From Polyangiaceae bacterium (GTDB taxonomy: Bacteria; Myxococcota_A; Polyangia; Polyangiales; Polyangiaceae), in NCBI GenBank assembly GCA_046351455.1, contig JAXLYM010000003.1, positions 216,364 through 280,363 of the forward strand: a DNA stretch of 64,000 nucleotides, read 5' to 3'. Below the pieces are notes generated by a model. That model did no database searches, was not told the DNA's origin, and saw only the letters and a program-made list of their open reading frames with translations. A program made the translations under genes and the position numbers. Positions 1 through 64,000 of the stretch are shown here, piece after piece. The stretch's first letter is position 1, and every line of letters starts with the position of its first letter.

Positions 1-487
1 CGCGACGGCGATCGCGGGCGACGGCGGCGACATGTGCGTGCTCCGAAAGACGAGCGAGGTGACGTGCTTCTCGTCGTACCGCGTGCCCCCGCCGGTGGAT
101 CCGAAGGCGCCCGTCCCGAAGGACAAGAAGGACAAGGACAAGCCGCTCCCGATCGAGCTGCGCCCGGTGAAGGGCCTCGCGGACGTGGCGAGCGTGGTGA
201 TGGGCTCGGGCACGCGGTGCGCGCTGCTCAAGAACGGCACGGTGTCGTGCTGGGGCTCCAACACGTTCGGTCAGCTCGGCACCGGCGATTACGGCTACTC
301 CTGGGAGCCGACCGCCGTGGCGGGCCTCTCGGACGTGGCGTCGGTCGCGGTCGGCGTCGGCCAGGTGTGCGCGATCAAGAAGGGCGGAGACGTCCTCTGC
401 TGGGGCCAGAACACCTCCGACCAGGCAGGCCAGTCGGCCCCGCCGTTCGCGTACTCCCCGATGTCGGTCAACCTCCCGCGCGACTGA
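1..487 (+). CDS. RCC1 (regulator of chromosome condensation)-like repeat protein, 3' fragment; the start lies upstream of the window
   Basis: The translation shows repeated C-W-G-x-N-x-x-G-Q-L-G modules (VSCWGSNTFGQLGTGD, VLCWGQNTSDQAG). These are typical RCC1/beta-propeller blades. The frame is open to position 1. Confidence 0.7.
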   Translation, partial: ATAIAGDGGDMCVLRKTSEVTCFSSYRVPPPVDPKAPVPKDKKDKDKPLPIELRPVKGLADVASVVMGSGTRCALLKNGTVSCWGSNTFGQLGTGDYGYSWEPTAVAGLSDVASVAVGVGQVCAIKKGGDVLCWGQNTSDQAGQSAPPFAYSPMSVNLPRD

Positions 488-520
488 CCACCTTCACAGA
501 ATACTTTCTGTAAACAATCG

Positions 521-3500
521 TCAGCGCACGTCGGGCCGCTCGAAGCCGGGCAGCAGCATCGACGCGAACCTGGAGGGATCGCGGACGCCGCGGTCTGCCA
601 GGAGGTTGTCGATCGTTTGAAGCTTGTCGCGAGCGCTGATGCCGCCTCGGACGAGGGCTTGCGCCCGCTGCGCCGCTAGCGTGTGGCCTGCCATGCCTGC
701 GGCCGTCGCGTGACGTTCGCCCTCTTCGAGGAGGCTCGTCACCGCGGTGCCGCGCTCGCCCTCGCGCACCTTGATCGCGGCGCGCAGGAAGCACGCGAGC
801 GCCGAGGCCCACGTCGCCTTCTCCGCGTCGAGCTTCTTCGCCGCCTTCGCCGCGACGCCGAGCAGCGGGGCCGCGTCCAGCTCGCTCCACGACGCGAGCA
901 CCGCCGATGCGCCGCGCAGGTACTCGCACGTCGTCCGCACCACGTGGATGCGCATGCTCATCGAGTCTTCGAGGCTCTTCCAACCTTCGGAGATGTGCGT
1001 GTACGCGCTCGCGCCGTCGCCGCGGTAGAGGTCGATCTGCACGCGCGCGACGACGTCGTGGAAGTGCTGCAGGTGCGCGCCCGCCCGCGTCCACGGGCCG
1101 ATCGCGGTCGACGCGCGCGCCGCCGCCGTGTCCGGCTCGCCGAGCACCAGCCACGCCGCGTTCGGGAAGCCGGAGCAGAGGTTCGTCGCGAAATAACGAT
1201 CGCCGCGCTCCTCCGCCTCGCGCACGAGCACCGGCGAGCGCTCGCACAAAAGCCTGTATTCACCGGCCCAGAAGAGCGCCCACAGGTGGAACGTCGCCGT
1301 GGAGCCCATCTCCCACGCCGACCCGACGCAGCGGTTCCGGAGCGCGTCCTCGCCCTCGGACAGGAGCGGCAGCGCGTCGCGGAAGCGGCCCAGCATGAAC
1401 GTGGACGCGCCCGAGAGCGCCGTCATCATCGCGAACGCGTGCGGGTGGCGCGAGCGCTCCGCCGCCTTCTGGCCCGCCGCCCGCAGCTCCTCCACGCGCG
1501 CGGTCGCCGAGGGGCCCGCCGTCGCGACGAAGCCCATCTCCAGCGCGAGCGAGCGCGCCACGCGGTACGGATCGCCCGCGGCCAGCGAGAACAGGAGCGA
1601 TCGCACCTGGAAGAAGGCCCCGCGAAGGCTGTCCACCATGCCGAGGCCCTTCGCCGCGGACCAGCACACGTCGACGCGACGCAGCTCCTGCGGCGGCACG
1701 CTCTCGGCCGCGCGCGGCGTGAAGTTGAGGCCGCGCAGACGCAGCTCCGCGCGACGGAAGAGCAGCGCCGCGAGCGTGGACGGCAGCGTCTCGGGGAAGT
1801 CGATGCCGACCGCTTCGAGCACGACGCGCAGGTGCTCCATGCCCTCGTCGATGTAGCCGGAGCGAAGCAGATTCTCGGCCGCGCGGCGGCGCAGCTCCAT
1901 CGACGAGGCCTCGGGGTAGAGCTCCGCCGCGGCGAGGTACGCGCCCGCCGCGTCGTGACCGCGGCCGCCGTTGTTGTGCGCGTCGCCGAGGCGCAAAAGG
2001 AGGCTCGGGCGCTCCGCGGCTCCCTTCGGCAACAGCGCGAGCGCGGTGCGGTAGAGGCGCGCGGCGCGATCGAACGCGAACGCCGCCATCGCCTCGTCGC
2101 CGGCGCGCGCGGCGTAGTCGGCGGCTCGGAGCGCGTCGCCCGCGCCCTGCCAGTGCATCGCGAGCTCCGACAGCTCGCCGCCGCCCATCGTCTCCAGCGC
2201 GAGGGCCAGGCGCGCGTGCCAGTCGCGCAGCTCCGACGGGACGAGCCGCCGCAGCGCCGTCTCGCGGATGCGATCGTGGTACGGCTCCAGCGCGTCCTCG
2301 ACCGTGACGGCGCTCGCGCGGATGAAGTGCTCGGCGAGCAGGCCCGCGATGAGGCGATCGATCTCGTCCGGCTCGGCGGAGAGGGCGTGCTGCGCCACCT
2401 TGCGCGCGACCGGCGTGCCCGCGACGGAGATGGCCGTGAGCAGCATGCGCGCGCGCGGCGGGAGCGCTTCGATCCGCGACCACAGCGCGTCGTCGAGCCG
2501 CACCGGCGCGGCTTGCGCGACCTCCGCGCGGGCGACGCGGTGACGCACGAGCGCGTCGAGGAACAGCGGGTGCCCGCTGCCTTCGGTGAGCAGCGTCTGC
2601 ACGTCGAACCCCGGCGCCGCCTCCACGCCGAACGCCCGCAGGAGCCCCGCCACGAGCTCGCGCGCCTCCTCCGGAGGGAGCCGCGTGAGGTGCAGCGTGC
2701 GCACGAGCCGCGGCGCGAGCTGGAGCGCGAGCTGCGGCGGCGGGCCGACCTCGGAGTCGGTGCGAACCGTCGCGAACAGCAGGATCGAAGGCCGCGTCTC
2801 ACCGCCGCGCGGGGCCGCGTCCGCGCGGAGGATCTCGGACAGGAGCGCGAGGCTGTCCGCGTCGGCCCACTGGAGATCGTCGATCGCGAGCACCACGGGC
2901 TGCTTCCGCGCGAGGTTCACGAAGAGGTCGCGCATCGTCGCGAAGACGCGCGCGCGCAGCTCCGCCGGATCGATCTCGGGCATGCGCGCGGCCGCGCTCG
3001 TCGCGTCGCGGAGGGCCGCGGGCGTGGCCGGAGATCGCGCCCCCGGCGTGAGCCGTTCGCCGCTGTTTCCGGGCGTGATCGCGCGCGGCGCCGCCCCGTC
3101 GTCCAGCAGATCGAGCACGAGCCCGCGGTCCCCGAGCGGCTGCGGCGGCCTCCACGAGATCGGCGCGGGCCCCGCTTTCTTCGCGACCGAGTCCGCGATC
3201 GCGAGCACCGGGAACACCGTCGCCGCGAGGCCGATGTCCGCGGGCAGGAGCGCGTGCGCCTCCTCCGGCGGGAGCTTCGCGAGGTACTGCCCCACGCGAT
3301 CGACGACGCCGTCCACGGCCTTGTACGGCACGCTCTCCCGCTCGTAGCAGCGCGCGCCGAACACGAGCGCCGACGCGGGCAGCCGGCTCAGGAGCTCGCG
3401 CACGAGCGTGGTCTTGCCGACGCCGGACTCGCCCTCGACGATCATCGCGCGCACGTCGCCGCGGACCGCGTCGTCGAACGCCCTCGAAAGCTCGGCGATC

Positions 3501-4651
3501 TCGCGCGTGCGTCCCACGAACAGGGAAGCGTGCGCGGGGTGCTTCCCCGGCCCGGTCGGATCCTCGCCGACCGCCTCGAGCACGTCGTCGAGGCCCGCGC
3601 GCTCGCCGGGATCGATGCGCAGCAGCGCCATCGTCAGCGCGTCGAGATCGGCGGGAATTCCAGGCACCACCGCGCTCGGAGGGAGCGGCGTCGTGGTCTG
3701 CTTCACGCTCGCGACGGCGTCGGACGCGACGTCGAACGGCAGCACGCCGGTCATCGCGAGGTAGAGCATCACGCCGACGGCGTACCAATCCGCGGCGGGT
3801 CCGACCGACTTGCCCGCGGCCTGTTCGGGCGCCATGAAGTGCGCCGTGCCGACGACCTGCGGTTCCTCGTCGGCCCACGTCTCCGTGACGAGGCCGAAAT
3901 CGAGGATGACGAGGCGCCCCTCCTTCGTGACGAGTACGTTCGACGGCTTGATATCTCGGTGGACGCGGCCGGACGCGTGCAGCGCGCCGAGCCCGTGCGC
4001 GAGCTGCGCCAGCGATTCGCGGAGCCGCGCTTCGTCGAAGATGCCGGGCAGCGCCGTGGGGGGTGAAGAATCCGACGTGCCTCGGACCGCAGGACGCACG
4101 ACCGTGTCTTGTTCGGCGCGCCGCGGTGTGCCTTGCTCGGAAGGCTCCGGGGCGGGCTCGCTGCCGCGCACGTGATCGACGAACGGCACGCCGGCGACGA
4201 GCTCCATCGTGAAGAAGAGCTGCCCGTTTTCTTCGAGCAGCTCCCCAAGACGCACGAGGTTCGGGTGAGCGAGATCGACCAGCGAACGGAACTCGTTCTT
4301 GAAGCGGAGGCGCCCGGCGGCGTCCAGGCTGCGCAGCGTCTTCAGCGCGACGCGCTGGCGGCGCTCGCGATCGAAGGCCTCGTACACGACGCCCATCCCG
4401 CCCCAGCCGAGGAGGCGACGGATCTCGAACCGGCTCGGCGAGAGGTCGGGGTCGATGCGCGAAGGGAAACGCACGGCGAACGGTACGGCGGTGAAGAGCG
4501 GAGCTTGGGCTCGGTCGCGGCGCGCGACGGAGCGGCGAAGGCTCGCACGGGGCGGGGGCAAAAGTCGACCGCCGGCGGCCTGTGGGGACGAGGAGCTGTC
4601 GCGGCGTTGCTTCCGGCGCGGCGCTCGCGGTACAGCGGCAGCATGATGCAA
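521..4651 (-). CDS. Ser/Thr protein kinase fused to a STAND-type AAA ATPase and a TPR-like C-terminal region (STK-AAA-TPR). The true start is probably internal, near 4480-4600; the listed first codon is a non-ATG start
   Basis: It has a G-loop GWGGMGVVYEAFD, a VAIK-like ALK motif, the catalytic loop HRDIKPSNVLV and DFG. After the kinase comes a Walker A motif GESGVGKTTL, then a long helical repeat region (about 1350 aa in total). Confidence 0.9.
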   Translation of the reverse strand: MHHAAAVPRAPRRKQRRDSSSSPQAAGGRLLPPPRASLRRSVARRDRAQAPLFTAVPFAVRFPSRIDPDLSPSRFEIRRLLGWGGMGVVYEAFDRERRQRVALKTLRSLDAAGRLRFKNEFRSLVDLAHPNLVRLGELLEENGQLFFTMELVAGVPFVDHVRGSEPAPEPSEQGTPRRAEQDTVVRPAVRGTSDSSPPTALPGIFDEARLRESLAQLAHGLGALHASGRVHRDIKPSNVLVTKEGRLVILDFGLVTETWADEEPQVVGTAHFMAPEQAAGKSVGPAADWYAVGVMLYLAMTGVLPFDVASDAVASVKQTTTPLPPSAVVPGIPADLDALTMALLRIDPGERAGLDDVLEAVGEDPTGPGKHPAHASLFVGRTREIAELSRAFDDAVRGDVRAMIVEGESGVGKTTLVRELLSRLPASALVFGARCYERESVPYKAVDGVVDRVGQYLAKLPPEEAHALLPADIGLAATVFPVLAIADSVAKKAGPAPISWRPPQPLGDRGLVLDLLDDGAAPRAITPGNSGERLTPGARSPATPAALRDATSAAARMPEIDPAELRARVFATMRDLFVNLARKQPVVLAIDDLQWADADSLALLSEILRADAAPRGGETRPSILLFATVRTDSEVGPPPQLALQLAPRLVRTLHLTRLPPEEARELVAGLLRAFGVEAAPGFDVQTLLTEGSGHPLFLDALVRHRVARAEVAQAAPVRLDDALWSRIEALPPRARMLLTAISVAGTPVARKVAQHALSAEPDEIDRLIAGLLAEHFIRASAVTVEDALEPYHDRIRETALRRLVPSELRDWHARLALALETMGGGELSELAMHWQGAGDALRAADYAARAGDEAMAAFAFDRAARLYRTALALLPKGAAERPSLLLRLGDAHNNGGRGHDAAGAYLAAAELYPEASSMELRRRAAENLLRSGYIDEGMEHLRVVLEAVGIDFPETLPSTLAALLFRRAELRLRGLNFTPRAAESVPPQELRRVDVCWSAAKGLGMVDSLRGAFFQVRSLLFSLAAGDPYRVARSLALEMGFVATAGPSATARVEELRAAGQKAAERSRHPHAFAMMTALSGASTFMLGRFRDALPLLSEGEDALRNRCVGSAWEMGSTATFHLWALFWAGEYRLLCERSPVLVREAEERGDRYFATNLCSGFPNAAWLVLGEPDTAAARASTAIGPWTRAGAHLQHFHDVVARVQIDLYRGDGASAYTHISEGWKSLEDSMSMRIHVVRTTCEYLRGASAVLASWSELDAAPLLGVAAKAAKKLDAEKATWASALACFLRAAIKVREGERGTAVTSLLEEGERHATAAGMAGHTLAAQRAQALVRGGISARDKLQTIDNLLADRGVRDPSRFASMLLPGFERPDVR

Positions 4652-5668
4652 TCGCGGCTTCGCTCAAGTCTTTCCTTGACGGCTCTGCTCTTCGCGGGCC
4701 TCGCGTCGCTCACCGGCTGCGGCGGCGGCGAAACGAGCTCCGGCTCTGGCACGGCGACGTTCGGCAAGGGCGTCTTCGAAGCCGACAACCCATGGACGAA
4801 GGACGTGAGCGGCCTCTCGAAGAGCGCCGACTCCGACAAGATCACGTCGTGGCTCGACGCGAACGGCGGCTGGGGCACGGGCGAGCTCCGCATCGATTTC
4901 AGCTTCCAGGTGCTGGGCGCCGACGGATCGACCCCCGTGAAGGACTTCACGACGACCGACGATTTCTACGAGCCCGACTGCGATCACGTCCCCTTCCCCG
5001 TGCCCGAGGGCGGCGCGCTCGAAGGCGAGGACGGCTACGAGTGCACGCAGGACGGCGACTGCCATTTGATCGTGGTGCAGAGCGCGGAGAAGAAGCTCTA
5101 CGAGATGTGGCGCGCGAACATCACGGGCGGCACGTTCTACGGCGGCTGCGCGGCGGTGTGGGATCTCACGAAGGCCTATCCGGACAGCCTGCGCGGCGAC
5201 GACTGCACCTCGGCGGACGCGGGCGGCTTCCCGATCGCGGCGATGCTCTTCTCGCCGGACGAGGTGGCGGCGGGCTCGATCGATCACGCGATCCGCTTCA
5301 TTCTCCCGAACGAGCGCATCCGTTCGAAGGTCTACGTGCACCCCGGCACGCACAGCACGTTCGCGACCTCCGGAGGAGCGGACGCCCCGCCGTACGGCGT
5401 GCGGTTGCGATTGCGCAGCGATTTCCCGCTCGAAACGCTCCCGAGCGACGGCGCCCGCGTGATCGCGAAGGCCCTGCAGAAGTACGGCATGCTCCTGGCG
5501 GACGGCGGCAACATCGCGCTCACGGGCACGAGCGACCGCTTCACGGAGCACAAGTGGGACGAGGTCGGCGTCGACTCCTTCGCGCTCACCGCGATCAAGC
5601 CCACCGACATGGAGGTCACCGACATGGGCGACCCGATCGAATTCACCGGCGATTGTAAGCGAAATTAG
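4643..5668 (+). CDS. secreted lipoprotein, hypothetical
   Basis: It starts MMQSRLRSSLSLTALLFAGLASLTGCGG, which is a signal peptide ending in an LTGC lipobox. I recognise no catalytic motif. The listed ORF 4109..5668 starts earlier, but that 5' part overlaps the kinase gene. Confidence 0.6.
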   Translation: MMQSRLRSSLSLTALLFAGLASLTGCGGGETSSGSGTATFGKGVFEADNPWTKDVSGLSKSADSDKITSWLDANGGWGTGELRIDFSFQVLGADGSTPVKDFTTTDDFYEPDCDHVPFPVPEGGALEGEDGYECTQDGDCHLIVVQSAEKKLYEMWRANITGGTFYGGCAAVWDLTKAYPDSLRGDDCTSADAGGFPIAAMLFSPDEVAAGSIDHAIRFILPNERIRSKVYVHPGTHSTFATSGGADAPPYGVRLRLRSDFPLETLPSDGARVIAKALQKYGMLLADGGNIALTGTSDRFTEHKWDEVGVDSFALTAIKPTDMEVTDMGDPIEFTGDCKRN

Positions 5669-5681
5669 CCGTACCCCGGGG

Positions 5682-5719
5682 TTTACAAGGGGGCTCCGCC
5701 CCCTCGTATCACTCCCCCG
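5682..5719 (+). repeat. copy 1 of a GC-hairpin repeat family (TTTACAAGGGGGC, loop, GCCCCCTCGTATCACTCCCCCG), 14 nt after the lipoprotein stop
   Basis: The sequence tttacaagggggctccgccccctcgtatcactcccccg has an 11-bp imperfect stem TAC(A/G)AGGGGGC/GCCCCCTCGTA. It is shared with the copies at 11439, 37859, 48524 and 61365 (the last is a reverse complement). Confidence 0.8.
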
Positions 5720-5737
5720 CTCCGCCAGCCTCTCTCG

Positions 5738-6841
5738 CTAGCTCTTGCTCATCAGCCGCTCGCGCAGGCGCAGGAACGGCTTCTCCACCACGTAGTACGA
5801 CGCGAGCGCGCACACGAACGAGAGCGCCAGGTTCTGCGGGAAGCGCGTGTACCAGGGGGCGTTCGGCGTCGCGGCTTGCAGGAAGGGCTGCTGCCACAAG
5901 TAGAGCGAGTAGCTCGTCGTGCCGATGAACATGAGCGGGCGCGAATTCAGGATGCGCCCCATGCGGCCGCCGGGGTAGCGCACGTAGCGGTAGATGATCA
6001 CGGCGACGCACGCGTTGAGGATCGTGTCGCCGAGCAGCCAGCCGAACCACGCGTGGTGCTCGAGACCCCACAGCGCCGCGTACGCCAGCGCGAACGCGCC
6101 CCACGACACGAGCGGCGATCCGAGCGCGCGCACCAGCCTCGGACGCGCGTCGATCCACGAGCGGCCGAGCGCCAGCGCGCAGCCCATCGCGAGCGCGTCC
6201 ATCACCGTCGGGAACGCCTCGTCGATCATGAAGCGCTGCTGCTTCGTGGTCCATTCGAGCGCCCAACCGACGCGGAACAACGGCGCGAGCACCACCGCCG
6301 CCGCGACCACCCAGATGCCCCGCTTGACGCCCGCCCAACGGAACGCGAGCGGCCACAGCAAATAGAACTGCTCCTCCACCGACAGCGACCACGCGTGGCC
6401 CACCCACCACGATCGATCGAGCCGGTAGTTGATCGCGTACGTCACCGCGAGGATCGCATCGATCCCCGACACGTGCGCGACGCCGAGCAGCGTGAGCACG
6501 CCGACCACCGCGAGGTAGAAATAGAACGGCGGGAAGATGCGGAAGAGCCGCTTCAGGTAGAACGAGCCGAGCGCGATGCTCCCCGTCTTGCGGATCTCCG
6601 ACAGGAGCAGCGACGTGATCAAGAACCCCGAGATCACGAAGAAGACGCGCACGCCGAAGCGCGCCACGTCGCCGATGCGGAGGAGCTTGTGGTACCGCTC
6701 CGTCTCCGGAAAACCCGCGGTCGCGCGCGCGTGTCCGTACAGGACGACCAGGATCGAGAGCGCGCGCAGACCATCGAGGGAGTGGATCCTCGAAGGGGCC
6801 GCCTCTGGTGCGGTCACGGACACAGCCGCTTGCGTTACCAC
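5738..6841 (-). CDS. acyltransferase family 3 (AT3, OafA/OatA-like membrane O-acyltransferase)
   Basis: The N-terminus has LDGLRALSILVVLYGH with a conserved His. There are ~10 predicted TM helices, and the motif FFVISGFLIT is characteristic of AT3. Confidence 0.85.
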   Translation of the reverse strand: MVTQAAVSVTAPEAAPSRIHSLDGLRALSILVVLYGHARATAGFPETERYHKLLRIGDVARFGVRVFFVISGFLITSLLLSEIRKTGSIALGSFYLKRLFRIFPPFYFYLAVVGVLTLLGVAHVSGIDAILAVTYAINYRLDRSWWVGHAWSLSVEEQFYLLWPLAFRWAGVKRGIWVVAAAVVLAPLFRVGWALEWTTKQQRFMIDEAFPTVMDALAMGCALALGRSWIDARPRLVRALGSPLVSWGAFALAYAALWGLEHHAWFGWLLGDTILNACVAVIIYRYVRYPGGRMGRILNSRPLMFIGTTSYSLYLWQQPFLQAATPNAPWYTRFPQNLALSFVCALASYYVVEKPFLRLRERLMSKS

Positions 6842-6858
6842 GTGCGCGCGCCGCGTTC

Positions 6859-7647
6859 ATGGAGCATTTGCGTAGCGATCTCGGCATGCCCCCCTCCACG
6901 AACGATTCGACCTCCGCCGCACCCGAGCGATCTGCGGCCTCGCGCGACGCCTGGCGCGGCCGGCTGCTCCGCGGATCCCTCCTCGTGAATACGGTCTTCG
7001 CGGTGGTCGCGCTGGGCGTCGGGGCGCGACGGCTGTGGAACGCGCGCAAACCATCGAGCGGCGACGTGTATGCGGAGGAGCGACGGAGCCTGCACGACGC
7101 GCTGCCCGCGCGGCCCGGCGCGATCGTCTTCCTCGGCGACAGCCTCACGGATCGCGGCGCGTGGAGCGAGATCTTCGGCGACGCGCGCATCGCGAACCGA
7201 GGCATCGCGGGCGACACGACGACCGGCATCCTCGCGCGGACCCCGCAGATCGCAGCGCAACGGCCGGCGAAGGTGCTCCTGTGCGCGGGCGTGAACGACC
7301 TCGGCGCGGGCGATCCGAACGACGCGATCGCCGCGCGGTATGGGGCGATCCTGGACACGTTCCGGAAGGCCTCTCCGGAGACGGCGCTCGTGTGCGAGAG
7401 CGTGCTGCCCGTGCGGCCGCCCCTCGCGCCCGCGGGCATGACGAACGACCGCATCCGCGCGCTCAACGAGGCGCTGCGGCGCGTCGCGGCGGATCGAGCG
7501 TGCACCTTCGTGGATCTGTGGCCGGCGCTCGCCGACGCGGACGGGGCGCTGCCGGCAACCTTCACGCTCGACGGCGTGCACCTCACGGGCGCAGGCTACG
7601 TAGCCTGGGCGCGCGCGATCGAGCCCTTCGTCCGAACGGCACGTTGA
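6859..7647 (+). CDS. SGNH/GDSL hydrolase with an N-terminal membrane anchor
   Basis: It carries the block-I motif IVFLGDSLTDRG (GDSL) and GVNDLG (block III), plus a C-terminal DGVHLT (the DxxH catalytic pair). The TM segment is LLVNTVFAVVALGV. The start could be MEHL at 6859 or MPPS at 6886. Confidence 0.8.
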   Translation: MEHLRSDLGMPPSTNDSTSAAPERSAASRDAWRGRLLRGSLLVNTVFAVVALGVGARRLWNARKPSSGDVYAEERRSLHDALPARPGAIVFLGDSLTDRGAWSEIFGDARIANRGIAGDTTTGILARTPQIAAQRPAKVLLCAGVNDLGAGDPNDAIAARYGAILDTFRKASPETALVCESVLPVRPPLAPAGMTNDRIRALNEALRRVAADRACTFVDLWPALADADGALPATFTLDGVHLTGAGYVAWARAIEPFVRTAR

Positions 7648-7737
7648 CCCCTCGCGGCCCGAACGGCTAAAAACAGGCCCTCTCTTCGCGTAAAGTGCGC
7701 CTGTCTCGTAACCCTGTCTCTCTCTTTCGGAGCACCG

Positions 7738-9798
7738 ATGCGCTGGTTCGTCGAGATTTCGCCCCTCGGAGCGAGTGAGGGCCAGAAGCAGAAGTGGTGC
7801 CTCGAAGCGGCCGGCTGGCAGCCCGCGCTCAAGGACGCGCGCGCGATCCGCGGCGAAGAAGGGCCGCTCGGCGGCTTCTCGATCGAGCTGCTCGACGACG
7901 GCGCGCGCGCGGTCGATCCGGTCACGCGCATCCGGTACGTGATCCGCAACGCGCCCGACGACGCGGCGCTCACGCATACGAAAGATGCTTCCGGGAAGCA
8001 CGCGCCGGTCAAATCGGATCTCGCGAAGGTCGAGCCGACGAAGACCGATCTCGCGAAGAGCGAGCCCGCGCAGACGGATCTCGCGAAGGTGACGCCGGCC
8101 CCGAAGGATCTCGCGAAGGTCGAGCCCACGAAGACGGATCTCGCGAAGAGCGAGCCCGCGAAGACGGATCTCGCGAAGGTCGAACCGACCAAGAGCGATC
8201 TCGTGAAGGTGGCCGCGCCCGAGGAGCCCGCGGGCGAGGACGTCGACATCCCCGTGGACGACGACGTGTCGGCGGCGCACCCGCTGCCCGACTACGAGAT
8301 CTTGCAGGAGCGCGAAGAGAACCCGAACGAGCGCACGCCGCTCACGTACCGCGAGTACGTGTACGCCGTCGCGGAGGGCACGCCGGATCGCGAGATCGAG
8401 CGGCTGATCCACGCGCGGTTCGCGATCGTGAAAGAGGCGCTCCGCGACGTGACGAACGGGCGCTTCGTGAACCTCGCGGTCTTCGATCACGTGTTCAGCG
8501 GCAAGCCGCAGCGGAGGCCGCGCGCGACGCTCACGTGGAAAGACTGGCGCGGCGAGCCCGAGATCCGCTTCCCCGCGGGCGATCGTTCGACCTTGGATCC
8601 AGCCTCTTTCGCGGCCCCGACGAGCTTCTCGAAGGCGGTGCCGCCGCCCTCCACCGCGGCCAACGCGCCGATGTCCGCCGTGCCCTCGACGGCGATGGCG
8701 CCGGAGCCGATGTCGTCCGTGCCTTCGACGGCCGTGGCCCCGACGGAGCCCGCGCTGCGTCCGATCGCCTCGCAGCCGCCGCCCGCATCGGAGCCGCCCG
8801 CGAGCGCGCCGAAGGCCGAGCGGATGCCCGAGGGCCCCGAGGCGCAGCGCACGCCGGAGCCGCCCGTGCTCATGACGGTGCCTCCGGTCGCCGAGCGCGC
8901 GCCCGCGATCGCGGCCGTTCCGAGCGGCCCCGTCACGGAGGTCGAGTCGACGGCGCCCGCTCCGCGCATGTCCGCGGCGCCCGCGACCGTGCCCGTGGCC
9001 TCGGGCGCGCCGGTGATGTCCGCGGCGCCCGTCGTGTCCGCGGCGCCGATGACGCCGGCCGCGACGACCGAGCCCTCGCCCACCGCCGAGCCGCGCGCGC
9101 TCAAGATCGAAGCGCCCGTGCAGGTGAAGATCGAGACCGCGCAGGCGTGGTCCCCGGTGAGCGCCGCGCCGAAGACGATGCCCGCCGCCGCGCCCGTCCC
9201 CGTGAAGCGCGAGGCCTACATCCCGCCGGTGAAGACGGCCGCGCAGGCCGGCAAGCGCAAGGCCGGCGACGATCTGATCAGCGAGCTGTTCGAGGCGTGC
9301 GGCGATCTCCATTTCCTCCGCGACAGCCTCGAAGGCGCGGATTTCGTCCTGTCGCTCGCGCTGGAGAAGCTGCCGAGCGAGATCGGCCTCGTCTCGCTCT
9401 TCGACATCAACCGCCGCGAATTCGTGGTCATTCGCCAGGCCGGCGGGCCGAAGAGCGTCGTGCTCGCGCGCCTCCCGGAGCGCGCCGGCCTCGCGCAGGC
9501 GGCGATGCGCAAGACGTCGGCGATCGTCGTGCCGGACGCCTCGAAGGAGCCGCGCGCGGTGGACGATCGGTTCCGCGCGCTCGGCGTGCAGCTCCGCAGC
9601 TTGATGGTGGCGCCGGTCGAGGTGTCGGGCCGCTACCTCGGCCTGATCGAGCTCGTGAACCCCGTCGACGGAAAGCCCTTCACCGAAGGCGACGGCCACG
9701 CCCTCACGTATATCGGAGAGCAATACGCCGAGTTCGTCGCGGAGCGCGGCGTCGTCCTCGATCCCGAGTCGGTGATCGAGCGGCACCAGAAGCGCTGA
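7738..9798 (+). CDS. GAF-domain protein with an octapeptide tandem-repeat region and a Pro/Ala-rich linker
   Basis: The C-terminal ~170 aa look like a GAF fold (LVSLFDINRREFVVIRQAGG...LIELVNPVDGKPFTEGDGHAL). The middle has 8 copies of (T/S)DLAK(V/S)EPxK. Its stop lies 1 nt before the histidine kinase start. Confidence 0.7.
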   Translation: MRWFVEISPLGASEGQKQKWCLEAAGWQPALKDARAIRGEEGPLGGFSIELLDDGARAVDPVTRIRYVIRNAPDDAALTHTKDASGKHAPVKSDLAKVEPTKTDLAKSEPAQTDLAKVTPAPKDLAKVEPTKTDLAKSEPAKTDLAKVEPTKSDLVKVAAPEEPAGEDVDIPVDDDVSAAHPLPDYEILQEREENPNERTPLTYREYVYAVAEGTPDREIERLIHARFAIVKEALRDVTNGRFVNLAVFDHVFSGKPQRRPRATLTWKDWRGEPEIRFPAGDRSTLDPASFAAPTSFSKAVPPPSTAANAPMSAVPSTAMAPEPMSSVPSTAVAPTEPALRPIASQPPPASEPPASAPKAERMPEGPEAQRTPEPPVLMTVPPVAERAPAIAAVPSGPVTEVESTAPAPRMSAAPATVPVASGAPVMSAAPVVSAAPMTPAATTEPSPTAEPRALKIEAPVQVKIETAQAWSPVSAAPKTMPAAAPVPVKREAYIPPVKTAAQAGKRKAGDDLISELFEACGDLHFLRDSLEGADFVLSLALEKLPSEIGLVSLFDINRREFVVIRQAGGPKSVVLARLPERAGLAQAAMRKTSAIVVPDASKEPRAVDDRFRALGVQLRSLMVAPVEVSGRYLGLIELVNPVDGKPFTEGDGHALTYIGEQYAEFVAERGVVLDPESVIERHQKR
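8013..8208 (+). repeat. 8 tandem copies of a 24-nt coding repeat (gatctcgcgaag gtc gag ccg acg aag acc), inside the GAF protein gene
   Basis: The 24-nt period is visible directly in the sequence. It translates to the DLAKVEPTKT/DLAKSEPAQT repeats. Confidence 0.85.
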
Positions 9799-9799
9799 C

Positions 9800-11395
9800 A
9801 TGCTGTCGCAGGGCACCGGCCGCAGGCTGTTCTACTTCGCGCTGGTGCCCGCGATCGTGCTCGCGGTGCTCGTGCTCGGCGGCATCGCGCTGCGGACCAC
9901 GCTGCAGATCGAGAAGGCGCGCCAGCAGACGGTCATCTCCGCCACGCTCGCGGTCGCGACGGAGCGCGTCGATCGCCTCGACAAGCTCGTGATCGAGCAG
10001 GACAACGTCGTCGCGGCGCACACGGATCTCGACAGCCTCCGCGCGATCGGGGACCGCTGGCTCCCGACGGCCGCGCGCGAGACGCCCACGGTGCGCGCGA
10101 TCCTGGTGCTCGACATGGATCACGCCGAGCACGAGGTCGCGGCGTTCGCCTCGCGCTCGCCCGGGCGCGACGACGATCTGTTCCGGCGCATCCTCGTGAC
10201 GCGGCTCTTCCCGCAGATGAACCTCGCGGGCAACACCGAGGAGCTGCGCCACCTGCACCACGTGCTCGACGGGCAGAGCTACCTCGTGAGCTACTGGCAG
10301 CGCTCGTACCTCGGGCGTCGCTACATGATCGTCGCGTGGCACGACGTGCGGCGCGTGGTGCACGACATCCTGCCGCGCCTCTACCGCGACATCGATCCGG
10401 GCAGCCGCATGAACGTGGTCGATGAGGACGGCCGCATCGTGTACGGCCCGCCGATCAAGGGCGGCGAGTTCACGGTCGGCCGGCCCTTCCCGACGACGCT
10501 CTACAACTGGCGCCTCCAGGTCGCGCTGACGACCGCCGAAGAGCTGGACACGAAGGTCGAGAAGCAGCGCTTCATCGAGGTGGCGATGGTCACGCTCGCG
10601 GGCGCCGTCGCGCTCGCGGGCCTCGCGATCGTCGTGCTCGGCGCGTCGAAGGAGCGACGATTGGCCGCGTTGAAGAGCGATTTCGTCGCGAACGTGTCGC
10701 ACGAGCTGAAGACCCCGCTCGCGCTGATCCGCATGTTCGGCGAGATGCTCTTTTTGGAGAAGGTCGCGACGCCCGAGAAGCGGCGGCAGTACCTCCAGAT
10801 CATCATGAGCGAGAGCGAGCGCCTCACCGCCCTGATCGAGAACGTGCTCGATTTCGCGAAGGTCGAGCGCGGAAAGGCCGCCTATTCGTTCGCGCCCGGA
10901 GACGTGGGAGAGGCCGTGTCGCGCGCCGTGGAGATCTTCTCGCACCGCGCCGAGCGTGAGGGCATGACGATCTCGCTTCGGGTCGCGCCGGATCTGCCGT
11001 CCGCGATGATCGACGCGCGCGCTCTGGAGCTCGCGAGCATCAACCTCATCGACAACGCCTTCAAGTACGCGAAGGACGGCGCGCGGGTCGACGTGGAGGT
11101 GACGAAGGCGGCCTCGCGCGTGCGGATCCGGGTGCGCGACCACGGCCCGGGCGTCGACGGGGACGACCGCGACCGCATCTTCGAGCGCTTCGTGCGCGGC
11201 AAGAACGCGAGCGGCACGCAGGTGCGCGGCAGCGGCATCGGCCTCGCGCTGGTGAAGCACATCGCCGAGAGCCACGGAGGCACCGTGACCGTGGAGAGCC
11301 CCGTCGAGGGCGGGAAAGGCTGCGCGTTCGTGATCGAGTTTCCGGCGCTCCCCACGTCGAGAGCGCCGGAGTTGCAGCCCGCGCCGGCGGAATAA
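9800..11395 (+). CDS. sensor histidine kinase (HisKA + HATPase_c) with an N-terminal TM anchor
   Basis: It has the H-box SHELKTPLALI. The N/G1/G2 boxes are NLIDNAFKYA, DHGPGV and GSGIGLALVK. There are TM helices at the N-terminus and near residue 250. Confidence 0.9.
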   Translation: MLSQGTGRRLFYFALVPAIVLAVLVLGGIALRTTLQIEKARQQTVISATLAVATERVDRLDKLVIEQDNVVAAHTDLDSLRAIGDRWLPTAARETPTVRAILVLDMDHAEHEVAAFASRSPGRDDDLFRRILVTRLFPQMNLAGNTEELRHLHHVLDGQSYLVSYWQRSYLGRRYMIVAWHDVRRVVHDILPRLYRDIDPGSRMNVVDEDGRIVYGPPIKGGEFTVGRPFPTTLYNWRLQVALTTAEELDTKVEKQRFIEVAMVTLAGAVALAGLAIVVLGASKERRLAALKSDFVANVSHELKTPLALIRMFGEMLFLEKVATPEKRRQYLQIIMSESERLTALIENVLDFAKVERGKAAYSFAPGDVGEAVSRAVEIFSHRAEREGMTISLRVAPDLPSAMIDARALELASINLIDNAFKYAKDGARVDVEVTKAASRVRIRVRDHGPGVDGDDRDRIFERFVRGKNASGTQVRGSGIGLALVKHIAESHGGTVTVESPVEGGKGCAFVIEFPALPTSRAPELQPAPAE

Positions 11396-11438
11396 GGCCT
11401 CTCCAAAACTCGATGTGCGCTCGTCGCTCTTCTGTCGG

Positions 11439-11477
11439 ATTTACAAGGGGGCGCTGCCCCCTCGTATCACTCCACCG
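11439..11477 (+). repeat. copy 2 of the GC-hairpin repeat family, 44 nt after the histidine kinase stop
   Basis: The sequence is atttacaagggggcgctgccccctcgtatcactccaccg. Confidence 0.8.
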
Positions 11478-11521
11478 CTGGTGGAACGGGATTCGATAAA
11501 TGCGGGGGTGAACAGCTCAAT

Positions 11522-12703
11522 TCAGGGCGATTTGTGCTGAAAGTCGGCGCGGTCGGAGACGCTCTGCGTGCCTTCGACGATCGCCTTCACCTCCGGGGTC
11601 ATGTCGCCGAGGACGTGGTATCTCGCGTAGGCGACGATCCAGGGGTTCACGATCGCGAAGCCTTCTTCGTCCGGCAAACCAGCGCACGTCACGTCTCCGA
11701 GCTGGGTGTTACCGAGGCCGAAGAGCTGGTGACAACCGCCGTCGACGTTCACCCACGTGAGGTCCACGCCGTCCATGTTGAGGAACAAGTTGTTCGCGCC
11801 GACCGGGTCGAGGGAGCCTGTCATCAGCAAGATGGGGAGTTTGGCTGATTTCTCGAGGTAACTGCCGAAGAAATCGTTGTGACCGCCCGCGAGCGGGGCC
11901 GCCATCTTCGCGCGCTTCTCCGTGAGATCCGTCGAGAAGACCGCGATCTCCTCCGGGGAGCACGGGGCCACCTCGCCTTTGTCACATTTGCTCTGGATGT
12001 TGACCAGATCGAAGGTGCCGCCCGCGATCGCCCACGCCGTGTACGTGCCGAAGCTGTGCCCCGTCATCCCGACGTGGTCCATGTCGAGCCTGCCAGTGAG
12101 CGGATCCCCGTCCGGCGGCGTCGCGGCCAGATCCAGCGCCGCGCGCACGTCGAGCGGGCGCTCGTAATACACCGCGAGCGGCAGCGGATCCGGCGTGTCA
12201 CCGATGGTGTTGCCCACGTGCTCCGGCGCGACTGCCACCCACCCGTGCGACGCGAAATGGCACATCAGACGAGCGCTGTTCCCCGCGAAGCCCTTGTATC
12301 CGTGCGAGTGCACGATCACCGGAAACCCTGCTTTCCACGGCGAATCCGCGAGCGGCACGTCCTCCCACGCGTGGTCGTCCTCGAAGAGGGCGCGGTACTT
12401 GGGGTGCTCGCCCTCCGCGACGCGGGACGGATACCACACGTGCACCGGGATCGTCCGATCGCCCTTGCCGGCCGGGAGCGCGTACGTCGTCTCCAGCACG
12501 CGGTGCCCGCAAGAATACGGCCCCTCCTCCAGCACGCTGTACGACAGCGGATCACCGATCGGCGTCGTGGTCGTGGTGGTGTCCGTCGTCGTGGTCGTGG
12601 TGCCGGAGCCGCTCGTCTCTCCGCCTCCGCAGCCCGCCGCGCCGGACGCGAACGCGGCAAAAAGGAACAACCCGAGAGCCGTCGCCTCACCCACTTTAGC
12701 CAT
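11522..12703 (-). CDS. alpha/beta-hydrolase lipoprotein (esterase/lipase, PAF-acetylhydrolase-like)
   Basis: It starts MAKVGEATALGLFLFAAFASGAAGCGG (a lipobox). A Thr-rich linker follows, then the nucleophile elbow GHSFG. The listed ORF extends to 12892, but that N-terminus is Arg-rich junk. Confidence 0.75.
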   Translation of the reverse strand: MAKVGEATALGLFLFAAFASGAAGCGGGETSGSGTTTTTTDTTTTTTPIGDPLSYSVLEEGPYSCGHRVLETTYALPAGKGDRTIPVHVWYPSRVAEGEHPKYRALFEDDHAWEDVPLADSPWKAGFPVIVHSHGYKGFAGNSARLMCHFASHGWVAVAPEHVGNTIGDTPDPLPLAVYYERPLDVRAALDLAATPPDGDPLTGRLDMDHVGMTGHSFGTYTAWAIAGGTFDLVNIQSKCDKGEVAPCSPEEIAVFSTDLTEKRAKMAAPLAGGHNDFFGSYLEKSAKLPILLMTGSLDPVGANNLFLNMDGVDLTWVNVDGGCHQLFGLGNTQLGDVTCAGLPDEEGFAIVNPWIVAYARYHVLGDMTPEVKAIVEGTQSVSDRADFQHKSP

Positions 12704-12771
12704 ACTGGCAAATACCCCTCTCGACGAACGCGCGTCAACGGTGGATCTGCCGTTGTGTCCGCGCGGCCGAA

Positions 12772-14424
12772 ATGCTCCCATCCTGGACCCTTCGCTCCAT
12801 GAAGAAGCCCCGCCTCCACCCCGGATGGGTCGCCTTGCCAGTGGCGCTCGCGCTCGCGGCCTGCGCTGATGAAGAGACGACCGCAAAGCCACCTCCCGCG
12901 GTCCCGGCCGTCGCCCCGGCCGCGCGGACTCCGCGCCTGACGGTCGCGCAGTATCGGAACGCGGTGCACGCGCTCTTCGGAGACGACATCGGCGTGCCGG
13001 CCGCGCTGGAGCCGGACACCAGCCTGGAAGGGTTCGTGTCGATCGGCTCGGCGGACAGCGCGGTCTCGCCGCGCGGCGTCGAACAGTACGAGGACGCCGC
13101 GTTCCACATCGCCGAACAGGCCCTCTCGACGGACGCCCGCAAGAAGGCGCTGGTGCCGTGTACGCCCCAAGGCCCGGCGGACGAAGCGTGCGCGAACGCC
13201 TTCATCCGCTCCCTCGCGCCGCGCGCGTGGCGGAGGCCCCTGTCGGACGAAGAGGTGACCACGCTCGTCGGCATCGTCACCAAAGCCGGCTCCACCCTGG
13301 GCGATTTCTATCAAGGGGCCCAGTTCGGGATCGCCGCGTTGATCGAGGCGCCGAGCTTCCTCTACCGCCCCGTCTTCGGCGAGGACGACCCGGATCACCC
13401 CGGATCGAAGCGCCTCACCGCCTACGAGCTGGCCAGTCGACTCTCCTTCTTCCTCTGGAACACCACCCCGGACTCCCAGCTTCTGGACGCCGCCGCGAAA
13501 GGCACCCTCCTCACGGACGAGGGCGTCACCGCCCAGGTGCAGCGCATGCTGGAAGATCCGCGCGCGCACGACGGACTCCGCAACTTCGTGACAGAGTATC
13601 TCCGGCTGGACGAGCTGGACGAGCTGTCGAAGGACCCGACGATCTTCACGTACTACAGCCCCGATGTCGGGCCCGCGGCGCGGGAGGAGACGCTCCTCGA
13701 TTTCGAGCGCGCCTTCGATCGAGGCGTGGATTACCGCGATCTCTACACGACGCGCACCACCTTCGTGAACCCGAAGCTCGCGTCGATGTATCAAGTCCTG
13801 GCGCCCAAGTCGGACGGCTTCGCCGAGGTGGAATTGCCCGGCGACATCCCGCGGCGCGGCCTGCTCGGGAACATCAGCATCCTCTCTCTGTACGCGCACC
13901 CCACGTCGTCTTCGGCCACGCTGCGCGGCAAATTGGTGCGAACGGTGCTGCTCTGCGGGGACGTGCCGCCGCCGCCGGTGAACGTGAACACGGCCCTTCC
14001 GGAGCCGAACCCGAACGCCGCGACGCTGCGCGACCGCGTGGCGGTCCACCTCGAAGATCCCTTTTGCGCGAACTGCCACCAGCACATGGACCCCATCGGC
14101 CTCGGGATGGAGAACTTCGACGGCATCGGCCGATACCGCGTGAAGGACAACGGGGCCATCATCGACGCGAGCGGCGATCTCGACGGCGTTCATTTCGAAG
14201 GGCCGAAGGACCTCGCGGCGGCCGTCGCGAAGCACCCGGATCTGCCAGGTTGCCTCACGCGGCGCGTCTATCAATATGCCACCTCCTCCAAAGGCGCCTT
14301 CCCGGAAGAGAAGGTGATCACGGCGCTCACGGCGCATTTCGCGGCCTCGGGCCACAAGGTGAAATCGCTGCTCGCGGCCGTCGCGACGAGCCCCGGCTTC
14401 CGGATGGTGGGAGAGGCGCAATGA
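12772..14424 (+). CDS. DUF1587/DUF1592/DUF1595/DUF1588/DUF1585-family protein (Planctomycete-type PSD/PSCyt-like) with a CxxCH haem-binding motif; lipoprotein signal
   Basis: LTVAQYRNAVHALFGDD is the DUF1587 signature. DPFCANCHQHMDPIGLGMENFDGIGRYR is the DUF1588 CxxCH block. The signal peptide ends in ALALAAC. Confidence 0.8.
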   Translation: MLPSWTLRSMKKPRLHPGWVALPVALALAACADEETTAKPPPAVPAVAPAARTPRLTVAQYRNAVHALFGDDIGVPAALEPDTSLEGFVSIGSADSAVSPRGVEQYEDAAFHIAEQALSTDARKKALVPCTPQGPADEACANAFIRSLAPRAWRRPLSDEEVTTLVGIVTKAGSTLGDFYQGAQFGIAALIEAPSFLYRPVFGEDDPDHPGSKRLTAYELASRLSFFLWNTTPDSQLLDAAAKGTLLTDEGVTAQVQRMLEDPRAHDGLRNFVTEYLRLDELDELSKDPTIFTYYSPDVGPAAREETLLDFERAFDRGVDYRDLYTTRTTFVNPKLASMYQVLAPKSDGFAEVELPGDIPRRGLLGNISILSLYAHPTSSSATLRGKLVRTVLLCGDVPPPPVNVNTALPEPNPNAATLRDRVAVHLEDPFCANCHQHMDPIGLGMENFDGIGRYRVKDNGAIIDASGDLDGVHFEGPKDLAAAVAKHPDLPGCLTRRVYQYATSSKGAFPEEKVITALTAHFAASGHKVKSLLAAVATSPGFRMVGEAQ

Positions 14425-15743
14425 TCAAGAAACTGAACCGCCGCGCCGTCTTGCGCGGCCTCTTCGGCGGCGCGCTGGTGTCGATCGGCCTGCCCACGCT
14501 GGAGGCCTTCCTGACGGACAACGGCTCCGCCTACGCGGGCGGGGACGCGTTCCCGACGCGATTCGGCATCTTCTTCTGGGGCAACGGCAACCTGCCCGAG
14601 AAATGGGTCCCCGCGGGCACCGGCCCCGAGTGGGAATTGACCGAACAACTGGCCCCTTTGGCTTCGGTCAAACAGCATATCACCGTCGTCAGCGGGATGA
14701 AGGTGATGACGGGAAACGAAGTGCCGCACGGCTCCGGCCCGGTCGGCATGCTCTCCGGCGCTCCGTTCCCCACGGGCGACACATCCACGTTCGCATTGCC
14801 CAGCATCGACCAGGTGATCGCGAACGCCATCGGGCAGGAGACGCGCTTCAAATCCCTCGAATGCGGCGTGCAACCCGGCGGGGAGAGCCGCTCGTACAAC
14901 GGGCCTCACTCCAACAACCCGCCGGAGACGTCGCCCGCGGCCTTCTTCAACCGCGTGTTCGGCGCAGGCTTCGTGTTGCCCGGCACCAACACCACGCCGG
15001 ACCCGAAGCTCGCGTTGCGCCAGAGCATCCTCGACTCGGTCAAATCCGACGCGAAGCGCCTTCAAGACAGGCTCGGCGCCGCGGACAAGGCCCGTCTCGA
15101 TCAGCACCTCGAAGGCGTGCGCGCGCTGGAGAAGCAGATCCAGAAGCTCCAGGAAAACCCGCCGAGCCTCGCGGCGTGCGCGGTGCCGAAGACGCCGGAC
15201 GAGGACTATCCGGACATCGACGGACGGCCGCAGATGTCGGTCCGTTCGCGCGTGATGGCCGACATCCTCACGATGGCCATCGCCTGCGATCAGACGCGCG
15301 TGTTCTCGGACTGGTTCTCCACCCCGGTGAACAACCTGCTTTATCCTGCGACGACGGCGGGGCACCACCAGCTCACGCACGACGAGCCGGATCCGCAGCC
15401 TCAAGTGAACAGCATCGTGATTTACCAGATCACCGAGCTGGCCTATCTCATCAACGCGCTCGCGAGCGTGCAGGAGGGCGACGCGACGCTGCTCGACCGG
15501 ATGGCGCTCCTCTGCACGACGGACGTCGGGTACGCGCGGGCGCACTCCATCGAGGAGTATCCGATCCTCATCGCCGGGTCCGCGGGCGGCAAGCTCAAGG
15601 AGGGTGTGCACTACCGCTCTCCGGCCAGCGAGAACACGAGCAAGGTGCTCCTCACGCTGGCGCGCGCGATGGGCCTCGCGATGGACTCGTACGGAGACGG
15701 ACCCGGCATGGTGACGAGCAGCCTCTCCGCGATCGAGGTGTGA
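14421..15743 (+). CDS. DUF1552-family protein, the cognate partner of DUF1592 proteins; Tat-like signal
   Basis: It starts MIKKLNRRAVLRGLFGGALVSIGLPTLEAF (an RR motif). Its ATG overlaps the upstream stop as ATGA. The listed ORF 13158..15743 is the same frame with an artefactual N-terminus. Confidence 0.75.
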   Translation: MIKKLNRRAVLRGLFGGALVSIGLPTLEAFLTDNGSAYAGGDAFPTRFGIFFWGNGNLPEKWVPAGTGPEWELTEQLAPLASVKQHITVVSGMKVMTGNEVPHGSGPVGMLSGAPFPTGDTSTFALPSIDQVIANAIGQETRFKSLECGVQPGGESRSYNGPHSNNPPETSPAAFFNRVFGAGFVLPGTNTTPDPKLALRQSILDSVKSDAKRLQDRLGAADKARLDQHLEGVRALEKQIQKLQENPPSLAACAVPKTPDEDYPDIDGRPQMSVRSRVMADILTMAIACDQTRVFSDWFSTPVNNLLYPATTAGHHQLTHDEPDPQPQVNSIVIYQITELAYLINALASVQEGDATLLDRMALLCTTDVGYARAHSIEEYPILIAGSAGGKLKEGVHYRSPASENTSKVLLTLARAMGLAMDSYGDGPGMVTSSLSAIEV

Positions 15744-15744
15744 C

Positions 15745-16632
15745 ATGGCGCTTCGAGAGAGCCTGTTTGCCGCCGCCTGCGGATTCTCCCTCTTCGCGCT
15801 CGGGTGCACGGACATGGACAGCGCCCCTCCCGGCCCGGACGAGGGGCCGAATTGCGGGCACACCCAGCGTCACGCGTACGTGATCTCGACGCTGGGGTTC
15901 ACGCGCGTCGACAAGGACACCGGGACCGTGCCCGGCTTCGATCTGGATCACAAGGTCAGCGGGGACGACGACGAGGCGTCCTGCTTCAAGAAGGACTTCG
16001 TCTCCGCGGACGGGACGAAGGGCGTCGACAACCAGCTCGCGGGCCTCATCCCCGACGTGGAGAAGCTCCTCGGCAACGCGGTGGACGGGCTCATCCAGGG
16101 CGCCATCAACAACGGCGATCTCCTGATCCTGTTCGACGTCGACGGCGCGAAGAGCGTTCAGAATGCGGGCTGTGCGGACGTCACCGTGAAGCTCGGCACG
16201 GGCAAGCCGATCCTCGGGACGGACGGAGTGATGGAGGCCTATCAGACCTTCGACGTGGACCCGTCCGGCGAGGTGAGCCACGGCACGCTCGGCAAGATCG
16301 AGGACGGCGTGCTCACGATTGGCCCCTTCGAGCTGGCCATTCCGATCGCGATCTTCGACGTGGCCTTCACCATCCACGTGCACGACGCGCTGATCCGCGC
16401 GCAGGTGAGCGCGGAGGACGGCGTCCTGAAAGAGGGCCTCGTCGGCGGCGGCGTGGTGCCGAAAGAGATCCTGGACGGCGTCGCCCCCGGCGCGGGCGTC
16501 GACAAATACATCCCGACCCTCACTCTGGTGTTGAACGGCTCCACCGATCTCGCGCAGGACAGCGAGGGCACGTGCACGCAGCTCTCCGCGGCCCTCAAAG
16601 TGACGCTCGTGGAGGCCTTCATCCGCGAGTGA
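15745..16632 (+). CDS. lipoprotein, hypothetical (third gene of the DUF1592/DUF1552 operon)
   Basis: Its start lies 1 nt after the upstream stop. The signal is LFAAACGFSLFALGCTD (a lipobox). Confidence 0.55.
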   Translation: MALRESLFAAACGFSLFALGCTDMDSAPPGPDEGPNCGHTQRHAYVISTLGFTRVDKDTGTVPGFDLDHKVSGDDDEASCFKKDFVSADGTKGVDNQLAGLIPDVEKLLGNAVDGLIQGAINNGDLLILFDVDGAKSVQNAGCADVTVKLGTGKPILGTDGVMEAYQTFDVDPSGEVSHGTLGKIEDGVLTIGPFELAIPIAIFDVAFTIHVHDALIRAQVSAEDGVLKEGLVGGGVVPKEILDGVAPGAGVDKYIPTLTLVLNGSTDLAQDSEGTCTQLSAALKVTLVEAFIRE

Positions 16633-16708
16633 GCGCTGCCCGCGGATTTTTCCGACAGGATCATTGCGCACCTCTTGAATCCGGACCGCCGCGGGGCGAA
16701 ATGGGCCC

Positions 16709-19700
16709 ATGGCAGCTCCGGTCGCTCGGCGCTTCGCGCGCTGGCTCGCATTCGTCTTCACCTTCGCCGCATGCTGGCTCTCCGGCCGCGCGGCGCTCGC
16801 CACCACGATCCCCGGTGGCAACATCATCAACCAGACATGGACTCCGGCAGGCAATCCGTACCTGATTCAGGGTGACGTCACCGTCCCCTCGGGCGCCTTC
16901 CTGACGATCCAGGCCGGCACGATCGTCCAGTTCGCGAACAGCGATGGTCAGCTCGCGGGCCTCGACACGACGCGCGTCGAGATGACGATCAAAGGCACGC
17001 TCAACGTCAACGGCGTTCAGGGCAACCCGGTGGCCTTCTCCGGGCAGGCCGGCGCCGGCACGTCGGCGTGGTACGGTGTCGTGATCGACGCGGCCGCCAC
17101 GACGGCGGGCTTCACCTACGCCACGTTCCAGCACGCGCAGCGCATCGTGCGCAATTCGGCGCCGGGCACGGTGCTCTCGATGAGCAACGTCACCGTGACC
17201 AACTCGGCCAACGGCGTCGAGCTGCTCGCCGGCACTCCCACGCTCACGAGCCTGGACATCACCGGCGGGAGCTACGGCCTCAGCAGCTCCGGCAACGCGG
17301 CCCCGAACATCCAGTCGTCCACCTTCAAGAGCCAGACGTCCCAGGGGCTCGCGCTCTCTCCGACGACGGGCTCCCCGGCGATCACGGTGCAGAACACGAT
17401 CGTCACGGGCGCCGCGTTCTACGGCATCACGTTCGTGACCGATCTCAGCTCGAATTCCACGCTCGCGGTCACCAACACCACGGTCCACGGAAACGGGAGC
17501 TACGGTATCTACGTCGCCGCCTACAGCAGCAGCACCGCGACGCTGAACCTCAAGAACAGCATCGTCACGCAGCACCAGTACGGCGTCTTCAACTACAACG
17601 CGGCCGGCACCGAGATCATCAACGTCACGTACTCGGACGTCTGGAACAGCACCTCTGCCAACTACACGAACTGCTCCGGCGGGACTGGCGCCTTCTCGTC
17701 CAACCCTCTTTACGTGAGCGCCCCGACGAACATGCGGCTCACGTCCAACTCCCCTGCTCGGTTCGCGGGCGACACCCTCGCAGACATCGGTCCTCTGCCG
17801 TACGTGAACGACGCGACGCCCGGGTTCCACGGCACTTTGTGGACGAACACCACGTTCGGCGTCGCGGGGTCGCCGTACACCATCCAGGGGGACACGACGA
17901 TCCCGCCGGGCGTCATCGTCACGATCGATCCCGGCGTCACCATCCGCTGGACGGCCGGCACCGACATCATGGGATCCGGCCAGGATACGGGCCGTGGGGA
18001 GCTGCGGGTCCAGGGCACGCTGCAGGCGATCGGCACCGCGGCGCAGCCCATCACGCTCACGTCGACCGGGGCCGCCGCCGCGCAGCAGTGGACCGGCGTG
18101 ATCGGGCTCGCGGGCGCGACGGCGATGGCGCTCGGCTACGTGAACATCTCCAACGCCGACTCCGCGGTTCAGTCCTTCTTGACCGGAAACGCCTTCAGCG
18201 CGAGCCGGATCACCGTCACCACGTCCACGCGCGGGTTCGAGGTGCGCGCCGGAACACCCACGCTGACCGGCGTCGACGTGACCGGCGGCACGACGGGGCT
18301 CACGACGACGGGCAGCGCCGCCCCCACGATCCAGGCCTCCATCTTCAAGAGCCAGACGTCCCAGGGCCTCTCGATCGCCCCCACGGCCGGCAGCGGCACG
18401 ACGACGATCGTGAACACCATCGTGCGCGGCGCCGCGTTCTACGGCATCACGATGGTGACGGACCTCAGCGCGGTCGCGACGCTCAACCTCACGAACTCCA
18501 CGATCCACGGCAACGGGTCCTATGGAGTCTACATCGCGGCGTACTCCAGCAGCACCGCGAACGTGGCGATCAAGAACACGCTCGTGACGCAGCATCAATA
18601 CGGCGTCTTCAACTACAACGCGGCCGGGACCGAGATCGTGACCACCACGTACTCGGACGTCTGGAACAACACCTCTGCCAACTACACCAACTGCTCGGCC
18701 GGCACGGGCAGCATCTCGCAGAACCCGCTCTACGTGAGCCCGCCCACGGATCTGAAGCTCCAGAGCTTCAGCGTCTGCATCGACGCGGGCACGGCCACGG
18801 GCGCTCCGGCCACCGACTTCGACGGAGCGACTCGGCCCATGGACGGCGACGGCATCAACGGCGCGGCCTTCGACATGGGCGCGTACGAGCTCGCGGCGGC
18901 GGCCTCCTGCGGCGACGGCATCGTGAACAACGGCGAGGTGTGTGACAGCGGCGCTCAGAATGGCATGTACGGCGCGTGCAAGGCGGACTGCTCCGGCCTC
19001 GGCCCGCGCTGCGGCGACTCCATCGTGAACGGCCCCGAGCAGTGCGACGACGGCAACGTCAGCAACACCGACGCTTGCCTCAACACCTGCCAGAACGCAG
19101 CCTGCGGGGACGGCTTCGTCCGCGCCGGCATGGAGATGTGCGACGACGGCAACATGAGCAACACCGATGCTTGCCTCAACACCTGCGTCCCGGCCTCGTG
19201 CGGGGACAGCTTCGTGCAGGCGGGCGTCGAGCAGTGCGACGACGGCAACCAGGTCAACACCGACGCTTGCCTGACGACGTGCATGAACGCGACGTGCGGT
19301 GACGGCTTCCTCCGCGCGGGCGTCGAGCAGTGCGACGACGGCAATCAGATCAACACCGACGCTTGCCTCAGCACCTGCCAGAACGCGACCTGCGGGGACG
19401 GCGTGGTCCGCGCGGGCGTCGACCAGTGCGACGACGGCAACGCCAGCAACACGGATAACTGCCTGAATACATGCAACAACCCCACTTGCGGCGACGGCTT
19501 CGTCCACACGGGCGTCGAGCAGTGCGACGACGGCAACCAGGTCAACACCGACGCTTGCCTCAACACCTGCCAGAACGCGATCTGCGGGGACGGCGTGGTC
19601 CGCGCGGGCGTCGAGCAGTGCGACGACGGCAACCCGGTCAACACCGATGCTTGCCTCAACACCTGCCAGAACGCCACGTGCGGTGACGGCATCGTGCAGG

Positions 19701-20974
19701 CGGGCGTCGAGCAGTGCGACGACGGCAATCAGGTCAACGGCGACAGTTGCACCAACATGTGCGCACAGGCGATCTGCGGGGACGGCGTCGTGCAGGCGGG
19801 CGTCGAGCAGTGCGACGACGGCAACGCCTCCAACACCGATGCTTGCGTGACCGGCTGCAAATCCGCCACGTGCGGCGACGGCTTCGTGCAGGCCAACGTC
19901 GAGGGCTGCGACGACGGCAATCAGATCGACAACGACGCGTGCCGCAACGACTGCAAGCTCCCGGGCTGCGGCGACGGCGTGAAGCAGGCGAACGAGCAGT
20001 GCGACGACGGCAACGCCTCCAACACCGACGGATGCCTCGTGACGTGCTTCTTGCCGAGCTGCGGTGACGGCTTCGTGCAGACGGGCGTCGAGCAGTGCGA
20101 CGACGGCAATCAGGACGACACCGACGCTTGCCCGACGACGTGCGTCCCGGCCAAATGCGGCGACAAGTTCGTTCAGGACGGCGTCGAGCAGTGCGACGAC
20201 GGCAACCAGGACGACACCGACGCCTGCGTGCAGGGATGTGTGAGCGCCACCTGCGGAGACGGCTTCATCCAGGCCGGCGTGGAGCAGTGTGACGACGGCA
20301 ATCAGATCGACAATGACGACTGCCCCAACAACTGCATCTCTCCCACGTGCGGAGACGGCGTGAAGCAGCCGAACGAGGAGTGCGACGACGGCAACCAGGA
20401 CGACACCGACGCTTGCCTCCACACGTGCATGAACGCGAAATGCGGTGACGGCGTGGTCGAGGCGGGCGTGGAGCAGTGCGACGACGGCAACCAGATCGAC
20501 GACGACGCGTGCCCCAACGACTGCCAGTCTGCCTCGTGCGGTGACGGCGTGAAGCAGCCCGGAGAGGCCTGCGACGACGGCAACGCCTCCAACCTCGACG
20601 ACTGCTTGAACGACTGCAAGATCGCGAGCTGCGGCGACGGTTATGTCCACGTCGGCGTCGAAGACTGCGACGACGCGAACGGCGTGGCCGGCGACGGCTG
20701 CAGCCCCACGTGCGAGTCCGAAACCAGCACCGGCGGCGCGGGCGGCGGCGGAAACGGCGGCTCCGGCGGAAACGGCGGCAACGGCACGGGCGCGACCGGC
20801 GGAAACGGCACCGGCGCGACCGGCGGCGGCGGCGGCGAAAAACCCGGTGACAGCGGTGGTTGCGGCTGCCGGATGGCCTCCGACTCCCCGGTGGAGACTC
20901 CGGCCCTCCTGATCGGTCTGATGACGCTGGGCGTGCTGCGGATCCGCCGCAAGAAGGCGGCCCGCGCGGCCTGA
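16709..20974 (+). CDS. giant secreted protein: N-terminal right-handed parallel beta-helix (pectate-lyase fold) repeats, then ~19 tandem Myxococcus cysteine-rich repeats (TIGR02232-like), then a Gly-rich spacer and a MYXO-CTERM-type sorting signal
   Basis: The signal peptide is [26 protein letters not shown]. There are repeated NTxVxG/NGxYG beta-helix rungs, and ~19 copies of CGDG(F/V)[27 protein letters not shown]. The protein ends [39 protein letters not shown]. Confidence 0.8.
18955..20660 (+). repeat. ~19 near-identical ~114-nt tandem coding repeats (the Cys-rich repeat array) inside the giant protein gene
   Basis: Blocks such as ggcgtcgagcagtgcgacgacggcaaccaggtcaacaccgacgcttgcctcaacacctgccagaacgc recur many times, identical or nearly identical. 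Confidence 0.85.
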
Positions 20975-21059
20975 TCAAAGCCAGAAGCCCCCGGCGGAGT
21001 GTGCCGTCGGGGGCCTCATCACGACAAGGCACCTCGCCTCTTCTCTCGACAGCCTCTCT

Positions 21060-22130
21060 TCAGGGCTTCGTCGGGAGCGGCTTCCCCGTCAAGAACGCGC
21101 GCAGCAGCGTGAAGAGCTCGTCCGGAGTCTCCAGGAACGGGATGTGTCCCCCGTCTTCGAAGACGACGAACCGGGCTTGCGGCGCGTGGGTCTTGTAGAG
21201 CCGCGCCATCCGCATCGTGGACAAGCGATCGTAGCGGCCCGCGATGACCAGCATCGGCATCTTCAGGTCCTTCAGGCGAGGACGGAAGTCGAGGCCCGCG
21301 ATCGAGCCTCCCGTCGTGAATTCACCGTCGGCCCCCGCGATGGTGTAGGCGAGGTCCCAATTGTTGGTGACGAAGCCCTTCGGGAGCTTGGAATACACCT
21401 CCGGGTTCCGGAGCGTGCACAGCCCGGACGGGATCCGAAACGCCTTCTGATGCTCGGGCGAATTGGAGAGCAGACCGCGCGCCCTCACCGCTTGAATCTC
21501 GTCCCAGATCTCGGGATACAGGTTCCGGATCTCCTCGGTGCAGACCTCGTTGGAGACTTGCCAGCTCGCCGCGTCGATGAACGTATTGGCCAGGATGAGC
21601 TTCGTGACGCGATCGGGGTGCGCGATCGCGTACCCCTGCGCGACCATGCCGCCGTACGAGTGCCCGAGCACCGCCCACCGCTCGAACCCGAGGGCTTTCC
21701 GGAGGCCTTCCAGCATCTCGACGTCGCGCTCGAACGTGTACTCGCTCAGGGACTTCGCTTGATCCGATTTGCCGCGGCCGAAGGCGTCGTAGCTCACCAT
21801 GCGAGCGACGTCGGTGAGGACCGAAAAGAAGGGGTGGAAATAGTGGGACTGCCCCGGTCCCCCGGCGACCAGCACCAGCGGCTCCCCCGTCCCTTCGACT
21901 TCGACCCACAGCTTCACGTCGCCGACCGCCACGTACGCCCCTGCGGGGTGCACCACCGTGATGGGCGTGAACGGCCCGCTCGACGCAGCGGGCGCGGGGG
22001 GCGCAGCGGGCGCGACCGGCGGGCACTCCACGGTTGCCTGGCAGCCTGTGAGGGCCGCGGCGACCATCAGGATGGAAGGCCACCCGCGGTGCGCGCGTGG
22101 ACAGCGGGGCGATGCGAGGGTCGACTTCAT
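21060..22130 (-). CDS. alpha/beta-hydrolase lipoprotein (prolyl aminopeptidase / S33-like)
   Basis: It starts MKSTLASPRCPRAHRGWPSILMVAAALTGCQA (a lipobox). It has the nucleophile elbow GHSYGG, an HGGP-like motif and a C-terminal DGGH. The listed ORF extends to 22340 with an implausible N-terminus. Confidence 0.8.
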   Translation of the reverse strand: MKSTLASPRCPRAHRGWPSILMVAAALTGCQATVECPPVAPAAPPAPAASSGPFTPITVVHPAGAYVAVGDVKLWVEVEGTGEPLVLVAGGPGQSHYFHPFFSVLTDVARMVSYDAFGRGKSDQAKSLSEYTFERDVEMLEGLRKALGFERWAVLGHSYGGMVAQGYAIAHPDRVTKLILANTFIDAASWQVSNEVCTEEIRNLYPEIWDEIQAVRARGLLSNSPEHQKAFRIPSGLCTLRNPEVYSKLPKGFVTNNWDLAYTIAGADGEFTTGGSIAGLDFRPRLKDLKMPMLVIAGRYDRLSTMRMARLYKTHAPQARFVVFEDGGHIPFLETPDELFTLLRAFLTGKPLPTKP

Positions 22131-22417
22131 GGATGGACTCCATCGTTCGGAGCGCAGCGCGCGGTCCGGAACTAGGCACCTGCGCACCTCATCCCTCCGA
22201 GAGGCAAGGAAGGATCCACCCGCATTCCATGCATCGCGAGCCCACCCACGTGGCCTGTGCGAGCGCCCCGCCTGCGTGAGGGCGCACCAGCGGCGCGCGT
22301 GAGACTCCGCTCCCTCTTCGGCGGCGGCGAAGGGACGCAACCGTTGCAGGGGGCGTGGGCAACGGGTAAAGAGGATCGTCCTCCGAAGGCTCCCGTGCGG
22401 GCCCAGAAGAAGCTGCG

Positions 22418-23671
22418 ATGATCCGCGAATTCTCGATCAAGAACTACAAATCGATCGTCGACCTCACGCTTCCGTTGGGGCGGATCAACTTGTTCATCGG
22501 GGAGAACGGGTGCGGGAAGACGAATATCCTGGAGGCCATGGCGATGGCCGCGGCGGCAGTCGCGGATCGGCTCGGAAACGAAGAGCTTTACAATAGGGGA
22601 GTCAGGATCGCGAAGCCGGACATCACGTTTAGCTCATTCACCGGACTCAAGACCTCCCGAGAGGTCGTCTTTCAGTTCCGGGATGAGCCGGGAACCGAGC
22701 GGGATCACGAGGAAGCGAAGCTCCGGCTGGTTCTCACGGCCGGCACGGAGAACGATTCATGGGCAAGGGTCAAATCAGAACCGGCTGCCGTCGCCGCAGC
22801 GACCCAAGAATCCATGGACTCGAAGGAGCTTGAGGATGTCGTCCGTAGAATAAACGATGGCGAACCGCTTGAACCTTCCTTGAGGCTCAAAGTACTTGCC
22901 GCGTTTCGCGAGACAATGCGCACCACGACACGAGAACAACGTGCGCTCTTCTTCTCGCTCAACAAGCAGCGTGCTCACTTAACTGAGTTTCTAACGGATT
23001 TTCTCATCTACAATGCCAATCACCTCGCCCTCCGCGGCCTCCTGAACCTCAGCCGCAAAGAGCCGCTCGGCATCCATGGCGAAAACCTCGACGTCACGAT
23101 TGCCTCTCTGGGTGACAAAGGCATTCGTGAGCTGCTGGAGCGCTCCGCCCTCATCCGCTGGGTGGAGCGCATCTTCACCGACCCGGACGACAAGCTCAAA
23201 TTCGACGGCTACAAACTCGGCCGCAGCACCTCCACCCTTTATTTCCGCGACCGCTTCATGCGCAAGCGCGCGAACCTCTTCTCCGCCGAGAACGCCAACG
23301 AGGGTATCCTCCACGCCCTCTTTTATCTCACGCTCTTCATCAGCGATCGCACCCCGAAGACGTTCGGCATCGACAACATCGAGACGGCTCTCAACCCCCG
23401 ACTCTGCCGCAACCTCATCAAACAGCTCGGAGATCTGGCGAAGGCCCACGACAAACAGGCCCTCATCACGACCCACAATCCGGCCGCGCTCGACGGCCTC
23501 GATCTCCACGACGACGAACAGCGCCTCTTCGTGGTCTCGCGCGACGATCAAGGGCGTACGGTGGCGAACCGCATCAAGCTGAAGCCGGAGACCAAGGGCA
23601 AGGAGCCTCGTCTCATGCTGTCCGAGATGTGGATGCGCGGGCAGCTCGGCGGCGTCCCGCTGGAGTTCTGA
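22418..23671 (+). CDS. ABC-type AAA ATPase of the AAA_15/AAA_21 (RecF/SMC-like, OLD/AbiLi/AriA-type) class
   Basis: The Walker A motif is GENGCGKTNILEA. A signature-like SAENANEGILHALFYL follows. The Walker B/D-loop is TFGIDNIETALNP and the H-loop is ITTHNP. The 5' ~600 nt have visibly lower GC (~50-57%) than the ~70% background. Confidence 0.85.
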   Translation: MIREFSIKNYKSIVDLTLPLGRINLFIGENGCGKTNILEAMAMAAAAVADRLGNEELYNRGVRIAKPDITFSSFTGLKTSREVVFQFRDEPGTERDHEEAKLRLVLTAGTENDSWARVKSEPAAVAAATQESMDSKELEDVVRRINDGEPLEPSLRLKVLAAFRETMRTTTREQRALFFSLNKQRAHLTEFLTDFLIYNANHLALRGLLNLSRKEPLGIHGENLDVTIASLGDKGIRELLERSALIRWVERIFTDPDDKLKFDGYKLGRSTSTLYFRDRFMRKRANLFSAENANEGILHALFYLTLFISDRTPKTFGIDNIETALNPRLCRNLIKQLGDLAKAHDKQALITTHNPAALDGLDLHDDEQRLFVVSRDDQGRTVANRIKLKPETKGKEPRLMLSEMWMRGQLGGVPLEF

Positions 23672-23674
23672 CCG

Positions 23675-24415
23675 ATGAAGGTGGGAGTCGTGGCGGAGGG
23701 GCCTTCGGATGTCGCCGTCGTCCTCAATATCCTCTTCGGCAAGCTCGGCGTGGAGCGTCGAGACATCGTGCCCATCCGGCCGGAGCTCACGACCGACGAG
23801 ACCGATCTCTCCGAAAAACGCGCCGGCGGCTACAAGCCTCCTTCGAAGAAGAGCTTCAGCAACTGGCAGCTCGTCCTCGGGGAGTGCGCGGATCGAACGA
23901 GCCTCTCCGACTTCCTGGACAGCCCCATCGACGAGCCGAGGCTCCTCGTCGTCCAGATCGACACCGCCGAAGCGCACCTCGCTGGATTCGACGTCGCGCG
24001 GCCCGACCACGACGCCGGCGACTACGTGGCAGAGATGCGGAGTCGTGTCGTGGCGAAGCTCGCGGCCTTGCTCGGAGAGGACTTGACTCCACGCACCCGA
24101 TTCGCTGTGGCCGTGGAGGAGATCGACGCGTGGGTTCTCACGCTCTACGCCGAAGACGGTGAGGAGACCGGTCGAGTCAAAAATCCCAAGAAGAAGCTGG
24201 AATTCGCCCTCAGCTCGGCTCCTGTCCCACGTTCGAAATCTCGTTCTCCCTCCGGCCGCGGAGCGACGAAGAGCGGTGATCGTCCCGCCAAGAAGTCTCT
24301 GTTCGAGCTCTACCACGAACGGAGCGCGCCGCTCCGCGATGGCGCCACGCTGGAGACTTGCAAGCAGCGGAACCGCAGCCTCGCGATGTTCGTCGACTCG
24401 CTCGCAGGGGATTGA
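23675..24415 (+). CDS. small partner protein of the ATPase, DUF4276-like, possibly a TOPRIM/nuclease-like effector
   Basis: It starts 4 nt after the ATPase stop. Its N-terminus MKVGVVAEGPSDVAVVLNIL matches the M-K-x-x-V-E-G-x-S/T-E start typical of DUF4276. There is an acidic cluster DHDAGD and an EEIDAW motif. I assign this from pattern memory, not from a database search. Confidence 0.55.
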   Translation: MKVGVVAEGPSDVAVVLNILFGKLGVERRDIVPIRPELTTDETDLSEKRAGGYKPPSKKSFSNWQLVLGECADRTSLSDFLDSPIDEPRLLVVQIDTAEAHLAGFDVARPDHDAGDYVAEMRSRVVAKLAALLGEDLTPRTRFAVAVEEIDAWVLTLYAEDGEETGRVKNPKKKLEFALSSAPVPRSKSRSPSGRGATKSGDRPAKKSLFELYHERSAPLRDGATLETCKQRNRSLAMFVDSLAGD

Positions 24416-24531
24416 GGGCAAAGGCTCCATCCCCGAAACTGGCAGCCTCCTCATCCCCCGTCGCGGCCGACGAGAATGCCAGTTTCGATTGCGCCCTTCT
24501 TTTTTGCTGGAACCCGCGGTCCCTTCGCGTG

Positions 24532-24705
24532 TCAGTGATAGAGGCTCACGGCGGCCCGCAGAAGCATGAACAGATAAGCTCCCGCCGTCGTCACCACCGC
24601 GGCCGGCACCATCACGTCCGCGAAGAAGCGCGCGAACGGGCGCAACGCCGGACGGGTCGCGAGGGCGCGCTCCTCCGCCAGCACACGCTGCGCGCGGCGC
24701 TTCAC
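24532..24705 (-). CDS. unlisted 57-codon single-TM ORF, GTG start, overlapping the ECF sigma stop as GTGA; candidate anti-sigma factor
   Basis: Reverse-strand translation gives VKRRAQRVLAEERALATRPALRPFARFFADVMVPAAVVTTAGAYLFMLLRAAVSLYH, which contains one hydrophobic helix. It is below the 60-aa cutoff of the ORF track. Confidence 0.3.
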   Translation of the reverse strand: MKRRAQRVLAEERALATRPALRPFARFFADVMVPAAVVTTAGAYLFMLLRAAVSLYH

Positions 24706-25331
24706 ACGCTCGGATACGCGGCCGTCGATCTCGGGGGGACCGAGATCACGGAGCGACGCCCGATGGCGCCGGGCATCCTCGGGTTCGGCATCTCTTCGAG
24801 CTTGGCGGCCAGTCGGTCGCGCGCCCGGGTCACCCGTTTTCGCATCGCCGCGTGCTCGATCCCGAGGACCATCGCGGCCTCATCCTGCGCCATTCCCTCG
24901 ACGCCGACAAGCAACAACACCTCTCGGTCCGCCGCTGACAGCGCGAAGAGCGCCCGCTCCAGCATGACGTGGCGCCTCCTCGCCTCCACCGCCGCCTCCG
25001 GCGTGACGGCGTCGATCCACGATGTCTCCCCGGAATACGCGTCCACCCGCGTCGAATCGAGCCAGGCCCACCTGCGGAAGCTGCGGTAGGCGTTGCGCGC
25101 GAGGGTGAAGAGATAGGCCACCAGGTTCGTGTCCTCGCGCAGCGTCGTCGCGTGGCGCGCGAGCTTGATCCACGTCTCCTGGAGCAGATCGTCCGCGATC
25201 TCCCGCCGGCCCGAGAGGCGCAGCAGAAAGGCATACACGCGCGCATGGTACCGCTCGTACGCGCGGTCGAAGGCGCCCGCGTCCCCGCGACGGAGGGCCT
25301 CCACGATCGACGCGTCCGAGAGATCGTCCAC
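24702..25331 (-). CDS. ECF (sigma-70 family group IV) RNA polymerase sigma factor
   Basis: Region 2 is LLQETWIKLARH...YLFTLARNAYRSFRR. Region 4 is LSAADREVLLLVGVEGMAQDEAAMVLGIEHAAMRKRVTRARDRL. The C-terminal tail is unusual (PNPRMPGAIGRRS...). Confidence 0.85.
   Translation of the reverse strand: MDDLSDASIVEALRRGDAGAFDRAYERYHARVYAFLLRLSGRREIADDLLQETWIKLARHATTLREDTNLVAYLFTLARNAYRSFRRWAWLDSTRVDAYSGETSWIDAVTPEAAVEARRRHVMLERALFALSAADREVLLLVGVEGMAQDEAAMVLGIEHAAMRKRVTRARDRLAAKLEEMPNPRMPGAIGRRSVISVPPRSTAAYPSV
24764..24795 (+). repeat. 32-bp exact direct repeat (cgatggcgccgggcatcctcgggttcggcatc); the second copy lies at 25739..25770
   Basis: The two 32-mers are identical and bracket the ECF sigma factor gene. 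The second copy encodes the C-terminus of the small ExbB/TolQ-like protein (MAPGILGFGI). Confidence 0.8.
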
Positions 25332-25473
25332 GGCTCAAGGAACGCGGCGGCGCGGCGAGTGTGACCGGCCGGACGAAAAAAAAGAAAAGGTGTCACACGC
25401 CGCGGCGGGCCGCGTTGACCGGGCGAGCGACGGGACGGACGGGCCGGACCGAGCGCTCGCGCGGAGACTGACC

Positions 25474-25830
25474 ATGATGCAATTGATCCTCGAGGGTGGC
25501 TTTCCGATGTGGTTCCTCCTCCTCTTCGGCGGCGGCGCGCTCGGCGTGGCCGGCAAATTCGCCTGGAAGCCGAAGCGCGAGACGCTCCCCCTCCTCGCCG
25601 CGATCACCGCCACCACCATCGCCACCGCCATCATGGGCGTGTTCGCGGACCTCGCCGCCGTCGGACACCACGTGAGCGAACGATGGGACAAGTACGCGAG
25701 CGAGATCGTGCAGACGCTCCTGCAGGGCTTCGCGGAGTCGATGGCGCCGGGCATCCTCGGGTTCGGCATCGTCTCGCTCGTCGCGCTGCTCACGGTGCTC
25801 GGGTTCTACCGCGAATCGCGGGGCGCGTGA
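25474..25830 (+). CDS. small membrane protein resembling the N- and C-terminal helices of MotA/TolQ/ExbB; possibly a truncated proton-channel subunit
   Basis: MMQLILEGGFPMWFLLLFGGGALGVAGKFAWKPKRE matches the ExbB/TolQ N-terminal pattern GGxxMWPLLxxSxxALxVxxER. It is 118 aa with 3 TM helices. The listed ORF 25129..25830 carries an artefactual N-terminus. Confidence 0.4.
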   Translation: MMQLILEGGFPMWFLLLFGGGALGVAGKFAWKPKRETLPLLAAITATTIATAIMGVFADLAAVGHHVSERWDKYASEIVQTLLQGFAESMAPGILGFGIVSLVALLTVLGFYRESRGA

Positions 25831-25900
25831 TCAGAATACGGACTGTTCATTTCGGGAGGGGAATCAGAGCGCGATGCAGATCGGCCGAGATGCGTCGCGC

Positions 25901-27679
25901 TCAGGGGCTGAACTGGGCCAGAAGCACGCTCATGGGGGAGCCGGCGACTCCGATGGTGCCTCCGCCCATGTCCGTCGTGCCGAGGACGGTGCCGAAGAGG
26001 TCCACTCTTCCGAGCGAGTCCGTCGCGACGAACGTGAAGCCTCCTGCGCTGTTCGTGAAGGACTTCTGCCAGACGAAGTTGCTCGCGGCGTCGAGCTTGG
26101 CGAGGTACCGATCGTACGTCGTCACAGGCACCATCTTGTCCGCGGCCAGCGGCGAGAAATTGATGCCTCCCGAATAGCTGCCCCCGAGGACGGGGTTGCC
26201 GAGCCCGTCCACCGAGAGGCCTTGAAGGAACTGGTGCGTTCCGAGGTCGCCGTACCGCTTGTAGAGGGAGTTGCCGCTCTGGGGCGACCTCACCAGCGCG
26301 ACGTCGAAGGTGCTCGCGTCGCCGGGCGGCGTGTTCCCGCCGATGGTGAACGTGCCCTCGACGTTGAGGCCCGACGCCACGTTGCCGCCCGGATACGCAG
26401 AGAGCGCACTGCCCCACTGGTCAGCCGCATCGCCCCAACCGTGGGCGTTGACGCACTTGGTGTTGGTGTCGAGCCGCATGACGAAGGCGTCGGAGCCGCC
26501 GACGGGCGTCTGAGACCCGCAGCCGTCCCAGGCGAAGGGGCCATTGAAATTGCCCGCGACCCAGGGCGCGCCGAGCGAGTCGACGGCCACGGCGTTCACG
26601 ACCTCCGGGGCGGAGGAGCTGCCGACGCCGACCACCTTGAGCGGCGTCCCGCTCGAATCGAATTTGAGGAGGAAGGCATTCTCGACGAGGGTGCCCGCGG
26701 CCGGCAGCTGGGTGCCGCCCACCGCGAAGTTGTCGATGTATCCGCCGCCCACATAGATCTCCCCCGCCGGCCCGACAGCCACGCTCGTCGCGTGATCGTC
26801 CTTGTTTCCGCCGTACGCGTGGGCCCACACGGGGTTGCCGTCGTTGTCGAGCTTGAAGACGAAGATGTCTTTGCCGCCCTGGCTCGTGAAGGTGTCATTG
26901 CCGATCTTGAGGGAGCCTGTGAAATAGCCGGCGACGACGATCGATCCCGAGGATTTGTCGAAGGCGACCGCCGTCGCGACCTGATCGCCCGCGGGGCCGA
27001 AGGTGCGTGTCCAGAGCTGTTGTCCGTCCGGAGAGAGCTTGACGACATACGCGTCGATGCCATTCGCGACCGACTGGACACCTCCGCCGAAATCGATTTC
27101 GCCCGCGAAACCACCCACGATGATCGGGTCGTCCGCCGCGTCCACCGTGACGCCGCCGGCCGTGATCGCGCCGGTGCCGACAATCACCTTGGACCAGCGG
27201 TGTTGTCCGACGCACTCGGGGAGACCGTCGCAGTTTTCGTCGACGCCGTCGCCCGCGCACGCCTCGATCTTCGGGTACACGGCGCCGGTGCACGGGCCCC
27301 AAATACCGTCCATGCCGCACGTGGACATGCCCGGCGCGCAGATGCCGATTCCCTCGGTGCCCGGGGGGCCTTCGTAACAAGGCTTCATCTCACCCACCGT
27401 GCACAAGGTGCCGCCGGTCCCGCCGGTCGCCCCGCCGGTCCCGCCGACTCCCCCCGTCGCGCCGCCGACTCCCCCCGTGCCGCCGCTCGACGTGGTGCCC
27501 CCCATCGACGTGGTGCCGCCGCTCGTGGTGCCCCCCATCGACGTGGTGCCGCCCTGCGACGTGGTGCCGCCGCTCGACGTGGTGCCGCCGCCGCCGGGCG
27601 AATATTGGTTGAGACCGAGGACGTCCGCGCAGCCGAGAGAAAGGGGCAAAAGGAGGAGGCTAGTCGGCAGGAGGCGCAT
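25901..27679 (-). CDS. secreted lipoprotein with a Gly/Thr/Ser-rich linker, a Cys-rich module and SBBP-type beta-propeller repeats
   Basis: It starts MRLLPTSLLLLPLSLGCAD (a lipobox), then (GGTTS)n. There are repeated DxxGNxxWxxxxGGxxxDxxxxVAV....GGKDIFVFKLD-like blades (SBBP, PF06739-like). Confidence 0.7.
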   Translation of the reverse strand: MRLLPTSLLLLPLSLGCADVLGLNQYSPGGGGTTSSGGTTSQGGTTSMGGTTSGGTTSMGGTTSSGGTGGVGGATGGVGGTGGATGGTGGTLCTVGEMKPCYEGPPGTEGIGICAPGMSTCGMDGIWGPCTGAVYPKIEACAGDGVDENCDGLPECVGQHRWSKVIVGTGAITAGGVTVDAADDPIIVGGFAGEIDFGGGVQSVANGIDAYVVKLSPDGQQLWTRTFGPAGDQVATAVAFDKSSGSIVVAGYFTGSLKIGNDTFTSQGGKDIFVFKLDNDGNPVWAHAYGGNKDDHATSVAVGPAGEIYVGGGYIDNFAVGGTQLPAAGTLVENAFLLKFDSSGTPLKVVGVGSSSAPEVVNAVAVDSLGAPWVAGNFNGPFAWDGCGSQTPVGGSDAFVMRLDTNTKCVNAHGWGDAADQWGSALSAYPGGNVASGLNVEGTFTIGGNTPPGDASTFDVALVRSPQSGNSLYKRYGDLGTHQFLQGLSVDGLGNPVLGGSYSGGINFSPLAADKMVPVTTYDRYLAKLDAASNFVWQKSFTNSAGGFTFVATDSLGRVDLFGTVLGTTDMGGGTIGVAGSPMSVLLAQFSP

Positions 27680-27747
27680 GGAAAGGAGTCTCCGTCGAAG
27701 GCGTGAAAGGAAGGACGGATCTTCCACGGCGGGGCCGCCGCGCGCAA

Positions 27748-37070: not shown

Positions 37071-37215
37071 TTCACATCCTGCAACAGTCCATTGTCAACG
37101 GCGCGGATTGTTTCACCGCCGTCGGAGCGCATATTCGGGCTCGGAGCGGCGATGACCGCCGTCTCCAAAGGAACGGCTCGAGGCCAATCTCGGCCTCCGA
37201 TCTGGAGAGAATGCC

Positions 37216-37836
37216 ATGGACCGTCCGTTGACCTATTCCAGCGACGTGGCCTTCACCCCCACGGTGAAGGCGGTGCAGGCGCGCCTTGGTTCGCGCGAGG
37301 CCTACGCGCGGATGGAGGCTCGCGGCGGGTGGCAGACAGCCATCGACGACTCGCTGTCGGACTTCATCGCGGGGCAGCGGAGCTTCTACCTCGCGACCGC
37401 GACGGCGGACGGCCAGCCGTACATCCAGCATCGAGGGGGACCGCCGGGGTTCTTGAAGGTGCTCGGCCCGCGGACGCTCGCCTTCGCGGACCTCCGGGGA
37501 AACAGACAGTACATCAGCGTCGGCAACCTCTCCGAGAACCCCAAAGTGCACCTGTTCCTGATGGACTATCAGGAGCGCGCGCGGGTGAAGATCTGGGGCG
37601 AAGCGCGCGTGATCGAGGACGACGCGGCGCTCCTCTCTTCGCTCGTGCCGGCGGGTTCGAGCGGTCGCCCGGAGCGGGCGTTCGTGATTGACGTGGTCGC
37701 GTGGGACGCCAACTGCCCGCAACACATCCCGCGCCGCTTCGAGGAGGAGGACGTCGCACGCCTGCTAGCCGTGCGGGACGCGAGGATCGCCGACCTCGAA
37801 GCGCAGCTCGCCGCCTCCCGAGCCCGGTCCACGTGA
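37216..37836 (+). CDS. pyridoxamine 5'-phosphate oxidase-like FMN-binding split-barrel protein
   Basis: GQRSFYLATATADGQPYIQHRGGPPGFLKV...RGNRQYISVGNLSENPKVHLFLMDY is typical of PNPOx-like/general stress protein 26 folds. Confidence 0.7.
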   Translation: MDRPLTYSSDVAFTPTVKAVQARLGSREAYARMEARGGWQTAIDDSLSDFIAGQRSFYLATATADGQPYIQHRGGPPGFLKVLGPRTLAFADLRGNRQYISVGNLSENPKVHLFLMDYQERARVKIWGEARVIEDDAALLSSLVPAGSSGRPERAFVIDVVAWDANCPQHIPRRFEEEDVARLLAVRDARIADLEAQLAASRARST

Positions 37837-37858
37837 GGGTTCGTCGGTATTGGGGTGG

Positions 37859-37908
37859 GACTTACAAGGGGGCTCCGCTGGCTCCGCCCCCTCGTATCAC
37901 TCCCCCGC
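37859..37908 (+). repeat. copy 3 of the GC-hairpin repeat family (12-nt loop), 23 nt after the PNPOx-like stop
   Basis: The sequence is gacttacaagggggctccgctggctccgccccctcgtatcactcccccg. Confidence 0.8.
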
Positions 37909-37917
37909 CGCGGGCGC

Positions 37918-38973
37918 CTAGGAACGGGCTGTCTCTCTCGCGTATCTGCCCAGTCGAATGACGTCCACCAACACCTGTGATCCGCTCGTGCGGACATAGG
38001 CCTCGAAGGCGTTCTGAGCGCCAGTCTTCACCTTGCGGGCGAAGGCCGTGTCCACTGTCCAGACAGCCACTTCCTTCGACGCGGCGCCGAGCTGGGTGAC
38101 GACCTTCGCGCACATTTCCCCGTCGGCGGCGGAGTCCGAGGCGAGGCGCGCCACCACACTGGCACCCAGGAAATAGACCAGCTCCGGATCCCGGGGGACC
38201 GTGGCCTTTCCTGCGGCGAGGGCCTCCAGCGTGGGGGCTTCGAGGGCGCGCTTCGCGAAGGCGGAGAACTCGGCGCCGGCGCGATCGCCCACGGATCCTG
38301 CGGCGAGCGCGGCCCACAGGTGCTCTCCGACGGCGTGCAGCGCGTCCGACAGCATGTGCCAGGCGCGCGGCGTCGGATAGGCCGGAGTCGCGTCCGAGGG
38401 CGGCGGCTCGAACAGCCGATCCGGCCGCGCGCGCACGAACGCGAGCACCAGCGCGTGAACACCGTGGTTGGCGCCCCACGCGAGCCAGGCGTCCGCGTCC
38501 GGCGCGAGCGCGATGTGCACCATGCGATTCGCGAGCGCGGTCGCCATCGGCCGGACGAGGGCCCGATCCTCCACCCGATTGCCGGCCCCGACGACGCGCG
38601 ACCCGGCCGGAAGCACGTAGTCGCCGAGCCGCCGATCCAGGATGAGCGAATAGAACGCCTTCTGCACGTCGGGCACGGCGCTGTTCAGCTCGTCGATGAA
38701 CAGCAGGAACGGCTCGGATCGAAGGATGGCGCGCGGCGGACAGAACTCCGTCGCGAACGAGTCCCCGAGCGCGCGGATGCGCGGCACGCCGATGAGATCC
38801 TCCGGCGCGATCTGCGTCCCGAGCAGCGTCACGCACGGCAGCTCCAGGAGATCCGCCGCGTCGCGCACGAGCGCGCTCTTGCCGATCCCGGGCGGCCCCC
38901 AGATGAACGGCGTGCGCTCCGCCGGCAGAGAAATGAGCAGCTCGACGAGCTCGGTGGGCGTGAGAGAGAGCAT
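37918..38973 (-). CDS. MoxR-like AAA+ ATPase (AAA_5/CbbQ/NirQ/GvpN type)
   Basis: It starts MLSLTPTELVELL. Walker A is IWGPPGIGKSAL, Walker B is LLFIDELNSAVPDVQ, and sensor-1 is AGNRVEDRAL. The listed ORF 37918..39708 runs far upstream into the recQ 3' region in another frame. Confidence 0.8.
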   Translation of the reverse strand: MLSLTPTELVELLISLPAERTPFIWGPPGIGKSALVRDAADLLELPCVTLLGTQIAPEDLIGVPRIRALGDSFATEFCPPRAILRSEPFLLFIDELNSAVPDVQKAFYSLILDRRLGDYVLPAGSRVVGAGNRVEDRALVRPMATALANRMVHIALAPDADAWLAWGANHGVHALVLAFVRARPDRLFEPPPSDATPAYPTPRAWHMLSDALHAVGEHLWAALAAGSVGDRAGAEFSAFAKRALEAPTLEALAAGKATVPRDPELVYFLGASVVARLASDSAADGEMCAKVVTQLGAASKEVAVWTVDTAFARKVKTGAQNAFEAYVRTSGSQVLVDVIRLGRYARETARS

Positions 38974-39002
38974 GCGGGCCGTCCTTATAGCAGGTCGCGC
39001 CC

Positions 39003-40967
39003 TCACGCCGGGATGGCCTGCACACGGGACACGCTCGGGGGCGGGTCGACGTGGGCGCGGATCTCCTCCAAGAAGGCGGGGCCCAGGTCCAGAAGGCGCC
39101 TCTCCCCGACGCCGCGGATTCGGCGGAACGACTCCGGATCCGTGGGGCGAAGCGTAGCCATCTCTCGCAACGAGACGTCGCCGAAGATGACGTACGCCGG
39201 GACGTCGCGCTCGTCCGCGATCGCTCGACGCAGCTTGCGGAGCCGCTCGAACAACTCCTCGTCGAAGGAGGACGCGTCCGGTGAAGACGGCTCGGAAGGA
39301 GCCTTTTCGCTCGCGGCGACGGACGGGCGCGACGGGGCGAGGGGGCGCGTCAGCGGGATGGGGGTGCGCTTCGACAAGGCCTCTCGGCCCGCGGGGGTCA
39401 CCTCGAGGACGTTGAAGCCGCCGTGATCGTCCATGCGCAAGAGGCCGAGTCGCAACAGCTCGCGGCCGATCGCCAGCCACTCGGCGCGCGGGCGCTCCTT
39501 GCCGATCCCGTACGTCGACAGGCCCTCGTGGCCGAGGCGGTGGATCTTCTCGCTGTCCGCGCCGCACAGCACCGCGGCCACGTGCGTGAGGCCCATCGAG
39601 ATTCCGCTCCTCTGTTGAATACGCAGGACACAGCTCATCAGCTTCTGCGCCTCGATCGTGCCGTCGTACACCTCGCGCGGTGAGAGGCAGTTGTCGCACC
39701 CGCGACACGGGGTCTCCGCGCGGGATTCGCCGAAATACGCGAGCAACGCGCGGCGGCGGCAGCTCCCGGACTCGGCGAAGGACACCATCTCTCGGAGCTT
39801 CTTTCGGGCGCGCGCGCGGTCCTCGTCATCCGGCTTCTGGTCGATCAAGCGGGCCTGTTTGACGGCGTCGCCCGGCGCGAAGAAGAGCACCACCTCGGCC
39901 GGCTGTCCGTCGCGCCCCGCCCGGCCCGTCTCCTGGTAATAACTCTCGATGTCGCCCGGCAGATCGTGGTGGATCACGAACCGCACATCGGGCTTGTTGA
40001 TGCCCATCCCGAAGGCGACCGTCGCGCACACCACGCGCACCGCGTCGCGCCGAAAGGCCTCCTGCGTCTGCGCGCGGCGGGACGGCTCCAGACCTGCGTG
40101 GTACGGCGCCGCATTGACGTGCTCGCGGCGGAGGCGCTCGGCGAGCTTCTCGGCCCCTCTTCGGCTGTGCGCGTACACGATGCCGGGCTCGCCCGCGTGG
40201 CGCTTGCAAATCGCGAGGATCTTGTCGAATGCGGATGTCCGCGGCTCCACCCGATAGAGCAGGTTCGGGCGGTCGAAGCTCGCGACATAGCACTTCGGAT
40301 CGCGGAGGCGCAGGCTCGCGAGGATGTCGGCCTGCACGCGCTCGGTCGCGGTCGCGGAGAGGGCCATCACCGGCGCCTCCGGGAAGAGGCGGCGAAGATC
40401 GGCGATCCGTCGATACTCCGGCCGGAAATCATGGCCCCACTGGCTGATGCAATGCGCCTCGTCCACCGCGAGGAACCGCACGTCGAACGCCTTCAGCGAC
40501 GCCAGGAACCCGGGCAAGAGGAGCCTCTCGGGCGCGACATAGAGGAGCGAATACCGCCCCTCGAAGAGGCCGCGCATGCGCCGCCGCGACTCTTCGTGAT
40601 CGAGCGTGGAGCTCAGGAACGTGGCCGGAATCCCCATCACGGTGAGCGAGTCGACCTGGTCCTTCATCAGCGCGATGAGCGGCGACACCACGATGGAGAG
40701 GCCCTTTCGCACGACGGCGGGGAGCTGGAAACAGAGGCTCTTTCCGCCGCCCGTGGGCAGGATCGCCAGCACGTCGCGCCCCGAGAGCGCGTCCTTGATG
40801 ATGTCCTCTTGCAAGGGACGGAACGAGCGAAAGCCGAAGTGCCTCTCCAGGAGCGAGAGGAGCGCGGCAGTGTCGGGGACGGCCTCTCTCTTCCCAGATG
40901 CGGAGTCGCGCCGGGGAGCAGAGGGCCTTTCGGAGGAGGAGCGGACGGTGGTCGGTGCTTCGAGCAT
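39003..40967 (-). CDS. recQ: ATP-dependent DNA helicase RecQ (helicase + RQC + HRDC)
   Basis: Motifs are FRPLQEDII, ILPTGGGKSLCFQLPA, the DEAH box VDEAHCISQWGHDFRPEY, the Zn-binding Cys cluster CRRRALLAYFGE...CRGCDNC, and a C-terminal HRDC-like segment. Confidence 0.9.
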   Translation of the reverse strand: MLEAPTTVRSSSERPSAPRRDSASGKREAVPDTAALLSLLERHFGFRSFRPLQEDIIKDALSGRDVLAILPTGGGKSLCFQLPAVVRKGLSIVVSPLIALMKDQVDSLTVMGIPATFLSSTLDHEESRRRMRGLFEGRYSLLYVAPERLLLPGFLASLKAFDVRFLAVDEAHCISQWGHDFRPEYRRIADLRRLFPEAPVMALSATATERVQADILASLRLRDPKCYVASFDRPNLLYRVEPRTSAFDKILAICKRHAGEPGIVYAHSRRGAEKLAERLRREHVNAAPYHAGLEPSRRAQTQEAFRRDAVRVVCATVAFGMGINKPDVRFVIHHDLPGDIESYYQETGRAGRDGQPAEVVLFFAPGDAVKQARLIDQKPDDEDRARARKKLREMVSFAESGSCRRRALLAYFGESRAETPCRGCDNCLSPREVYDGTIEAQKLMSCVLRIQQRSGISMGLTHVAAVLCGADSEKIHRLGHEGLSTYGIGKERPRAEWLAIGRELLRLGLLRMDDHGGFNVLEVTPAGREALSKRTPIPLTRPLAPSRPSVAASEKAPSEPSSPDASSFDEELFERLRKLRRAIADERDVPAYVIFGDVSLREMATLRPTDPESFRRIRGVGERRLLDLGPAFLEEIRAHVDPPPSVSRVQAIPA

Positions 40968-41131
40968 GCCCCCTTATTTGCGAGCGGTGTGCCGCTCCGA
41001 AATGGCTTTTTTTGTAGGACCTGCGATCCGAAATAGGTGTCGGCCCGACACCCCCGACATGGCGGCCGACACCCTCGGGACGACGATCCGCGCTTGACGC
41101 CGCGCCCTCGGCGGCCCATCTCCCGGGACCC

Positions 41132-42364
41132 ATGGCCTCCGACGAGACTCCCCCGCACGACTTCGCCCCGTATCGCCTCCTCTGCGAGATCTTGCAGAGC
41201 TTCCCCGCGCGGCTCGCCGGCAGCCCGGAGGAGCGCGGCGCGCAGGAGCGGCTCGCGAAGGCCTTCGAAGAGATCGGCGGAGAGCCCACGTGGCACCCGT
41301 TCGACTGGCCCCCTCACCTGTACGGCGGCCTCGCGCTCAACTTCGGTGTCGGCGTCCTCGGCGCCGTCGTGGCGAAGCGATCTCCCACCCTCGGGCTCAC
41401 GCTCGGCCTGGTCTCCACCGCGAGCGCCGTCAGCGAGCTGACCCGCCGCGGCCTCATGCTGCGGCGACTGCAGGGAAAGCGCGCGTCCCAGAATCTGATG
41501 GTGACGTTCCGCCCGCCGGGGGAGGCCGGGATGGAGCCAGTCCGTCGCCTCGTCCTCCTCGCGCACGCGGACAGCGCGTACACCGGGGTCATCTTCAATC
41601 CGAAGGTCATCCGCGCGTCGCTGCGTCCCCCGCCGGAGCCGCTCTCGTGGCTGAAGAAGCAGCTCCGCCTCCCGACCGCGAGCCTCGCGGGCCTCGCAGC
41701 CCTCGCCGCCGCCCGCGTCGCCGGCGCGAACGCCCCGTGGATCGATGTCGCGACCGGCGTGCTCGCGATCCCGCCCGCGATCGTGGCCGCCCTCAACACC
41801 GAGGTGCTGATTCGCAATCACGTGGTGCCCGGCGCCGCGGACAACGTGACCGGGTGCGTCTCCGTCGTGGAGCTGTGCCGCCGCCTCGTGCCGGTGCTTC
41901 CGGCGCGGACGGAGCTCGTCGCGGTGATCACCGGAAGTGAGGAGTCGGGCACCGGCGGCGCCTTCCGCCTCGCGGAGAAGATGGAAGGCCGCTGGGACAA
42001 ACAGACCACCACCGTGCTCGCGATCGACACGATGACGAACGGCGATCTCTGCGTATTGGAAGAGGGCGAATTGTGGCGCCACCCCGTCCCGGAGCGCCTC
42101 CGCGCGGCCATTCAATCCACGAGCGCGGAGCCCGGAATGCCGAACGTCCGCGAGTACCCGATCCCGGCCGGCGCGACCGACGCGCTGCCGTTCCTGGTGC
42201 GCGGGTTCGCCGCGGCGGGCCTCTCCAGCATCGATCCGGACATCGGCGCCCCCCGCAACTACCACCATCCGACCGACACGGCGGAGAACGTGGACCCGGC
42301 GGAGCTGCGCCGCTCGCTCGATTTCTCGGAGCGGCTCTGCCTCCGGATCCTGGACGGGCACTGA
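41132..42364 (+). CDS. M28-family Zn aminopeptidase
   Basis: HADSAY (H/D zinc ligands), GAADNVTG and GSEESG (the EE pair), and a C-terminal H. This is the typical M28 arrangement. Confidence 0.8.
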   Translation: MASDETPPHDFAPYRLLCEILQSFPARLAGSPEERGAQERLAKAFEEIGGEPTWHPFDWPPHLYGGLALNFGVGVLGAVVAKRSPTLGLTLGLVSTASAVSELTRRGLMLRRLQGKRASQNLMVTFRPPGEAGMEPVRRLVLLAHADSAYTGVIFNPKVIRASLRPPPEPLSWLKKQLRLPTASLAGLAALAAARVAGANAPWIDVATGVLAIPPAIVAALNTEVLIRNHVVPGAADNVTGCVSVVELCRRLVPVLPARTELVAVITGSEESGTGGAFRLAEKMEGRWDKQTTTVLAIDTMTNGDLCVLEEGELWRHPVPERLRAAIQSTSAEPGMPNVREYPIPAGATDALPFLVRGFAAAGLSSIDPDIGAPRNYHHPTDTAENVDPAELRRSLDFSERLCLRILDGH

Positions 42365-42404
42365 CGTCGAGCGGCCCGCGGGATCCGCCGAGATCCGCCG
42401 CGGA

Positions 42405-43289
42405 TCAGTTCGTGGCCGCCTGTCCGTCGCAGGCGGCGCCGCCGTCCACGCACACGTTCAGCTTGCACGCGCCGCTGCAACACTCTTCATCCACCAGGCA
42501 CGGAGTCCCGTCCGACTGGCGACACCGGCCGTCCTTGCACGACTGGCTCGCACAATCCCACGCGGCGTTGCAAGGGTAGCCGTTCCCGGCGAGGTTCGTA
42601 CAACCGTCCTCCGGCGTGAGGCACACCTGGTTCTCCGGACAGCCGGGGTGCCGCGCGCCGACGGGCACCGGCATGCAACTGCCGGCCTTCCCGGGGAGAT
42701 CGCACGCGAAGCAGGTGCCCTTGCACGTGCTCTCGCAGCACGCGCCGTTCGCGCAGAACCCCGTCGCGCAGTCCGTCGCGTCGAAGCACGGCTCGCCGAG
42801 CAGGCGCTTGCAAGAGCCCCCTTTGCACAGCCCCTTCGCGTCGTCGCACGGCGTCCCGTCGGGAACCGCCACATGGAGTATTCCTCCGTCGGTGGCGCAC
42901 TCGTCCCGCGTGCAGTCGTTCGAGTCGTCGTCGGGGTCGTCCAGGTCCGGCTGCGAGGCGACGGCGCCGGACAGACACACCACCTTGCGACAATCCCCGG
43001 TCGTCTGGAGCCCGTCGACGAGCATCCCGTCCGGCCGGTTTCCCATATTGCAGACGCCCTCTCCGCACCGCGAGATGACGCACGGATCGCTGGATTGCGG
43101 GCACATCTCGTCGTTGACGCAGGCCGGGCAGGCCGGCCCGTCCTCGCAGCCGCAGGAGGCGGTGCACGGCGTATCGCTCGTGCGCGCGGCGCTGCCGAAC
43201 ACACCGCTATCTTCGGCCCGGCACGCCGAGACGCACAGGGCCACAGCGACGAGAGACACCACGAGACCGAGGGCAGAACGAGCGCTCAC
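42405..43289 (-). CDS. Cys-rich secreted lipoprotein, GTG start
   Basis: GTG, then SARSALGLVVSLVAVALCVSAC (a lipobox). About 40 Cys in EGF/defensin-like spacing. The listed ORF starts 26 codons earlier. Confidence 0.5.
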   Translation of the reverse strand: MSARSALGLVVSLVAVALCVSACRAEDSGVFGSAARTSDTPCTASCGCEDGPACPACVNDEMCPQSSDPCVISRCGEGVCNMGNRPDGMLVDGLQTTGDCRKVVCLSGAVASQPDLDDPDDDSNDCTRDECATDGGILHVAVPDGTPCDDAKGLCKGGSCKRLLGEPCFDATDCATGFCANGACCESTCKGTCFACDLPGKAGSCMPVPVGARHPGCPENQVCLTPEDGCTNLAGNGYPCNAAWDCASQSCKDGRCRQSDGTPCLVDEECCSGACKLNVCVDGGAACDGQAATN

Positions 43290-43435
43290 GAAATCCCCTC
43301 CTCGACCGCGCCGCGCACCCGCACGGCGTCGCGAGAGCGTAGCACGGCGCCCGCTCGGAGCCGGCAAAACGCGGCCCTCCGCGCTCCCACGAAATGGCGC
43401 TGTTCACCGGCCCGCCGCCCTGCAATGATCACCGA

Positions 43436-44413
43436 ATGGCAGCTTCGATCTTCTCTTTTCGGTGGGCGATTCGAGGCGTGGGTCTCGCGGCGGCGTGCGG
43501 CGCGCTCGTCGCCTGCAGCGCCAATCACACCAGCAGCGGCGTGGACGGCGGCGGCGGCGCGGCCGGCGCCACCGGCGGATCGACCGGCGGCAGCGTCGCG
43601 GGCGCGGGCGGCGGCATCGGCGGCGCGGGCGGCGGCATCGGCGGAGGCATCGACACCGGCGGCGCGGCCGGCGGCCCTTCGGGGTGCGACGACGCGACGA
43701 AGGGCAATATCTACATCCTGGGCCAAGACAAGCAGTTTGCGAAGTTCGATCCGCAGACGTCCGCCTTCAACGTGATGGGCACGCTCAACTGCCCCGGTGA
43801 GGACTTCCAGTCCACGTTCTCGATGTCGGTCGACCGGCAGGGCATCGCGTGGGTCCTCTTCCAGGACGGCCAGATTTACCACGTCGACACGAAGACACTG
43901 GCCTGCACGCCGACGAGCTTCCTCGCCTGCCAATCGAATTTCTGCACCTTCGGCATGGGCTTCGTCGCCGACGCGCCCGGCTCGGACCAGGAGACGCTGT
44001 ACGTCTCCGGTGTGTACAACTTGTCACCTGGACAGGGCCTCGCGAAGATCGACGCGAGCACGCTCCAGCTCGTCCCGATCAAGGACTACGACACGCTCGC
44101 CGGCAAGGGCGCGGAGCTCACCGGCACGGGGGACGCGCGGCTCTTCGGCTATTTCCAGGACACGCCGATCCACCTCGCGGAGATCGACAAGACGTCGGCG
44201 CACATCCTCACGTCGACGGATCTGCTCGAGATCCCGGTCGGCACGTCGTGGGCGTTCGCCTTCTGGGGCGGCTCGTTCTACATCATGAGCGGCACCGGCA
44301 TCCGCAAGTACGATCCGGCCGCGGGCACGACCACGTTGATCAACGGCAACGTCGGGTTCAACATCGTCGGCGCCGGAGTCTCCACGTGCGCCCCGACCGA
44401 AGAGCCCAAGTAA
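43436..44413 (+). CDS. secreted lipoprotein, hypothetical, with a Gly-rich linker
   Basis: It starts MAASIFSFRWAIRGVGLAAACGALVACSA (a lipobox), then a (GGxGG)n linker. The C-terminal domain is unknown. Confidence 0.5.
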   Translation: MAASIFSFRWAIRGVGLAAACGALVACSANHTSSGVDGGGGAAGATGGSTGGSVAGAGGGIGGAGGGIGGGIDTGGAAGGPSGCDDATKGNIYILGQDKQFAKFDPQTSAFNVMGTLNCPGEDFQSTFSMSVDRQGIAWVLFQDGQIYHVDTKTLACTPTSFLACQSNFCTFGMGFVADAPGSDQETLYVSGVYNLSPGQGLAKIDASTLQLVPIKDYDTLAGKGAELTGTGDARLFGYFQDTPIHLAEIDKTSAHILTSTDLLEIPVGTSWAFAFWGGSFYIMSGTGIRKYDPAAGTTTLINGNVGFNIVGAGVSTCAPTEEPK

Positions 44414-45618
44414 CGATCCGCCTCGGTTTCGCGGCGCTCGCGGCGCTCACTGGCGCTTGCGGGCATCGCGCCGACTCCGGATCACCGGGCGGCCCCGACA
44501 CGACCGCTCCGGCGAGCGTGGCAGTCACCGGCGCGACGTCCGCGGAGGCCGCGACATCCGCCGTCGCGACCTCCACGGAGGGCCCGGCGCTCACCGCGGA
44601 CTCCCCACCTCCGAAAGACCACGTCACGTTGATCGCGGGCGGCGACGTGTGCCTCGGCCGGTCGATCGGACAGGCGCTCTTGAAGGACCCCGCCTTCGAT
44701 CCCTTCGAGTCGGTGAAGCGCCTCCTCTCCACGGCCGATCTGCGCTTCGTCAACCTGGAGAGCCAGCTCAGCGATCAGAAGGGAGAGACCCAGTCTCCCA
44801 CGATGAAGCTCAAGTTCACGGGCCCGCCGTCCGGCGCGGACGCGCTCGCCCGCGCGCACATCGACGTCGTCTCCGCCGCGAACAACCACATGTGGGATTA
44901 CGGCAAGGACGCCTTCTTCGCGACCCTCGACAACCTCGATCGCGCGAAGGTGCGCTACGCCGGCGCCGGCCGCACGCGCGAAGAGGCCTATTCGCCCGCG
45001 ATCCTCACGTCCGGCGGCCTCCGCGTGGCCTTCGTCGCGTTCACCGGCATCTGGAACCAGGGCGATCTCGCGTACCACGAGGCCAAAGACCACGTCGCGC
45101 GCGCGTCGCGAGAGGCCGTGATCGCGGCCGTGAAGGCGGCCCGAGCGACGCCCGGCGTCGACTTCGTGGTGGTCAGTTACCACGGAGGCGAAGAGTACGT
45201 CTCGGTCCCTCTGCAGCTCGCGATCGACCTGCACCACGCGGCGATCGACGCGGGCGCGGACGCGGTGCTCGGCCACCACCCCCACGTCACGCAGGGCATC
45301 GAGATCTACCGCGGAAAGCCCATCTTCTACAGCCTCGGCAACTTCCTCATGCGCACGCACGGCACCCACACCGAGACGGAGATTGCCCACCTCGCGCGCC
45401 TCACGTTCCACAAAAAAGAGGGCGTTTCGGCCTGGATTTGCCCGTACCGCATCACCGGCCTCGTGCCGCACGCGGTGCTCCTCGCGGACGAGACGCGCCG
45501 GGATCTCGCGGAGAGGATCTTCCGACAACGCGTGCGCGTCATCCAGGGATCCATCGTATCCTCGGCGAAAATAGCCTCGACGGAAGAAGACGGGTGCGCA
45601 AAGGTGACCGGGCCGTAG
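44385..45618 (+). CDS. CapA/PGA_cap-family metallophosphatase-like lipoprotein (capsule poly-gamma-glutamate biosynthesis CapA-like)
   Basis: A GTG start gives VRPDRRAQVTIRLGFAALAALTGACG (a lipobox). VTLIAGGDVCLGR...RFVNLESQLS...VDVVSAANNHMWDYG...GHHPHVTQGIE is the CapA signature. The listed ORF 43849..45618 has an artefactual N-terminus. Confidence 0.7.
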
Positions 45619-45749
45619 TCGCGGAGACCTTCGCTGGACGGGCCTGTCGGGACGTGGCAGTTCGCCCGCCCCCCGTTGAACGTCGATTTCACCGCCCGAT
45701 GGGTGATCCCCTGTTGCGCGGTCACGACACCTTCGGATAGGAAAGAACC

Positions 45750-46310
45750 ATGCGAGCCCTGGCCACCCTCTCGGGTACTCTACTTGCCGCATCCGCGCTG
45801 CTCCTCGCGAACGAGGCGAGCGCGCAGCTCATCATCAAGAACCCGTCGGATCACCCGGATTTCCGCGCCGAGCTGGAGCCGCACGGCGTGCTCGTTCCGT
45901 GGGGTGACTCGTTCGGATACGGCCGTTACTACGGCTACAACGGCCACGCGATCGGCGCCGGCGTCGGCTTCCGCGCGACGATCAAGGTCGCCGATCCGGT
46001 GATTCCCCGCCTCAACAACACGATCGGCATCACCTTCGGCCTCGACATCACGAACTGCGACTATTGCTATAACCGAGAGCGCTTCTCGTTCTGGACGCCG
46101 GTGGGCGCGCAGTGGACCTTCTTCTTGACGCGCCAGTGGAGCGTGTTCGGTGAGCCGGGCCTCATCATCTTCTCGGACGGCTTCTACCGCAACGCCTGGG
46201 TCGACCCGATGTTCGAGGTCGGCGGCCGCTGGCACTTCAAGGACAAGATCACGCTCACCATGCGAGTCGGCTATCCGTTCGTGACAGTCGGCGTCAGCTT
46301 CTTCATTTAG
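45750..46310 (+). CDS. small secreted protein, probable outer-membrane beta-barrel
   Basis: The signal peptide is MRALATLSGTLLAASALLLANEASAQ. It has alternating aromatic/hydrophobic strands and a C-terminal GVSFFI. Confidence 0.45.
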   Translation: MRALATLSGTLLAASALLLANEASAQLIIKNPSDHPDFRAELEPHGVLVPWGDSFGYGRYYGYNGHAIGAGVGFRATIKVADPVIPRLNNTIGITFGLDITNCDYCYNRERFSFWTPVGAQWTFFLTRQWSVFGEPGLIIFSDGFYRNAWVDPMFEVGGRWHFKDKITLTMRVGYPFVTVGVSFFI

Positions 46311-46373
46311 CCCCGCCCCCGCGCTCCGCACGAAGTGGAGCGACACGGCTCGCAAACCTACTAGCGGGCCGCT

Positions 46374-47504
46374 ATGCTGCCGAAAATGCCCTGGTACCTG
46401 TACCTCATCGGCGCCCTCGGCCTGGCGCTGCTCATGATCGTGCACGAGGGAGGTCACTTCCTCGCGGCGCGCGCGTACGGCATGCGGGTGACCAAGTTCT
46501 CGATCGGCTTCGGGCCCACGATCTTCAAGGTCGTCCCGGACGAGGGGTACTTCTGGTTCACCACCGCCGCCGGCCGCATCCGCATCCGCTTGTGGCGTCA
46601 CGATCCCGAGAAGCACGGCCCCACGGTGTTCCAGGTCGCCGCGATCCCGTTCCTCGCGTACGTGCAGATCGCGGGCATGAACCCGCTCGAAGAGGTCGAC
46701 CCGAACGACAAGGGCAGCTACGCGAACGCGAGCCTCGTCGGCCGCATCGTCGCGATCTTCGCCGGCCCGCTCGCGAACTACCTCTTCGCGTCGGTGCTGT
46801 TCCTCGGCGTGTACTCGGTCGCCGGCAAGCTCGTCACGGTCGACCGCGACTCCACCACGATCAGCGTGCTCGACGGCCGCCCCGCGTCGAACGCGGGCAT
46901 CAAGGACGGCGACACGATCGTGAACGTCGGCGGCGTCGAGGTCGAGAACTGGACCAAGATGGCCGAGAACATCTCGAAGCACCCCGGCGAGAAGATCCCG
47001 ATCACCGTGAAGCGCAACAACGAGCGCGTGACGATCGAGGTCACGCCCTCGGACGAAGGCGGCAAGGGCCGCATCGGCGTCGGCCTCTACCGCTACCGCC
47101 AGAAGGTCAGCCTGCAGGAGGCCGGCGAGCTCGCGGTGAAGCGCCCCGCCCTCGTTTTGAAGGACCTCGTGCTCGGTCTCGGGGAGTGGCTCCGCCGCCG
47201 CACGGTGGAGGATCTCGGCGGGCCGAAGAAGATGGTCGAGGCGACGGCGGAGGCCGCGAAGAGCGGATGGGCCGATTTCGTCGAGTTCATGGCCGCGCTC
47301 TCCGCGTACCTCGGCGCGTTCAACCTCATCCCGTTCCCCGCGCTCGACGGCGGCCGCCTGATCTTCCTCGGCTACGAAGCCGCGACGCGCCGCCGCGCGA
47401 ACCCGCGCATCGAGGCCGTCATCCACGGCGTCGGCCTCATCATGCTCCTCGGGCTGATGGGCTACGTGACGCTCTTCAACGATTTCCGCCTGGGCGCCAA
47501 GTAA
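46374..47504 (+). CDS. rseP: RIP site-2 metalloprotease RseP (M50 with PDZ domain)
   Basis: HEGGHFLAARAYG (HExxH) lies in the first TM. There is a PDZ segment, and LDGG near the C-terminus. Confidence 0.9.
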   Translation: MLPKMPWYLYLIGALGLALLMIVHEGGHFLAARAYGMRVTKFSIGFGPTIFKVVPDEGYFWFTTAAGRIRIRLWRHDPEKHGPTVFQVAAIPFLAYVQIAGMNPLEEVDPNDKGSYANASLVGRIVAIFAGPLANYLFASVLFLGVYSVAGKLVTVDRDSTTISVLDGRPASNAGIKDGDTIVNVGGVEVENWTKMAENISKHPGEKIPITVKRNNERVTIEVTPSDEGGKGRIGVGLYRYRQKVSLQEAGELAVKRPALVLKDLVLGLGEWLRRRTVEDLGGPKKMVEATAEAAKSGWADFVEFMAALSAYLGAFNLIPFPALDGGRLIFLGYEAATRRRANPRIEAVIHGVGLIMLLGLMGYVTLFNDFRLGAK

Positions 47505-47525
47505 GCGCTCTCCCCTTCATTTCCC

Positions 47526-48521
47526 GTGCGATCCTCGACTTGGTGTAACGTTGACACCAAGGTGACTGTCGCGCTCCTCGCGGGCGTGACGTCGCTCCTC
47601 GTGGCGGCGATCGCGCGCGCCGACGACGCGAAGCCTTCGGTGTTCGACGCGCCGGCGCCGCCCACGTTGCCGGCGCTCGCGCACCGCGACGCCACCGCGA
47701 CGTTCGAGCTGACGGGCGCGGTGATCCAGACCAACAAGCTGGATCGCAGCGGCGACGCGTTCGCGTATTTCGGCCACCTCGAAGGCGAGTATCCGATCGT
47801 GCCGCGCACGTGGTTCGTCGGCCTCTCGAACGACATGGCGTCGGCGGCGGTGCCGGGCGTGGGCAAATCGTTCCTCATCGGCAACCCCGAGATCTCGGGC
47901 CGCGGCTTGTGGTCGAGCGTGCGCGGCCTCGCGTCGGGCGGCGGCCTCGGCATCGTGCTGCCGTTCCCGCGCAGCCTGTCGCCGGTGGAGGAAGAGGTCC
48001 TCCGCACGGTGCGCGTCGTGCGCCCGTGGGACCTCGCGAGCTTCTCCAGCCTGCAGCTCACCTTCCGCCCCTGGATCGACATCCGGCATGTCACGGGAGG
48101 CCTTATTTTCCAGCTCCGGCAAGCGGTCGACTGGTCCATCAGCCTCACGGGCCCGGACACGGCGGCGAACGGCGCGACGGCCTCCGGCTCGAAGCCGCGC
48201 GTCACGAACTTCACCGCGCGCCTCACGTTCTACATGGGGTATCGCCTGTCGCGCGCGATCGGCGTCGGCGTGGAGCTGTGGGAGGTCTACGAGGTGACGA
48301 AGGATCTCCCGAACGACGACAACCGAGCGACGTTCGCGCTCTCGCCGAGCATCCGCTTCATGTTGCCGCGCGTGCAGCCGGCGGTGAGCTTCCTGTTCCC
48401 GCTGTCGACGCCTCTGCGCGGCGACGTGGCCTCGTACTACGCCGCCCGCTTCAACATCGGCTTCAGCTTCGACGTCCGCCCGGGGATGAAGGACGTCGAG
48501 ACCGCGATGAAGATCGAATGA
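47526..48521 (+). CDS. secreted hypothetical protein
   Basis: The signal-like segment is VTVALLAGVTSLLVAAIARADD. The start is probably GTG near 47562. There are no recognisable motifs. Confidence 0.5.
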   Translation: MRSSTWCNVDTKVTVALLAGVTSLLVAAIARADDAKPSVFDAPAPPTLPALAHRDATATFELTGAVIQTNKLDRSGDAFAYFGHLEGEYPIVPRTWFVGLSNDMASAAVPGVGKSFLIGNPEISGRGLWSSVRGLASGGGLGIVLPFPRSLSPVEEEVLRTVRVVRPWDLASFSSLQLTFRPWIDIRHVTGGLIFQLRQAVDWSISLTGPDTAANGATASGSKPRVTNFTARLTFYMGYRLSRAIGVGVELWEVYEVTKDLPNDDNRATFALSPSIRFMLPRVQPAVSFLFPLSTPLRGDVASYYAARFNIGFSFDVRPGMKDVETAMKIE

Positions 48522-48523
48522 GG

Positions 48524-48562
48524 GTTTACAAGGGGGCAAAGCCCCCTCGTATCACTCCCCCG
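48524..48562 (+). repeat. copy 4 of the GC-hairpin repeat family, 3 nt after the stop of 47526..48521
   Basis: The sequence is gtttacaagggggcaaagccccctcgtatcactcccccg. Confidence 0.8.
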
Positions 48563-48590
48563 ATCGCCTACGAAACAAGGCTAGTTACGT

Positions 48591-49667
48591 TCAGCTCTTC
48601 GCGTTGAGCCGCGATGGGGGGCCGCCGGCGCGCGCGAGCTTCTCCTCCACCATCAGGTCGGCGACGCGGTACGTCGGCGTCAGCGTCTTCATGCTGCGCT
48701 CCGCGATCTCGTGGATCGTGTCGTAGATCTTCAGCGTGCGATCGCGGCTGATCGTCGCGTCGTAGCCGGCCACCTCCTGCGCGACGTTGATCAGGCCGCC
48801 CGCGTTGATCGCGTAGTCCGGCGCATAGAGGATGCCGCGCGCGTTGAGGTCGTCGCCGTGACGCGGCTCGTGGAGCTGGTTGTTCGCGGCGCCCGCGACG
48901 ATGCGCGCCTTGATCCGCGGCACCGTCTCGTCGTTCATCGCCGAGCCCAGCGCGCACGGCGCGATCACGTCGCACTCCACGTCGAAGATGCGATCGAGCG
49001 GGACGATCTCCGCCCCGAATTCACGCTGCGCGCGCTCGCTCTTCAGCGGATCGACGTCGGCCACGGAGAGCTTCGCGCCGCACGCCACGAGCTCCTTGCA
49101 CAGGTGATATCCGACGTGGCCCACGCCCTGGACCGCGACGTGGATGCCTTCGAGCGAGGCGCGACCGAGCTTGAGCTTCACGCACGCCTCGATGCCTTTT
49201 CGCACGCCGAGCGCCGTGAACGGCGACGGATCGCCGGAGCCGCCGTGCTGCGCGCCGACGCCCGTCACGTGCTTCGTTTCGAGGCGGATGAGCTCCATGT
49301 CCTCGAGCCCCGTGCCCGAGTCCTCCGCGGTGATGTAGCGCCCGCCGAGCGCCTCCACGAAGCGGCCGAACGCGAGGAACAGCGCCGCGCGGTCGAACAC
49401 GGGCTCCGCCGGGCGCAAAAGCACGCTCTTGCCGCCGCCGTGCGGGACGCCGCAGAGCGCCGCTTTGTACGTCATGCCGCGGGCGAGCCGGAGCGCGTCG
49501 ACGAGCGCGTCCTCGTCCTTCGCGTACGCAAGGAACCGGCACCCGCCGAGCGCCGGCCCGAGGCGCGTGTCGTGGATCGCGACGATCGCCCGCATCTTCG
49601 ACGCTGGATCGCGGCCGAGGTGAACTTCGCCGTAGTCGTAGCTCGCGAGGTGCCCGAAGACGTCCAT
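48591..49667 (-). CDS. Glu/Leu/Phe/Val dehydrogenase family, most likely leucine dehydrogenase
   Basis: It starts MDVFGHLASYDYGEVHL, which matches the Leu-DH N-terminus. KAALCGVPHGGGKS contains the catalytic Lys. The NAD motif is GVGHVGYHL. It is ~358 aa. The listed ORF extends to 50441. Confidence 0.85.
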   Translation of the reverse strand: MDVFGHLASYDYGEVHLGRDPASKMRAIVAIHDTRLGPALGGCRFLAYAKDEDALVDALRLARGMTYKAALCGVPHGGGKSVLLRPAEPVFDRAALFLAFGRFVEALGGRYITAEDSGTGLEDMELIRLETKHVTGVGAQHGGSGDPSPFTALGVRKGIEACVKLKLGRASLEGIHVAVQGVGHVGYHLCKELVACGAKLSVADVDPLKSERAQREFGAEIVPLDRIFDVECDVIAPCALGSAMNDETVPRIKARIVAGAANNQLHEPRHGDDLNARGILYAPDYAINAGGLINVAQEVAGYDATISRDRTLKIYDTIHEIAERSMKTLTPTYRVADLMVEEKLARAGGPPSRLNAKS

Positions 49668-49805
49668 CGAACCGTCCTTTTTCTTTCTTCCGAGAGGCCT
49701 TTTCGCCGCGGTTGCGCCCGAGACGCGCCGCGGCCGAGACTCGTTATCACAACCGGGCCTCCGCAGGTCTGTGCAAGACTCGCGCGAATTGGCATCCTGC
49801 GGACG

Positions 49806-50534
49806 ATGAGCGAGAAGCGCACCGCGTGGGGCCGTCCGGACGACGGCGAGGACAGGCCGTCCACCAAATCGGCGCTGGAAGAGGCGAAGGATCGCGTCGC
49901 CGAGGCGAAGGACAAGGCCACCGAGATCGGCGGCAAGGTCGCGGTCACGATGAAGCCGCACGCGGACGCCGCGATCGCAGGCATGCGCGCGGGCCTCGGA
50001 AAAATGGGCGACGCGCTGCGCGTGGACGACGCGCCGGTGGTGCCCGCGGAGCTGCTCTCGCAGGCGGATTTGCCGGAGCTGTCGAAGGAGGATCCGCTGG
50101 TGTCGCTCGCGAGCCGCCTCGATCGCGAGTCCGATTTCTGGCGCGCGGTGGCGATGCGTCAGCTCGCGCGCGCCGCGTGGACGGAGCGCCTCGGCGTCAC
50201 GTCGTCGATCCTGCTCCTGGTGGGCGGCGTCGTGCTCGCGGCGATCGCGGCCTTCCGCGCGCTCTTCGCGACGAAGGGGCACAGCGGCGACGCGACGGCG
50301 ATGCTCGTGGGCGTGGGCCTCGGCGTGCTGCTCGTCGCGGCCGTCGCGGTGGGCAGCCTCGCGGGCCGGCTGCGCCGCGGCCAGATGGAGGCCGTGCGAG
50401 ACGCGATGTCGCGCGCCGATCTCGCGGAGGTGCGGATTCACCGCGTCGCCCTGCTCCTGGAGCTGCGGAGCCAGGGAAAGGACGGCTACGTGACCGCCCT
50501 GTCCGATCTGGAGTCCGACGTCCGCAAGAGTTGA
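49806..50534 (+). CDS. hypothetical membrane protein (2 TM) with an N-terminal charged helical region
   Basis: It starts MSEKRTAWGRPDDGEDRPSTKSALEEAKDRVAEAKDKATE. The TM helices are ILLLVGGVVLAAIAAF and AMLVGVGLGVLLVAAVAVG. Confidence 0.45.
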   Translation: MSEKRTAWGRPDDGEDRPSTKSALEEAKDRVAEAKDKATEIGGKVAVTMKPHADAAIAGMRAGLGKMGDALRVDDAPVVPAELLSQADLPELSKEDPLVSLASRLDRESDFWRAVAMRQLARAAWTERLGVTSSILLLVGGVVLAAIAAFRALFATKGHSGDATAMLVGVGLGVLLVAAVAVGSLAGRLRRGQMEAVRDAMSRADLAEVRIHRVALLLELRSQGKDGYVTALSDLESDVRKS

Positions 50535-50683
50535 ACGGCCGTGAACCGCGGCCTCCGCGCGCCGGACACGGATGTCATGCCGGGGCCCGCGCGCGCCGTC
50601 GCCGGACGTGCCGAAAGCTTGTTTTTGCGGCGAATGTGAGCGATGGAGCCGAGTGGCCCGAAAGGTGCCAAAGGAGCCCGCTC

Positions 50684-51346
<663 letters not shown>

Positions 51347-51391
51347 CAGGGATCCTGATGCCCTCTCGGGGCACGATTCAGAGTGCCAGTC

Positions 51392-52141
51392 TCACTTCGC
51401 GGCGGTCTTCGGCGTCTCGGCCGGCTTCGGCGCGTCGGGGGCGATCGGGGCGGAGCTCGGCGTCGGGGTGTCTTTCGGCACCTCGCTCGGGGGGGTGCTC
51501 TCCAGCTCTTCCAGCTCCCAGATGAGCTGCGTGTTGCCCTGCGCGCCCGCGAAACGCAGGCCGAACCACTTGGCCTTCGGCGAGATGGTGGGGCGGCCGT
51601 CCACCGTGGCGCGCGGGAACGAGATCCGGAACGCGCGGCGGTACACGGTGTTGTACGGGAAATACACGCGCTCGATCACGTTCGGCTTGCGGATCGCCTG
51701 GATCTCCTCCGGCGCCGTCTCGTTCCCGGTGTCGTCGATGAGGCGGACGATCCACGCGCTGTCGGGCTTCGTGAGGTCGTTGTAGCGGTAGTTGCCGCCG
51801 TAGATCGCGACGAAGAAGCGGTGGTGCTGGTGCGTCTCCTCCAGCGCCTTCTCCAGGAGCTTCTTCCGCTCGTCGATGGTGAGGCGGTAGTCCTGCACGT
51901 AGCGGACGGTGTACGCCCAGCGGAAATCCCACGACTCGAAGGTGGCCGTCGCGGTGAGGAAGTTGTCGAGCTCGCTCAGCGCGAAGAGGCGCTCGGTGCG
52001 GGTCCACAGGCGCAGCACGGTCTCGTAGTCGGTCGCGACGTACTCGCGCGGCCCCTCGGCGAGGGAGACCACCGTTGTCGCGCAGCCGAGCAGCGGAGCC
52101 CCCAGCGCGAAGCAGACGAACGGGACGAGGAAGGAGCGCAC
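51392..52141 (-). CDS. lipoprotein, hypothetical, with a Pro-rich C-terminal tail
   Basis: It starts MRSFLVPFVCFALGAPLLGCAT (a lipobox). The C-terminus is PTPSSAPIAPDAPKPAETPKTAAK. Confidence 0.5.
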   Translation of the reverse strand: MRSFLVPFVCFALGAPLLGCATTVVSLAEGPREYVATDYETVLRLWTRTERLFALSELDNFLTATATFESWDFRWAYTVRYVQDYRLTIDERKKLLEKALEETHQHHRFFVAIYGGNYRYNDLTKPDSAWIVRLIDDTGNETAPEEIQAIRKPNVIERVYFPYNTVYRRAFRISFPRATVDGRPTISPKAKWFGLRFAGAQGNTQLIWELEELESTPPSEVPKDTPTPSSAPIAPDAPKPAETPKTAAK

Positions 52142-52233
52142 GCCCCGACGCTACCACGGCCCCGGCCCGAAAGACGACACCGCGGCAACTTCACGCAAGA
52201 CATTTTCGCGGGCCGCTCTTACCCTCGCCGGTC

Positions 52234-54099
52234 ATGCGAAGTACCAGGCTCCTTGCGCTGACTCCCCTCTTTCTTTTGTCGATCGCCTGCTCCGCGGGCC
52301 CCAAGTCGAACAGCACCGGCGGCGGCGGATCGTCCAGCACCGGCGGCTCCAACACCGGCGGCGGCGGCATCGGCGGGGACGCGCCCACCTGCGATTTCTG
52401 TAACGATCAAGGATACACCCCCTGCAACCCCGACAAGACCCCGGGGACGCCGGTGCCATGTCCGCAGGCGTGCGCGCCGGGCGTCGGTTGTGCGGAGTGC
52501 GTCCCCGGCGCCAAGACGTGTGTCGGCAACGACGTGCACGAGTGCACCCCGGACGGCAAACCGGGCGCTACCGTGGAGTCGTGCGACGTCGGCAACGGCA
52601 TCACGTGCTCGAACGGGGAGTGCAAGAGCGCCTGCGCCGTGGCCGCGGATCAGCCGAGCAACGTGGGCTGTGAGTTCTGGGCGGTCGACCTCGATCAACA
52701 GGACGGCTTCAACGACCCTGCGAGCGCGCCGTGGGGCGTCGCCCTCTCCAACGCGGGCCAATCGACGGCCAACGTCACCATCGAGATCAACAACGCCAAT
52801 CCGGGGGAGCCGCTCCAGCTCCAGACGGTGGAGCAGCTCACGGTCCCGCCGGGCGGCCTCATCGCGAAGACGCTCCCGACGCGCGAGCTCGACTGCGGCA
52901 CCAAACCGAACGACTACGCCTCTCCGGGCACGTGCCTGTCGTCGCGCGCCTTCCGCATCACGTCCAGCGCGCCGCTCATCGTGTATCAGTTCAACGTCTT
53001 CGAGAACGCGTATTCCAACGACGCTTCCCTTCTTTTGCCGACGAACGCGCTCGGCAGCTACTACCGCGTGCTCGGCTGGCAGGCGGGCCACCCGGTGAAG
53101 ATCCAGGGCTTCAACATCCTGGATCGCTCCTACGTCACGATCGTCGGCACGACGCCGAACACCGTGGTGAAGGTGAAGCCGAGCTGGCGAATCAAGGGCA
53201 ACCCGCCTGTCGCGGCGACGCCGGCCGGAGGCGATATCCAGGTCACGCTCGGGCCGTTCGACGTGCTCAACCTGGAGACGGACGACGGCACGTTCCAGGA
53301 CGACGTGAAGACGATGGCGGACCTCAGCGGCACGTTGGTGACGTCGAGCTTCCCGGTGGCCGTGTTCTCCGGCACCGAGAGCACCGGCGCGCCCGGCGGC
53401 ATCGTCGACATCCCGAAGGGGCCCGGCTGGACGGACGGCGACACGTGCTGTCTGGACCACCTCGAAGATCAGCTCTTCCCCATCGAGTCCATCGGCACCA
53501 ACTACGTCATTCCGCGCAGCCCGATCCGCTCGACGGGCTCGTACCACGAGCCGGACGTGCTCCGTTTCGTGGGCGCGGCGGAGGTCGCGAACGTGACGAC
53601 GTCGCTGCCCGCCCCCTTCAATCAATTCACCATCAACCCCGGTGAGGTGAAGACGACCTGGACGCAGGACGACGTCATCGTGCAGTCCGACAAGCCGGTG
53701 ATGGTCAGTCAGATCCTGGTGTCCAATCAATACTGCGACGGCGCGTACATCGGTGATCCGTCGCTGACGGTGTACCCGCCGGTCGACCAGTTCCGCACGG
53801 AATACATCATCTTGACGCCCGGCTCCTGGGACAAGAGCTATGTCGTGATCGAGGCCGAGGTCGGGACGAACGTCTCGATCGACGGCATGACGCCCGGTAA
53901 CTGCGTGATCACGCCGTCCGGAGCGCTGAACGGCGTCTCGTACGAGTCGCGCCGCTGCCCGCTGCAGGAGGGTGCGCACTCGCTCTCCGGTGACAAGCCC
54001 TATGGCATCGTCGCTTATGGCTACGGCAACGCGGGATCGTACGCATTCGTGGGCGGCGCCGACGTAAAGAGGATCTACGAGCCGCCGATTCCCAAGTGA
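52234..54099 (+). CDS. large secreted lipoprotein, hypothetical; N-terminal Cys-rich module followed by a beta-rich domain
   Basis: It starts MRSTRLLALTPLFLLSIACSAG (a lipobox), then a (GGGS) linker, then a Cys-rich block CDFCNDQGYTPC...CAECVPGAKTCVGNDVHEC. About 540 aa of beta-strand-like sequence follow. The listed ORF starts at 52075. Confidence 0.55.
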   Translation: MRSTRLLALTPLFLLSIACSAGPKSNSTGGGGSSSTGGSNTGGGGIGGDAPTCDFCNDQGYTPCNPDKTPGTPVPCPQACAPGVGCAECVPGAKTCVGNDVHECTPDGKPGATVESCDVGNGITCSNGECKSACAVAADQPSNVGCEFWAVDLDQQDGFNDPASAPWGVALSNAGQSTANVTIEINNANPGEPLQLQTVEQLTVPPGGLIAKTLPTRELDCGTKPNDYASPGTCLSSRAFRITSSAPLIVYQFNVFENAYSNDASLLLPTNALGSYYRVLGWQAGHPVKIQGFNILDRSYVTIVGTTPNTVVKVKPSWRIKGNPPVAATPAGGDIQVTLGPFDVLNLETDDGTFQDDVKTMADLSGTLVTSSFPVAVFSGTESTGAPGGIVDIPKGPGWTDGDTCCLDHLEDQLFPIESIGTNYVIPRSPIRSTGSYHEPDVLRFVGAAEVANVTTSLPAPFNQFTINPGEVKTTWTQDDVIVQSDKPVMVSQILVSNQYCDGAYIGDPSLTVYPPVDQFRTEYIILTPGSWDKSYVVIEAEVGTNVSIDGMTPGNCVITPSGALNGVSYESRRCPLQEGAHSLSGDKPYGIVAYGYGNAGSYAFVGGADVKRIYEPPIPK

Positions 54100-54331
54100 A
54101 GAAGGTCGCCGACCTCCTTCACTTGAGAATCTCTTTTCCCATCTCGGGGCGGCACGCGCCGCCCCGCCCCGCCGGCGGAGCCGTCGGGGTCCCCACCCCA
54201 CGCGATCCGCAAACGACGGCATCACCCGCCAGCAGCTTCGGGCCTATCGTGGTTCCGCGCTTTCGCGACGGTGGCGCGTCTCCTCGGTGAGGGCGCTTTG
54301 CGAAGGGGGGGCGGCGTGCGATGCTCGCGGG

Positions 54332-57013
54332 ATGCGGAGGAAGGGTGACGAGATCGATGTGGGGCTCGCGCGCGCATACGCCTGGCGGACCACGTTGATC
54401 GAGGACGAAAAGAAGGACGAAACGGGCGGGGAAGGCCCCTCTTCGGAGGCCCCTTCGAGCGACGGGCCGCGCACCGTGGAGGAGCTGCTCGCGGCCGACG
54501 AGAGCCCCGACAGCGCCCCCGAAGAGGCCGCGAAAGAAGGCGCCGAGGACGAGGACGAAGACGAAGGGCCCGAGTCGGACGGGCGCGGGCTCGCCGAGCT
54601 GCGGCAGAACGCGCTCCGCGACGCGACGGCCCTCGCGCACGCCGTGGATCGCGCGTGGATCCTGCCGCCCCACCTCGGGCGCGCGCAGCTCGACGCCATC
54701 ACCGACCTGACGAGGCGCGCGCAGCGGATGGGCATGCACGTCACGGCGATGAGCCATTTTCCGCTCCAGAGCGTGCGCTTCATCCGCCTCGTCGCGCGGT
54801 GCTGGGACCACCTCGACGAGGAGGCGCGCGAGGCCGCCAACTTCGCCGCGCAGCTCTGCGACTACTCGCACCCGGAGTCCGCCGATCTCGTGATCGAGGC
54901 CGTCCGCACGGGCGATCCGCACCTCAACACGTCGCTCACGATGGCGATGCGCCGCGTGGTCGAGAAGGAGCTGACGCGCACCACGAACGTGAGCGCCCGC
55001 CTCGCGCGCGTGCTCGACGAAGGCCCCACCGACGCCGCGCGCCGAGAGGCCCTGATGCGCCTGCTCACGCTGGGCCGCCGCGACGCCGCCCAGGCGATGC
55101 GCCGCGCCCTCAAGAGGCCGGTGTTCGGCGTGCGGTGGCGCGCGCTCGACGTGCTGAGCCGCCGCTTCCCCGACGCGCTGGAGCCGTCAGACGCCCTGTT
55201 CCTGCTGGAAGAAGCGGTGATCCGCCCCGAGCCGCCGACCGAGAACGACCCGAACAACCAGGAAGGATACATCATGTATCCCGACCTGCTCGATCGCCTG
55301 GTGGCGCGGCACAAGCCCGCGGGCGGCGCGGCGCTGCTGATCCGCATCCTCGAAGGGCGCGCGGCGGGCGGCTTCCGCTGGGGCTTCCTCGACGACGCGT
55401 GGGCCATCGGCGTTCTCGCGGCCGCGTACCCGGAGGCGGCGCTGCCCGAGATCGACCACCGATTCCGTCACATCGAGTGGGACCGCCGCAAGCTCGCGCT
55501 CCGCGGATCGAGCCGATTGCCGGACGAGCACGCGTACTCTCGGCTCCTCCTCGCCGCGGAGGACCCGGTGCCCGAATTCGCGGAGAGCGCCCGCGCGACC
55601 TGGCTCACGCGGCGCGGATCTCCCTGCCCCGCGGCGCCGCTCGCGGGCCTGGACGAGGGCCTGCTCGACGGCCCGCCGAGCGAACGGATGCTGGCAAGAC
55701 TCGATGTATTCCGACGCGGCCCGGCGGCGGCGCGCGCGGCGATGGTGCGCGTCCTGCTCGACGAGGCGCCGGATCCGGAGGCGCTCGTGCTCTTGACGTT
55801 CGGCCTCGGGGACAGCCGCCTCTGGGAGGTGGACCGGCGCCCGGATCTGCCCGATCGACTGGAGGGCTTCGTCCGCGAGATCGTGAGTCGGTTCGGCGCG
55901 CGCGGCGTGCGGGCCATCCTCGCGCGGCACGCCCGCTTCCCCGAGCGGCGCTACACGTGGCTGTGGACGCTCTCCACGACGGTGACCGGCACGAACCCGC
56001 TCCGCATCCCGGAAGAAGCCTGTTCGGACGTGCGGGCGGCCTGCGCCAAGCGCCTCGCGGAGGAGCCGAGTCCGAAATACGATGTCTTGAACCTGCTCTC
56101 GGTGGTGGGCGCGCCGGCCGAGTCGGTGCCGCGCCTGTGCGCCGTCGCGTGGGATCCGCACGCCGAAGGGTATTTGCGGGACGCGGCGTCGGCGGCGCTC
56201 GCGACGTTGCCGGCGCCGGAACTCGCGGCGCTGCTCGACGGCGAGATCGACGCGGCGCGCGCAGCCTCGGACGTGCCGCGCCTCGTGCGGGCGGCGGTGG
56301 CGGGGATTCGTGGGGGCTCGCCGCGCGCCACCGCGGCCGCGGAGGAGGTGTTGCGGGCGCACCTCGACGCCGCGCCGGACGATCCCGCGCTCGTCGACGC
56401 GCTGGAGGGCTGTGCGCGGGCGATGCTCGACAAGGGCCTTCTCACCGAAGAGGAGCGCCGGTCGTGGCTCGGTCGCCCCGGCACGTGCGCGTTCGTGATC
56501 GCGGCGCGGCGGGCGCACTTCTTCTTCGACGAGCCGGACACCGTGACGGCCCTCACGGCGGCGCTCTCCGGACACCCTGTCTGCGGGGCGGCCGCGGCGC
56601 ACGCGCTGCTGTTCCGCGGCCAGATCCAGCCTTCGGACGCGCGCCTCGCCCGGATCGCCGAGCGCGTGCCGCTCCCGGTGCGAGCGGGCTTGTTCTGGTC
56701 GATGTTCTATCACGAGGTCCCGCCGCGCTCGATGTGGCCTCTCGTCGAGGAGGTCCTCGTCTCTCCGGATCCGGCGGTGACTGGCCCCTTCCGTCACCGC
56801 GTGGAGCAGCTCCTGGACGGCGGGATGGGCGATTTCATCGCCTCGCTGGAGCACCGCGTCGTGAGCGAGGGCATCCTCGCCGACATCGAGGGATGGCGCG
56901 ATCTGCATGCGACGAAGCCCGCGCCGTACTGGCAAGACGAGATCGCCGAGGACGACGAAGACGAGGACGAAGACGAAGACGAAGACGCAGCCGAGGCCGA
57001 AGAGGACCGCTGA
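54332..57013 (+). CDS. large cytoplasmic hypothetical protein with an acidic N-terminal segment and a poly-Asp/Glu C-terminal tail
   Basis: The ORF is 54287..57013. There is an acidic stretch EEAAKEGAEDEDEDEGPESDG near the N-terminus. The protein ends DEIAEDDEDEDEDEDEDAAEAEEDR. I see no recognisable catalytic motifs. Confidence 0.5.
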   Translation: MRRKGDEIDVGLARAYAWRTTLIEDEKKDETGGEGPSSEAPSSDGPRTVEELLAADESPDSAPEEAAKEGAEDEDEDEGPESDGRGLAELRQNALRDATALAHAVDRAWILPPHLGRAQLDAITDLTRRAQRMGMHVTAMSHFPLQSVRFIRLVARCWDHLDEEAREAANFAAQLCDYSHPESADLVIEAVRTGDPHLNTSLTMAMRRVVEKELTRTTNVSARLARVLDEGPTDAARREALMRLLTLGRRDAAQAMRRALKRPVFGVRWRALDVLSRRFPDALEPSDALFLLEEAVIRPEPPTENDPNNQEGYIMYPDLLDRLVARHKPAGGAALLIRILEGRAAGGFRWGFLDDAWAIGVLAAAYPEAALPEIDHRFRHIEWDRRKLALRGSSRLPDEHAYSRLLLAAEDPVPEFAESARATWLTRRGSPCPAAPLAGLDEGLLDGPPSERMLARLDVFRRGPAAARAAMVRVLLDEAPDPEALVLLTFGLGDSRLWEVDRRPDLPDRLEGFVREIVSRFGARGVRAILARHARFPERRYTWLWTLSTTVTGTNPLRIPEEACSDVRAACAKRLAEEPSPKYDVLNLLSVVGAPAESVPRLCAVAWDPHAEGYLRDAASAALATLPAPELAALLDGEIDAARAASDVPRLVRAAVAGIRGGSPRATAAAEEVLRAHLDAAPDDPALVDALEGCARAMLDKGLLTEEERRSWLGRPGTCAFVIAARRAHFFFDEPDTVTALTAALSGHPVCGAAAAHALLFRGQIQPSDARLARIAERVPLPVRAGLFWSMFYHEVPPRSMWPLVEEVLVSPDPAVTGPFRHRVEQLLDGGMGDFIASLEHRVVSEGILADIEGWRDLHATKPAPYWQDEIAEDDEDEDEDEDEDAAEAEEDR

Positions 57014-57256
57014 CGCTCCCCCGCCGCGACTTCACAAAAAATCCGTCCGCGCCACCCCCCGAGCAGAGTCTGTATACGACGAGGCGCACTGCCCCGTGTG
57101 AGGCGATCACGTGCGGCTGTCTTGGAGAGAGCCGCCCCGCTCGTCCGTCGGCTCGACAAAATCGACGCCGGCGCACTCCGCCGGATCCGTCCCTCCGCGC
57201 GCCGGAGACGGTGAGATATCGACCGATGTTTCACCCGGTGTAGACTCCCCACTTCG

Positions 57257-57275
57257 ATGTGGCGTTTCGCCACAA
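57257..57275 (+). promoter_or_regulatory. perfect 7-bp inverted repeat TGTGGCG-ttt-CGCCACA in a 660-nt intergenic region; candidate regulator binding site
   Basis: It can be seen directly in the sequence (atgtggcgtttcgccacaag). Confidence 0.3.
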
Positions 57276-57672
57276 GCCTCCTCTTGATTTGCCCTTGCAA
57301 AACGGGCTCGGCGCACGTTTCTTCCGCCTCTGGAAATCAGGAGTGGGCGGGGGGATCCAGATCGACATTTCATTTCGAATACGCACATTGGCGGATTGAC
57401 ATGGAGCCATTGGAGACGCTAAGGTGCCCTCTCCACTGATCGAGGTGCCCCGCGGGTCCCGCGGGAGGCTCTGACAGCCGCTGAGCCCGATTCCAGTGAC
57501 GCATGAAGTTTGGACCGACCTGGCGGCCGGACGTCCGCCGTGGAGGGAGCGGTGCATTCCGCTTCTTTTTACGGCGATCCGGCGCGTCAAGCCGCGACTC
57601 GGGAGAGGTGCGCCCGCCGCGAGCCTGGCCTGCATCGCACTCGACCACTTCCATCCTTGTAAGGAGTCTCCA

Positions 57673-58593
57673 GTGAAGCTTTCCAGCCTGCTCCTCGCGT
57701 GCGTCGCCCTCTCCTCCGTCTCCGTCGTCGCGGTCGGCTGCACAGCCGGTGATCCCGACGACGAGGACGTGGCCGAGATGGGCGGCGTCGAGAAGTCCGA
57801 GACCTTCGCGCCGATCCACAAGATGCCTCTCACCACGGCGAACCACGAGGCCCTCGCCGCCGCCGTCCCGGCCAACGCGCACCTCACGTACTACGGTGGC
57901 CCCGTGATCCAGAAGGTCAACGTGATCCCGGTGTTCTGGACGTCGACGGTGGCGAACCAGACGCAGCTCAACGCCTTCTACAAGGGCGTGACGAACAGCC
58001 CGCACTTCGATCAGCTCGCGGAGTACAACACGGCCTCTCCGGCGCAGACGTTCTCGCGCGGGACGGCGCAGAACGGATATGTCGACGCCGCCTCCACGAC
58101 CAAGATCACGGAGGCGAAGATCCAGGCCGAGCTGACGCGCCTCTTCAACAACAACCTCATCCCGAAGCCGACCGCCAACAACTTCTACGCGGTGCACTTC
58201 CCCAAGAACGTCGGTATCACGGCGAGCGACGGCTCGAAGGCGTGCGTGCAGTTCTGCGCCTTCCACAGCACCTATGTCTACAACGGCCAGAACGTCTATT
58301 ACAGCGTGATGCCGGACGTCTCCAGCACCGGCTGCGCGGGCGGCTGCGGCGGGAGCACGGCCTTCAACAACGAGACGTCGGTCGCCTCGCACGAGCTGAT
58401 CGAGGCCGTGACGGACGCGGCGGTCGGTCTCGCGACGACGTACGCCCCGCCGCTCGCCTGGTACGACCCGAACAACGGAGAGATCGGCGATATCTGCAAT
58501 GGTCTCCAGGGCACGGTCGTCGGCGGCGACGGCGTGACGTACACGGTGCAGAAAGAGTGGTCGAACTCGCGCAACGGCTGCTTCGCGCAGTGA
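57673..58593 (+). CDS. secreted lipoprotein, hypothetical, GTG start after an AAGGAG Shine-Dalgarno sequence
   Basis: It starts VKLSSLLLACVALSSVSVVAVGCTAG (a lipobox). It has an HELIEAVTD segment and a Cys cluster GCAGGCGG. The listed ORF starts at 57496. Confidence 0.5.
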   Translation: MKLSSLLLACVALSSVSVVAVGCTAGDPDDEDVAEMGGVEKSETFAPIHKMPLTTANHEALAAAVPANAHLTYYGGPVIQKVNVIPVFWTSTVANQTQLNAFYKGVTNSPHFDQLAEYNTASPAQTFSRGTAQNGYVDAASTTKITEAKIQAELTRLFNNNLIPKPTANNFYAVHFPKNVGITASDGSKACVQFCAFHSTYVYNGQNVYYSVMPDVSSTGCAGGCGGSTAFNNETSVASHELIEAVTDAAVGLATTYAPPLAWYDPNNGEIGDICNGLQGTVVGGDGVTYTVQKEWSNSRNGCFAQ

Positions 58594-58691
58594 TCGGGAC
58601 TCCCGCTCTCGCGTGAGCGGATCCGCGCCGACGAAGGGGGGCTCTCCAAAGACATGCTGTCTCGCCGGCGGAGGTGTGTTATGGCCTCTTC

Positions 58692-59105
58692 ATGGTGAGA
58701 ACCTCGCTCGTCGTCGCGCTCCTCGGCGCCTTGGGACTGTTTGCGGCGGCGCGCGGCGCTCGGGCCGACGTGGCCGGGCCGCGCGACGTGTGCGAGTTCG
58801 ACGAGAAGACGTGCGCTTCGTGCTGGGAGCCTTACGGCAAGCCGCCCGAGGGCGATCCGGCGTTCAAGACGTGCCAGGAGAGCGCGACGGCCAAGGGCTA
58901 CAAGGAGTCGTGTCGCAATCGCCAGGGCGCCGGCGATAACGTGGTGTTCTGCGCCGAGGGAGCGTCCGCGCAGAAGGTCACGAAGGGCGGCGGCTGCGGC
59001 GGCTGCTCGCTCGGAGAAGGGGCCGCGGAGAACGCGCTGCTCGGCGCCGGTGCGGTGGCGGCGATGCTCGCGGCGCGCCGCCGAAAGAGCCCGCAGCGCA
59101 AGTGA
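58692..59105 (+). CDS. small Cys-containing secreted protein with a MYXO-CTERM-type sorting signal
   Basis: The signal peptide is MVRTSLVVALLGALGLFAAARGARA. It has 8 Cys. The C-terminus is GGGCGGCSLGEGAAENALLGAGAVAAMLAARRRKSPQRK. Confidence 0.5.
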   Translation: MVRTSLVVALLGALGLFAAARGARADVAGPRDVCEFDEKTCASCWEPYGKPPEGDPAFKTCQESATAKGYKESCRNRQGAGDNVVFCAEGASAQKVTKGGGCGGCSLGEGAAENALLGAGAVAAMLAARRRKSPQRK

Positions 59106-59124
59106 TCCGTGCTACGCCGGGTCC

Positions 59125-60582
59125 ATGGCCCACGAGCACGTCGATGTGTTGATCATCGGAGCCGGCCTGTCCGGCGTGGGGGCGGCATGCCACCTCCAGA
59201 TGCGGTGTCCGAACAAGACCTATGCGATCCTCGAAATGCGCGAGGCGATGGGCGGCACCTGGGATCTCTTCCGCTATCCGGGCATCCGCTCCGACTCCGA
59301 CATGTACACGCTCGGCTACGTCTTCCGCCCGTGGACGGAGGCGAAGGCGATCGCGGACGGCCCGTCGATCCTGAAGTACATCAAGGACACGGCGCGCGAT
59401 CATGGGGTCGACTCCAAGATCCGGTATCGCCACCGCGTGATCCGCGCCGAGTGGAGCTCGCGGGACGCCCAGTGGACGGTGGAGGCCGAGCGGACGGACA
59501 CCGGAGAGAAGGTGACGTTGACGAGCAGCTTCGTGTTCGGGTGCACGGGATATTACCGCTACGATGAGGGGTATTCGCCGCGTTTCCCCGGGCAGGAGCG
59601 TTTTCAGGGGCGGCTCGTGCACCCGCAACACTGGCCTTCGGATCTCGATTACACGGGCAAGCGCGTCGTGGTGATCGGCAGCGGCGCGACGGCGGTGACG
59701 CTGGTTCCGGCGATGGCGGAGCGCGCGGCCCACGTGACGATGCTCCAGCGCTCGCCGACGTACGTGCTGTCCTTGCCTTCGCGGGACGCGCTCGCCGACG
59801 TGCTGCGCAAGCGGCTGCCGGAGAAGGCGGTCTATCCGATCGTGCGGTGGAAGAACGTGGCGATGGGCACGCTGATGTACCAGTTCAGCCGGCGCGCGCC
59901 CGACGCGATGAAGAGGCTGCTCCGCAAGGGCGTGAAGAGCATGCTGCCCGAGGGATACGACGTCGACAGGCACTTTCGCCCGACGTACAACCCCTGGGAC
60001 CAGAGGCTCTGTTTCGTGCCGGACGGGGACATGTTCAAGGCCATGTCGAGCGGCAAGGCCGACGTGGTGACGGACAAGATCGCCACGTTCACGGAGAAGG
60101 GCATTCGGCTGGAGTCCGGCGCGGAGCTGGAGGCCGACATCATCGTGACGGCGACGGGCCTGAACCTGCTGGCGCTCGGCGGGATGAAGGTGGTCGTCGA
60201 TGGGCGGGAGATCGATCTCGGGAAGACGGTCGGTTACAAGGGGATGATGCTGAGCGGGGTGCCGAATCTGGCGCTGGCGCTCGGGTATACGAACGCCTCG
60301 TGGACGCTCAAGTGCGATCTGGTGGCGCAGTATGTATGTCGGTTGTTGCGCCACATGGACGAGCATGGGTATCGGAGCGTGACGCCGCGCCCGCCGCCGC
60401 CGGATCTGCCGCTGGAGCCGTTCCTGGATCTGAAGAGCGGCTATGTGCAGCGCTCGCTGGACAAGCTGCCGAAGCAGGGCTCGCGCGCGCCGTGGAAGCT
60501 CTACCAGAGCTACGCGCGCGACGTGCGGATGTTCCGCCACGCCAAGCTCGAAGACGAAGGCGTGGAGTTCTCGCGGGCGTGA
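59125..60582 (+). CDS. flavin-containing monooxygenase (class B FMO / Baeyer-Villiger-type)
   Basis: The FAD-binding GxGxxG is VLIIGAGLSGVGAA. The FMO motif is FRYPGIRSDSDMYTLGY. The NADPH GxGxxA/G is VVVIGSGATAV. The listed ORF starts at 58741. Confidence 0.85.
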   Translation: MAHEHVDVLIIGAGLSGVGAACHLQMRCPNKTYAILEMREAMGGTWDLFRYPGIRSDSDMYTLGYVFRPWTEAKAIADGPSILKYIKDTARDHGVDSKIRYRHRVIRAEWSSRDAQWTVEAERTDTGEKVTLTSSFVFGCTGYYRYDEGYSPRFPGQERFQGRLVHPQHWPSDLDYTGKRVVVIGSGATAVTLVPAMAERAAHVTMLQRSPTYVLSLPSRDALADVLRKRLPEKAVYPIVRWKNVAMGTLMYQFSRRAPDAMKRLLRKGVKSMLPEGYDVDRHFRPTYNPWDQRLCFVPDGDMFKAMSSGKADVVTDKIATFTEKGIRLESGAELEADIIVTATGLNLLALGGMKVVVDGREIDLGKTVGYKGMMLSGVPNLALALGYTNASWTLKCDLVAQYVCRLLRHMDEHGYRSVTPRPPPPDLPLEPFLDLKSGYVQRSLDKLPKQGSRAPWKLYQSYARDVRMFRHAKLEDEGVEFSRA

Positions 60583-60674
60583 CCGGCCCGTGCGGGGGGG
60601 CGTGGATGGATCTGCCGGCGGGCGTGCTGTTCGGGGATGACGAGGAGTCGCCTGCCGCGGACTCCGGAGGGTGA

Positions 60675-61322
60675 TCAGGCGCGGCGGAGGGCGCGGCGGG
60701 CGAGCGCTCCGAGGCCGAGCAGGGCGGCCGCGGCCCACAGCATGTAGATGGTCACTCGCTTGATCACCGTGACCACACAGGCCACCTGAACCAGGCTGTC
60801 GAGGCGCTCCGGGTATTTGCCCACGATGATCGAGAGGAGCACGTTCTCGATGAGATCGGAGCCGTACGCCACGAGGAACACGAGGACCGCGGCCGCCCGA
60901 TATCGACTCTCCGGGCCGAAGTGCTTTCGCAGCAGGACGAGGATGATGAACAGGAAGGTGAGGTTGAACAGGAACGGCGCGAGCGTGTCGAGCGTGAAGG
61001 CGTTGATGATGTAGAAGGTGCGCACGTCGTCGCCGTACTTCGCGATCATCGCGTACGCCTCGTCCGGCGTGTACGTGTTCTTCATGTCGAGCGGCCCCGC
61101 GTCCGGGGAGTGCGCCCGAATGCGCGTGATCGCCCAGGACAAGGGCGCGATCCCGAATACGAGGCTCGCGAGGAAGCCATAGAGGATGTGACGCCCGGTG
61201 GCGTATCGATCCGCGAACGCGGTGAGCCGTTTAAGCATGGCGGCGAGGATACGCCCCCTCGGCGCGCGTGGCGGTTTTTCACGCGGAGCGAAGGCCGGGG
61301 CCGCCACCTCAGCGCTCGTCAC
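60675..61322 (-). CDS. hypothetical integral membrane protein (4-5 TM)
   Basis: The hydrophobic helices are ILYGFLASLVFGIAPLSWAI, LAPFLFNLTFLFIILVLL and AAAVLVFLVAYG. I see no motifs. Confidence 0.45.
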   Translation of the reverse strand: MTSAEVAAPAFAPREKPPRAPRGRILAAMLKRLTAFADRYATGRHILYGFLASLVFGIAPLSWAITRIRAHSPDAGPLDMKNTYTPDEAYAMIAKYGDDVRTFYIINAFTLDTLAPFLFNLTFLFIILVLLRKHFGPESRYRAAAVLVFLVAYGSDLIENVLLSIIVGKYPERLDSLVQVACVVTVIKRVTIYMLWAAAALLGLGALARRALRRA

Positions 61323-61364
61323 GTCTCCCTCGTCGAAGCCTTTTCCGACCGCCCGTTTCGTCAG

Positions 61365-61403
61365 CGGGGGAGTGATACGAGGGGGCGGAGCCCCCTTGTA
61401 AAT
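61365..61403 (-). repeat. copy 5 of the GC-hairpin repeat family, reverse orientation, ~80 nt downstream of the stop of the minus-strand gene 61486..63900
   Basis: cgggggagtgatacgagggggcggagcccccttgtaaat is the reverse complement of the consensus. Confidence 0.8.
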
Positions 61404-61485
61404 CCGACAAAAACGCCGACGAATGCCGAGGTGGGAACCTTCCCCGGATATCGCGCGGCGCTCCGGGCGTGGTCTCTTTGACGCT

Positions 61486-63900
61486 TCAGGAGCCGCCGAG
61501 GCGGCGGCCGAGGTCGGGGACCGTGGCGATCATTCGCTCGGCTGCGTCCTTGTCGGCGAGGAGCAACAAGGCACCATGGAGGCCCGCGCGCGCCGACGAC
61601 GGGGCCTCTCCGCCGCGCGTGCAGCGCTCCGGGAATACGAGGCCGCCCGGCTCGATGGCGTCCGTCGTGTCCTCCGAGATGGGGCCGTACACCTCGATGT
61701 CGCCGGCGCCCACCAGCACGATCGCCGGCAGCGGCGCGCCGTCCTCGATCCACACCTCGCCGGAGCGGAGCGCGCGCACCGTGAAGTCCACCGCGAGCGC
61801 GCGGCGGGTCTCGTCGTCGAGCTCACCGAACGGGCCCATCGTGGCGCCCGCGAGCGCCTGCAGACGGTCCCCGAAGGCCTTCGCGCGCGCCGCGGCCCCC
61901 GGCTGTCCCGCGAACGCTTGATCGAGGATGGCGCGGGACCAGACTGCCACCTTCGCGCCGTCGCCCGCGCCCACGACGCGCACCGCGATGCCCTCGGCGA
62001 GCGAGCCCTTCGCGACGAGCAGCTCGCCCGGTCGCGCCCAGTGCGCCGGCGCGTCGACGATCGTCGCGCACAACGTCGCCATGCCGGAGAGCAGCAGCGC
62101 CGCGCCGAAGCCGGACACCTCTTCATCGGGGCCGAGCTCGACGATCTCCGCCTTCGCGACGAGCATCTCGAGCACCGCGCGCGGCATGCCCTCGAACGCG
62201 TCGACGAGATCGATGCGCGCGCCGTCGAGGCGAACCGCGGTGTCGCCGCTGTCCGGGAACATCGCCTCCAGGTCTTTGGGGAGCTCCAGCGGCATCGGGA
62301 TCGTGGCGCGCATCGACGGGATGTCGACGGGGCGCGCGGGCGGCTCGATCTCCATCACCATCGGCAGCGTCGCGCGGGCCGGATCGAACGCGGGCGTGAA
62401 GCCGGGCGGAGGCTCGGAGAGGGCCGCTTCGGAGAAGAGCTCTTCGTCCTCGGTGGGCGCTTTCGGTCGCACGATCGGCGCCGGCATCACCTTCACGGGA
62501 GGCGCCGATGCGGACTGCGCGGGCGCTGCGGACGCTTCGGCGGGACGTGCGCTCGCTGCAGGCGCGGGCGCATCGGCGGGACGCGCGCTCGCTGCGGGCG
62601 CGGGCGCATCGGCGGGGCGCGCGCTCGCTGCGGGGGCGGGTGGACGGACGGAGGCCGGCGAGGATGCGACGGAGCGCGCGGACGTCGGCGCTGCGGGTGC
62701 CGTGGCCACGCGCACCGGGCCCGTGGAAGCCGCAGGACGAACCGACGGCGGTGATACGGAGGTCGCCGCTGCTGGCGCAGCAGGCGGCGGGATCGATGCC
62801 GGACGGGGCGCCGTCGCGGGCGGCGCGCCGGGGCGAATCGAGGGCGCTCGGGTCGGCGAGCTCACCGGAGGCGCCGCCGATGTGGCCGGGCTCTTCGCGG
62901 GCGGCGTCGCAGCGCTCGCGCTCTTCGCAGATGCAGGCGGCGCAGGAAGCGCTGCGGGGGCGATGCTCTTCGCGGTCGCCGCGGGCCGCGGGATCGTGGG
63001 CGCTCCCGTGCGCGGGAACAACGTGGGCTTGCGTTGCGCGGGCTCGGCAGGCTTCGCGTCCTGCGACGGCATCTCCGCCGTGTCGCCCGCGGGTCGCGCG
63101 GAGGTCGTCTTCATCTCCGCCGTGTCACCCGCAGGTCGCGCGGAGGTCGCCTTCATCTCCGCCGTGTCGCCCGCGGTACGAGCAGAGATCGCCTTTATTT
63201 CCAGGGTATCGGCGCCGCTCGGCTCCTCCGCGGCGGCGCTGGTCGTCGAGGAGGTCTCGTCGGCGGTCGCTGCGGGCGAGTCGTCGCTCACGATGTCGGC
63301 GGACATCAGCACGTCGTCCGCGCTGTCATCGATCGCGGGCGGCGCTGGCTTCGCGACGCTCTCCTGCGTCGTCGCAGCCGCTGGTTTCGTAGCGATTTCC
63401 TGCGTCGTCGCAGCGGCCGGCTTCGCGACGATCTCTTGCGTCGTGCCCGCTCCGCTCTTCGCGGCGATCTCTCCCGTGTCGCCCGCGGAGAGCTTGGCGG
63501 CCGCGTCCACCGTCGCGTGCGCGGCTGCCTTCGCGACCATTTCGCCTGTGAACGTAGGCTTTCGGAGCGGCGGCGCCTTCGCGGCCATCTCGCTCACGGT
63601 CGGCTTCGTCGCGATCTCACCCGTGCTGCTGGCGCTCTTCTGCGCGGGCGGAGGCACCGATTTCGCGGGCACCTCGATCACGCTCGTGAGGCGGCCCGGC
63701 TGCGCCGGCGGCGGAGGAGGCGGCGGCGGCGGCGGTGGCGGCGCCACGACCGGACGCACCGACACGGGCGGCGCGACGGGCGCAGGCGGCGGGGCCGGAG
63801 GAGGCGCGACGCTCGTGGCGCCCGGACCGTTTCGACGCAGCGCCACGGGCAGCGGAGCCGCCGACGTGAACACGTCCTCTTCGTCGTGGATCGAAGGCAT
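61486..63900 (-). CDS. Pro/Ala-rich highly repetitive protein with a C-terminal cyclic-nucleotide-binding-like (Crp/cNMP) domain; the 5' end may extend beyond the window
   Basis: The N-terminus is PPPAPPPAPVAPPVSVRPVVAPPPPPPPPPPPPAQP. Three repeat families follow: (AATTQEI(A/V)(T/A)KP)x3, (DTAEMK(A/T)TSARPAG)x3 and (PAASARPADAPA)x3. The C-terminal region FGELDDETRRALAVDFTVRALRSGEVWIEDGAPLPAIVLVGAGDIEVYG resembles a cNMP-binding beta-roll. Confidence 0.55.
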   Translation of the reverse strand: MPSIHDEEDVFTSAAPLPVALRRNGPGATSVAPPPAPPPAPVAPPVSVRPVVAPPPPPPPPPPPPAQPGRLTSVIEVPAKSVPPPAQKSASSTGEIATKPTVSEMAAKAPPLRKPTFTGEMVAKAAAHATVDAAAKLSAGDTGEIAAKSGAGTTQEIVAKPAAATTQEIATKPAAATTQESVAKPAPPAIDDSADDVLMSADIVSDDSPAATADETSSTTSAAAEEPSGADTLEIKAISARTAGDTAEMKATSARPAGDTAEMKTTSARPAGDTAEMPSQDAKPAEPAQRKPTLFPRTGAPTIPRPAATAKSIAPAALPAPPASAKSASAATPPAKSPATSAAPPVSSPTRAPSIRPGAPPATAPRPASIPPPAAPAAATSVSPPSVRPAASTGPVRVATAPAAPTSARSVASSPASVRPPAPAASARPADAPAPAASARPADAPAPAASARPAEASAAPAQSASAPPVKVMPAPIVRPKAPTEDEELFSEAALSEPPPGFTPAFDPARATLPMVMEIEPPARPVDIPSMRATIPMPLELPKDLEAMFPDSGDTAVRLDGARIDLVDAFEGMPRAVLEMLVAKAEIVELGPDEEVSGFGAALLLSGMATLCATIVDAPAHWARPGELLVAKGSLAEGIAVRVVGAGDGAKVAVWSRAILDQAFAGQPGAAARAKAFGDRLQALAGATMGPFGELDDETRRALAVDFTVRALRSGEVWIEDGAPLPAIVLVGAGDIEVYGPISEDTTDAIEPGGLVFPERCTRGGEAPSSARAGLHGALLLLADKDAAERMIATVPDLGRRLGGS
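62530..62650 (-). repeat. three tandem 33-nt repeats (ggcgggacgtgcgctcgctgcaggcgcgggcgcatc) inside gene 61486..63900; a second array of three 36-nt repeats lies at ~63070..63180
   Basis: The periodicity is directly visible. The repeats encode the PAASARPADAPA and DTAEMKxTSARPAG units. Confidence 0.8.
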
Positions 63901-64000
63901 CCGCGCGCGGAATACGACCACCTCTTCCGGGCCGGCCTTCGGCGCAGGCCGCTCGATCGGCGGCGTCGCGCTCTGATCGTCGGCCCACGGATCCAGGATC

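Follow-up and report, generated by a model that had tools for sequence, protein, structure and literature searches.

A lineage-restricted, probably REP-type family of short imperfect palindromes in an uncultured Polyangiaceae bacterium

The 64,000-nt stretch of Polyangiaceae bacterium DNA analysed here (GCA_046351455.1 JAXLYM010000003.1:216364-280363; hereafter the window) contains five copies of a GC-rich hairpin repeat of 39-50 bases, all of them intergenic and present exactly at the coordinates and on the strands that had been claimed for them in an earlier note on this DNA. The ends of the surrounding genes were checked against Pfam and against the deposited annotation, with exact matches to the latter. 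Copy 1 (core 5682-5719, extent 5675..5721, plus strand, loop TCC, 71.1 bits with the covariance model described below) lies in a 69-nt gap between the convergent hypothetical gene 4676-5668 (plus, MFO0587124.1) and Acyl_transf_3 gene 5738-6823/6841 (minus). Copy 2 (core 11439-11477, extent 11420..11500, plus strand, loop GCT, 67.8 bits) occupies a 126-nt gap between a histidine kinase gene (9800-11395, plus, MFO0587128.1) and a convergent hydrolase gene (11522-12694, minus). The convergent genes of a PNPOx protein (37216-37836, plus, MFO0587148.1) and a MoxR ATPase (37918-38973, minus, MFO0587149.1) leave a gap of 81 nt for copy 3 (core 37859-37908, extent 37840..37915, plus strand, 60.5 bits), which has the 12-nt loop TCCGCTGGCTCC. 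Copy 4 (core 48524-48562, extent 48522..48563, plus strand, loop AAA, 66.1 bits) is found in a 69-nt gap where a hypothetical plus-strand gene ending at 48521 converges with the leucine dehydrogenase (LeuDH) gene 48591-49667 (minus, MFO0587158.1). Copy 5 (core 61365-61403, extent 61352..61430, minus strand, 71.9 bits) is the sole window copy in a tandem gap, which is 247 nt long and is bounded by two minus-strand genes, at 61486-63921+ and at 60675-61238 (MFO0587167.1). The loop sequences agree with those given previously, with GGA in that list being the loop TCC of copy 5 read on the plus strand.

The 18-mer GCCCCCTCGTATCACTCC occurs five times in the window versus 0.08 occurrences expected from shuffles, and none of the 100 shuffles reaches five. 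The spacing between copies is 5.8-26 kb, and all copies seen are singletons, the nearest neighbour within the window being 5.7 kb away. Nine copies were examined in all, in the window and on other contigs, and a covariance model was built from an alignment of eight of them. When the 64 kb were searched with this model, the window copies scored 60.5-71.9 bits and the next best match, palindrome echoes on the reverse strand aside, 9.1 bits. Because of this gap between 60-72 bits for the copies and less than 10 bits for everything else, degenerate copies can be said to be absent from the 64 kb.

Four of the five copies lie between convergent genes, as had been claimed. The occupied gaps in the window are 4 of the 13 convergent, none of the ~12 divergent and 1 of the ~20 tandem ones (hypergeometric p ~0.013 by number of gaps, ~0.006 by gap length), and the enrichment in 3'-3' gaps is real. 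Copy 5 is located 82 nt past the upstream stop and 126 nt before the start at 61238. The distance from stop to element had been put at 3-83 nt; the proximity stands, with the exact figures being 13, 43, 22, 2 and 82 nt. It had also been proposed that the element always follows a same-strand stop in forward orientation, which is true in the window but carries no information for four of the five copies because in a convergent gap either orientation would place the element after a same-strand stop. The convergent copies are 13/18, 43/44, 22/9 and 2/28 nt away from their two stops, and the same-strand stop is not favoured. In tandem gaps the orientation is mixed: copy 5 is forward, and the copies of two other contigs, L001 and L002 (see below), appear to be reverse to flanking genes that were deduced only from ORFs and GC3. 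The GC skew of the window is flat, too flat for a test of replication-strand bias.

The repeat unit of ~45 nt consists of a G-rich 5' edge (GGGGA, GGGA or GGA), TT, the arm TAC-A-AGGGGGC, a centre, the arm GCCCCCT-C-GTA and, finally, TCAC-TCCCC-CG. The stem, previously described as 11 conserved base pairs, is indeed conserved but comprises 10 Watson-Crick pairs and one conserved A.C mismatch on the tail-bearing strand. The mismatch position becomes a G.U wobble on the opposite strand, and for this reason the RNA hairpin of the complementary strand is the more stable one (centroid energy -22.8 versus -15.9 kcal/mol for the tail-bearing strand). An outer helix can form between the C-rich 3' tail and the G-rich 5' edge; in copy 1, CGGGG just 5' of the core can pair with the tail. 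The tails of the two strands read UCGUAUCACU and UUGUAAAU, and neither strand has a U-tract, in line with the earlier reading; the tail had, however, also been called invariant, which it is not, since copy 2 carries the variant CTCCACCG. The centre varies in length from 3 to 101 nt (3, 4, 12 and 101 nt were seen), and the 12-nt loop of copy 3 resembles a 9-nt tandem duplication (GGCTCCGC-T-GGCTCCGC).

The combination of a conserved stem with a variable loop had been taken as a signature of selection on secondary structure. This interpretation is not borne out: all 10 pairs are invariant across eight distinct copies, there are no compensatory base-pair changes among them and the covariation score is 0, which, given the invariance of the pairs, is uninformative either way. 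Conservation of sequence is not limited to the arms but includes the mismatch and the one-sided stretch 3' of the stem, TCACTCCCCCG (or CGGGGGAGTGA on the opposite strand). The conserved thing is thus the sequence, including the mismatch and the 3' part, which indicates common descent, homogenisation or sequence-specific recognition. The similarity also extends into the flanks. Over 61 nt, copies 2 and 5 are 89% identical; the flanking sequences TCGTCG..TTCTGTCGGA (5') and CTGGTGGAACGGG (3') of copy 2 are common to both, and the extended flanks of copy 5 read TTCGTCGGCGTTTTTGTCGGA ... CTGACGAAACGGG. The 5' extension of copy 3, TTCGTCGGTATTGGGGTGGGA, is related to that of copy 5, and these two copies match over 50 nt at 76%, well past the hairpin. 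What has been copied is therefore a stretch of DNA and not a mere structure. Rfam, searched at gathering and at relaxed E-values with the window, L001-L003 and the L018 gap discussed below, gave no relevant match.

The inverted half-sites AGGGGGC and GCCCCCT are perfectly conserved and are separated in six of the nine copies by an unconstrained 3-nt spacer, as might be expected of a double-stranded, operator-like site (AGGGGGC-N3-GCCCCCT) at which a dimeric nucleoid-associated or regulatory protein would mark the 3' ends of genes. We regard such a site as highly improbable: the half-site geometry on duplex DNA would be lost in the otherwise intact copies whose spacers measure 4, 12 and 101 nt, divergent (promoter) gaps hold no copy and the asymmetric conserved sequence past the half-sites is left unexplained. 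Only pairing of the arms within one strand can accommodate loops as different in length as 3, 4, 12 and 101 nt.

Several other readings of the sequence were rejected. A promoter (TTTACA ... TATCAC) would have a spacing of 19-28 nt that depends on the loop, and a scan of positions 1-20000 gave no promoter-like site. Integron attC sites have R''/R' core sites (RYYYAAC ... GTTRRRY) and are organised in cassette arrays next to intI; the consensus of the repeat is without both core sites, and 5.8-26 kb separate its copies, which lie among housekeeping genes syntenic with relatives. Solitary CRISPR repeats and a coding reading were rejected on the grounds of sequence and context.

That four of the five copies are located between convergent genes, within 2-44 nt of the stops, and that the hairpin is highly stable on both strands (-15.9 and -22.8 kcal/mol) would be in agreement with a family of U-poor bidirectional terminators, factor-independent or assisted by NusG/Rho, or of 3' mRNA stabilisers, where each copy is selected locally and both convergent genes need a 3' hairpin. 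A stable GC-rich stem-loop right after the stops of convergent genes is also what the intrinsic terminators of high-GC bacteria, including bidirectional and U-poor 'I-shaped' ones, look like, and on the complementary strand of the repeat UUGUAAAU comes after the GC stem. This genome shows no enrichment of canonical U-tract terminators (11 found versus 9.1 expected), and other convergent gaps carry their own unique, non-repeated GC-rich hairpins, e.g., at 20987-21014, 25867-25902 and 51347-51391. The gap orthologous to that of copy 4 in L006, a sister contig, is strongly self-complementary, yet not above its own shuffles (z -0.06, -0.75); together with the hairpins of the other convergent gaps, this makes it plausible that the niche is a hairpin niche. 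A terminator, however, requires a structure and not a fixed 35-nt sequence, whereas here the mismatch, the 3' part and even flanks (those of copies 2 and 5) are conserved, covariation is nil and there is no U-tract on either strand. Further, a hairpin-plus-U-tract scan of positions 1-20000 reports neither strand of copies 1 and 2, the orientation in tandem gaps is mixed and the gap of copy 5 is 247 nt long, with the next gene starting 126 nt downstream of the copy. Local selection for termination or stabilisation, which we consider unlikely, would account for a possible function of the element once it is present, not for its being a repeat with common flanks.

The distribution of the family among relatives also bears on this question. 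A search for the element elsewhere found copies on four other contigs: L001, which is part of a Myxococcota MAG, the metagenome contigs L002 and L003, and L018. The scan of genome contigs with a gapped pattern gave at least one locus among the matches listed, and that of metagenomes found L004 and L005 as half-matches besides two true copies. The half-matches were dismissed as chance matches or relics, with model scores of 11-12 bits and, in the case of L005, a location within an ORF with coding-like GC3. In L002, the copy is preceded, 30 nt upstream, by no more than a partial 5' arm of 14 nt. There were no matches in the viral scan or in the plasmid BLAST, a homologue search with the gene upstream of copy 5 returned no identical entry and an ABC-ATPase search from L001 gave no taxonomic signal.

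The element is absent from ~140 kb of sister-species DNA (81-94% protein identity), including two orthologous sites, that of copy 4 and that of the L001 copy. The sister loci lacking the element are those of LeuDH (89-94% amino acid identity), of the L001 ABC ATPase (81-89%) and of the neighbour of copy 5 (71%); the gaps orthologous to that of copy 4 have no element in L017 and in L006-L008. Neither a clean empty site nor a target duplication is definable, the intergenic flanks being unalignable at the available divergence. The L013 sequence TACGGGAGGGC-TCCC-GCCCCCCGT, which shows apparent compensatory changes, was considered as a diverged orthologue of copy 5 but discarded, as it scores 7.5 bits and chance local alignments in the coding DNA of other loci are equal or better. 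The absence of the element from the same sites in sister species is a further argument against terminators maintained by local selection, and so is the form of the orthologous copy in L018.

In L018, the closest relative by LeuDH (97% amino acid identity), the gap orthologous to that of copy 4 contains GGGGATTTACAAGGGGGC, then 101 nt, then GCCCCCTCGTTCCACTCCCCCG, i.e., the two arms of copy 4, here enclosing a palindromic core of 101 nt where copy 4 has its 3-nt loop. The whole L018 element (~140 nt) folds into a single long, imperfect hairpin (-45.1 kcal/mol as DNA, z -3.56). The centre of its core, GCGGAGC-TTG-GCTCCGC, has TGGCTCCGC in common with the loop of copy 3 and GGCTCCGC in common with the TCC-loop copies, as would fit an origin of the loops as remnants of a longer centre. 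The short and the long forms at the copy 4 site are not one simple deletion or insertion apart, and the AAA loop is without a counterpart in L018.

It is conceivable that the L018 form is the nearer to full length and that the arms are terminal inverted repeats of a longer non-autonomous DDE-type transposon, a true MITE, with the 39-nt copies being its internal-deletion derivatives, in which hardly more than the two ends would be left. The same arms bounding a 101-nt interior, the 8-9-mers that loops have in common with the centre of this interior, the flanks shared by several copies past the core and the pattern of presence and absence among relatives would all be explained, and, as in MITEs and Correia-, RPE- and ERIC-type repeats, the family is non-coding, dispersed and bounded by inverted repeats and, to judge from the one long form, may have length variants with the same ends (39-50 nt versus ~140 nt in L018). 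Nevertheless, the inverted repeat has a subterminal position between asymmetric ends (GGGGATT and TCACTCCCCCG), none of the nine copies is flanked by a target-site duplication or a direct repeat and a 39-nt unit is below the usual size of a MITE, much shorter than the repeats of these families. L018 holds the single long copy found, and its 101-nt interior has no match elsewhere in the ~0.4 Mb compared. There is no transposase with such ends in the window, we know of none elsewhere, and no related autonomous element accompanies the repeat in the 64 kb. A MITE origin is thus improbable in our estimation.

Some REP families are mobilised by RAYT (Y1/HUH) transposases, with the cognate RAYT gene being flanked by REPs, and inverted dimers (REPIN or BIME organisation) are frequent among REPs. 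The present repeat resembles REPs, or palindromic units (PUs), in being a short (20-40 bp class), GC-rich imperfect palindrome that can form a stem-loop, flanked on only one side by conserved sequence that is unpaired or partly paired, and in being lineage-specific. The near-identical copies, five in 64 kb and those on four contigs, would also suit the wide dispersal of REPs, any genome-wide number being an extrapolation. Like REPs, it is extragenic and favours convergent and unidirectional ORFs near their 3' ends: REPs are located mostly between such ORFs, with conv-REPs within ~20 bp of both 3' ends (PMC3733652). BIMEs and REPs also occur at strain-specific segments (PMC1525189), and copy 3 is situated at the right edge of a 1.8-kb segment (36117-37932, LysR and PNPOx) that is missing from the relatives L019 and L020; an association with other small repeats, in a mosaic, is a further common feature. 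Most described REPs are defined by an unpaired GTAG or CGTC tag at one end and belong to two superfamilies (Di Nocera et al. 2013, PMC3733652). In contrast, neither tag adjoins the stem here, where the one-sided part is TCACTCCCCCG on the 3' side of the strand with the A.C mismatch; there are also no inverted dimers among the copies seen and no RAYT within the 64-kb window, and the centre can take 101 nt. A text search of two REP surveys (GTAG/CGTC-tagged families; RepRanger) gave no mention of myxobacteria, and a literature search for the literal sequence and for myxobacterial REPs or RAYTs gave nothing relevant.

The geometry of the unit is also reminiscent of the subterminal hairpin at the right end (RE) of IS200/IS605 elements, of which IS608 is an example: a palindrome made imperfect by a fixed irregularity, with ~4 conserved nt directly 5' of its foot and a conserved 11-nt stretch 3' of it. 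In IS608, a 4-nt guide 5' of the hairpin foot reads the RE cleavage site, which is 10 nt 3' of the foot (PMC3201880). Terminal inverted repeats and target duplications are not expected for such elements either. The resemblance is, however, geometric only: no guide/cleavage-site pairing was found, nor an HUH enzyme in the 64 kb, and the repeat has one hairpin per unit, without a left end and without tnpA/tnpB.

Taken together, these properties make it probable that the repeat is a lineage-restricted REP-type family of short dispersed imperfect palindromes of uncultured Polyangiaceae, which at the DNA level either spreads or is homogenised and which occupies places that tolerate 3'-end hairpins. 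Since it behaves like the REPs of other bacteria, the repeat adds a new family to an ordinary class of genomic repeats and is not a new kind of element. The earlier note had left the choice between a U-less terminator or 3' stabiliser, a REP-like site and a small MITE-like element; the evidence favours the REP-like/MITE-like end of this range. The spreading could be achieved in two ways. The first would be transposition of the single-stranded hairpin by an enzyme acting in trans, following the logic of RAYT or IS200/IS605-like HUH proteins. Alternatively, or in addition, copies may be homogenised by gene conversion between them. The Pfam search of the window (~50 genes, 64 kb) gave no Y1/HUH or any other transposase, and no gene flanked by copies is seen there. 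Copies would survive only where they are harmless, i.e., 3' of genes, and their centres may have been remodelled through deletion or insertion at the palindrome centre. As far as the RNA level can be judged from the DNA sequence, the hairpin transcribed from either strand would probably act as a 3'-end stem-loop (a weak terminator or exonuclease barrier), and such a role would be a by-product or a secondary use, as has been proposed for REPs elsewhere. A more specific scenario, which we offer tentatively and consider rather unlikely, is that the family represents a third kind of tagged REP, apart from the GTAG and CGTC superfamilies, with TCACTCCCCCG as its own recognition sequence (11 nt 3' of the hairpin foot, in IS200/IS605 right-end geometry), with its own putative single-strand DNA enzyme in Myxococcota and with the centre as a hot spot for palindrome-centre revision or insertion (a 3-nt loop versus a 101-nt core in a 97% relative).

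Small palindromic repeats shape bacterial chromosomes: they mark hot spots of recombination and insertion, punctuate operons and confuse gene callers and assemblers, and myxobacterial genomes are large and repeat-rich. The family described here could be used as a genotyping and lineage marker for an uncultured clade of Polyangiaceae and could provide candidate 3'-end elements for a group where canonical terminators appear rare. Should the recognition sequence be real, it would be a starting point for finding the enzyme that moves the repeat. The occurrence of a short and a long form at the same orthologous site offers a natural example of the turnover of a palindrome centre between fixed arms. 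Current concepts are left unchanged, and a known class of repeats is extended to a new phylum-level group.

Two minor observations concern the surroundings of the repeats. ATCAC, which is part of the repeat, also follows the unrelated hairpin at 20987-21014, which we judge to be probably coincidental. The 19-mer CGCGGAGCGAAGGCCGGGG is present at 61282..61300, in the same intergenic region as copy 5, and is identical to part of the repeat mosaic beside the long copy of L018 (BLAST E 3e-4, ~0.4 Mb); it may be a further piece of a mosaic of small repeats.

The five copies of the GC-rich hairpin repeat listed in the earlier note are all present exactly where it placed them (copies 1 to 4 on the forward strand at 5682-5719, 11439-11477, 37859-37908 and 48524-48562, copy 5 on the reverse strand at 61365-61403), and their occurrence is real and non-random. 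The 3' half of the element, GCCCCCTCGTATCACTCC, matches five times without mismatches in the window and nowhere else at up to three mismatches; dinucleotide shuffles give 0.08 occurrences expected by chance. A covariance model trained on eight copies scores the window copies at 60.5-71.9 bits, and the next best match in the 64 kb (weak reverse-strand echoes of the same palindromes aside) reaches 9.1 bits, so that the family is sharply bounded; the same scan found no decayed copies in the window. The consensus of the element, for which our sample comprises nine copies overall, is (G)GR-TT-TAC-A-AGGGGGC / loop / GCCCCCT-C-GTA-TCAC-TCC(C/A)CCG.

The stem consists of ten Watson-Crick pairs and one A.C mismatch, fixed in every copy. 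The argument that a conserved stem with a variable loop betrays selection on structure cannot be upheld: the ten pairs are invariant in the eight distinct copies, covariation is zero and the stem is uninformative in this respect. With no covariation in the stem, a covariation-supported RNA is also rejected. Conservation lies in the sequence itself and extends to the mismatch and to the bases 3' of the stem. On the complementary strand the mismatched position becomes a G.U wobble and therefore the RNA hairpin of that strand is the stronger one (centroid energy -22.8 kcal/mol vs -15.9 kcal/mol for the other strand). The 5-6 nt ahead of TTTAC are G-rich in seven of the nine copies (CGGGG, GGGGTGGGA, GAGGG, TGGGGA twice and TCGGA twice). 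Because these flanks are complementary to TCCCC of the tail and pair with the tail in the minimum free energy folds of copies 1, 3 and 4, what was described earlier as a single-stranded invariant tail probably forms the 3' side of a weak outer helix, which would make the whole unit an imperfect palindrome of ~45 nt interrupted by an asymmetric internal loop (TT / TCAC). Arms that pair within one strand can accommodate the loop lengths of 3, 4, 12 and 101 nt; recognition of two half-sites on duplex DNA by a dimeric protein cannot.

The longest of these loops comes from L018, the closest relative found by leucine dehydrogenase (LeuDH; 97% amino acid identity), whose LeuDH falls into the same cluster as the window LeuDH adjoining copy 4 (48591-49667, reverse strand). 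The orthologous convergent gap of L018 contains GGGGATTTACAAGGGGGC, then 101 nt, then GCCCCCTCGTTCCACTCCCCCG, which means that the arms can bound a long interior. Folded as DNA, the whole 156 nt form a single long imperfect hairpin (-45.1 kcal/mol; z -3.56; 0/200 shuffles). From the centre of its interior, GCGGAGC-TTG-GCTCCGC, the stretch TGGCTCCGC recurs in the 12-nt loop of copy 3 and the stretch GGCTCCGC in the TCC-loop copies, and these matches suggest that the variable loops are remnants of a longer palindrome whose centre was remodelled. No single deletion leads cleanly from the long form to the short one: the AAA loop of copy 4 has no counterpart in L018. The orthologous pair, in our opinion the most interesting detail of the family, shows that the arms stay fixed while the centre turns over.

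The window (68.8% G+C) is ordinary chromosome, syntenic with relatives, with genes for RecQ, an RseP-like M50 protease, an M28 peptidase, PGA_cap and LeuDH, and no transposase genes of any kind were found in the 64 kb. Genes were mapped from codon usage and checked by Pfam, and since six of them match the deposited annotation exactly (MFO0587124.1, ...128.1, ...148.1, ...149.1, ...158.1 and ...167.1), the gene ends around copies 1-5 are fixed. With abutting or overlapping genes left out of the counts, the element occupies four of 13 convergent gaps, none of ~12 divergent and one of ~20 tandem ones, an enrichment in convergent gaps with a hypergeometric p of ~0.013 by gap count and ~0.006 by gap length. 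The earlier statement that the repeat always lies in forward orientation after a stop codon is uninformative for convergent gaps, where either orientation is downstream of a same-strand stop; the distances to the same-strand and opposite stops there are 13/18, 43/44, 22/9 and 2/28 nt, and the copies are no nearer to the former than to the latter. Only tandem contexts can therefore inform on orientation. Copy 5 is forward in such a context, and the copies of the Myxococcota MAG contig L001 (between a TetR-like gene ending at 3357 and a lipoprotein gene starting at ~3843, both on the forward strand) and of the metagenome contig L002 (upstream forward-strand gene 308-853) are apparently reverse, the genes of these two short contigs being called from ORFs and GC3 only.

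Outside the window, the element is present with identical arms and tail at the unrelated loci of L001 (loop TTGC), L002 (loop TCC) and a second metagenome contig, L003 (loop GCT). Neither the pattern nor the covariance model found it in ~140 kb from the sister-species loci L006-L017, which are related through LeuDH (89-94% amino acid identity), the ABC ATPase of L001 (81-89%) or the neighbour of copy 5 (71%). At the orthologous positions, the copy 4 gap is filled by unrelated sequence in L006-L008 and in L017, and so is the L001-copy gap in L014. Copies 2 and 5 have 61 nt in common at 89% identity and copies 3 and 5 have 50 nt at 76%, and these common stretches reach well past the hairpin, both 5' (TTCGTCGG..TTTTGTCGGA) and 3' (CTGACGAAACGGG). 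A 1.8-kb segment (36117-37932) with copy 3 at its edge comprises a LysR regulator gene, a PNPOx-family gene and the copy itself, and is missing from L019 and L020, relatives whose MoxR and DUF2252 genes meet stop codon to stop codon at that site. The element is a lineage-restricted, near-identical, intergenic and orientation-indifferent imperfect palindrome that favours 3'-3' gaps and has a plastic centre, and it occurs together with other small repeats and an indel boundary.

Such an element, being a short imperfect palindrome that is repeated, extragenic and close to 3' ends, corresponds to the operational definition of a REP, and the distribution described for REPs generally matches its placement in 3' gaps (PMC3733652). 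It differs from the well-characterised REP families in that it lacks a GTAG or CGTC tag, forms no inverted dimers and has no RAYT beside it within the 64 kb. It is not an attC site; a canonical intrinsic terminator is rejected for want of a U-tract, and a classical MITE because the element is too short and has neither terminal repeats nor target duplications. No Rfam family matches it, its sequence is absent from the literature searched, and myxobacteria are unmentioned in the REP surveys that were text-searched. It is best described as a new REP-like family of an uncultured Polyangiaceae lineage; the interpretation in the earlier note is partly right, without the orientation and structure arguments advanced there. 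That the family constitutes a new class of tagged REPs with its own enzyme seems to us unlikely.

From its occurrence at unrelated loci and absence from sister species, the common flanks, the long form of L018, the indel boundary at copy 3 and the neighbouring small repeats, the element probably propagates or is homogenised at the DNA level and would persist only where its insertion is harmless. The most economical route, as proposed for REPs, would be a trans-acting HUH/Y1 enzyme recognising the single-stranded hairpin together with a short adjacent sequence; no gene for such an enzyme was found in the DNA examined. IS608 is cleaved 10 nt 3' of its hairpin foot, at a site recognised by a 4-nt guide located 5' of that foot (PMC3201880). 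The geometry of the element, in which conservation covers 11 nt on the 3' side of the foot and ~4-6 nt on its 5' side, is like that of an IS200/IS605 right end, a match to be taken as a resemblance rather than a test. Once in place, the hairpin would act as a 3' stem-loop in transcripts coming from either side. Each of the other nine convergent gaps of the window contains a unique GC-rich hairpin, and U-tract terminators of the canonical kind show no enrichment (11 vs 9.1 expected); the convergent gap is therefore plausibly a hairpin niche, in which the repeat may replace a private hairpin.

Several other small repeats were observed. The units of a second family are 22 nt long, stand in tandem and contain an internal palindrome (TGGTGAAnnCGTTCAC...); they are located in L001 at 86-284, 3424-3510 and 4201-4290 and in L018 at 4302-4343. 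The motif has nine exact matches in the 4.5 kb of L001, and two units directly adjoin the long element of L018; in the window there is no exact match and there are four two-mismatch matches, at least two of them inside genes. Judging by this repeat, L001 (labelled Myxococcaceae) may come from the clade to which the window organism belongs. An identical 19-mer, CGCGGAGCGAAGGCCGGGG, which may be a third small repeat, occurs beside copy 5 (61282-61300) and in the mosaic beside the long copy of L018 (~4200-4218, reverse strand), where it and the 22-nt motif together form a BIME-like mosaic. A partial 5' arm (GGATTTACAAGGGGCG) at 961-974 of L002 (reverse strand), 30 nt upstream of the complete copy, may be a relic or a local rearrangement. 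In L001, a 41-nt direct repeat (3510-3550 and 3795-3835, 90% identical) brackets the intergenic stretch with the element, its second unit lying just upstream of the lipoprotein gene start. In the sister-species locus L015, a ~120-nt direct repeat on the reverse strand (~8700-8860 and ~9800-9960, the last 97 nt identical) flanks a 303-aa gene (8796-9707) and contains GGTGCAAGGGGGCCTCTCGTGTC, superficially like one arm of the element.

Also encoded in the window is a bacterial protein homologous to the eukaryotic major vault protein (30758-33244, reverse strand; MVP_shoulder 5.6e-31, Vault_3 2.6e-06). Its neighbours are a DUF2201 VWA/metallopeptidase protein, a DUF2252 protein and a MoxR AAA ATPase; their genes lie at 33335-34828 (reverse), 34900-36120 (forward) and 37918-38973 (reverse), and the same four genes are adjacent in L019. 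A gene pair at 12799-15743 (forward) belongs to the Planctomycetes-type PSD/PSCyt (DUF1585-1595) and DUF1552 (HXXSHH) families. The ORF at 16709-20974 (forward; 1421 aa) contains ~16 tandem copies, 60-86% identical, of a 96-nt (32-aa) cysteine-rich repeat (..C..C..C..CGD-like; 18912-20680). An unrelated 11-bp GC hairpin, GCCCCCGGCGG-AGTGTG-CCGTCGGGGGC, occupies another convergent gap at 20987-21014 (forward) and is followed by CTCATCAC, whose resemblance to the CGTATCAC that follows the GC stem of the element is probably a coincidence. At 22418-24415 (forward), an AAA_21/AAA_15 (AbiEii-like, RecF/SMC-type) ATPase gene and, 3 nt further on, a 246-aa gene without a Pfam match may be a two-gene defence-type module, and after this pair comes a 286-nt convergent gap with a long hairpin. 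Upstream of copy 5, the large hypothetical gene 61486-63921+ (reverse), whose homologues align over only ~30-37% of the query, contains tandem repeats of 36 nt and 42 nt at 62528-62651 and 63047-63204.

Follow-up and report, generated by a model that had tools for sequence, protein, structure and literature searches.

Probable substrates of the MYXO-CTERM/myxosortase pathway encoded in a Polyangiaceae genome segment

The MYXO-CTERM tag is confined to Myxococcota, with 3-73 copies per proteome and a published count of 35 tagged proteins in M. xanthus. In the literature these proteins are mostly predicted adhesins or hydrolases. The prototypes are TraA (MXAN_6895) of M. xanthus and its paralogue MXAN_4924, the only proteins for which Cys-dependent C-terminal cleavage and surface localisation dependent on the type II secretion system have been shown (in M. 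xanthus and E. coli). Cleavage by MrtX or MrtC and type II export constitute the published pathway for MYXO-CTERM proteins. The cognate myxosortases MrtX, MrtC and MrtP belong to the CPBP family. Every known genus of the phylum is reported to have an mrtX orthologue, and the M. xanthus gene has not been described beside its substrates. The author of the single MYXO-CTERM HMM admits that it under-calls: no one model can serve every lineage, and review by curators, or models specific to a lineage, are required.

The GlyGly-CTERM/rhombosortase (Vibrio VesB) and LPXTG/sortase systems share with MYXO-CTERM a tripartite arrangement of motif, helix and basic cluster, and GlyGly-CTERM proteins are also displayed at the surface via the type II secretion system. 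These systems nevertheless differ from MYXO-CTERM in their signature motif, in the taxa that carry them, and in protease class (a serine rhomboid or a cysteine transpeptidase rather than a glutamic CPBP protease). Cys-containing signals outside Myxococcota resemble MYXO-CTERM in that their motif includes an invariant Cys and their cognate protease is a CPBP-family relative of myxosortase, but they carry a single Cys and a distinct helix (with a DP motif, or with an invariant Pro or GP).

Here we describe three open reading frames, P1, P2 and P3 (Table 1), within a 64,000-nucleotide stretch of DNA, hereafter the window. In each, the encoded C-terminus runs from a Cys motif through a short hydrophobic helix to a cluster of Arg/Lys residues. 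From their sequences and those of their relatives we consider it very likely that the three proteins are sorted to the surface by the myxobacterial MYXO-CTERM/myxosortase pathway.

Table 1. Positions of P1, P2, P3, their parts and the P2 partner gene in the window; a slash marks a predicted signal peptide cleavage site
Feature	Position	Strand	Description
P1	16709-20974	+	1421 aa; GenBank MFO0587133.1, 'DUF4215 domain-containing protein'
P1 predicted Sec signal peptide	16709-16801	+	residues 1-31, ...GRAALA/TT; by eye
P1 cargo head	16802-18913	+	two tandem ~330 aa modules, 54.6% mutually identical
P1 stalk	18908-20728	+	19 tandem ~32 aa repeats, four Cys apiece
P1 linker	20729-20854	+	Gly/Asn/Thr-rich, low complexity, just before the tail
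P1 MYXO-CTERM tail	20855-20974	+	GGCGCR, 8-residue spacer, helix, basic end, stop; TIGR03901.2 23.1 bits
P2	27748-28968	-	406 aa; GenBank MFO0587141.1, 'hypothetical protein U0441_06375'
P2 predicted signal peptide	28891-28968	-	residues 1-26, ...AVASA/GY; by eye
P2 conserved catalytic-type domain	28078-28890	-	residues 27-297; motif AIATQESGW
P2 Gly-rich disordered linker	27871-28077	-	unconserved; 59-96 residues (~77) across homologues
P2 MYXO-CTERM tail	27748-27870	-	HACGCH, spacer, VPWTPLLTMTAMAVMAL, RRRRPTS, stop
P2 partner gene	28965-30089	-	374 aa, signal peptide; directly upstream of P2
P3	58692-59105	+	137 aa from deposited ATG 58692; GenBank MFO0587165.1, 'hypothetical protein U0441_06495'
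P3 predicted signal peptide	58692-58766	+	residues 1-25, ...RGARA/DV; by eye and alignment
P3 cargo	58767-58985	+	small alpha/beta domain, six invariant Cys
P3 MYXO-CTERM tail	58986-59105	+	GGGCGGC (CxxC variant), spacer, NALLGAGAVAAMLAA, RRRKSPQRK, stop

C-terminal tails of P1, P2 and P3

Translation of the window returned the three C-terminal peptides, with their tripartite layout, exactly as quoted in the original prediction that these are MYXO-CTERM signals; the full tails of P2 and P3 are HACGCHVGAGDPMESEVPWTPLLTMTAMAVMALRRRRPTS and GGGCGGCSLGEGAAENALLGAGAVAAMLAARRRKSPQRK, each followed directly by a stop codon. The coordinates first given for the P2 tail are exact, but the start at 20860 for P1 is out of frame and gives a meaningless translation (correctly 20855) and that at 58985 for P3 is off by 1 nt (correctly 58986). 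The common pattern is [G/S]-C-x(1-2)-C, a spacer of 9-16 residues, an uncharged helix of 14-17 residues and an Arg/Lys cluster (RIRRKK in P1, RRRR in P2 and RRRK in P3). The published MYXO-CTERM logo has a helix lacking Pro and charged residues; in P1 and P2 the hydrophobic segment has a Pro at its N-terminal edge, and the Cys residues of P3 are spaced CxxC as opposed to the usual CxC. At the other end, all three proteins have predicted Sec signal peptides with a basic n-region, a hydrophobic h-region and an A-x-A site (ALA/T, ASA/G and ARA/D), which we called by eye from the sequence and, for P3, also from the family alignment. Between signal peptide and tail, each protein has a cargo region followed by a linker of low complexity.

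The original prediction had named a run of the TIGR03901 model on the three proteins as a check, and the model does match them. Against 18,950 NCBIfam models, TIGR03901.2 (MYXO-CTERM; curated cutoff 20 bits) matched residues 1382-1414 of the 1421 in P1 above cutoff (23.1 bits, E 7e-5), as one of three NCBIfam matches. P2 (16.7 bits, E 0.007) and P3 (16.2 bits, E 0.01) fell below it, though in each case with no competing family, TIGR03901.2 being the sole NCBIfam match. The alignments stop 4-7 residues before the stop codon in all three proteins, at the extreme C-terminus. An HMM built from P2-family tails alone gave 22.0 bits for P1 and 13.6 bits (E 0.0018) for P3, and the best other ORF among the 685 six-frame ORFs of the window reached only 7.9 bits. 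Chance alone would not account for such a pattern. A fourth ORF with a hydrophobic, Arg-rich end (60675-61322, minus strand) was rejected as a sorting tail, as it encodes a multi-pass membrane protein with neither the Cys motif nor the signal-peptide/cargo layout.

Conservation of the Cys motif among orthologues, the other point on which the original prediction was to stand or fall, was found in all three families. The alignment of 61 P2 relatives shows no change at C369 or C371, the lineage motif is [GS]C[GSA]CR, and the distance from the CxC to the C-terminus stays at ~36 although the linker before it varies from 59 to 96 residues. Of the P2 relatives taken from genomes, 72 of 79 satisfied a strict tail pattern, and most of the other seven pass when judged by eye. 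The tail (GGGCGGC, helix, RRRK) is retained in 14 of 14 P3-family sequences, with the second Cys invariant and the first present in at least 90%. Among 120 P1 relatives, 63 have the tail, the remainder being mostly partial sequences; GGCGCR...RRRR is the C-terminus of most full-length relatives. TIGR03901.2 matches at E <= 6e-4, which is about the cutoff, were obtained for 25 of the 61 P2-family members and 5 of the 14 P3-family members, and with these the P2 and P3 tails of the window align column for column.

These observations bear on whether the tails are plain C-terminal anchors, in which case the inner membrane would retain the proteins, exposed to the periplasm, and their cysteines would be incidental or structural. 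The sub-cutoff scores of P2 and P3 are compatible with such anchors, a hydrophobic stretch followed by Arg-rich sequence arises easily in DNA of 68% G+C, and one unrelated membrane protein of the window has the same type of end. Yet both cysteines persist unchanged behind the unconserved ~77-residue linker of the P2 family, three cargo families unrelated to each other have this motif at one and the same distance from the helix, the curated model accepts many of the orthologous tails, and the cross-family HMM picks out the three tails and nothing else in the window. We therefore regard plain anchors as very unlikely. What settles the sorting-tag reading is that the tail is conserved in orthologues of three unrelated cargo families.

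A sorting system other than MYXO-CTERM would also give tails of this general form, as the tripartite layout is common to JDVT-CTERM/MrtJ, Synerg-CTERM, CGP-CTERM, GlyGly-CTERM/rhombosortase, PEP-CTERM/exosortase and WGxxGxxG-CTERM, and the CGGC of P3 departs from the canonical GCGC. However, TIGR03901.2 was the only NCBIfam sorting-signal model to match P1, P2 or P3 at E <= 1. The JDVT-CTERM, Synerg-CTERM, CGP-CTERM, GlyGly-CTERM, PEP-CTERM and WGxxGxxG-CTERM models gave no match at that threshold, the LPXTG model gave none to the three proteins, and the single-Cys signals described above likewise did not match them. According to the literature, JDVT-CTERM never occurs in Myxococcota, and WGxxGxxG-CTERM has no Cys and is found outside the phylum, whereas the source here is a Polyangiaceae genome: P1, P2 and P3 each have an identical protein in GenBank, all on the same contig of a Polyangiaceae MAG, which bears out the myxobacterial origin first proposed for this DNA. 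Assignment of the tails to one of these other systems would be extremely surprising.

Cargo domains and the proposed route to the surface

P1 consists of a signal peptide, two beta-helix modules, 19 Cys-rich repeats, a Gly linker and the tail. Its relatives have Pfam Beta_helix/NosD domains, and an NCBIfam choice-of-anchor Q domain lies inside the second module. In the stalk, TIGR02232 (myxo_disulf_rpt) matches 19 stretches (349.8 bits) and Pfam DUF4215 matches 18 (308.1 bits); 18 regular units of 31-34 aa could be itemised. P1 is laid out like TraA, which also has a signal peptide, a globular N-terminal head, a tandem Cys-rich stalk, a disordered linker and a GCGC-type MYXO-CTERM tail (PMC3325183, PMC11980579). 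The two differ in that the TraA head is PA14 lectin-like and its repeats are TIGR04201, and, unlike TraA, P1 has no TraB-like partner adjoining it.

P2 comprises a signal peptide, a lysozyme-like domain, a Gly-rich linker and the tail. Its family was found in 196 genome stretches, labelled almost all as Myxococcota. Within the AIATQESGW motif, E111 is invariant in the 61 aligned relatives and is the candidate catalytic Glu of an E-S motif. The structure model of P2 has a mean pLDDT of 67.7, with its core mostly at 70-94. Pfam SLT (PF01464, GH23-type) scored 19.1 bits, under its gathering score of 21.3, and neither sequence nor profile searches gave a PDB match. The cargo is predicted, with moderate support, to have a lysozyme-like fold; peptidoglycan and other beta-1,4-glycans are candidate substrates. 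As a predicted surface-tagged enzyme of hydrolytic type, P2 resembles the MepA-type MYXO-CTERM hydrolases of M. xanthus, but MepA has a protease fold and, unlike those hydrolases, the P2 family appears to occur largely in Polyangiaceae-type genomes and has a conserved upstream partner gene.

P3 has a signal peptide, a disulfide-rich domain of ~73 aa and the tail; the longest ORF runs from a GTG (58674-59105, plus strand). Its cargo domain has no Pfam match and no fold match. Of the labels originally attached to the three cargoes, that of a small Cys-rich protein for P3 fits the family alignment. Beta-helix is apt for P1 and lyase activity is unsupported; for P2, 'lysozyme/lytic-transglycosylase-like' has moderate support as regards the fold, the lytic-transglycosylase (SLT) match being sub-threshold. 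A connection with outer-membrane vesicles or predation, also part of the original prediction, is unsupported.

Experiments in M. xanthus (PMC11980579), together with the comparative genomics of Haft (bioRxiv 10.1101/2023.06.07.544157), suggest the steps by which P1, P2 and P3 would reach the surface. Once exported by Sec, each protein would be retained in the inner membrane by its tail helix, the Arg cluster lying in the cytoplasm, and the invariant Cys would probably be lipidated. The helix would then be cut off by a myxosortase, a CPBP-family glutamic intramembrane protease that in Polyangia would be of the MrtC type and encoded elsewhere in the genome; no CPBP/Rce1-like protease (PF02517-type myxosortase) was found among the ~45 genes of the window. 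[quoted passage not shown] P1 would there present a long, adhesin-like beta-helix head on its disulfide-rich stalk, P2 an enzyme of lysozyme-like type that cleaves glycans, and P3 a small disulfide-rich domain.

Genomic context, annotation and the P2 partner gene

Three tags in 64 kb could be meaningful if the genes belonged together functionally, as a local cluster or island for surface proteins. In ~0.45 Mb flanking P2 homologues we found ~3 other tails, or ~1 per 150-170 kb. The M. xanthus genome is ~9.1 Mb, over which the 35 tagged proteins amount to ~1 per 260 kb. Because background densities are thus ~1 per 150-260 kb, the Poisson probability of three tails in 64 kb is ~0.002-0.008. Against this, the tail detectors miss some true tails, so that the background density is underestimated; the window was picked because the pattern was present; and a ~10 Mb genome holds ~160 such windows, one of which would be expected to contain three tails by chance. 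Moreover, P1 and P2 lie 7 kb apart and P2 and P3 30 kb apart, on different strands and with unrelated genes between them (a hydrolase, a defence pair, a sigma factor, a vault-protein homologue, RecQ, RseP and others), and homologues of the three occupy different contexts in other genomes. We consider a functional cluster highly improbable.

The tagged tails are real, and recognising them is an annotation correction rather than new biology: P1, P2 and P3 join a known system as ordinary new members. No new principle is involved, as the tag, the protease and the export route are published and in part proven experimentally. Where GenBank has 'DUF4215 domain-containing' or 'hypothetical', recognition of the tag predicts lipid-anchored surface proteins. 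Homologues occur in Polyangium, Byssovorax, Minicystis, Chondromyces and Sorangium, and many homologues are already labelled 'MYXO-CTERM domain-containing protein' by JGI and NCBI. The three tails also provide a concrete case of the general model under-calling in Polyangiaceae, as its author warned. Because two of the three tails, and over half the relatives in each of two families, score under the curated HMM cutoff, it is a possibility, if a weak one, that Polyangia have at least double the tagged surface proteins that are presently annotated.

One lead alone holds some biological promise: the strictly conserved pairing of P2 with its partner gene. The GTG start of P2 overlaps the stop codon of the partner (GTGA), making the pair translationally coupled, and in 75 of the 76 loci with upstream DNA the partner is the next gene upstream and shares the strand of the P2 homologue. 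The partner protein has no Pfam, NCBIfam or PDB match. We offer, as a speculation that is rather unlikely to be right, that the two form a dedicated module of mainly Polyangiaceae-type myxobacteria, in which a surface-displayed lysozyme-like enzyme is made with a co-translated, secreted periplasmic inhibitor, immunity factor or export chaperone; such a contact-dependent device might lyse prey walls while being harmless as it crosses the producer's own periplasm. At two loci (L003 and L004), partner proteins with 38-42% identity occupy the same position.

A C-terminal signal common to three exported proteins

Three exported proteins of the window, P1, P2 and P3, carry candidate MYXO-CTERM tails, each made up of a Cys motif, a short hydrophobic helix and an Arg/Lys cluster at the extreme C-terminus. 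The C-termini quoted in the original prediction were all found in the window. The P2 tail lies exactly where it had been placed; the tail starts of P1 (20860, out of frame) and P3 (58985, 1 nt off) were corrected to those tabulated here. Inspected by eye, each N-terminus reads as a plausible Sec signal peptide, in which a basic n-region is followed by a hydrophobic core and then an A-x-A site. An exact-sequence look-up matched all three to proteins of one 626,359-bp Polyangiaceae MAG contig, which directly confirms the myxobacterial origin that had been proposed. The MYXO-CTERM label is absent from all three GenBank names. The G+C content of the window is 65-73% throughout.

Positions and deposited records of the tailed proteins and of the gene upstream of P2
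Feature	Position	Strand	Length	Deposited record	Remarks
P1 ORF	16709-20974	+	1421 aa	MFO0587133.1, 'DUF4215 domain-containing protein'	
P1 tail	20855-20974	+	39 residues		in-frame translation
P2 ORF	27748-28968	-	406 aa	MFO0587141.1, 'hypothetical protein U0441_06375'	
P2 tail	27748-27870	-			
P3 ORF	end 59105	+	137 aa (deposited form)	MFO0587165.1, 'hypothetical protein U0441_06495'	longest form from GTG 58674; deposited start ATG 58692
P3 tail	58986-59105	+			
P2 partner	28965-30089	-	374 aa		predicted secreted protein; stop codon overlaps P2 GTG start (GTGA)

When the proteins were searched with the 18,950 NCBIfam models, the MYXO-CTERM model TIGR03901.2 (curated cutoff 20 bits) matched the very C-terminus of each. 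P1 scored above the cutoff (23.1 bits, E 7e-5), and P2 and P3 matched below it (16.7 bits, E 0.007, and 16.2 bits, E 0.01). As these E-values already include the correction for 18,950 models, the per-model probabilities behind the matches would be of the order of 1e-7 or lower. At E <= 1, TIGR03901.2 was the sole NCBIfam match of P2 and P3, and no other sorting-signal model matched any of the three proteins. The sub-threshold scores fit the statement of the model's author that the MYXO-CTERM region, about 34 residues, diverges too much to be captured by one HMM and needs lineage-specific models and review (bioRxiv 10.1101/2023.06.07.544157).

We also built an HMM from the tails of 112 P2 homologues alone and searched it on the six-frame ORFs of the window. 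It scored 22.0 bits on the P1 tail (E 4.6e-6) and 13.6 bits on the P3 tail (E 0.0018), and the top score among the remaining 685 ORFs was 7.9 bits. Because an HMM trained only on the P2 family picks out P1 and P3 and nothing else, one sequence signal is common to three unrelated cargoes and absent from the other ORFs of the window. We prefer this cross-family test to a combined HMM of 180 tails, which gave the three tails 24-26 bits versus a reversed-sequence maximum of 14.4, because the training set of the combined HMM holds close relatives of each query and the result is circular. An HMM from 12 P3-family tails was too narrow, missed the P1 and P2 tails, and was dropped as evidence.

A pattern scan of the window gave one further tail candidate, a 215-aa protein at 60675-61322 (-) whose C-terminus (...LWAAAALLGLGALARRALRRA) bears a superficial likeness to a sorting tail. 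We rejected it as a fourth tail because it is a multi-pass membrane protein that has no signal peptide, cargo region or Cys motif. It did not score on the tail HMMs and had no Pfam or NCBIfam match.

Conservation of the tails in homologues

We next asked whether the Cys motif is lost in orthologues, as would be expected of simple membrane anchors. The opposite was seen. P2 has 511 database relatives, many of which JGI or NCBI already lists as 'MYXO-CTERM domain-containing protein', and in an alignment of 61 of these C369 and C371 of the tail are invariant. The Gly-rich linker before the tail is unconserved and varies from 59 to 96 residues, and the distance from the CxC to the C-terminus is constant, near 36 residues, with the lineage motif [GS]-C-[GSA]-C-R. 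A strict tail pattern was passed by 72 of 79 further relatives taken from genome assemblies; most of the other seven have a tail recognisable by eye, or carry a truncation or frameshift. At one MAG locus (L052, 1018-2040 versus 2-1993) the tail of the P2 homologue (GGCGCTSASGSALFSLMGLMLLAGIRRAQRR) is out of frame with the catalytic domain, probably through an assembly frameshift. All 14 sequences of the small P3 family retain GGGC(G)GC, then the helix and then RRRK. Among relatives of the P1 head, 63 of 120 have a GGCGCR...RRRR tail, including most of the full-length ones.

TIGR03901.2 at E <= 6e-4, roughly the curated score level, matches 25 of 61 P2-family and 5 of 14 P3-family members. Thus the P2 and P3 tails of the window score low within families in which other tails reach that level.

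Two tag variants were seen among P1 and P2 homologues of other genomes (P0145-P0148, P0165, P0175 and P0190; loci L036, L040, L047, L056 and L071). In Kofleriaceae-type relatives of P1 the motif is GGCC(E/S)T, in which the two Cys are adjacent. A branch of the P2 family has a short-spacer tag, GCGCDSxPxLxALISL...RRRR, which scores below 10 bits on the combined HMM; at 10 bits that HMM missed 25 of 79 P2-family tails, of this variant.

The cargoes and the upstream partner of P2

P1 begins with a signal peptide, followed by two tandem ~330-aa modules with a mutual identity of 54.6%, Cys-rich repeats, a Gly-rich linker and the tail. It had been described as a beta-helix adhesin/lyase-like protein. 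The beta-helix part holds up, since relatives of the modules are annotated as right-handed parallel beta-helix proteins and contain the Pfam domains Beta_helix and NosD; nothing supports lyase activity. P1 has an NCBIfam choice-of-anchor Q domain, and its stalk comprises 19 tandem 32-residue repeats with four Cys each (TIGR02232/DUF4215). This head-stalk-tag design is that of TraA, although the head and the repeat family are different ones (PMC3325183). Sequence and profile searches of the P1 head against the PDB returned low-complexity noise only.

P2 had been described as lysozyme/lytic-transglycosylase-like. A lysozyme-like fold has moderate support; Pfam SLT scores 19.1 bits, below its gathering score of 21.3. 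The domain, of ~270 residues, is highly conserved; it carries the motif AIATQESGW and a Glu that is invariant across the 61-sequence alignment. The AlphaFold model of P2 has a mean pLDDT of 67.7; its linker is disordered and most of its core is confidently modelled. PDB sequence and profile searches again gave low-complexity noise only. The predicted substrate could be peptidoglycan or another beta-1,4-glycan.

Directly upstream of P2 lies its partner gene, and the GTGA overlap predicts that the two are translationally coupled. Of the 76 loci with upstream sequence (loci L002-L084), 75 have a partner gene directly before the P2 homologue and in the same orientation; P2 and its partner are a strictly conserved two-gene unit. 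Partner homologues are signal-peptide proteins of ~360-375 aa, and those in the same position in two other genomes are 38-42% identical to it. The partner had no Pfam, NCBIfam or PDB match (low-complexity noise only in the PDB search); candidate roles are inhibitor or immunity factor, chaperone and co-factor. We regard this pair as the most interesting loose end of the analysis. The product of the gene downstream of P2 (25901-27745, -) is similar to SBBP-repeat beta-propeller lipoproteins, although its 86.8 bits on NF047494 fall far short of the cutoff of 400. Unlike the upstream partner, this gene is not kept beside P2 homologues.

Sorting pathway and genomic setting

The MYXO-CTERM system was first described in 2012 (PMC3325183), its protease was predicted in 2023 (bioRxiv 10.1101/2023.06.07.544157) and confirmed by experiment in 2025 (PMC11980579), and dozens of tagged proteins are typical per genome of the phylum (PMC11980579). 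P1, P2 and P3 are new, previously unlabelled members of this well-described system, and the original prediction is supported in reading their tails as MYXO-CTERM signals. Tail anatomy and conservation come from our analysis and the pathway steps from the literature: Sec would export the proteins, the tail helix would retain them in the inner membrane, the invariant Cys would probably be lipidated enzymatically, a CPBP-family myxosortase would cut the helix away, and the type II secretion system would carry the proteins to the surface. Cleavage of TraA by MrtX has been demonstrated, is cysteine-dependent and works in E. coli too (PMC11980579); the predicted myxosortase of Polyangia is MrtC (bioRxiv 10.1101/2023.06.07.544157).

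We found no CPBP/Rce1-like protease in the window (Pfam on ~45 genes, NCBIfam on selected membrane and unclassified proteins), so the sorting enzyme is not encoded there. The sole intramembrane protease, an RseP-type M50 enzyme (46374-47504), is unrelated to myxosortase. This absence is not evidence against the sorting model: mrtX of M. xanthus sits in its own three-gene cluster, and every genus of the phylum is reported to have an orthologue. Judged from sequence, all three proteins are very probably genuine myxosortase substrates, the main residual doubt being the sub-threshold P2 and P3 scores and an enzyme whose presence in this genome is a prediction. A tie of tagged proteins to outer-membrane vesicles and predation is speculation; a surface-tagged, lysozyme-like P2 is a reasonable predation candidate.

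Do the three genes form a functional cluster? Three tails in 64 kb are a mild local excess, because ~0.45 Mb flanking P2 homologues holds only ~3 other tails (Poisson ~0.002-0.008 by our own calculation), this background being a lower bound since the combined HMM misses P2-family tails. About one such window is nevertheless to be expected in a 10-Mb genome, and the present one was chosen for showing the pattern. The genes lie 7 and 30 kb apart among unrelated neighbours, and P2 and P3 homologues have differing surroundings in other genomes. On these grounds we rejected a functional cluster.

Near P3 are an IgGFc_binding-domain protein (52075-54099, +; 199 bits) and an FMO-like flavin monooxygenase (59.1-60.6 kb, +); both also occur near the P3 homologue on a 4.8-Mb contig of another MAG (L085), which suggests partial synteny.

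Neither tRNA nor tmRNA genes were found in the window, and no Rfam family reached its gathering score. A candidate two-gene anti-phage defence pair (22418-24415, +) lies in its least G+C-rich stretch (0.65); the first gene encodes a 417-aa ABC/AAA_15-AAA_21 ATPase with a full-length match to PADLOC PDC-M31A (273.5 bits). The second gene lies 4 nt further downstream, and its 246-aa product matches PDC-M31B (27 bits, E 8.5e-7). An 852-aa homologue of the eukaryotic major vault protein (30758-33316, -; Pfam MVP_shoulder 107 bits, plus Vault_3), of a kind already described in bacteria (bioRxiv 10.1101/872010), is encoded next to a DUF2201 metallopeptidase/VWA-like protein (33335-34834, -). Three other genes encode an RCC1-repeat protein truncated at the window edge (2-487, +), a 1376-aa fusion of a Ser/Thr kinase with an AAA_16/STAND NTPase (521-4651, -) and a protein that has the full planctomycete-type PSD/PSCyt set (DUF1587/1595/1592/1588/1585; 12772-14424, +).

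Follow-up and report, generated by a model that had tools for sequence, protein, structure and literature searches.

An ABC ATPase and its Toprim-like partner in a Polyangiaceae genome probably correspond to the candidate phage-defence system PDC-M31

Two adjacent genes of low GC content lie between unrelated genes in a Polyangiaceae genome, and the locus raises the question of whether they form a phage-defence system and, if so, of which kind. A sequence-only reading had proposed a horizontally acquired abortive-infection or anti-phage module. We analysed the pair within a 64-kb stretch of DNA (64,000 nucleotides), which is referred to here as the window. Both ORFs are on the plus strand and were found exactly where that reading had placed them: gene A spans 22418..23671 and encodes 417 aa, and gene B spans 23675..24415 and encodes 246 aa. 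They are separated by a spacer of 3 nt (TGA stop at 23669-23671, ATG at 23675), as tight as had been described, and the gene B ATG is preceded, 11 nt upstream, by a GGAG. A 487-aa antisense ORF (22991-24454) was discarded as a high-GC artefact.

The genes flanking the pair are both on the minus strand, an alpha/beta-hydrolase (Pfam Abhydrolase_1 at 3.5e-34) on one side and, on the other, an ECF sigma factor with a 57-aa ORF after it. A Pfam scan of six flanking products detected no integrase or transposase, in agreement with the earlier description of unrelated, opposite-strand neighbours with no transposase nearby. There was no tRNA in the 64-kb window, and direct repeats flanking the pair were looked for as an insertion scar and not found. 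In a search for the empty site, no close relative of the flanking hydrolase was found in metagenome contigs (index without the window's own proteins). The window copy is solitary, an accessory insertion with unrelated genes on either side in this genome. In the convergent intergenic region downstream of gene B there is an imperfect inverted repeat (I6; 24434-24452 and 24469-24487, strand unassigned) with 19-nt arms that are 84% complementary, followed by a T-run at 24500-24505. Together these might be a terminator; a scan of the locus for consensus promoters and terminators gave no match.

The product of gene A matched Pfam AAA_21 (2.5e-18) and AAA_15 (6.9e-16), which agrees with its previous assignment to ABC ATPases of this type. 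All three motifs pointed out in that assignment are present: GENGCGKTN at residues 28-36, FGIDNIE at 316-322, and TTHNP at 351-355. The first is the Walker A motif or P-loop, G28-E-N-G-C-G-K34-T-N36 (22499..22525, plus strand), in which G28, N30, G31, G33, K34 and N36 are invariant, as counted in 82 family ATPases and in an independent alignment (A4). The last, T351-T352-H353-N354-P355 (23468..23482, plus strand), is the H-loop region; T351 and T352 are invariant, and H353 is found in 75/82 sequences, with Q in 7. With its Walker A, signature-like motif, Walker B Asp, H-loop and SMC-head fold, this protein is an ABC ATPase of the SMC/Rad50 clade, whose head carries a helical insertion of about 120 residues. 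Its fold is nearest to the SMC and Rad50 heads. This resemblance would also fit a housekeeping DNA-repair module like that of RecF, an SMC-like ABC ATPase, and RecR, a Toprim protein. Homologous ATPases are named 'recombinase RecF' in some sources, and NCBIfam RecF gave a weak N-terminal match to gene A (1.5e-9, far below its cut-off), but that match is limited to the P-loop region. We return to this alternative below, with the distribution of the pair.

The partner was harder to place. Gene B had no match in Pfam (E <= 1), NCBIfam or PHROGs, and no usable match to PDB sequences by single-sequence or profile search. Its family gives about 120 clusters when grouped at 90% identity and some 1,055 representatives at 50%, none of them with a Pfam label, and a profile search with Pfam labels returned strong but unlabelled family members only, with no bridge to named families. 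Gene B does not reach the gathering threshold of Pfam DUF4276 (PF14103; 30.2 bits), and 4 of 69 family members match this model, weakly (best E 0.019). The bridge to DUF4276 was provided by annotated plasmids, whose ATPases are 30-37% identical to gene A and are each followed downstream by a gene of 210-240 aa. The one on the Pseudanabaena plasmid is annotated as 'DUF4276 family protein' and scores 31.6 bits against the Pfam threshold of 30.2. In hhalign, the profile of an alignment of 69 gene B family members (A1) matched this protein at 99.0% (E 3.3e-18, 195 columns), the Acinetobacter plasmid partner at 99.4%, and the Enterobacter plasmid partner at 94.3%; it showed no similarity to P2 Old (probability 0.13%). 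The DUF4276-like nature suggested for gene B has therefore held, by remote homology only (99% in hhalign, with no Pfam match).

DUF4276 has been placed in the Toprim superfamily, which has a Glu after strand 1 and a DxD after strand 3 (PMC12065111). Our alignment A1 showed eight invariant residues in the gene B family, E8, G9, D12, V15, P36, D96, A144 and W153, and a further eight that are nearly invariant, D41, T43, D44, T97, A98, E99, E148 and E149. Toprim motif 1, E8-G9-P-S-D12 (23696..23710, plus strand), comes directly after strand 1 (residues 2-6), and its E8, G9 and D12 are invariant (n=69). Motif 2 is a variant, D96-T97-A98-E99 (23960..23971, plus strand), at the end of strand 3 (residues 89-96), in which D96 is invariant and T97, A98 and E99 are at least 90% conserved. 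At the DxD position the family thus reads D-T-A-E, the second Asp being Ala with a Glu one residue on, and this stretch aligns with the IDSD or IDTD (DSD, DTD) of the plasmid DUF4276 relatives. An acidic motif, E148-E149-I-D-A152-W153 (24116..24133, plus strand), follows strand 4 (residues 141-146); W153 is invariant in it, and conservation is at least 90% for E148, E149 and A152. Of two acidic clusters singled out earlier, EEIDAW (148-153) is this conserved motif, whereas DHDAGD falls in a non-conserved, variable loop. The acidic set E8, D12, D41, D44, D96, E99, E148 and E149 can be regarded as putative metal-binding residues.

The structure of gene B was predicted with confidence (pLDDT 89.8, pTM 0.86): a beta-alpha x4 arrangement forms the core, and the C-terminal half is helical. 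This model appears to resemble PH0156 and the Toprim regions of OLD nucleases; the best E in a Foldseek search against the PDB was 0.22. Judged by its motifs and remote homology, gene B encodes a divergent protein of the DUF4276/Toprim superfamily, a putative nuclease, and not a new fold.

In PADLOC, gene A matches the single PDC-M31A model from end to end (E 8.1e-82, 273.5 bits, residues 1-414 on profile positions 1-393 of 395). Weaker matches were obtained to HEC-01A (6.3e-27), AriA (2e-22, partial), AbiLi (3.5e-20), mad3 (1.9e-15), GajA (2.8e-13, ATPase part only), and Old (5.8e-13). No NCBIfam model was matched by gene A at its cut-off, MAD3 scoring 34.6 against a cut-off of 420. PDC-M31 is a PADLOC phage-defence candidate (cassette CAS_00126, FAM_00005>>FAM_00304) that Payne et al. 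(2024, bioRxiv 10.1101/2024.01.29.577857) defined from cassettes within BREX, DISARM or type I RM systems. It consists of two adjacent genes on one strand, A then B, as found here. The difference lies in gene B, which matches the catalogued B models weakly: its match to PDC-M31B (E 8.5e-7) covers residues 2-97 only, on profile positions 3-82 of 241. PDC-M31B models were matched by 68 of the 69 family members, all weakly (best about 1e-13), and this holds even in RefSeq Bacteroides members with ATPases at 4e-86 to PDC-M31A. Because these B-model matches are weak, gene B would fall into a subfamily that is sister to the PDC-M31B proteins of the catalogue. As far as profile matches can tell, the pair corresponds to PDC-M31, which is already catalogued, and is not a new kind of system. 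The conditional suggestion of an undescribed effector therefore falls away, gene B being a divergent Toprim/DUF4276 protein of a catalogued candidate.

HEC-01, a Hma-embedded candidate, has the same architecture, an ABC ATPase with a TOPRIM protein; its B component is TOPRIM-like with an OLD-like metal site. HEC-01B models are matched by 29/69 gene B family members. However, the HEC-01 scores are far weaker than those to PDC-M31, and the window pair has no surrounding Hma system. In a published assay, HEC-01 did not protect E. coli.

The layout of the pair is the ABC-ATPase plus Toprim logic of PARIS, AbiL, OLD, Gabija and MADS3-4 (PMC11464382, PMC12065111), and the earlier likening to the first four is borne out at the level of architecture. 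As possible homes for the pair, however, AbiL, PARIS and Gabija did not hold, because matches to AbiLii, AriB and GajB are absent. PARIS consists of AriA, an ABC ATPase, and AriB, a DUF4435 Toprim nuclease. The match of gene A to AriA is only partial, the Walker B Glu is Asn in the window ATPase, and AriB/DUF4435 was absent in Pfam and PADLOC at E <= 1, which rules out membership. AbiL, class 1 OLD and Gabija also couple an AAA_15/21-type ABC ATPase to a Toprim nuclease. AbiL was ruled out by the absence of AbiLii and by an AbiLi match of 3.5e-20 against 8e-82 for PDC-M31A. OLD and GajA carry ATPase and Toprim domain fused in a single protein, whereas here the Toprim protein has a gene of its own; class 1 OLD was ruled out, ATPase and Toprim being on two ORFs and not on one polypeptide. 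Gabija was likewise ruled out: GajA is matched in its ATPase part only, the neighbours are the hydrolase and the sigma factor, and the GajB helicase is absent. The mad3-mad4 genes of MADS, a methylation-associated defence, encode an AAA_15/21 ATPase and a DUF4276-type Toprim protein (PMC12065111, PMC11464382). The pair shares with MADS this ATPase, seen in the mad3 match, and a DUF4276-type partner, and a methyltransferase lies immediately downstream in some Bacteroidota copies. Membership was nevertheless ruled out, since the mad2 methyltransferase and other mad genes are absent among the 37 window products in PADLOC and MAD3 scores far below its cut-off.

The ATPase has an atypical Walker B, I318-D319-N320-I321-E322 (23369..23383, plus strand), in which Asn occupies the catalytic-Glu position. 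Among the family ATPases D319 is found in 82/82, N320 in 81/82, and E or D at 322 in 82/82, and D319 and N320 are also invariant in A4. The family stretch reads I-D319-N320-I-E/D322 ... L-N326-P, and the positions aligned to it read IEEPE..LHP in TsOLD and IDEPE..LHP in P2 Old. In the plasmid relatives the catalytic-Glu position is N, N, N and S. According to these alignments, the predicted catalytic Glu is exchanged for Asn across the clade, in which Walker A and H-loop remain intact. This exchange suggests either slow hydrolysis, in a natural state like that of an E-to-Q mutant, or a catalytic base moved to E322. Because Asn replaces the catalytic Glu, gene A is probably a slow-hydrolysing, ATP-binding switch, not a fast motor. 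Apart from this Asn, which the whole clade carries in Walker B, and the DTAE motif, the pair has no unusual features.

The same two features might be read as enzymatic degeneracy, the window copy or the whole clade being a relic or a non-catalytic binding or regulatory complex. Walker B is D-N in all but one of the 82 family members, DxD reads D-T-A-E, and ATPase genes are interrupted or split at several loci (e.g. L032 and L089). However, both substitutions are fixed across hundreds of diverged sequences, which strongly conserve the Walker A motif, the H-loop and also eight acidic residues. Conservation of this kind indicates that a functional site is under purifying selection, in which E322 and E99 could plausibly stand in for the lost residues. 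The two ORFs of the window are also of full length and keep every invariant residue, and we consider degeneracy improbable. A different view of the substitutions is that the PDC-M31-type clade forms a mechanistically distinct branch of OLD/PARIS-like systems, marked by Asn at the catalytic Glu (DNIE, with LNP for LHP) and by the change of DxD to DxAE. We regard this as unlikely, though less so than degeneracy. If the ATPase does bind but barely hydrolyse ATP, it would be a natural 'E-to-Q' clamp that could read the nucleotide state of the cell, or could release the nuclease via nucleotide exchange and not hydrolysis, unlike PARIS as reported.

Analysis of related loci showed that the two genes are linked. 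The ATPase homologue lies directly upstream of the partner in 80/81 loci, the exception being a partner at a contig edge, and the spacer is 0-8 nt in 69/82. Pairwise identities among A proteins and among B proteins correlate at r = 0.94, a value reached in 0/999 Mantel permutations, and gene B evolves faster than gene A (mean identity 41% against 50%). This shows that A and B co-diverge and are inherited as a unit. Hosts of the pair were found in Myxococcota, Bacteroidota, Ignavibacteria, Desulfobacterales and Gammaproteobacteria, and 51 loci with at least 5 kb on both sides represent 38 distinct contexts. The best relative in the genome collection is 51% identical, and the closest relative with contig context (P0004) is 69% identical, with flanks unrelated to those of the window. 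This patchy spread over phyla and contexts supports the proposal of an accessory, horizontally distributed pair.

The surroundings of the pair differ between hosts. An identical Bacteroidota partner protein (P0289) was found in at least three different neighbourhoods, which together hold GmrSD_N, AAA_13, LmuB_C, CTD7, STAND NTPases, RVT_1 with AAA_15/21, a Dam-type methyltransferase, and SocA_Panacea. Across 24 low-GC contexts, a PADLOC scan of the nearest neighbours, 96 in all, gave matches that include MTase_II (7 contexts), mad2 (6), Avs4, PD-Lambda-5 A and B, AbiLi, mREase_IV, and PDC-S06. In the 14 high-GC (myxobacterial) contexts, the sole PADLOC matches were four Ser/Thr kinases. The pair thus sits in variable defence islands in Bacteroidota and is solitary in Myxococcota, the window included; defence islands, where homologous pairs were to be sought, were seen for the former copies and not for the latter. 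Around the pair, PADLOC matches among the 37 window products were only a kinase (521-4651) and helicase models. A PsyrT match, considered as a nearby defence gene, is explained by a housekeeping RecQ at 39003-40967, some 14.6 kb from the pair; a DpdF match is probably the same RecQ, and the PD-T4-6/mad6 matches are a generic Ser/Thr kinase.

Related pairs were also found on very small mobilizable plasmids, the 5.8-kb Paracoccus pMARC2 and 10-12-kb Acinetobacter plasmids, where they adjoin BrnT/BrnA and replication genes. The family is absent from INPHARED, and in IMG/VR it was found on only 2 of 2.9 million contigs. The plasmid copies are consistent with a selfish addiction or stabilisation module, toxin-antitoxin-like, in which the ATPase would restrain a Toprim toxin and the main effect would be retention of the carrier DNA or plasmid. 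The solitary myxobacterial copies fit this as well, and the Pfam text for AAA_21 is 'putative AbiEii toxin, Type IV TA system'. On the other hand, the Bacteroidota copies sit among many bona fide defence genes, and PARIS and like pairs of ABC ATPase and Toprim protein are triggered defence systems (PMC11464382). Addiction is also compatible with abortive infection, the two not being mutually exclusive. As an explanation of its own it appears rather improbable, if slightly less so than degeneracy.

The GC content had been taken as a sign of acquisition, and our analysis bears out the low GC itself. GC is 0.688 in the window and 0.612 in the pair, which is its lowest-GC 2-kb stretch (0.08% of sliding windows are equally low), and the first 613 nt of the pair, at 0.563, are also the window minimum. 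GC3 is 0.78 in gene A and 0.79 in gene B against 0.87-0.92 in the neighbouring genes. The low-GC start and pair are thus confirmed. However, family pairs are AT-richer than their own flanks in 35/38 contexts (mean -6.7 points), across hosts of 32% to 75% GC, and the GC of the pair correlates with that of the flanks, and so of the host (r = 0.97, 38 contexts). Among high-GC hosts, deficits of 4.8 to 11.4 points were seen, so the 7.6 points of the window pair are typical of the family. A deficit that the whole family shares, with the GC of the pair following that of the host, is no sign of recent acquisition, and low GC was rejected as evidence of a recent import. The deficit is a mark of an accessory, defence-type gene and not of fresh import from a low-GC donor. 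The same AT-richness also speaks against the RecF/RecR-like repair module, as do the patchy phyletic spread, the unconserved synteny, and the presence on plasmids and in defence islands; we consider a housekeeping repair role highly improbable.

We therefore favour, with a probability of roughly 60%, the reading that A and B form an intact two-gene operon that belongs to the 'ABC ATPase + Toprim nuclease' class of prokaryotic conflict systems and is of PDC-M31 type, in which a putative nuclease held by the ATPase would abort infection. We infer its anti-phage activity by analogy. As in PARIS, OLD and Gabija (PMC11464382), an ATPase oligomer would keep the nuclease inactive and serve as the sensor. 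A phage cue would shift the nucleotide state of this ATPase, probably a slow-hydrolysing, ATP-binding switch, and the Toprim protein would be freed or activated. The freed protein might then cut tRNA, as AriB does, or DNA, as OLD and GajA do, and infection would be aborted.

The pair is fairly ordinary and opens no new category of biology. It adds a solitary myxobacterial instance to the widespread ABC-ATPase plus Toprim class of candidate defence systems, and its small partner, which is unmatched by Pfam or NCBIfam models, can now be placed in the DUF4276/Toprim superfamily. The B-component models of Pfam and PADLOC under-detect this gene B subfamily. The clade-wide loss of the predicted Walker B catalytic Glu offers a concrete handle on the switching of sensor ATPases.

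Comparison of base composition among 38 dereplicated loci (from L001–L091, the related loci that carry the pair) showed that the ATPase and partner genes are together AT-richer than their own flanks in 35 of the 38 genomes, with a mean difference of −6.7 GC points. This AT-richness holds at any host GC, and the GC content of the pair still follows that of the host (r = 0.97, 38 loci). Decayed copies were found at two loci. At L032 (5152–9995), about 3.9 kb separates the N- and C-terminal parts of the ATPase, and the partner gene carries a frameshift. At L089 (9067–9997) the ATPase is called as two fragments of 267 aa and 46 aa.

In the Polyangiaceae partner (window 23675–24415), residues ~182–208 form a low-complexity insertion, which is rich in Ser, Arg, Pro and Lys and has low pLDDT. 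Only the closest myxobacterial relatives have the insertion as well, and it is missing in most of the family. A 487-aa antisense ORF (window 22991–24454, minus strand) overlapping both genes was rejected as unsupported; such ORFs are typical of high-GC DNA.

Elsewhere in the window, very strong PADLOC matches to DpdF (~1e-223) and PsyrT (7e-97) were obtained. The ORF at 39003–40967 (minus strand) is a housekeeping RecQ (PDB RecQ, E = 2e-153) and most likely accounts for both, the DpdF match being one that we infer to lie in this ORF. RecQ is a potential cause of false defence calls.

Directly upstream of the alpha/beta-hydrolase gene that flanks the pair lies a gene (16709–20974, plus strand) for a secreted-looking protein of 1421 aa, with an N-terminal beta-helix-like region followed by 15 Cys-rich DUF4215 repeats (E = 8.9e-94). 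An 852-aa ORF (30758–33316, minus strand) resembles eukaryotic Major vault protein (MVP): its residues 490–788 align to MVP 474–789 (phmmer, E = 5.5e-14). This myxobacterial ORF may encode a bacterial MVP-like protein.

On the conjugative Enterobacter hormaechei plasmid pE5_001 (L085, 5001–11179), related ATPase and partner genes, sited just past traI, adjoin CBASS-like neighbours, a SAVED-domain protein and a ThiF-family adenylyltransferase. Among the 24 low-GC contexts scanned against PADLOC, seven had an MTase_II neighbour and six a mad2 match. At L090, a Dam-type methyltransferase gene (MethyltransfD12, 10685–11545) begins 4 nt past the partner stop, and L092 and L093 have the same arrangement; all three are Bacteroidota loci. 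In such loci, the pair and the methyltransferase may represent a three-gene, MADS-like variant.

The Walker B motif of the ATPase reads IDNIE (window 23369–23383, residues 318–322), with LNP where LHP is expected. Sequence alignment showed that 81 of the 82 family ATPases, and also the plasmid relatives, have Asn instead of the catalytic Glu. This replacement suggests a clade of slow or non-hydrolysing ABC ATPases.
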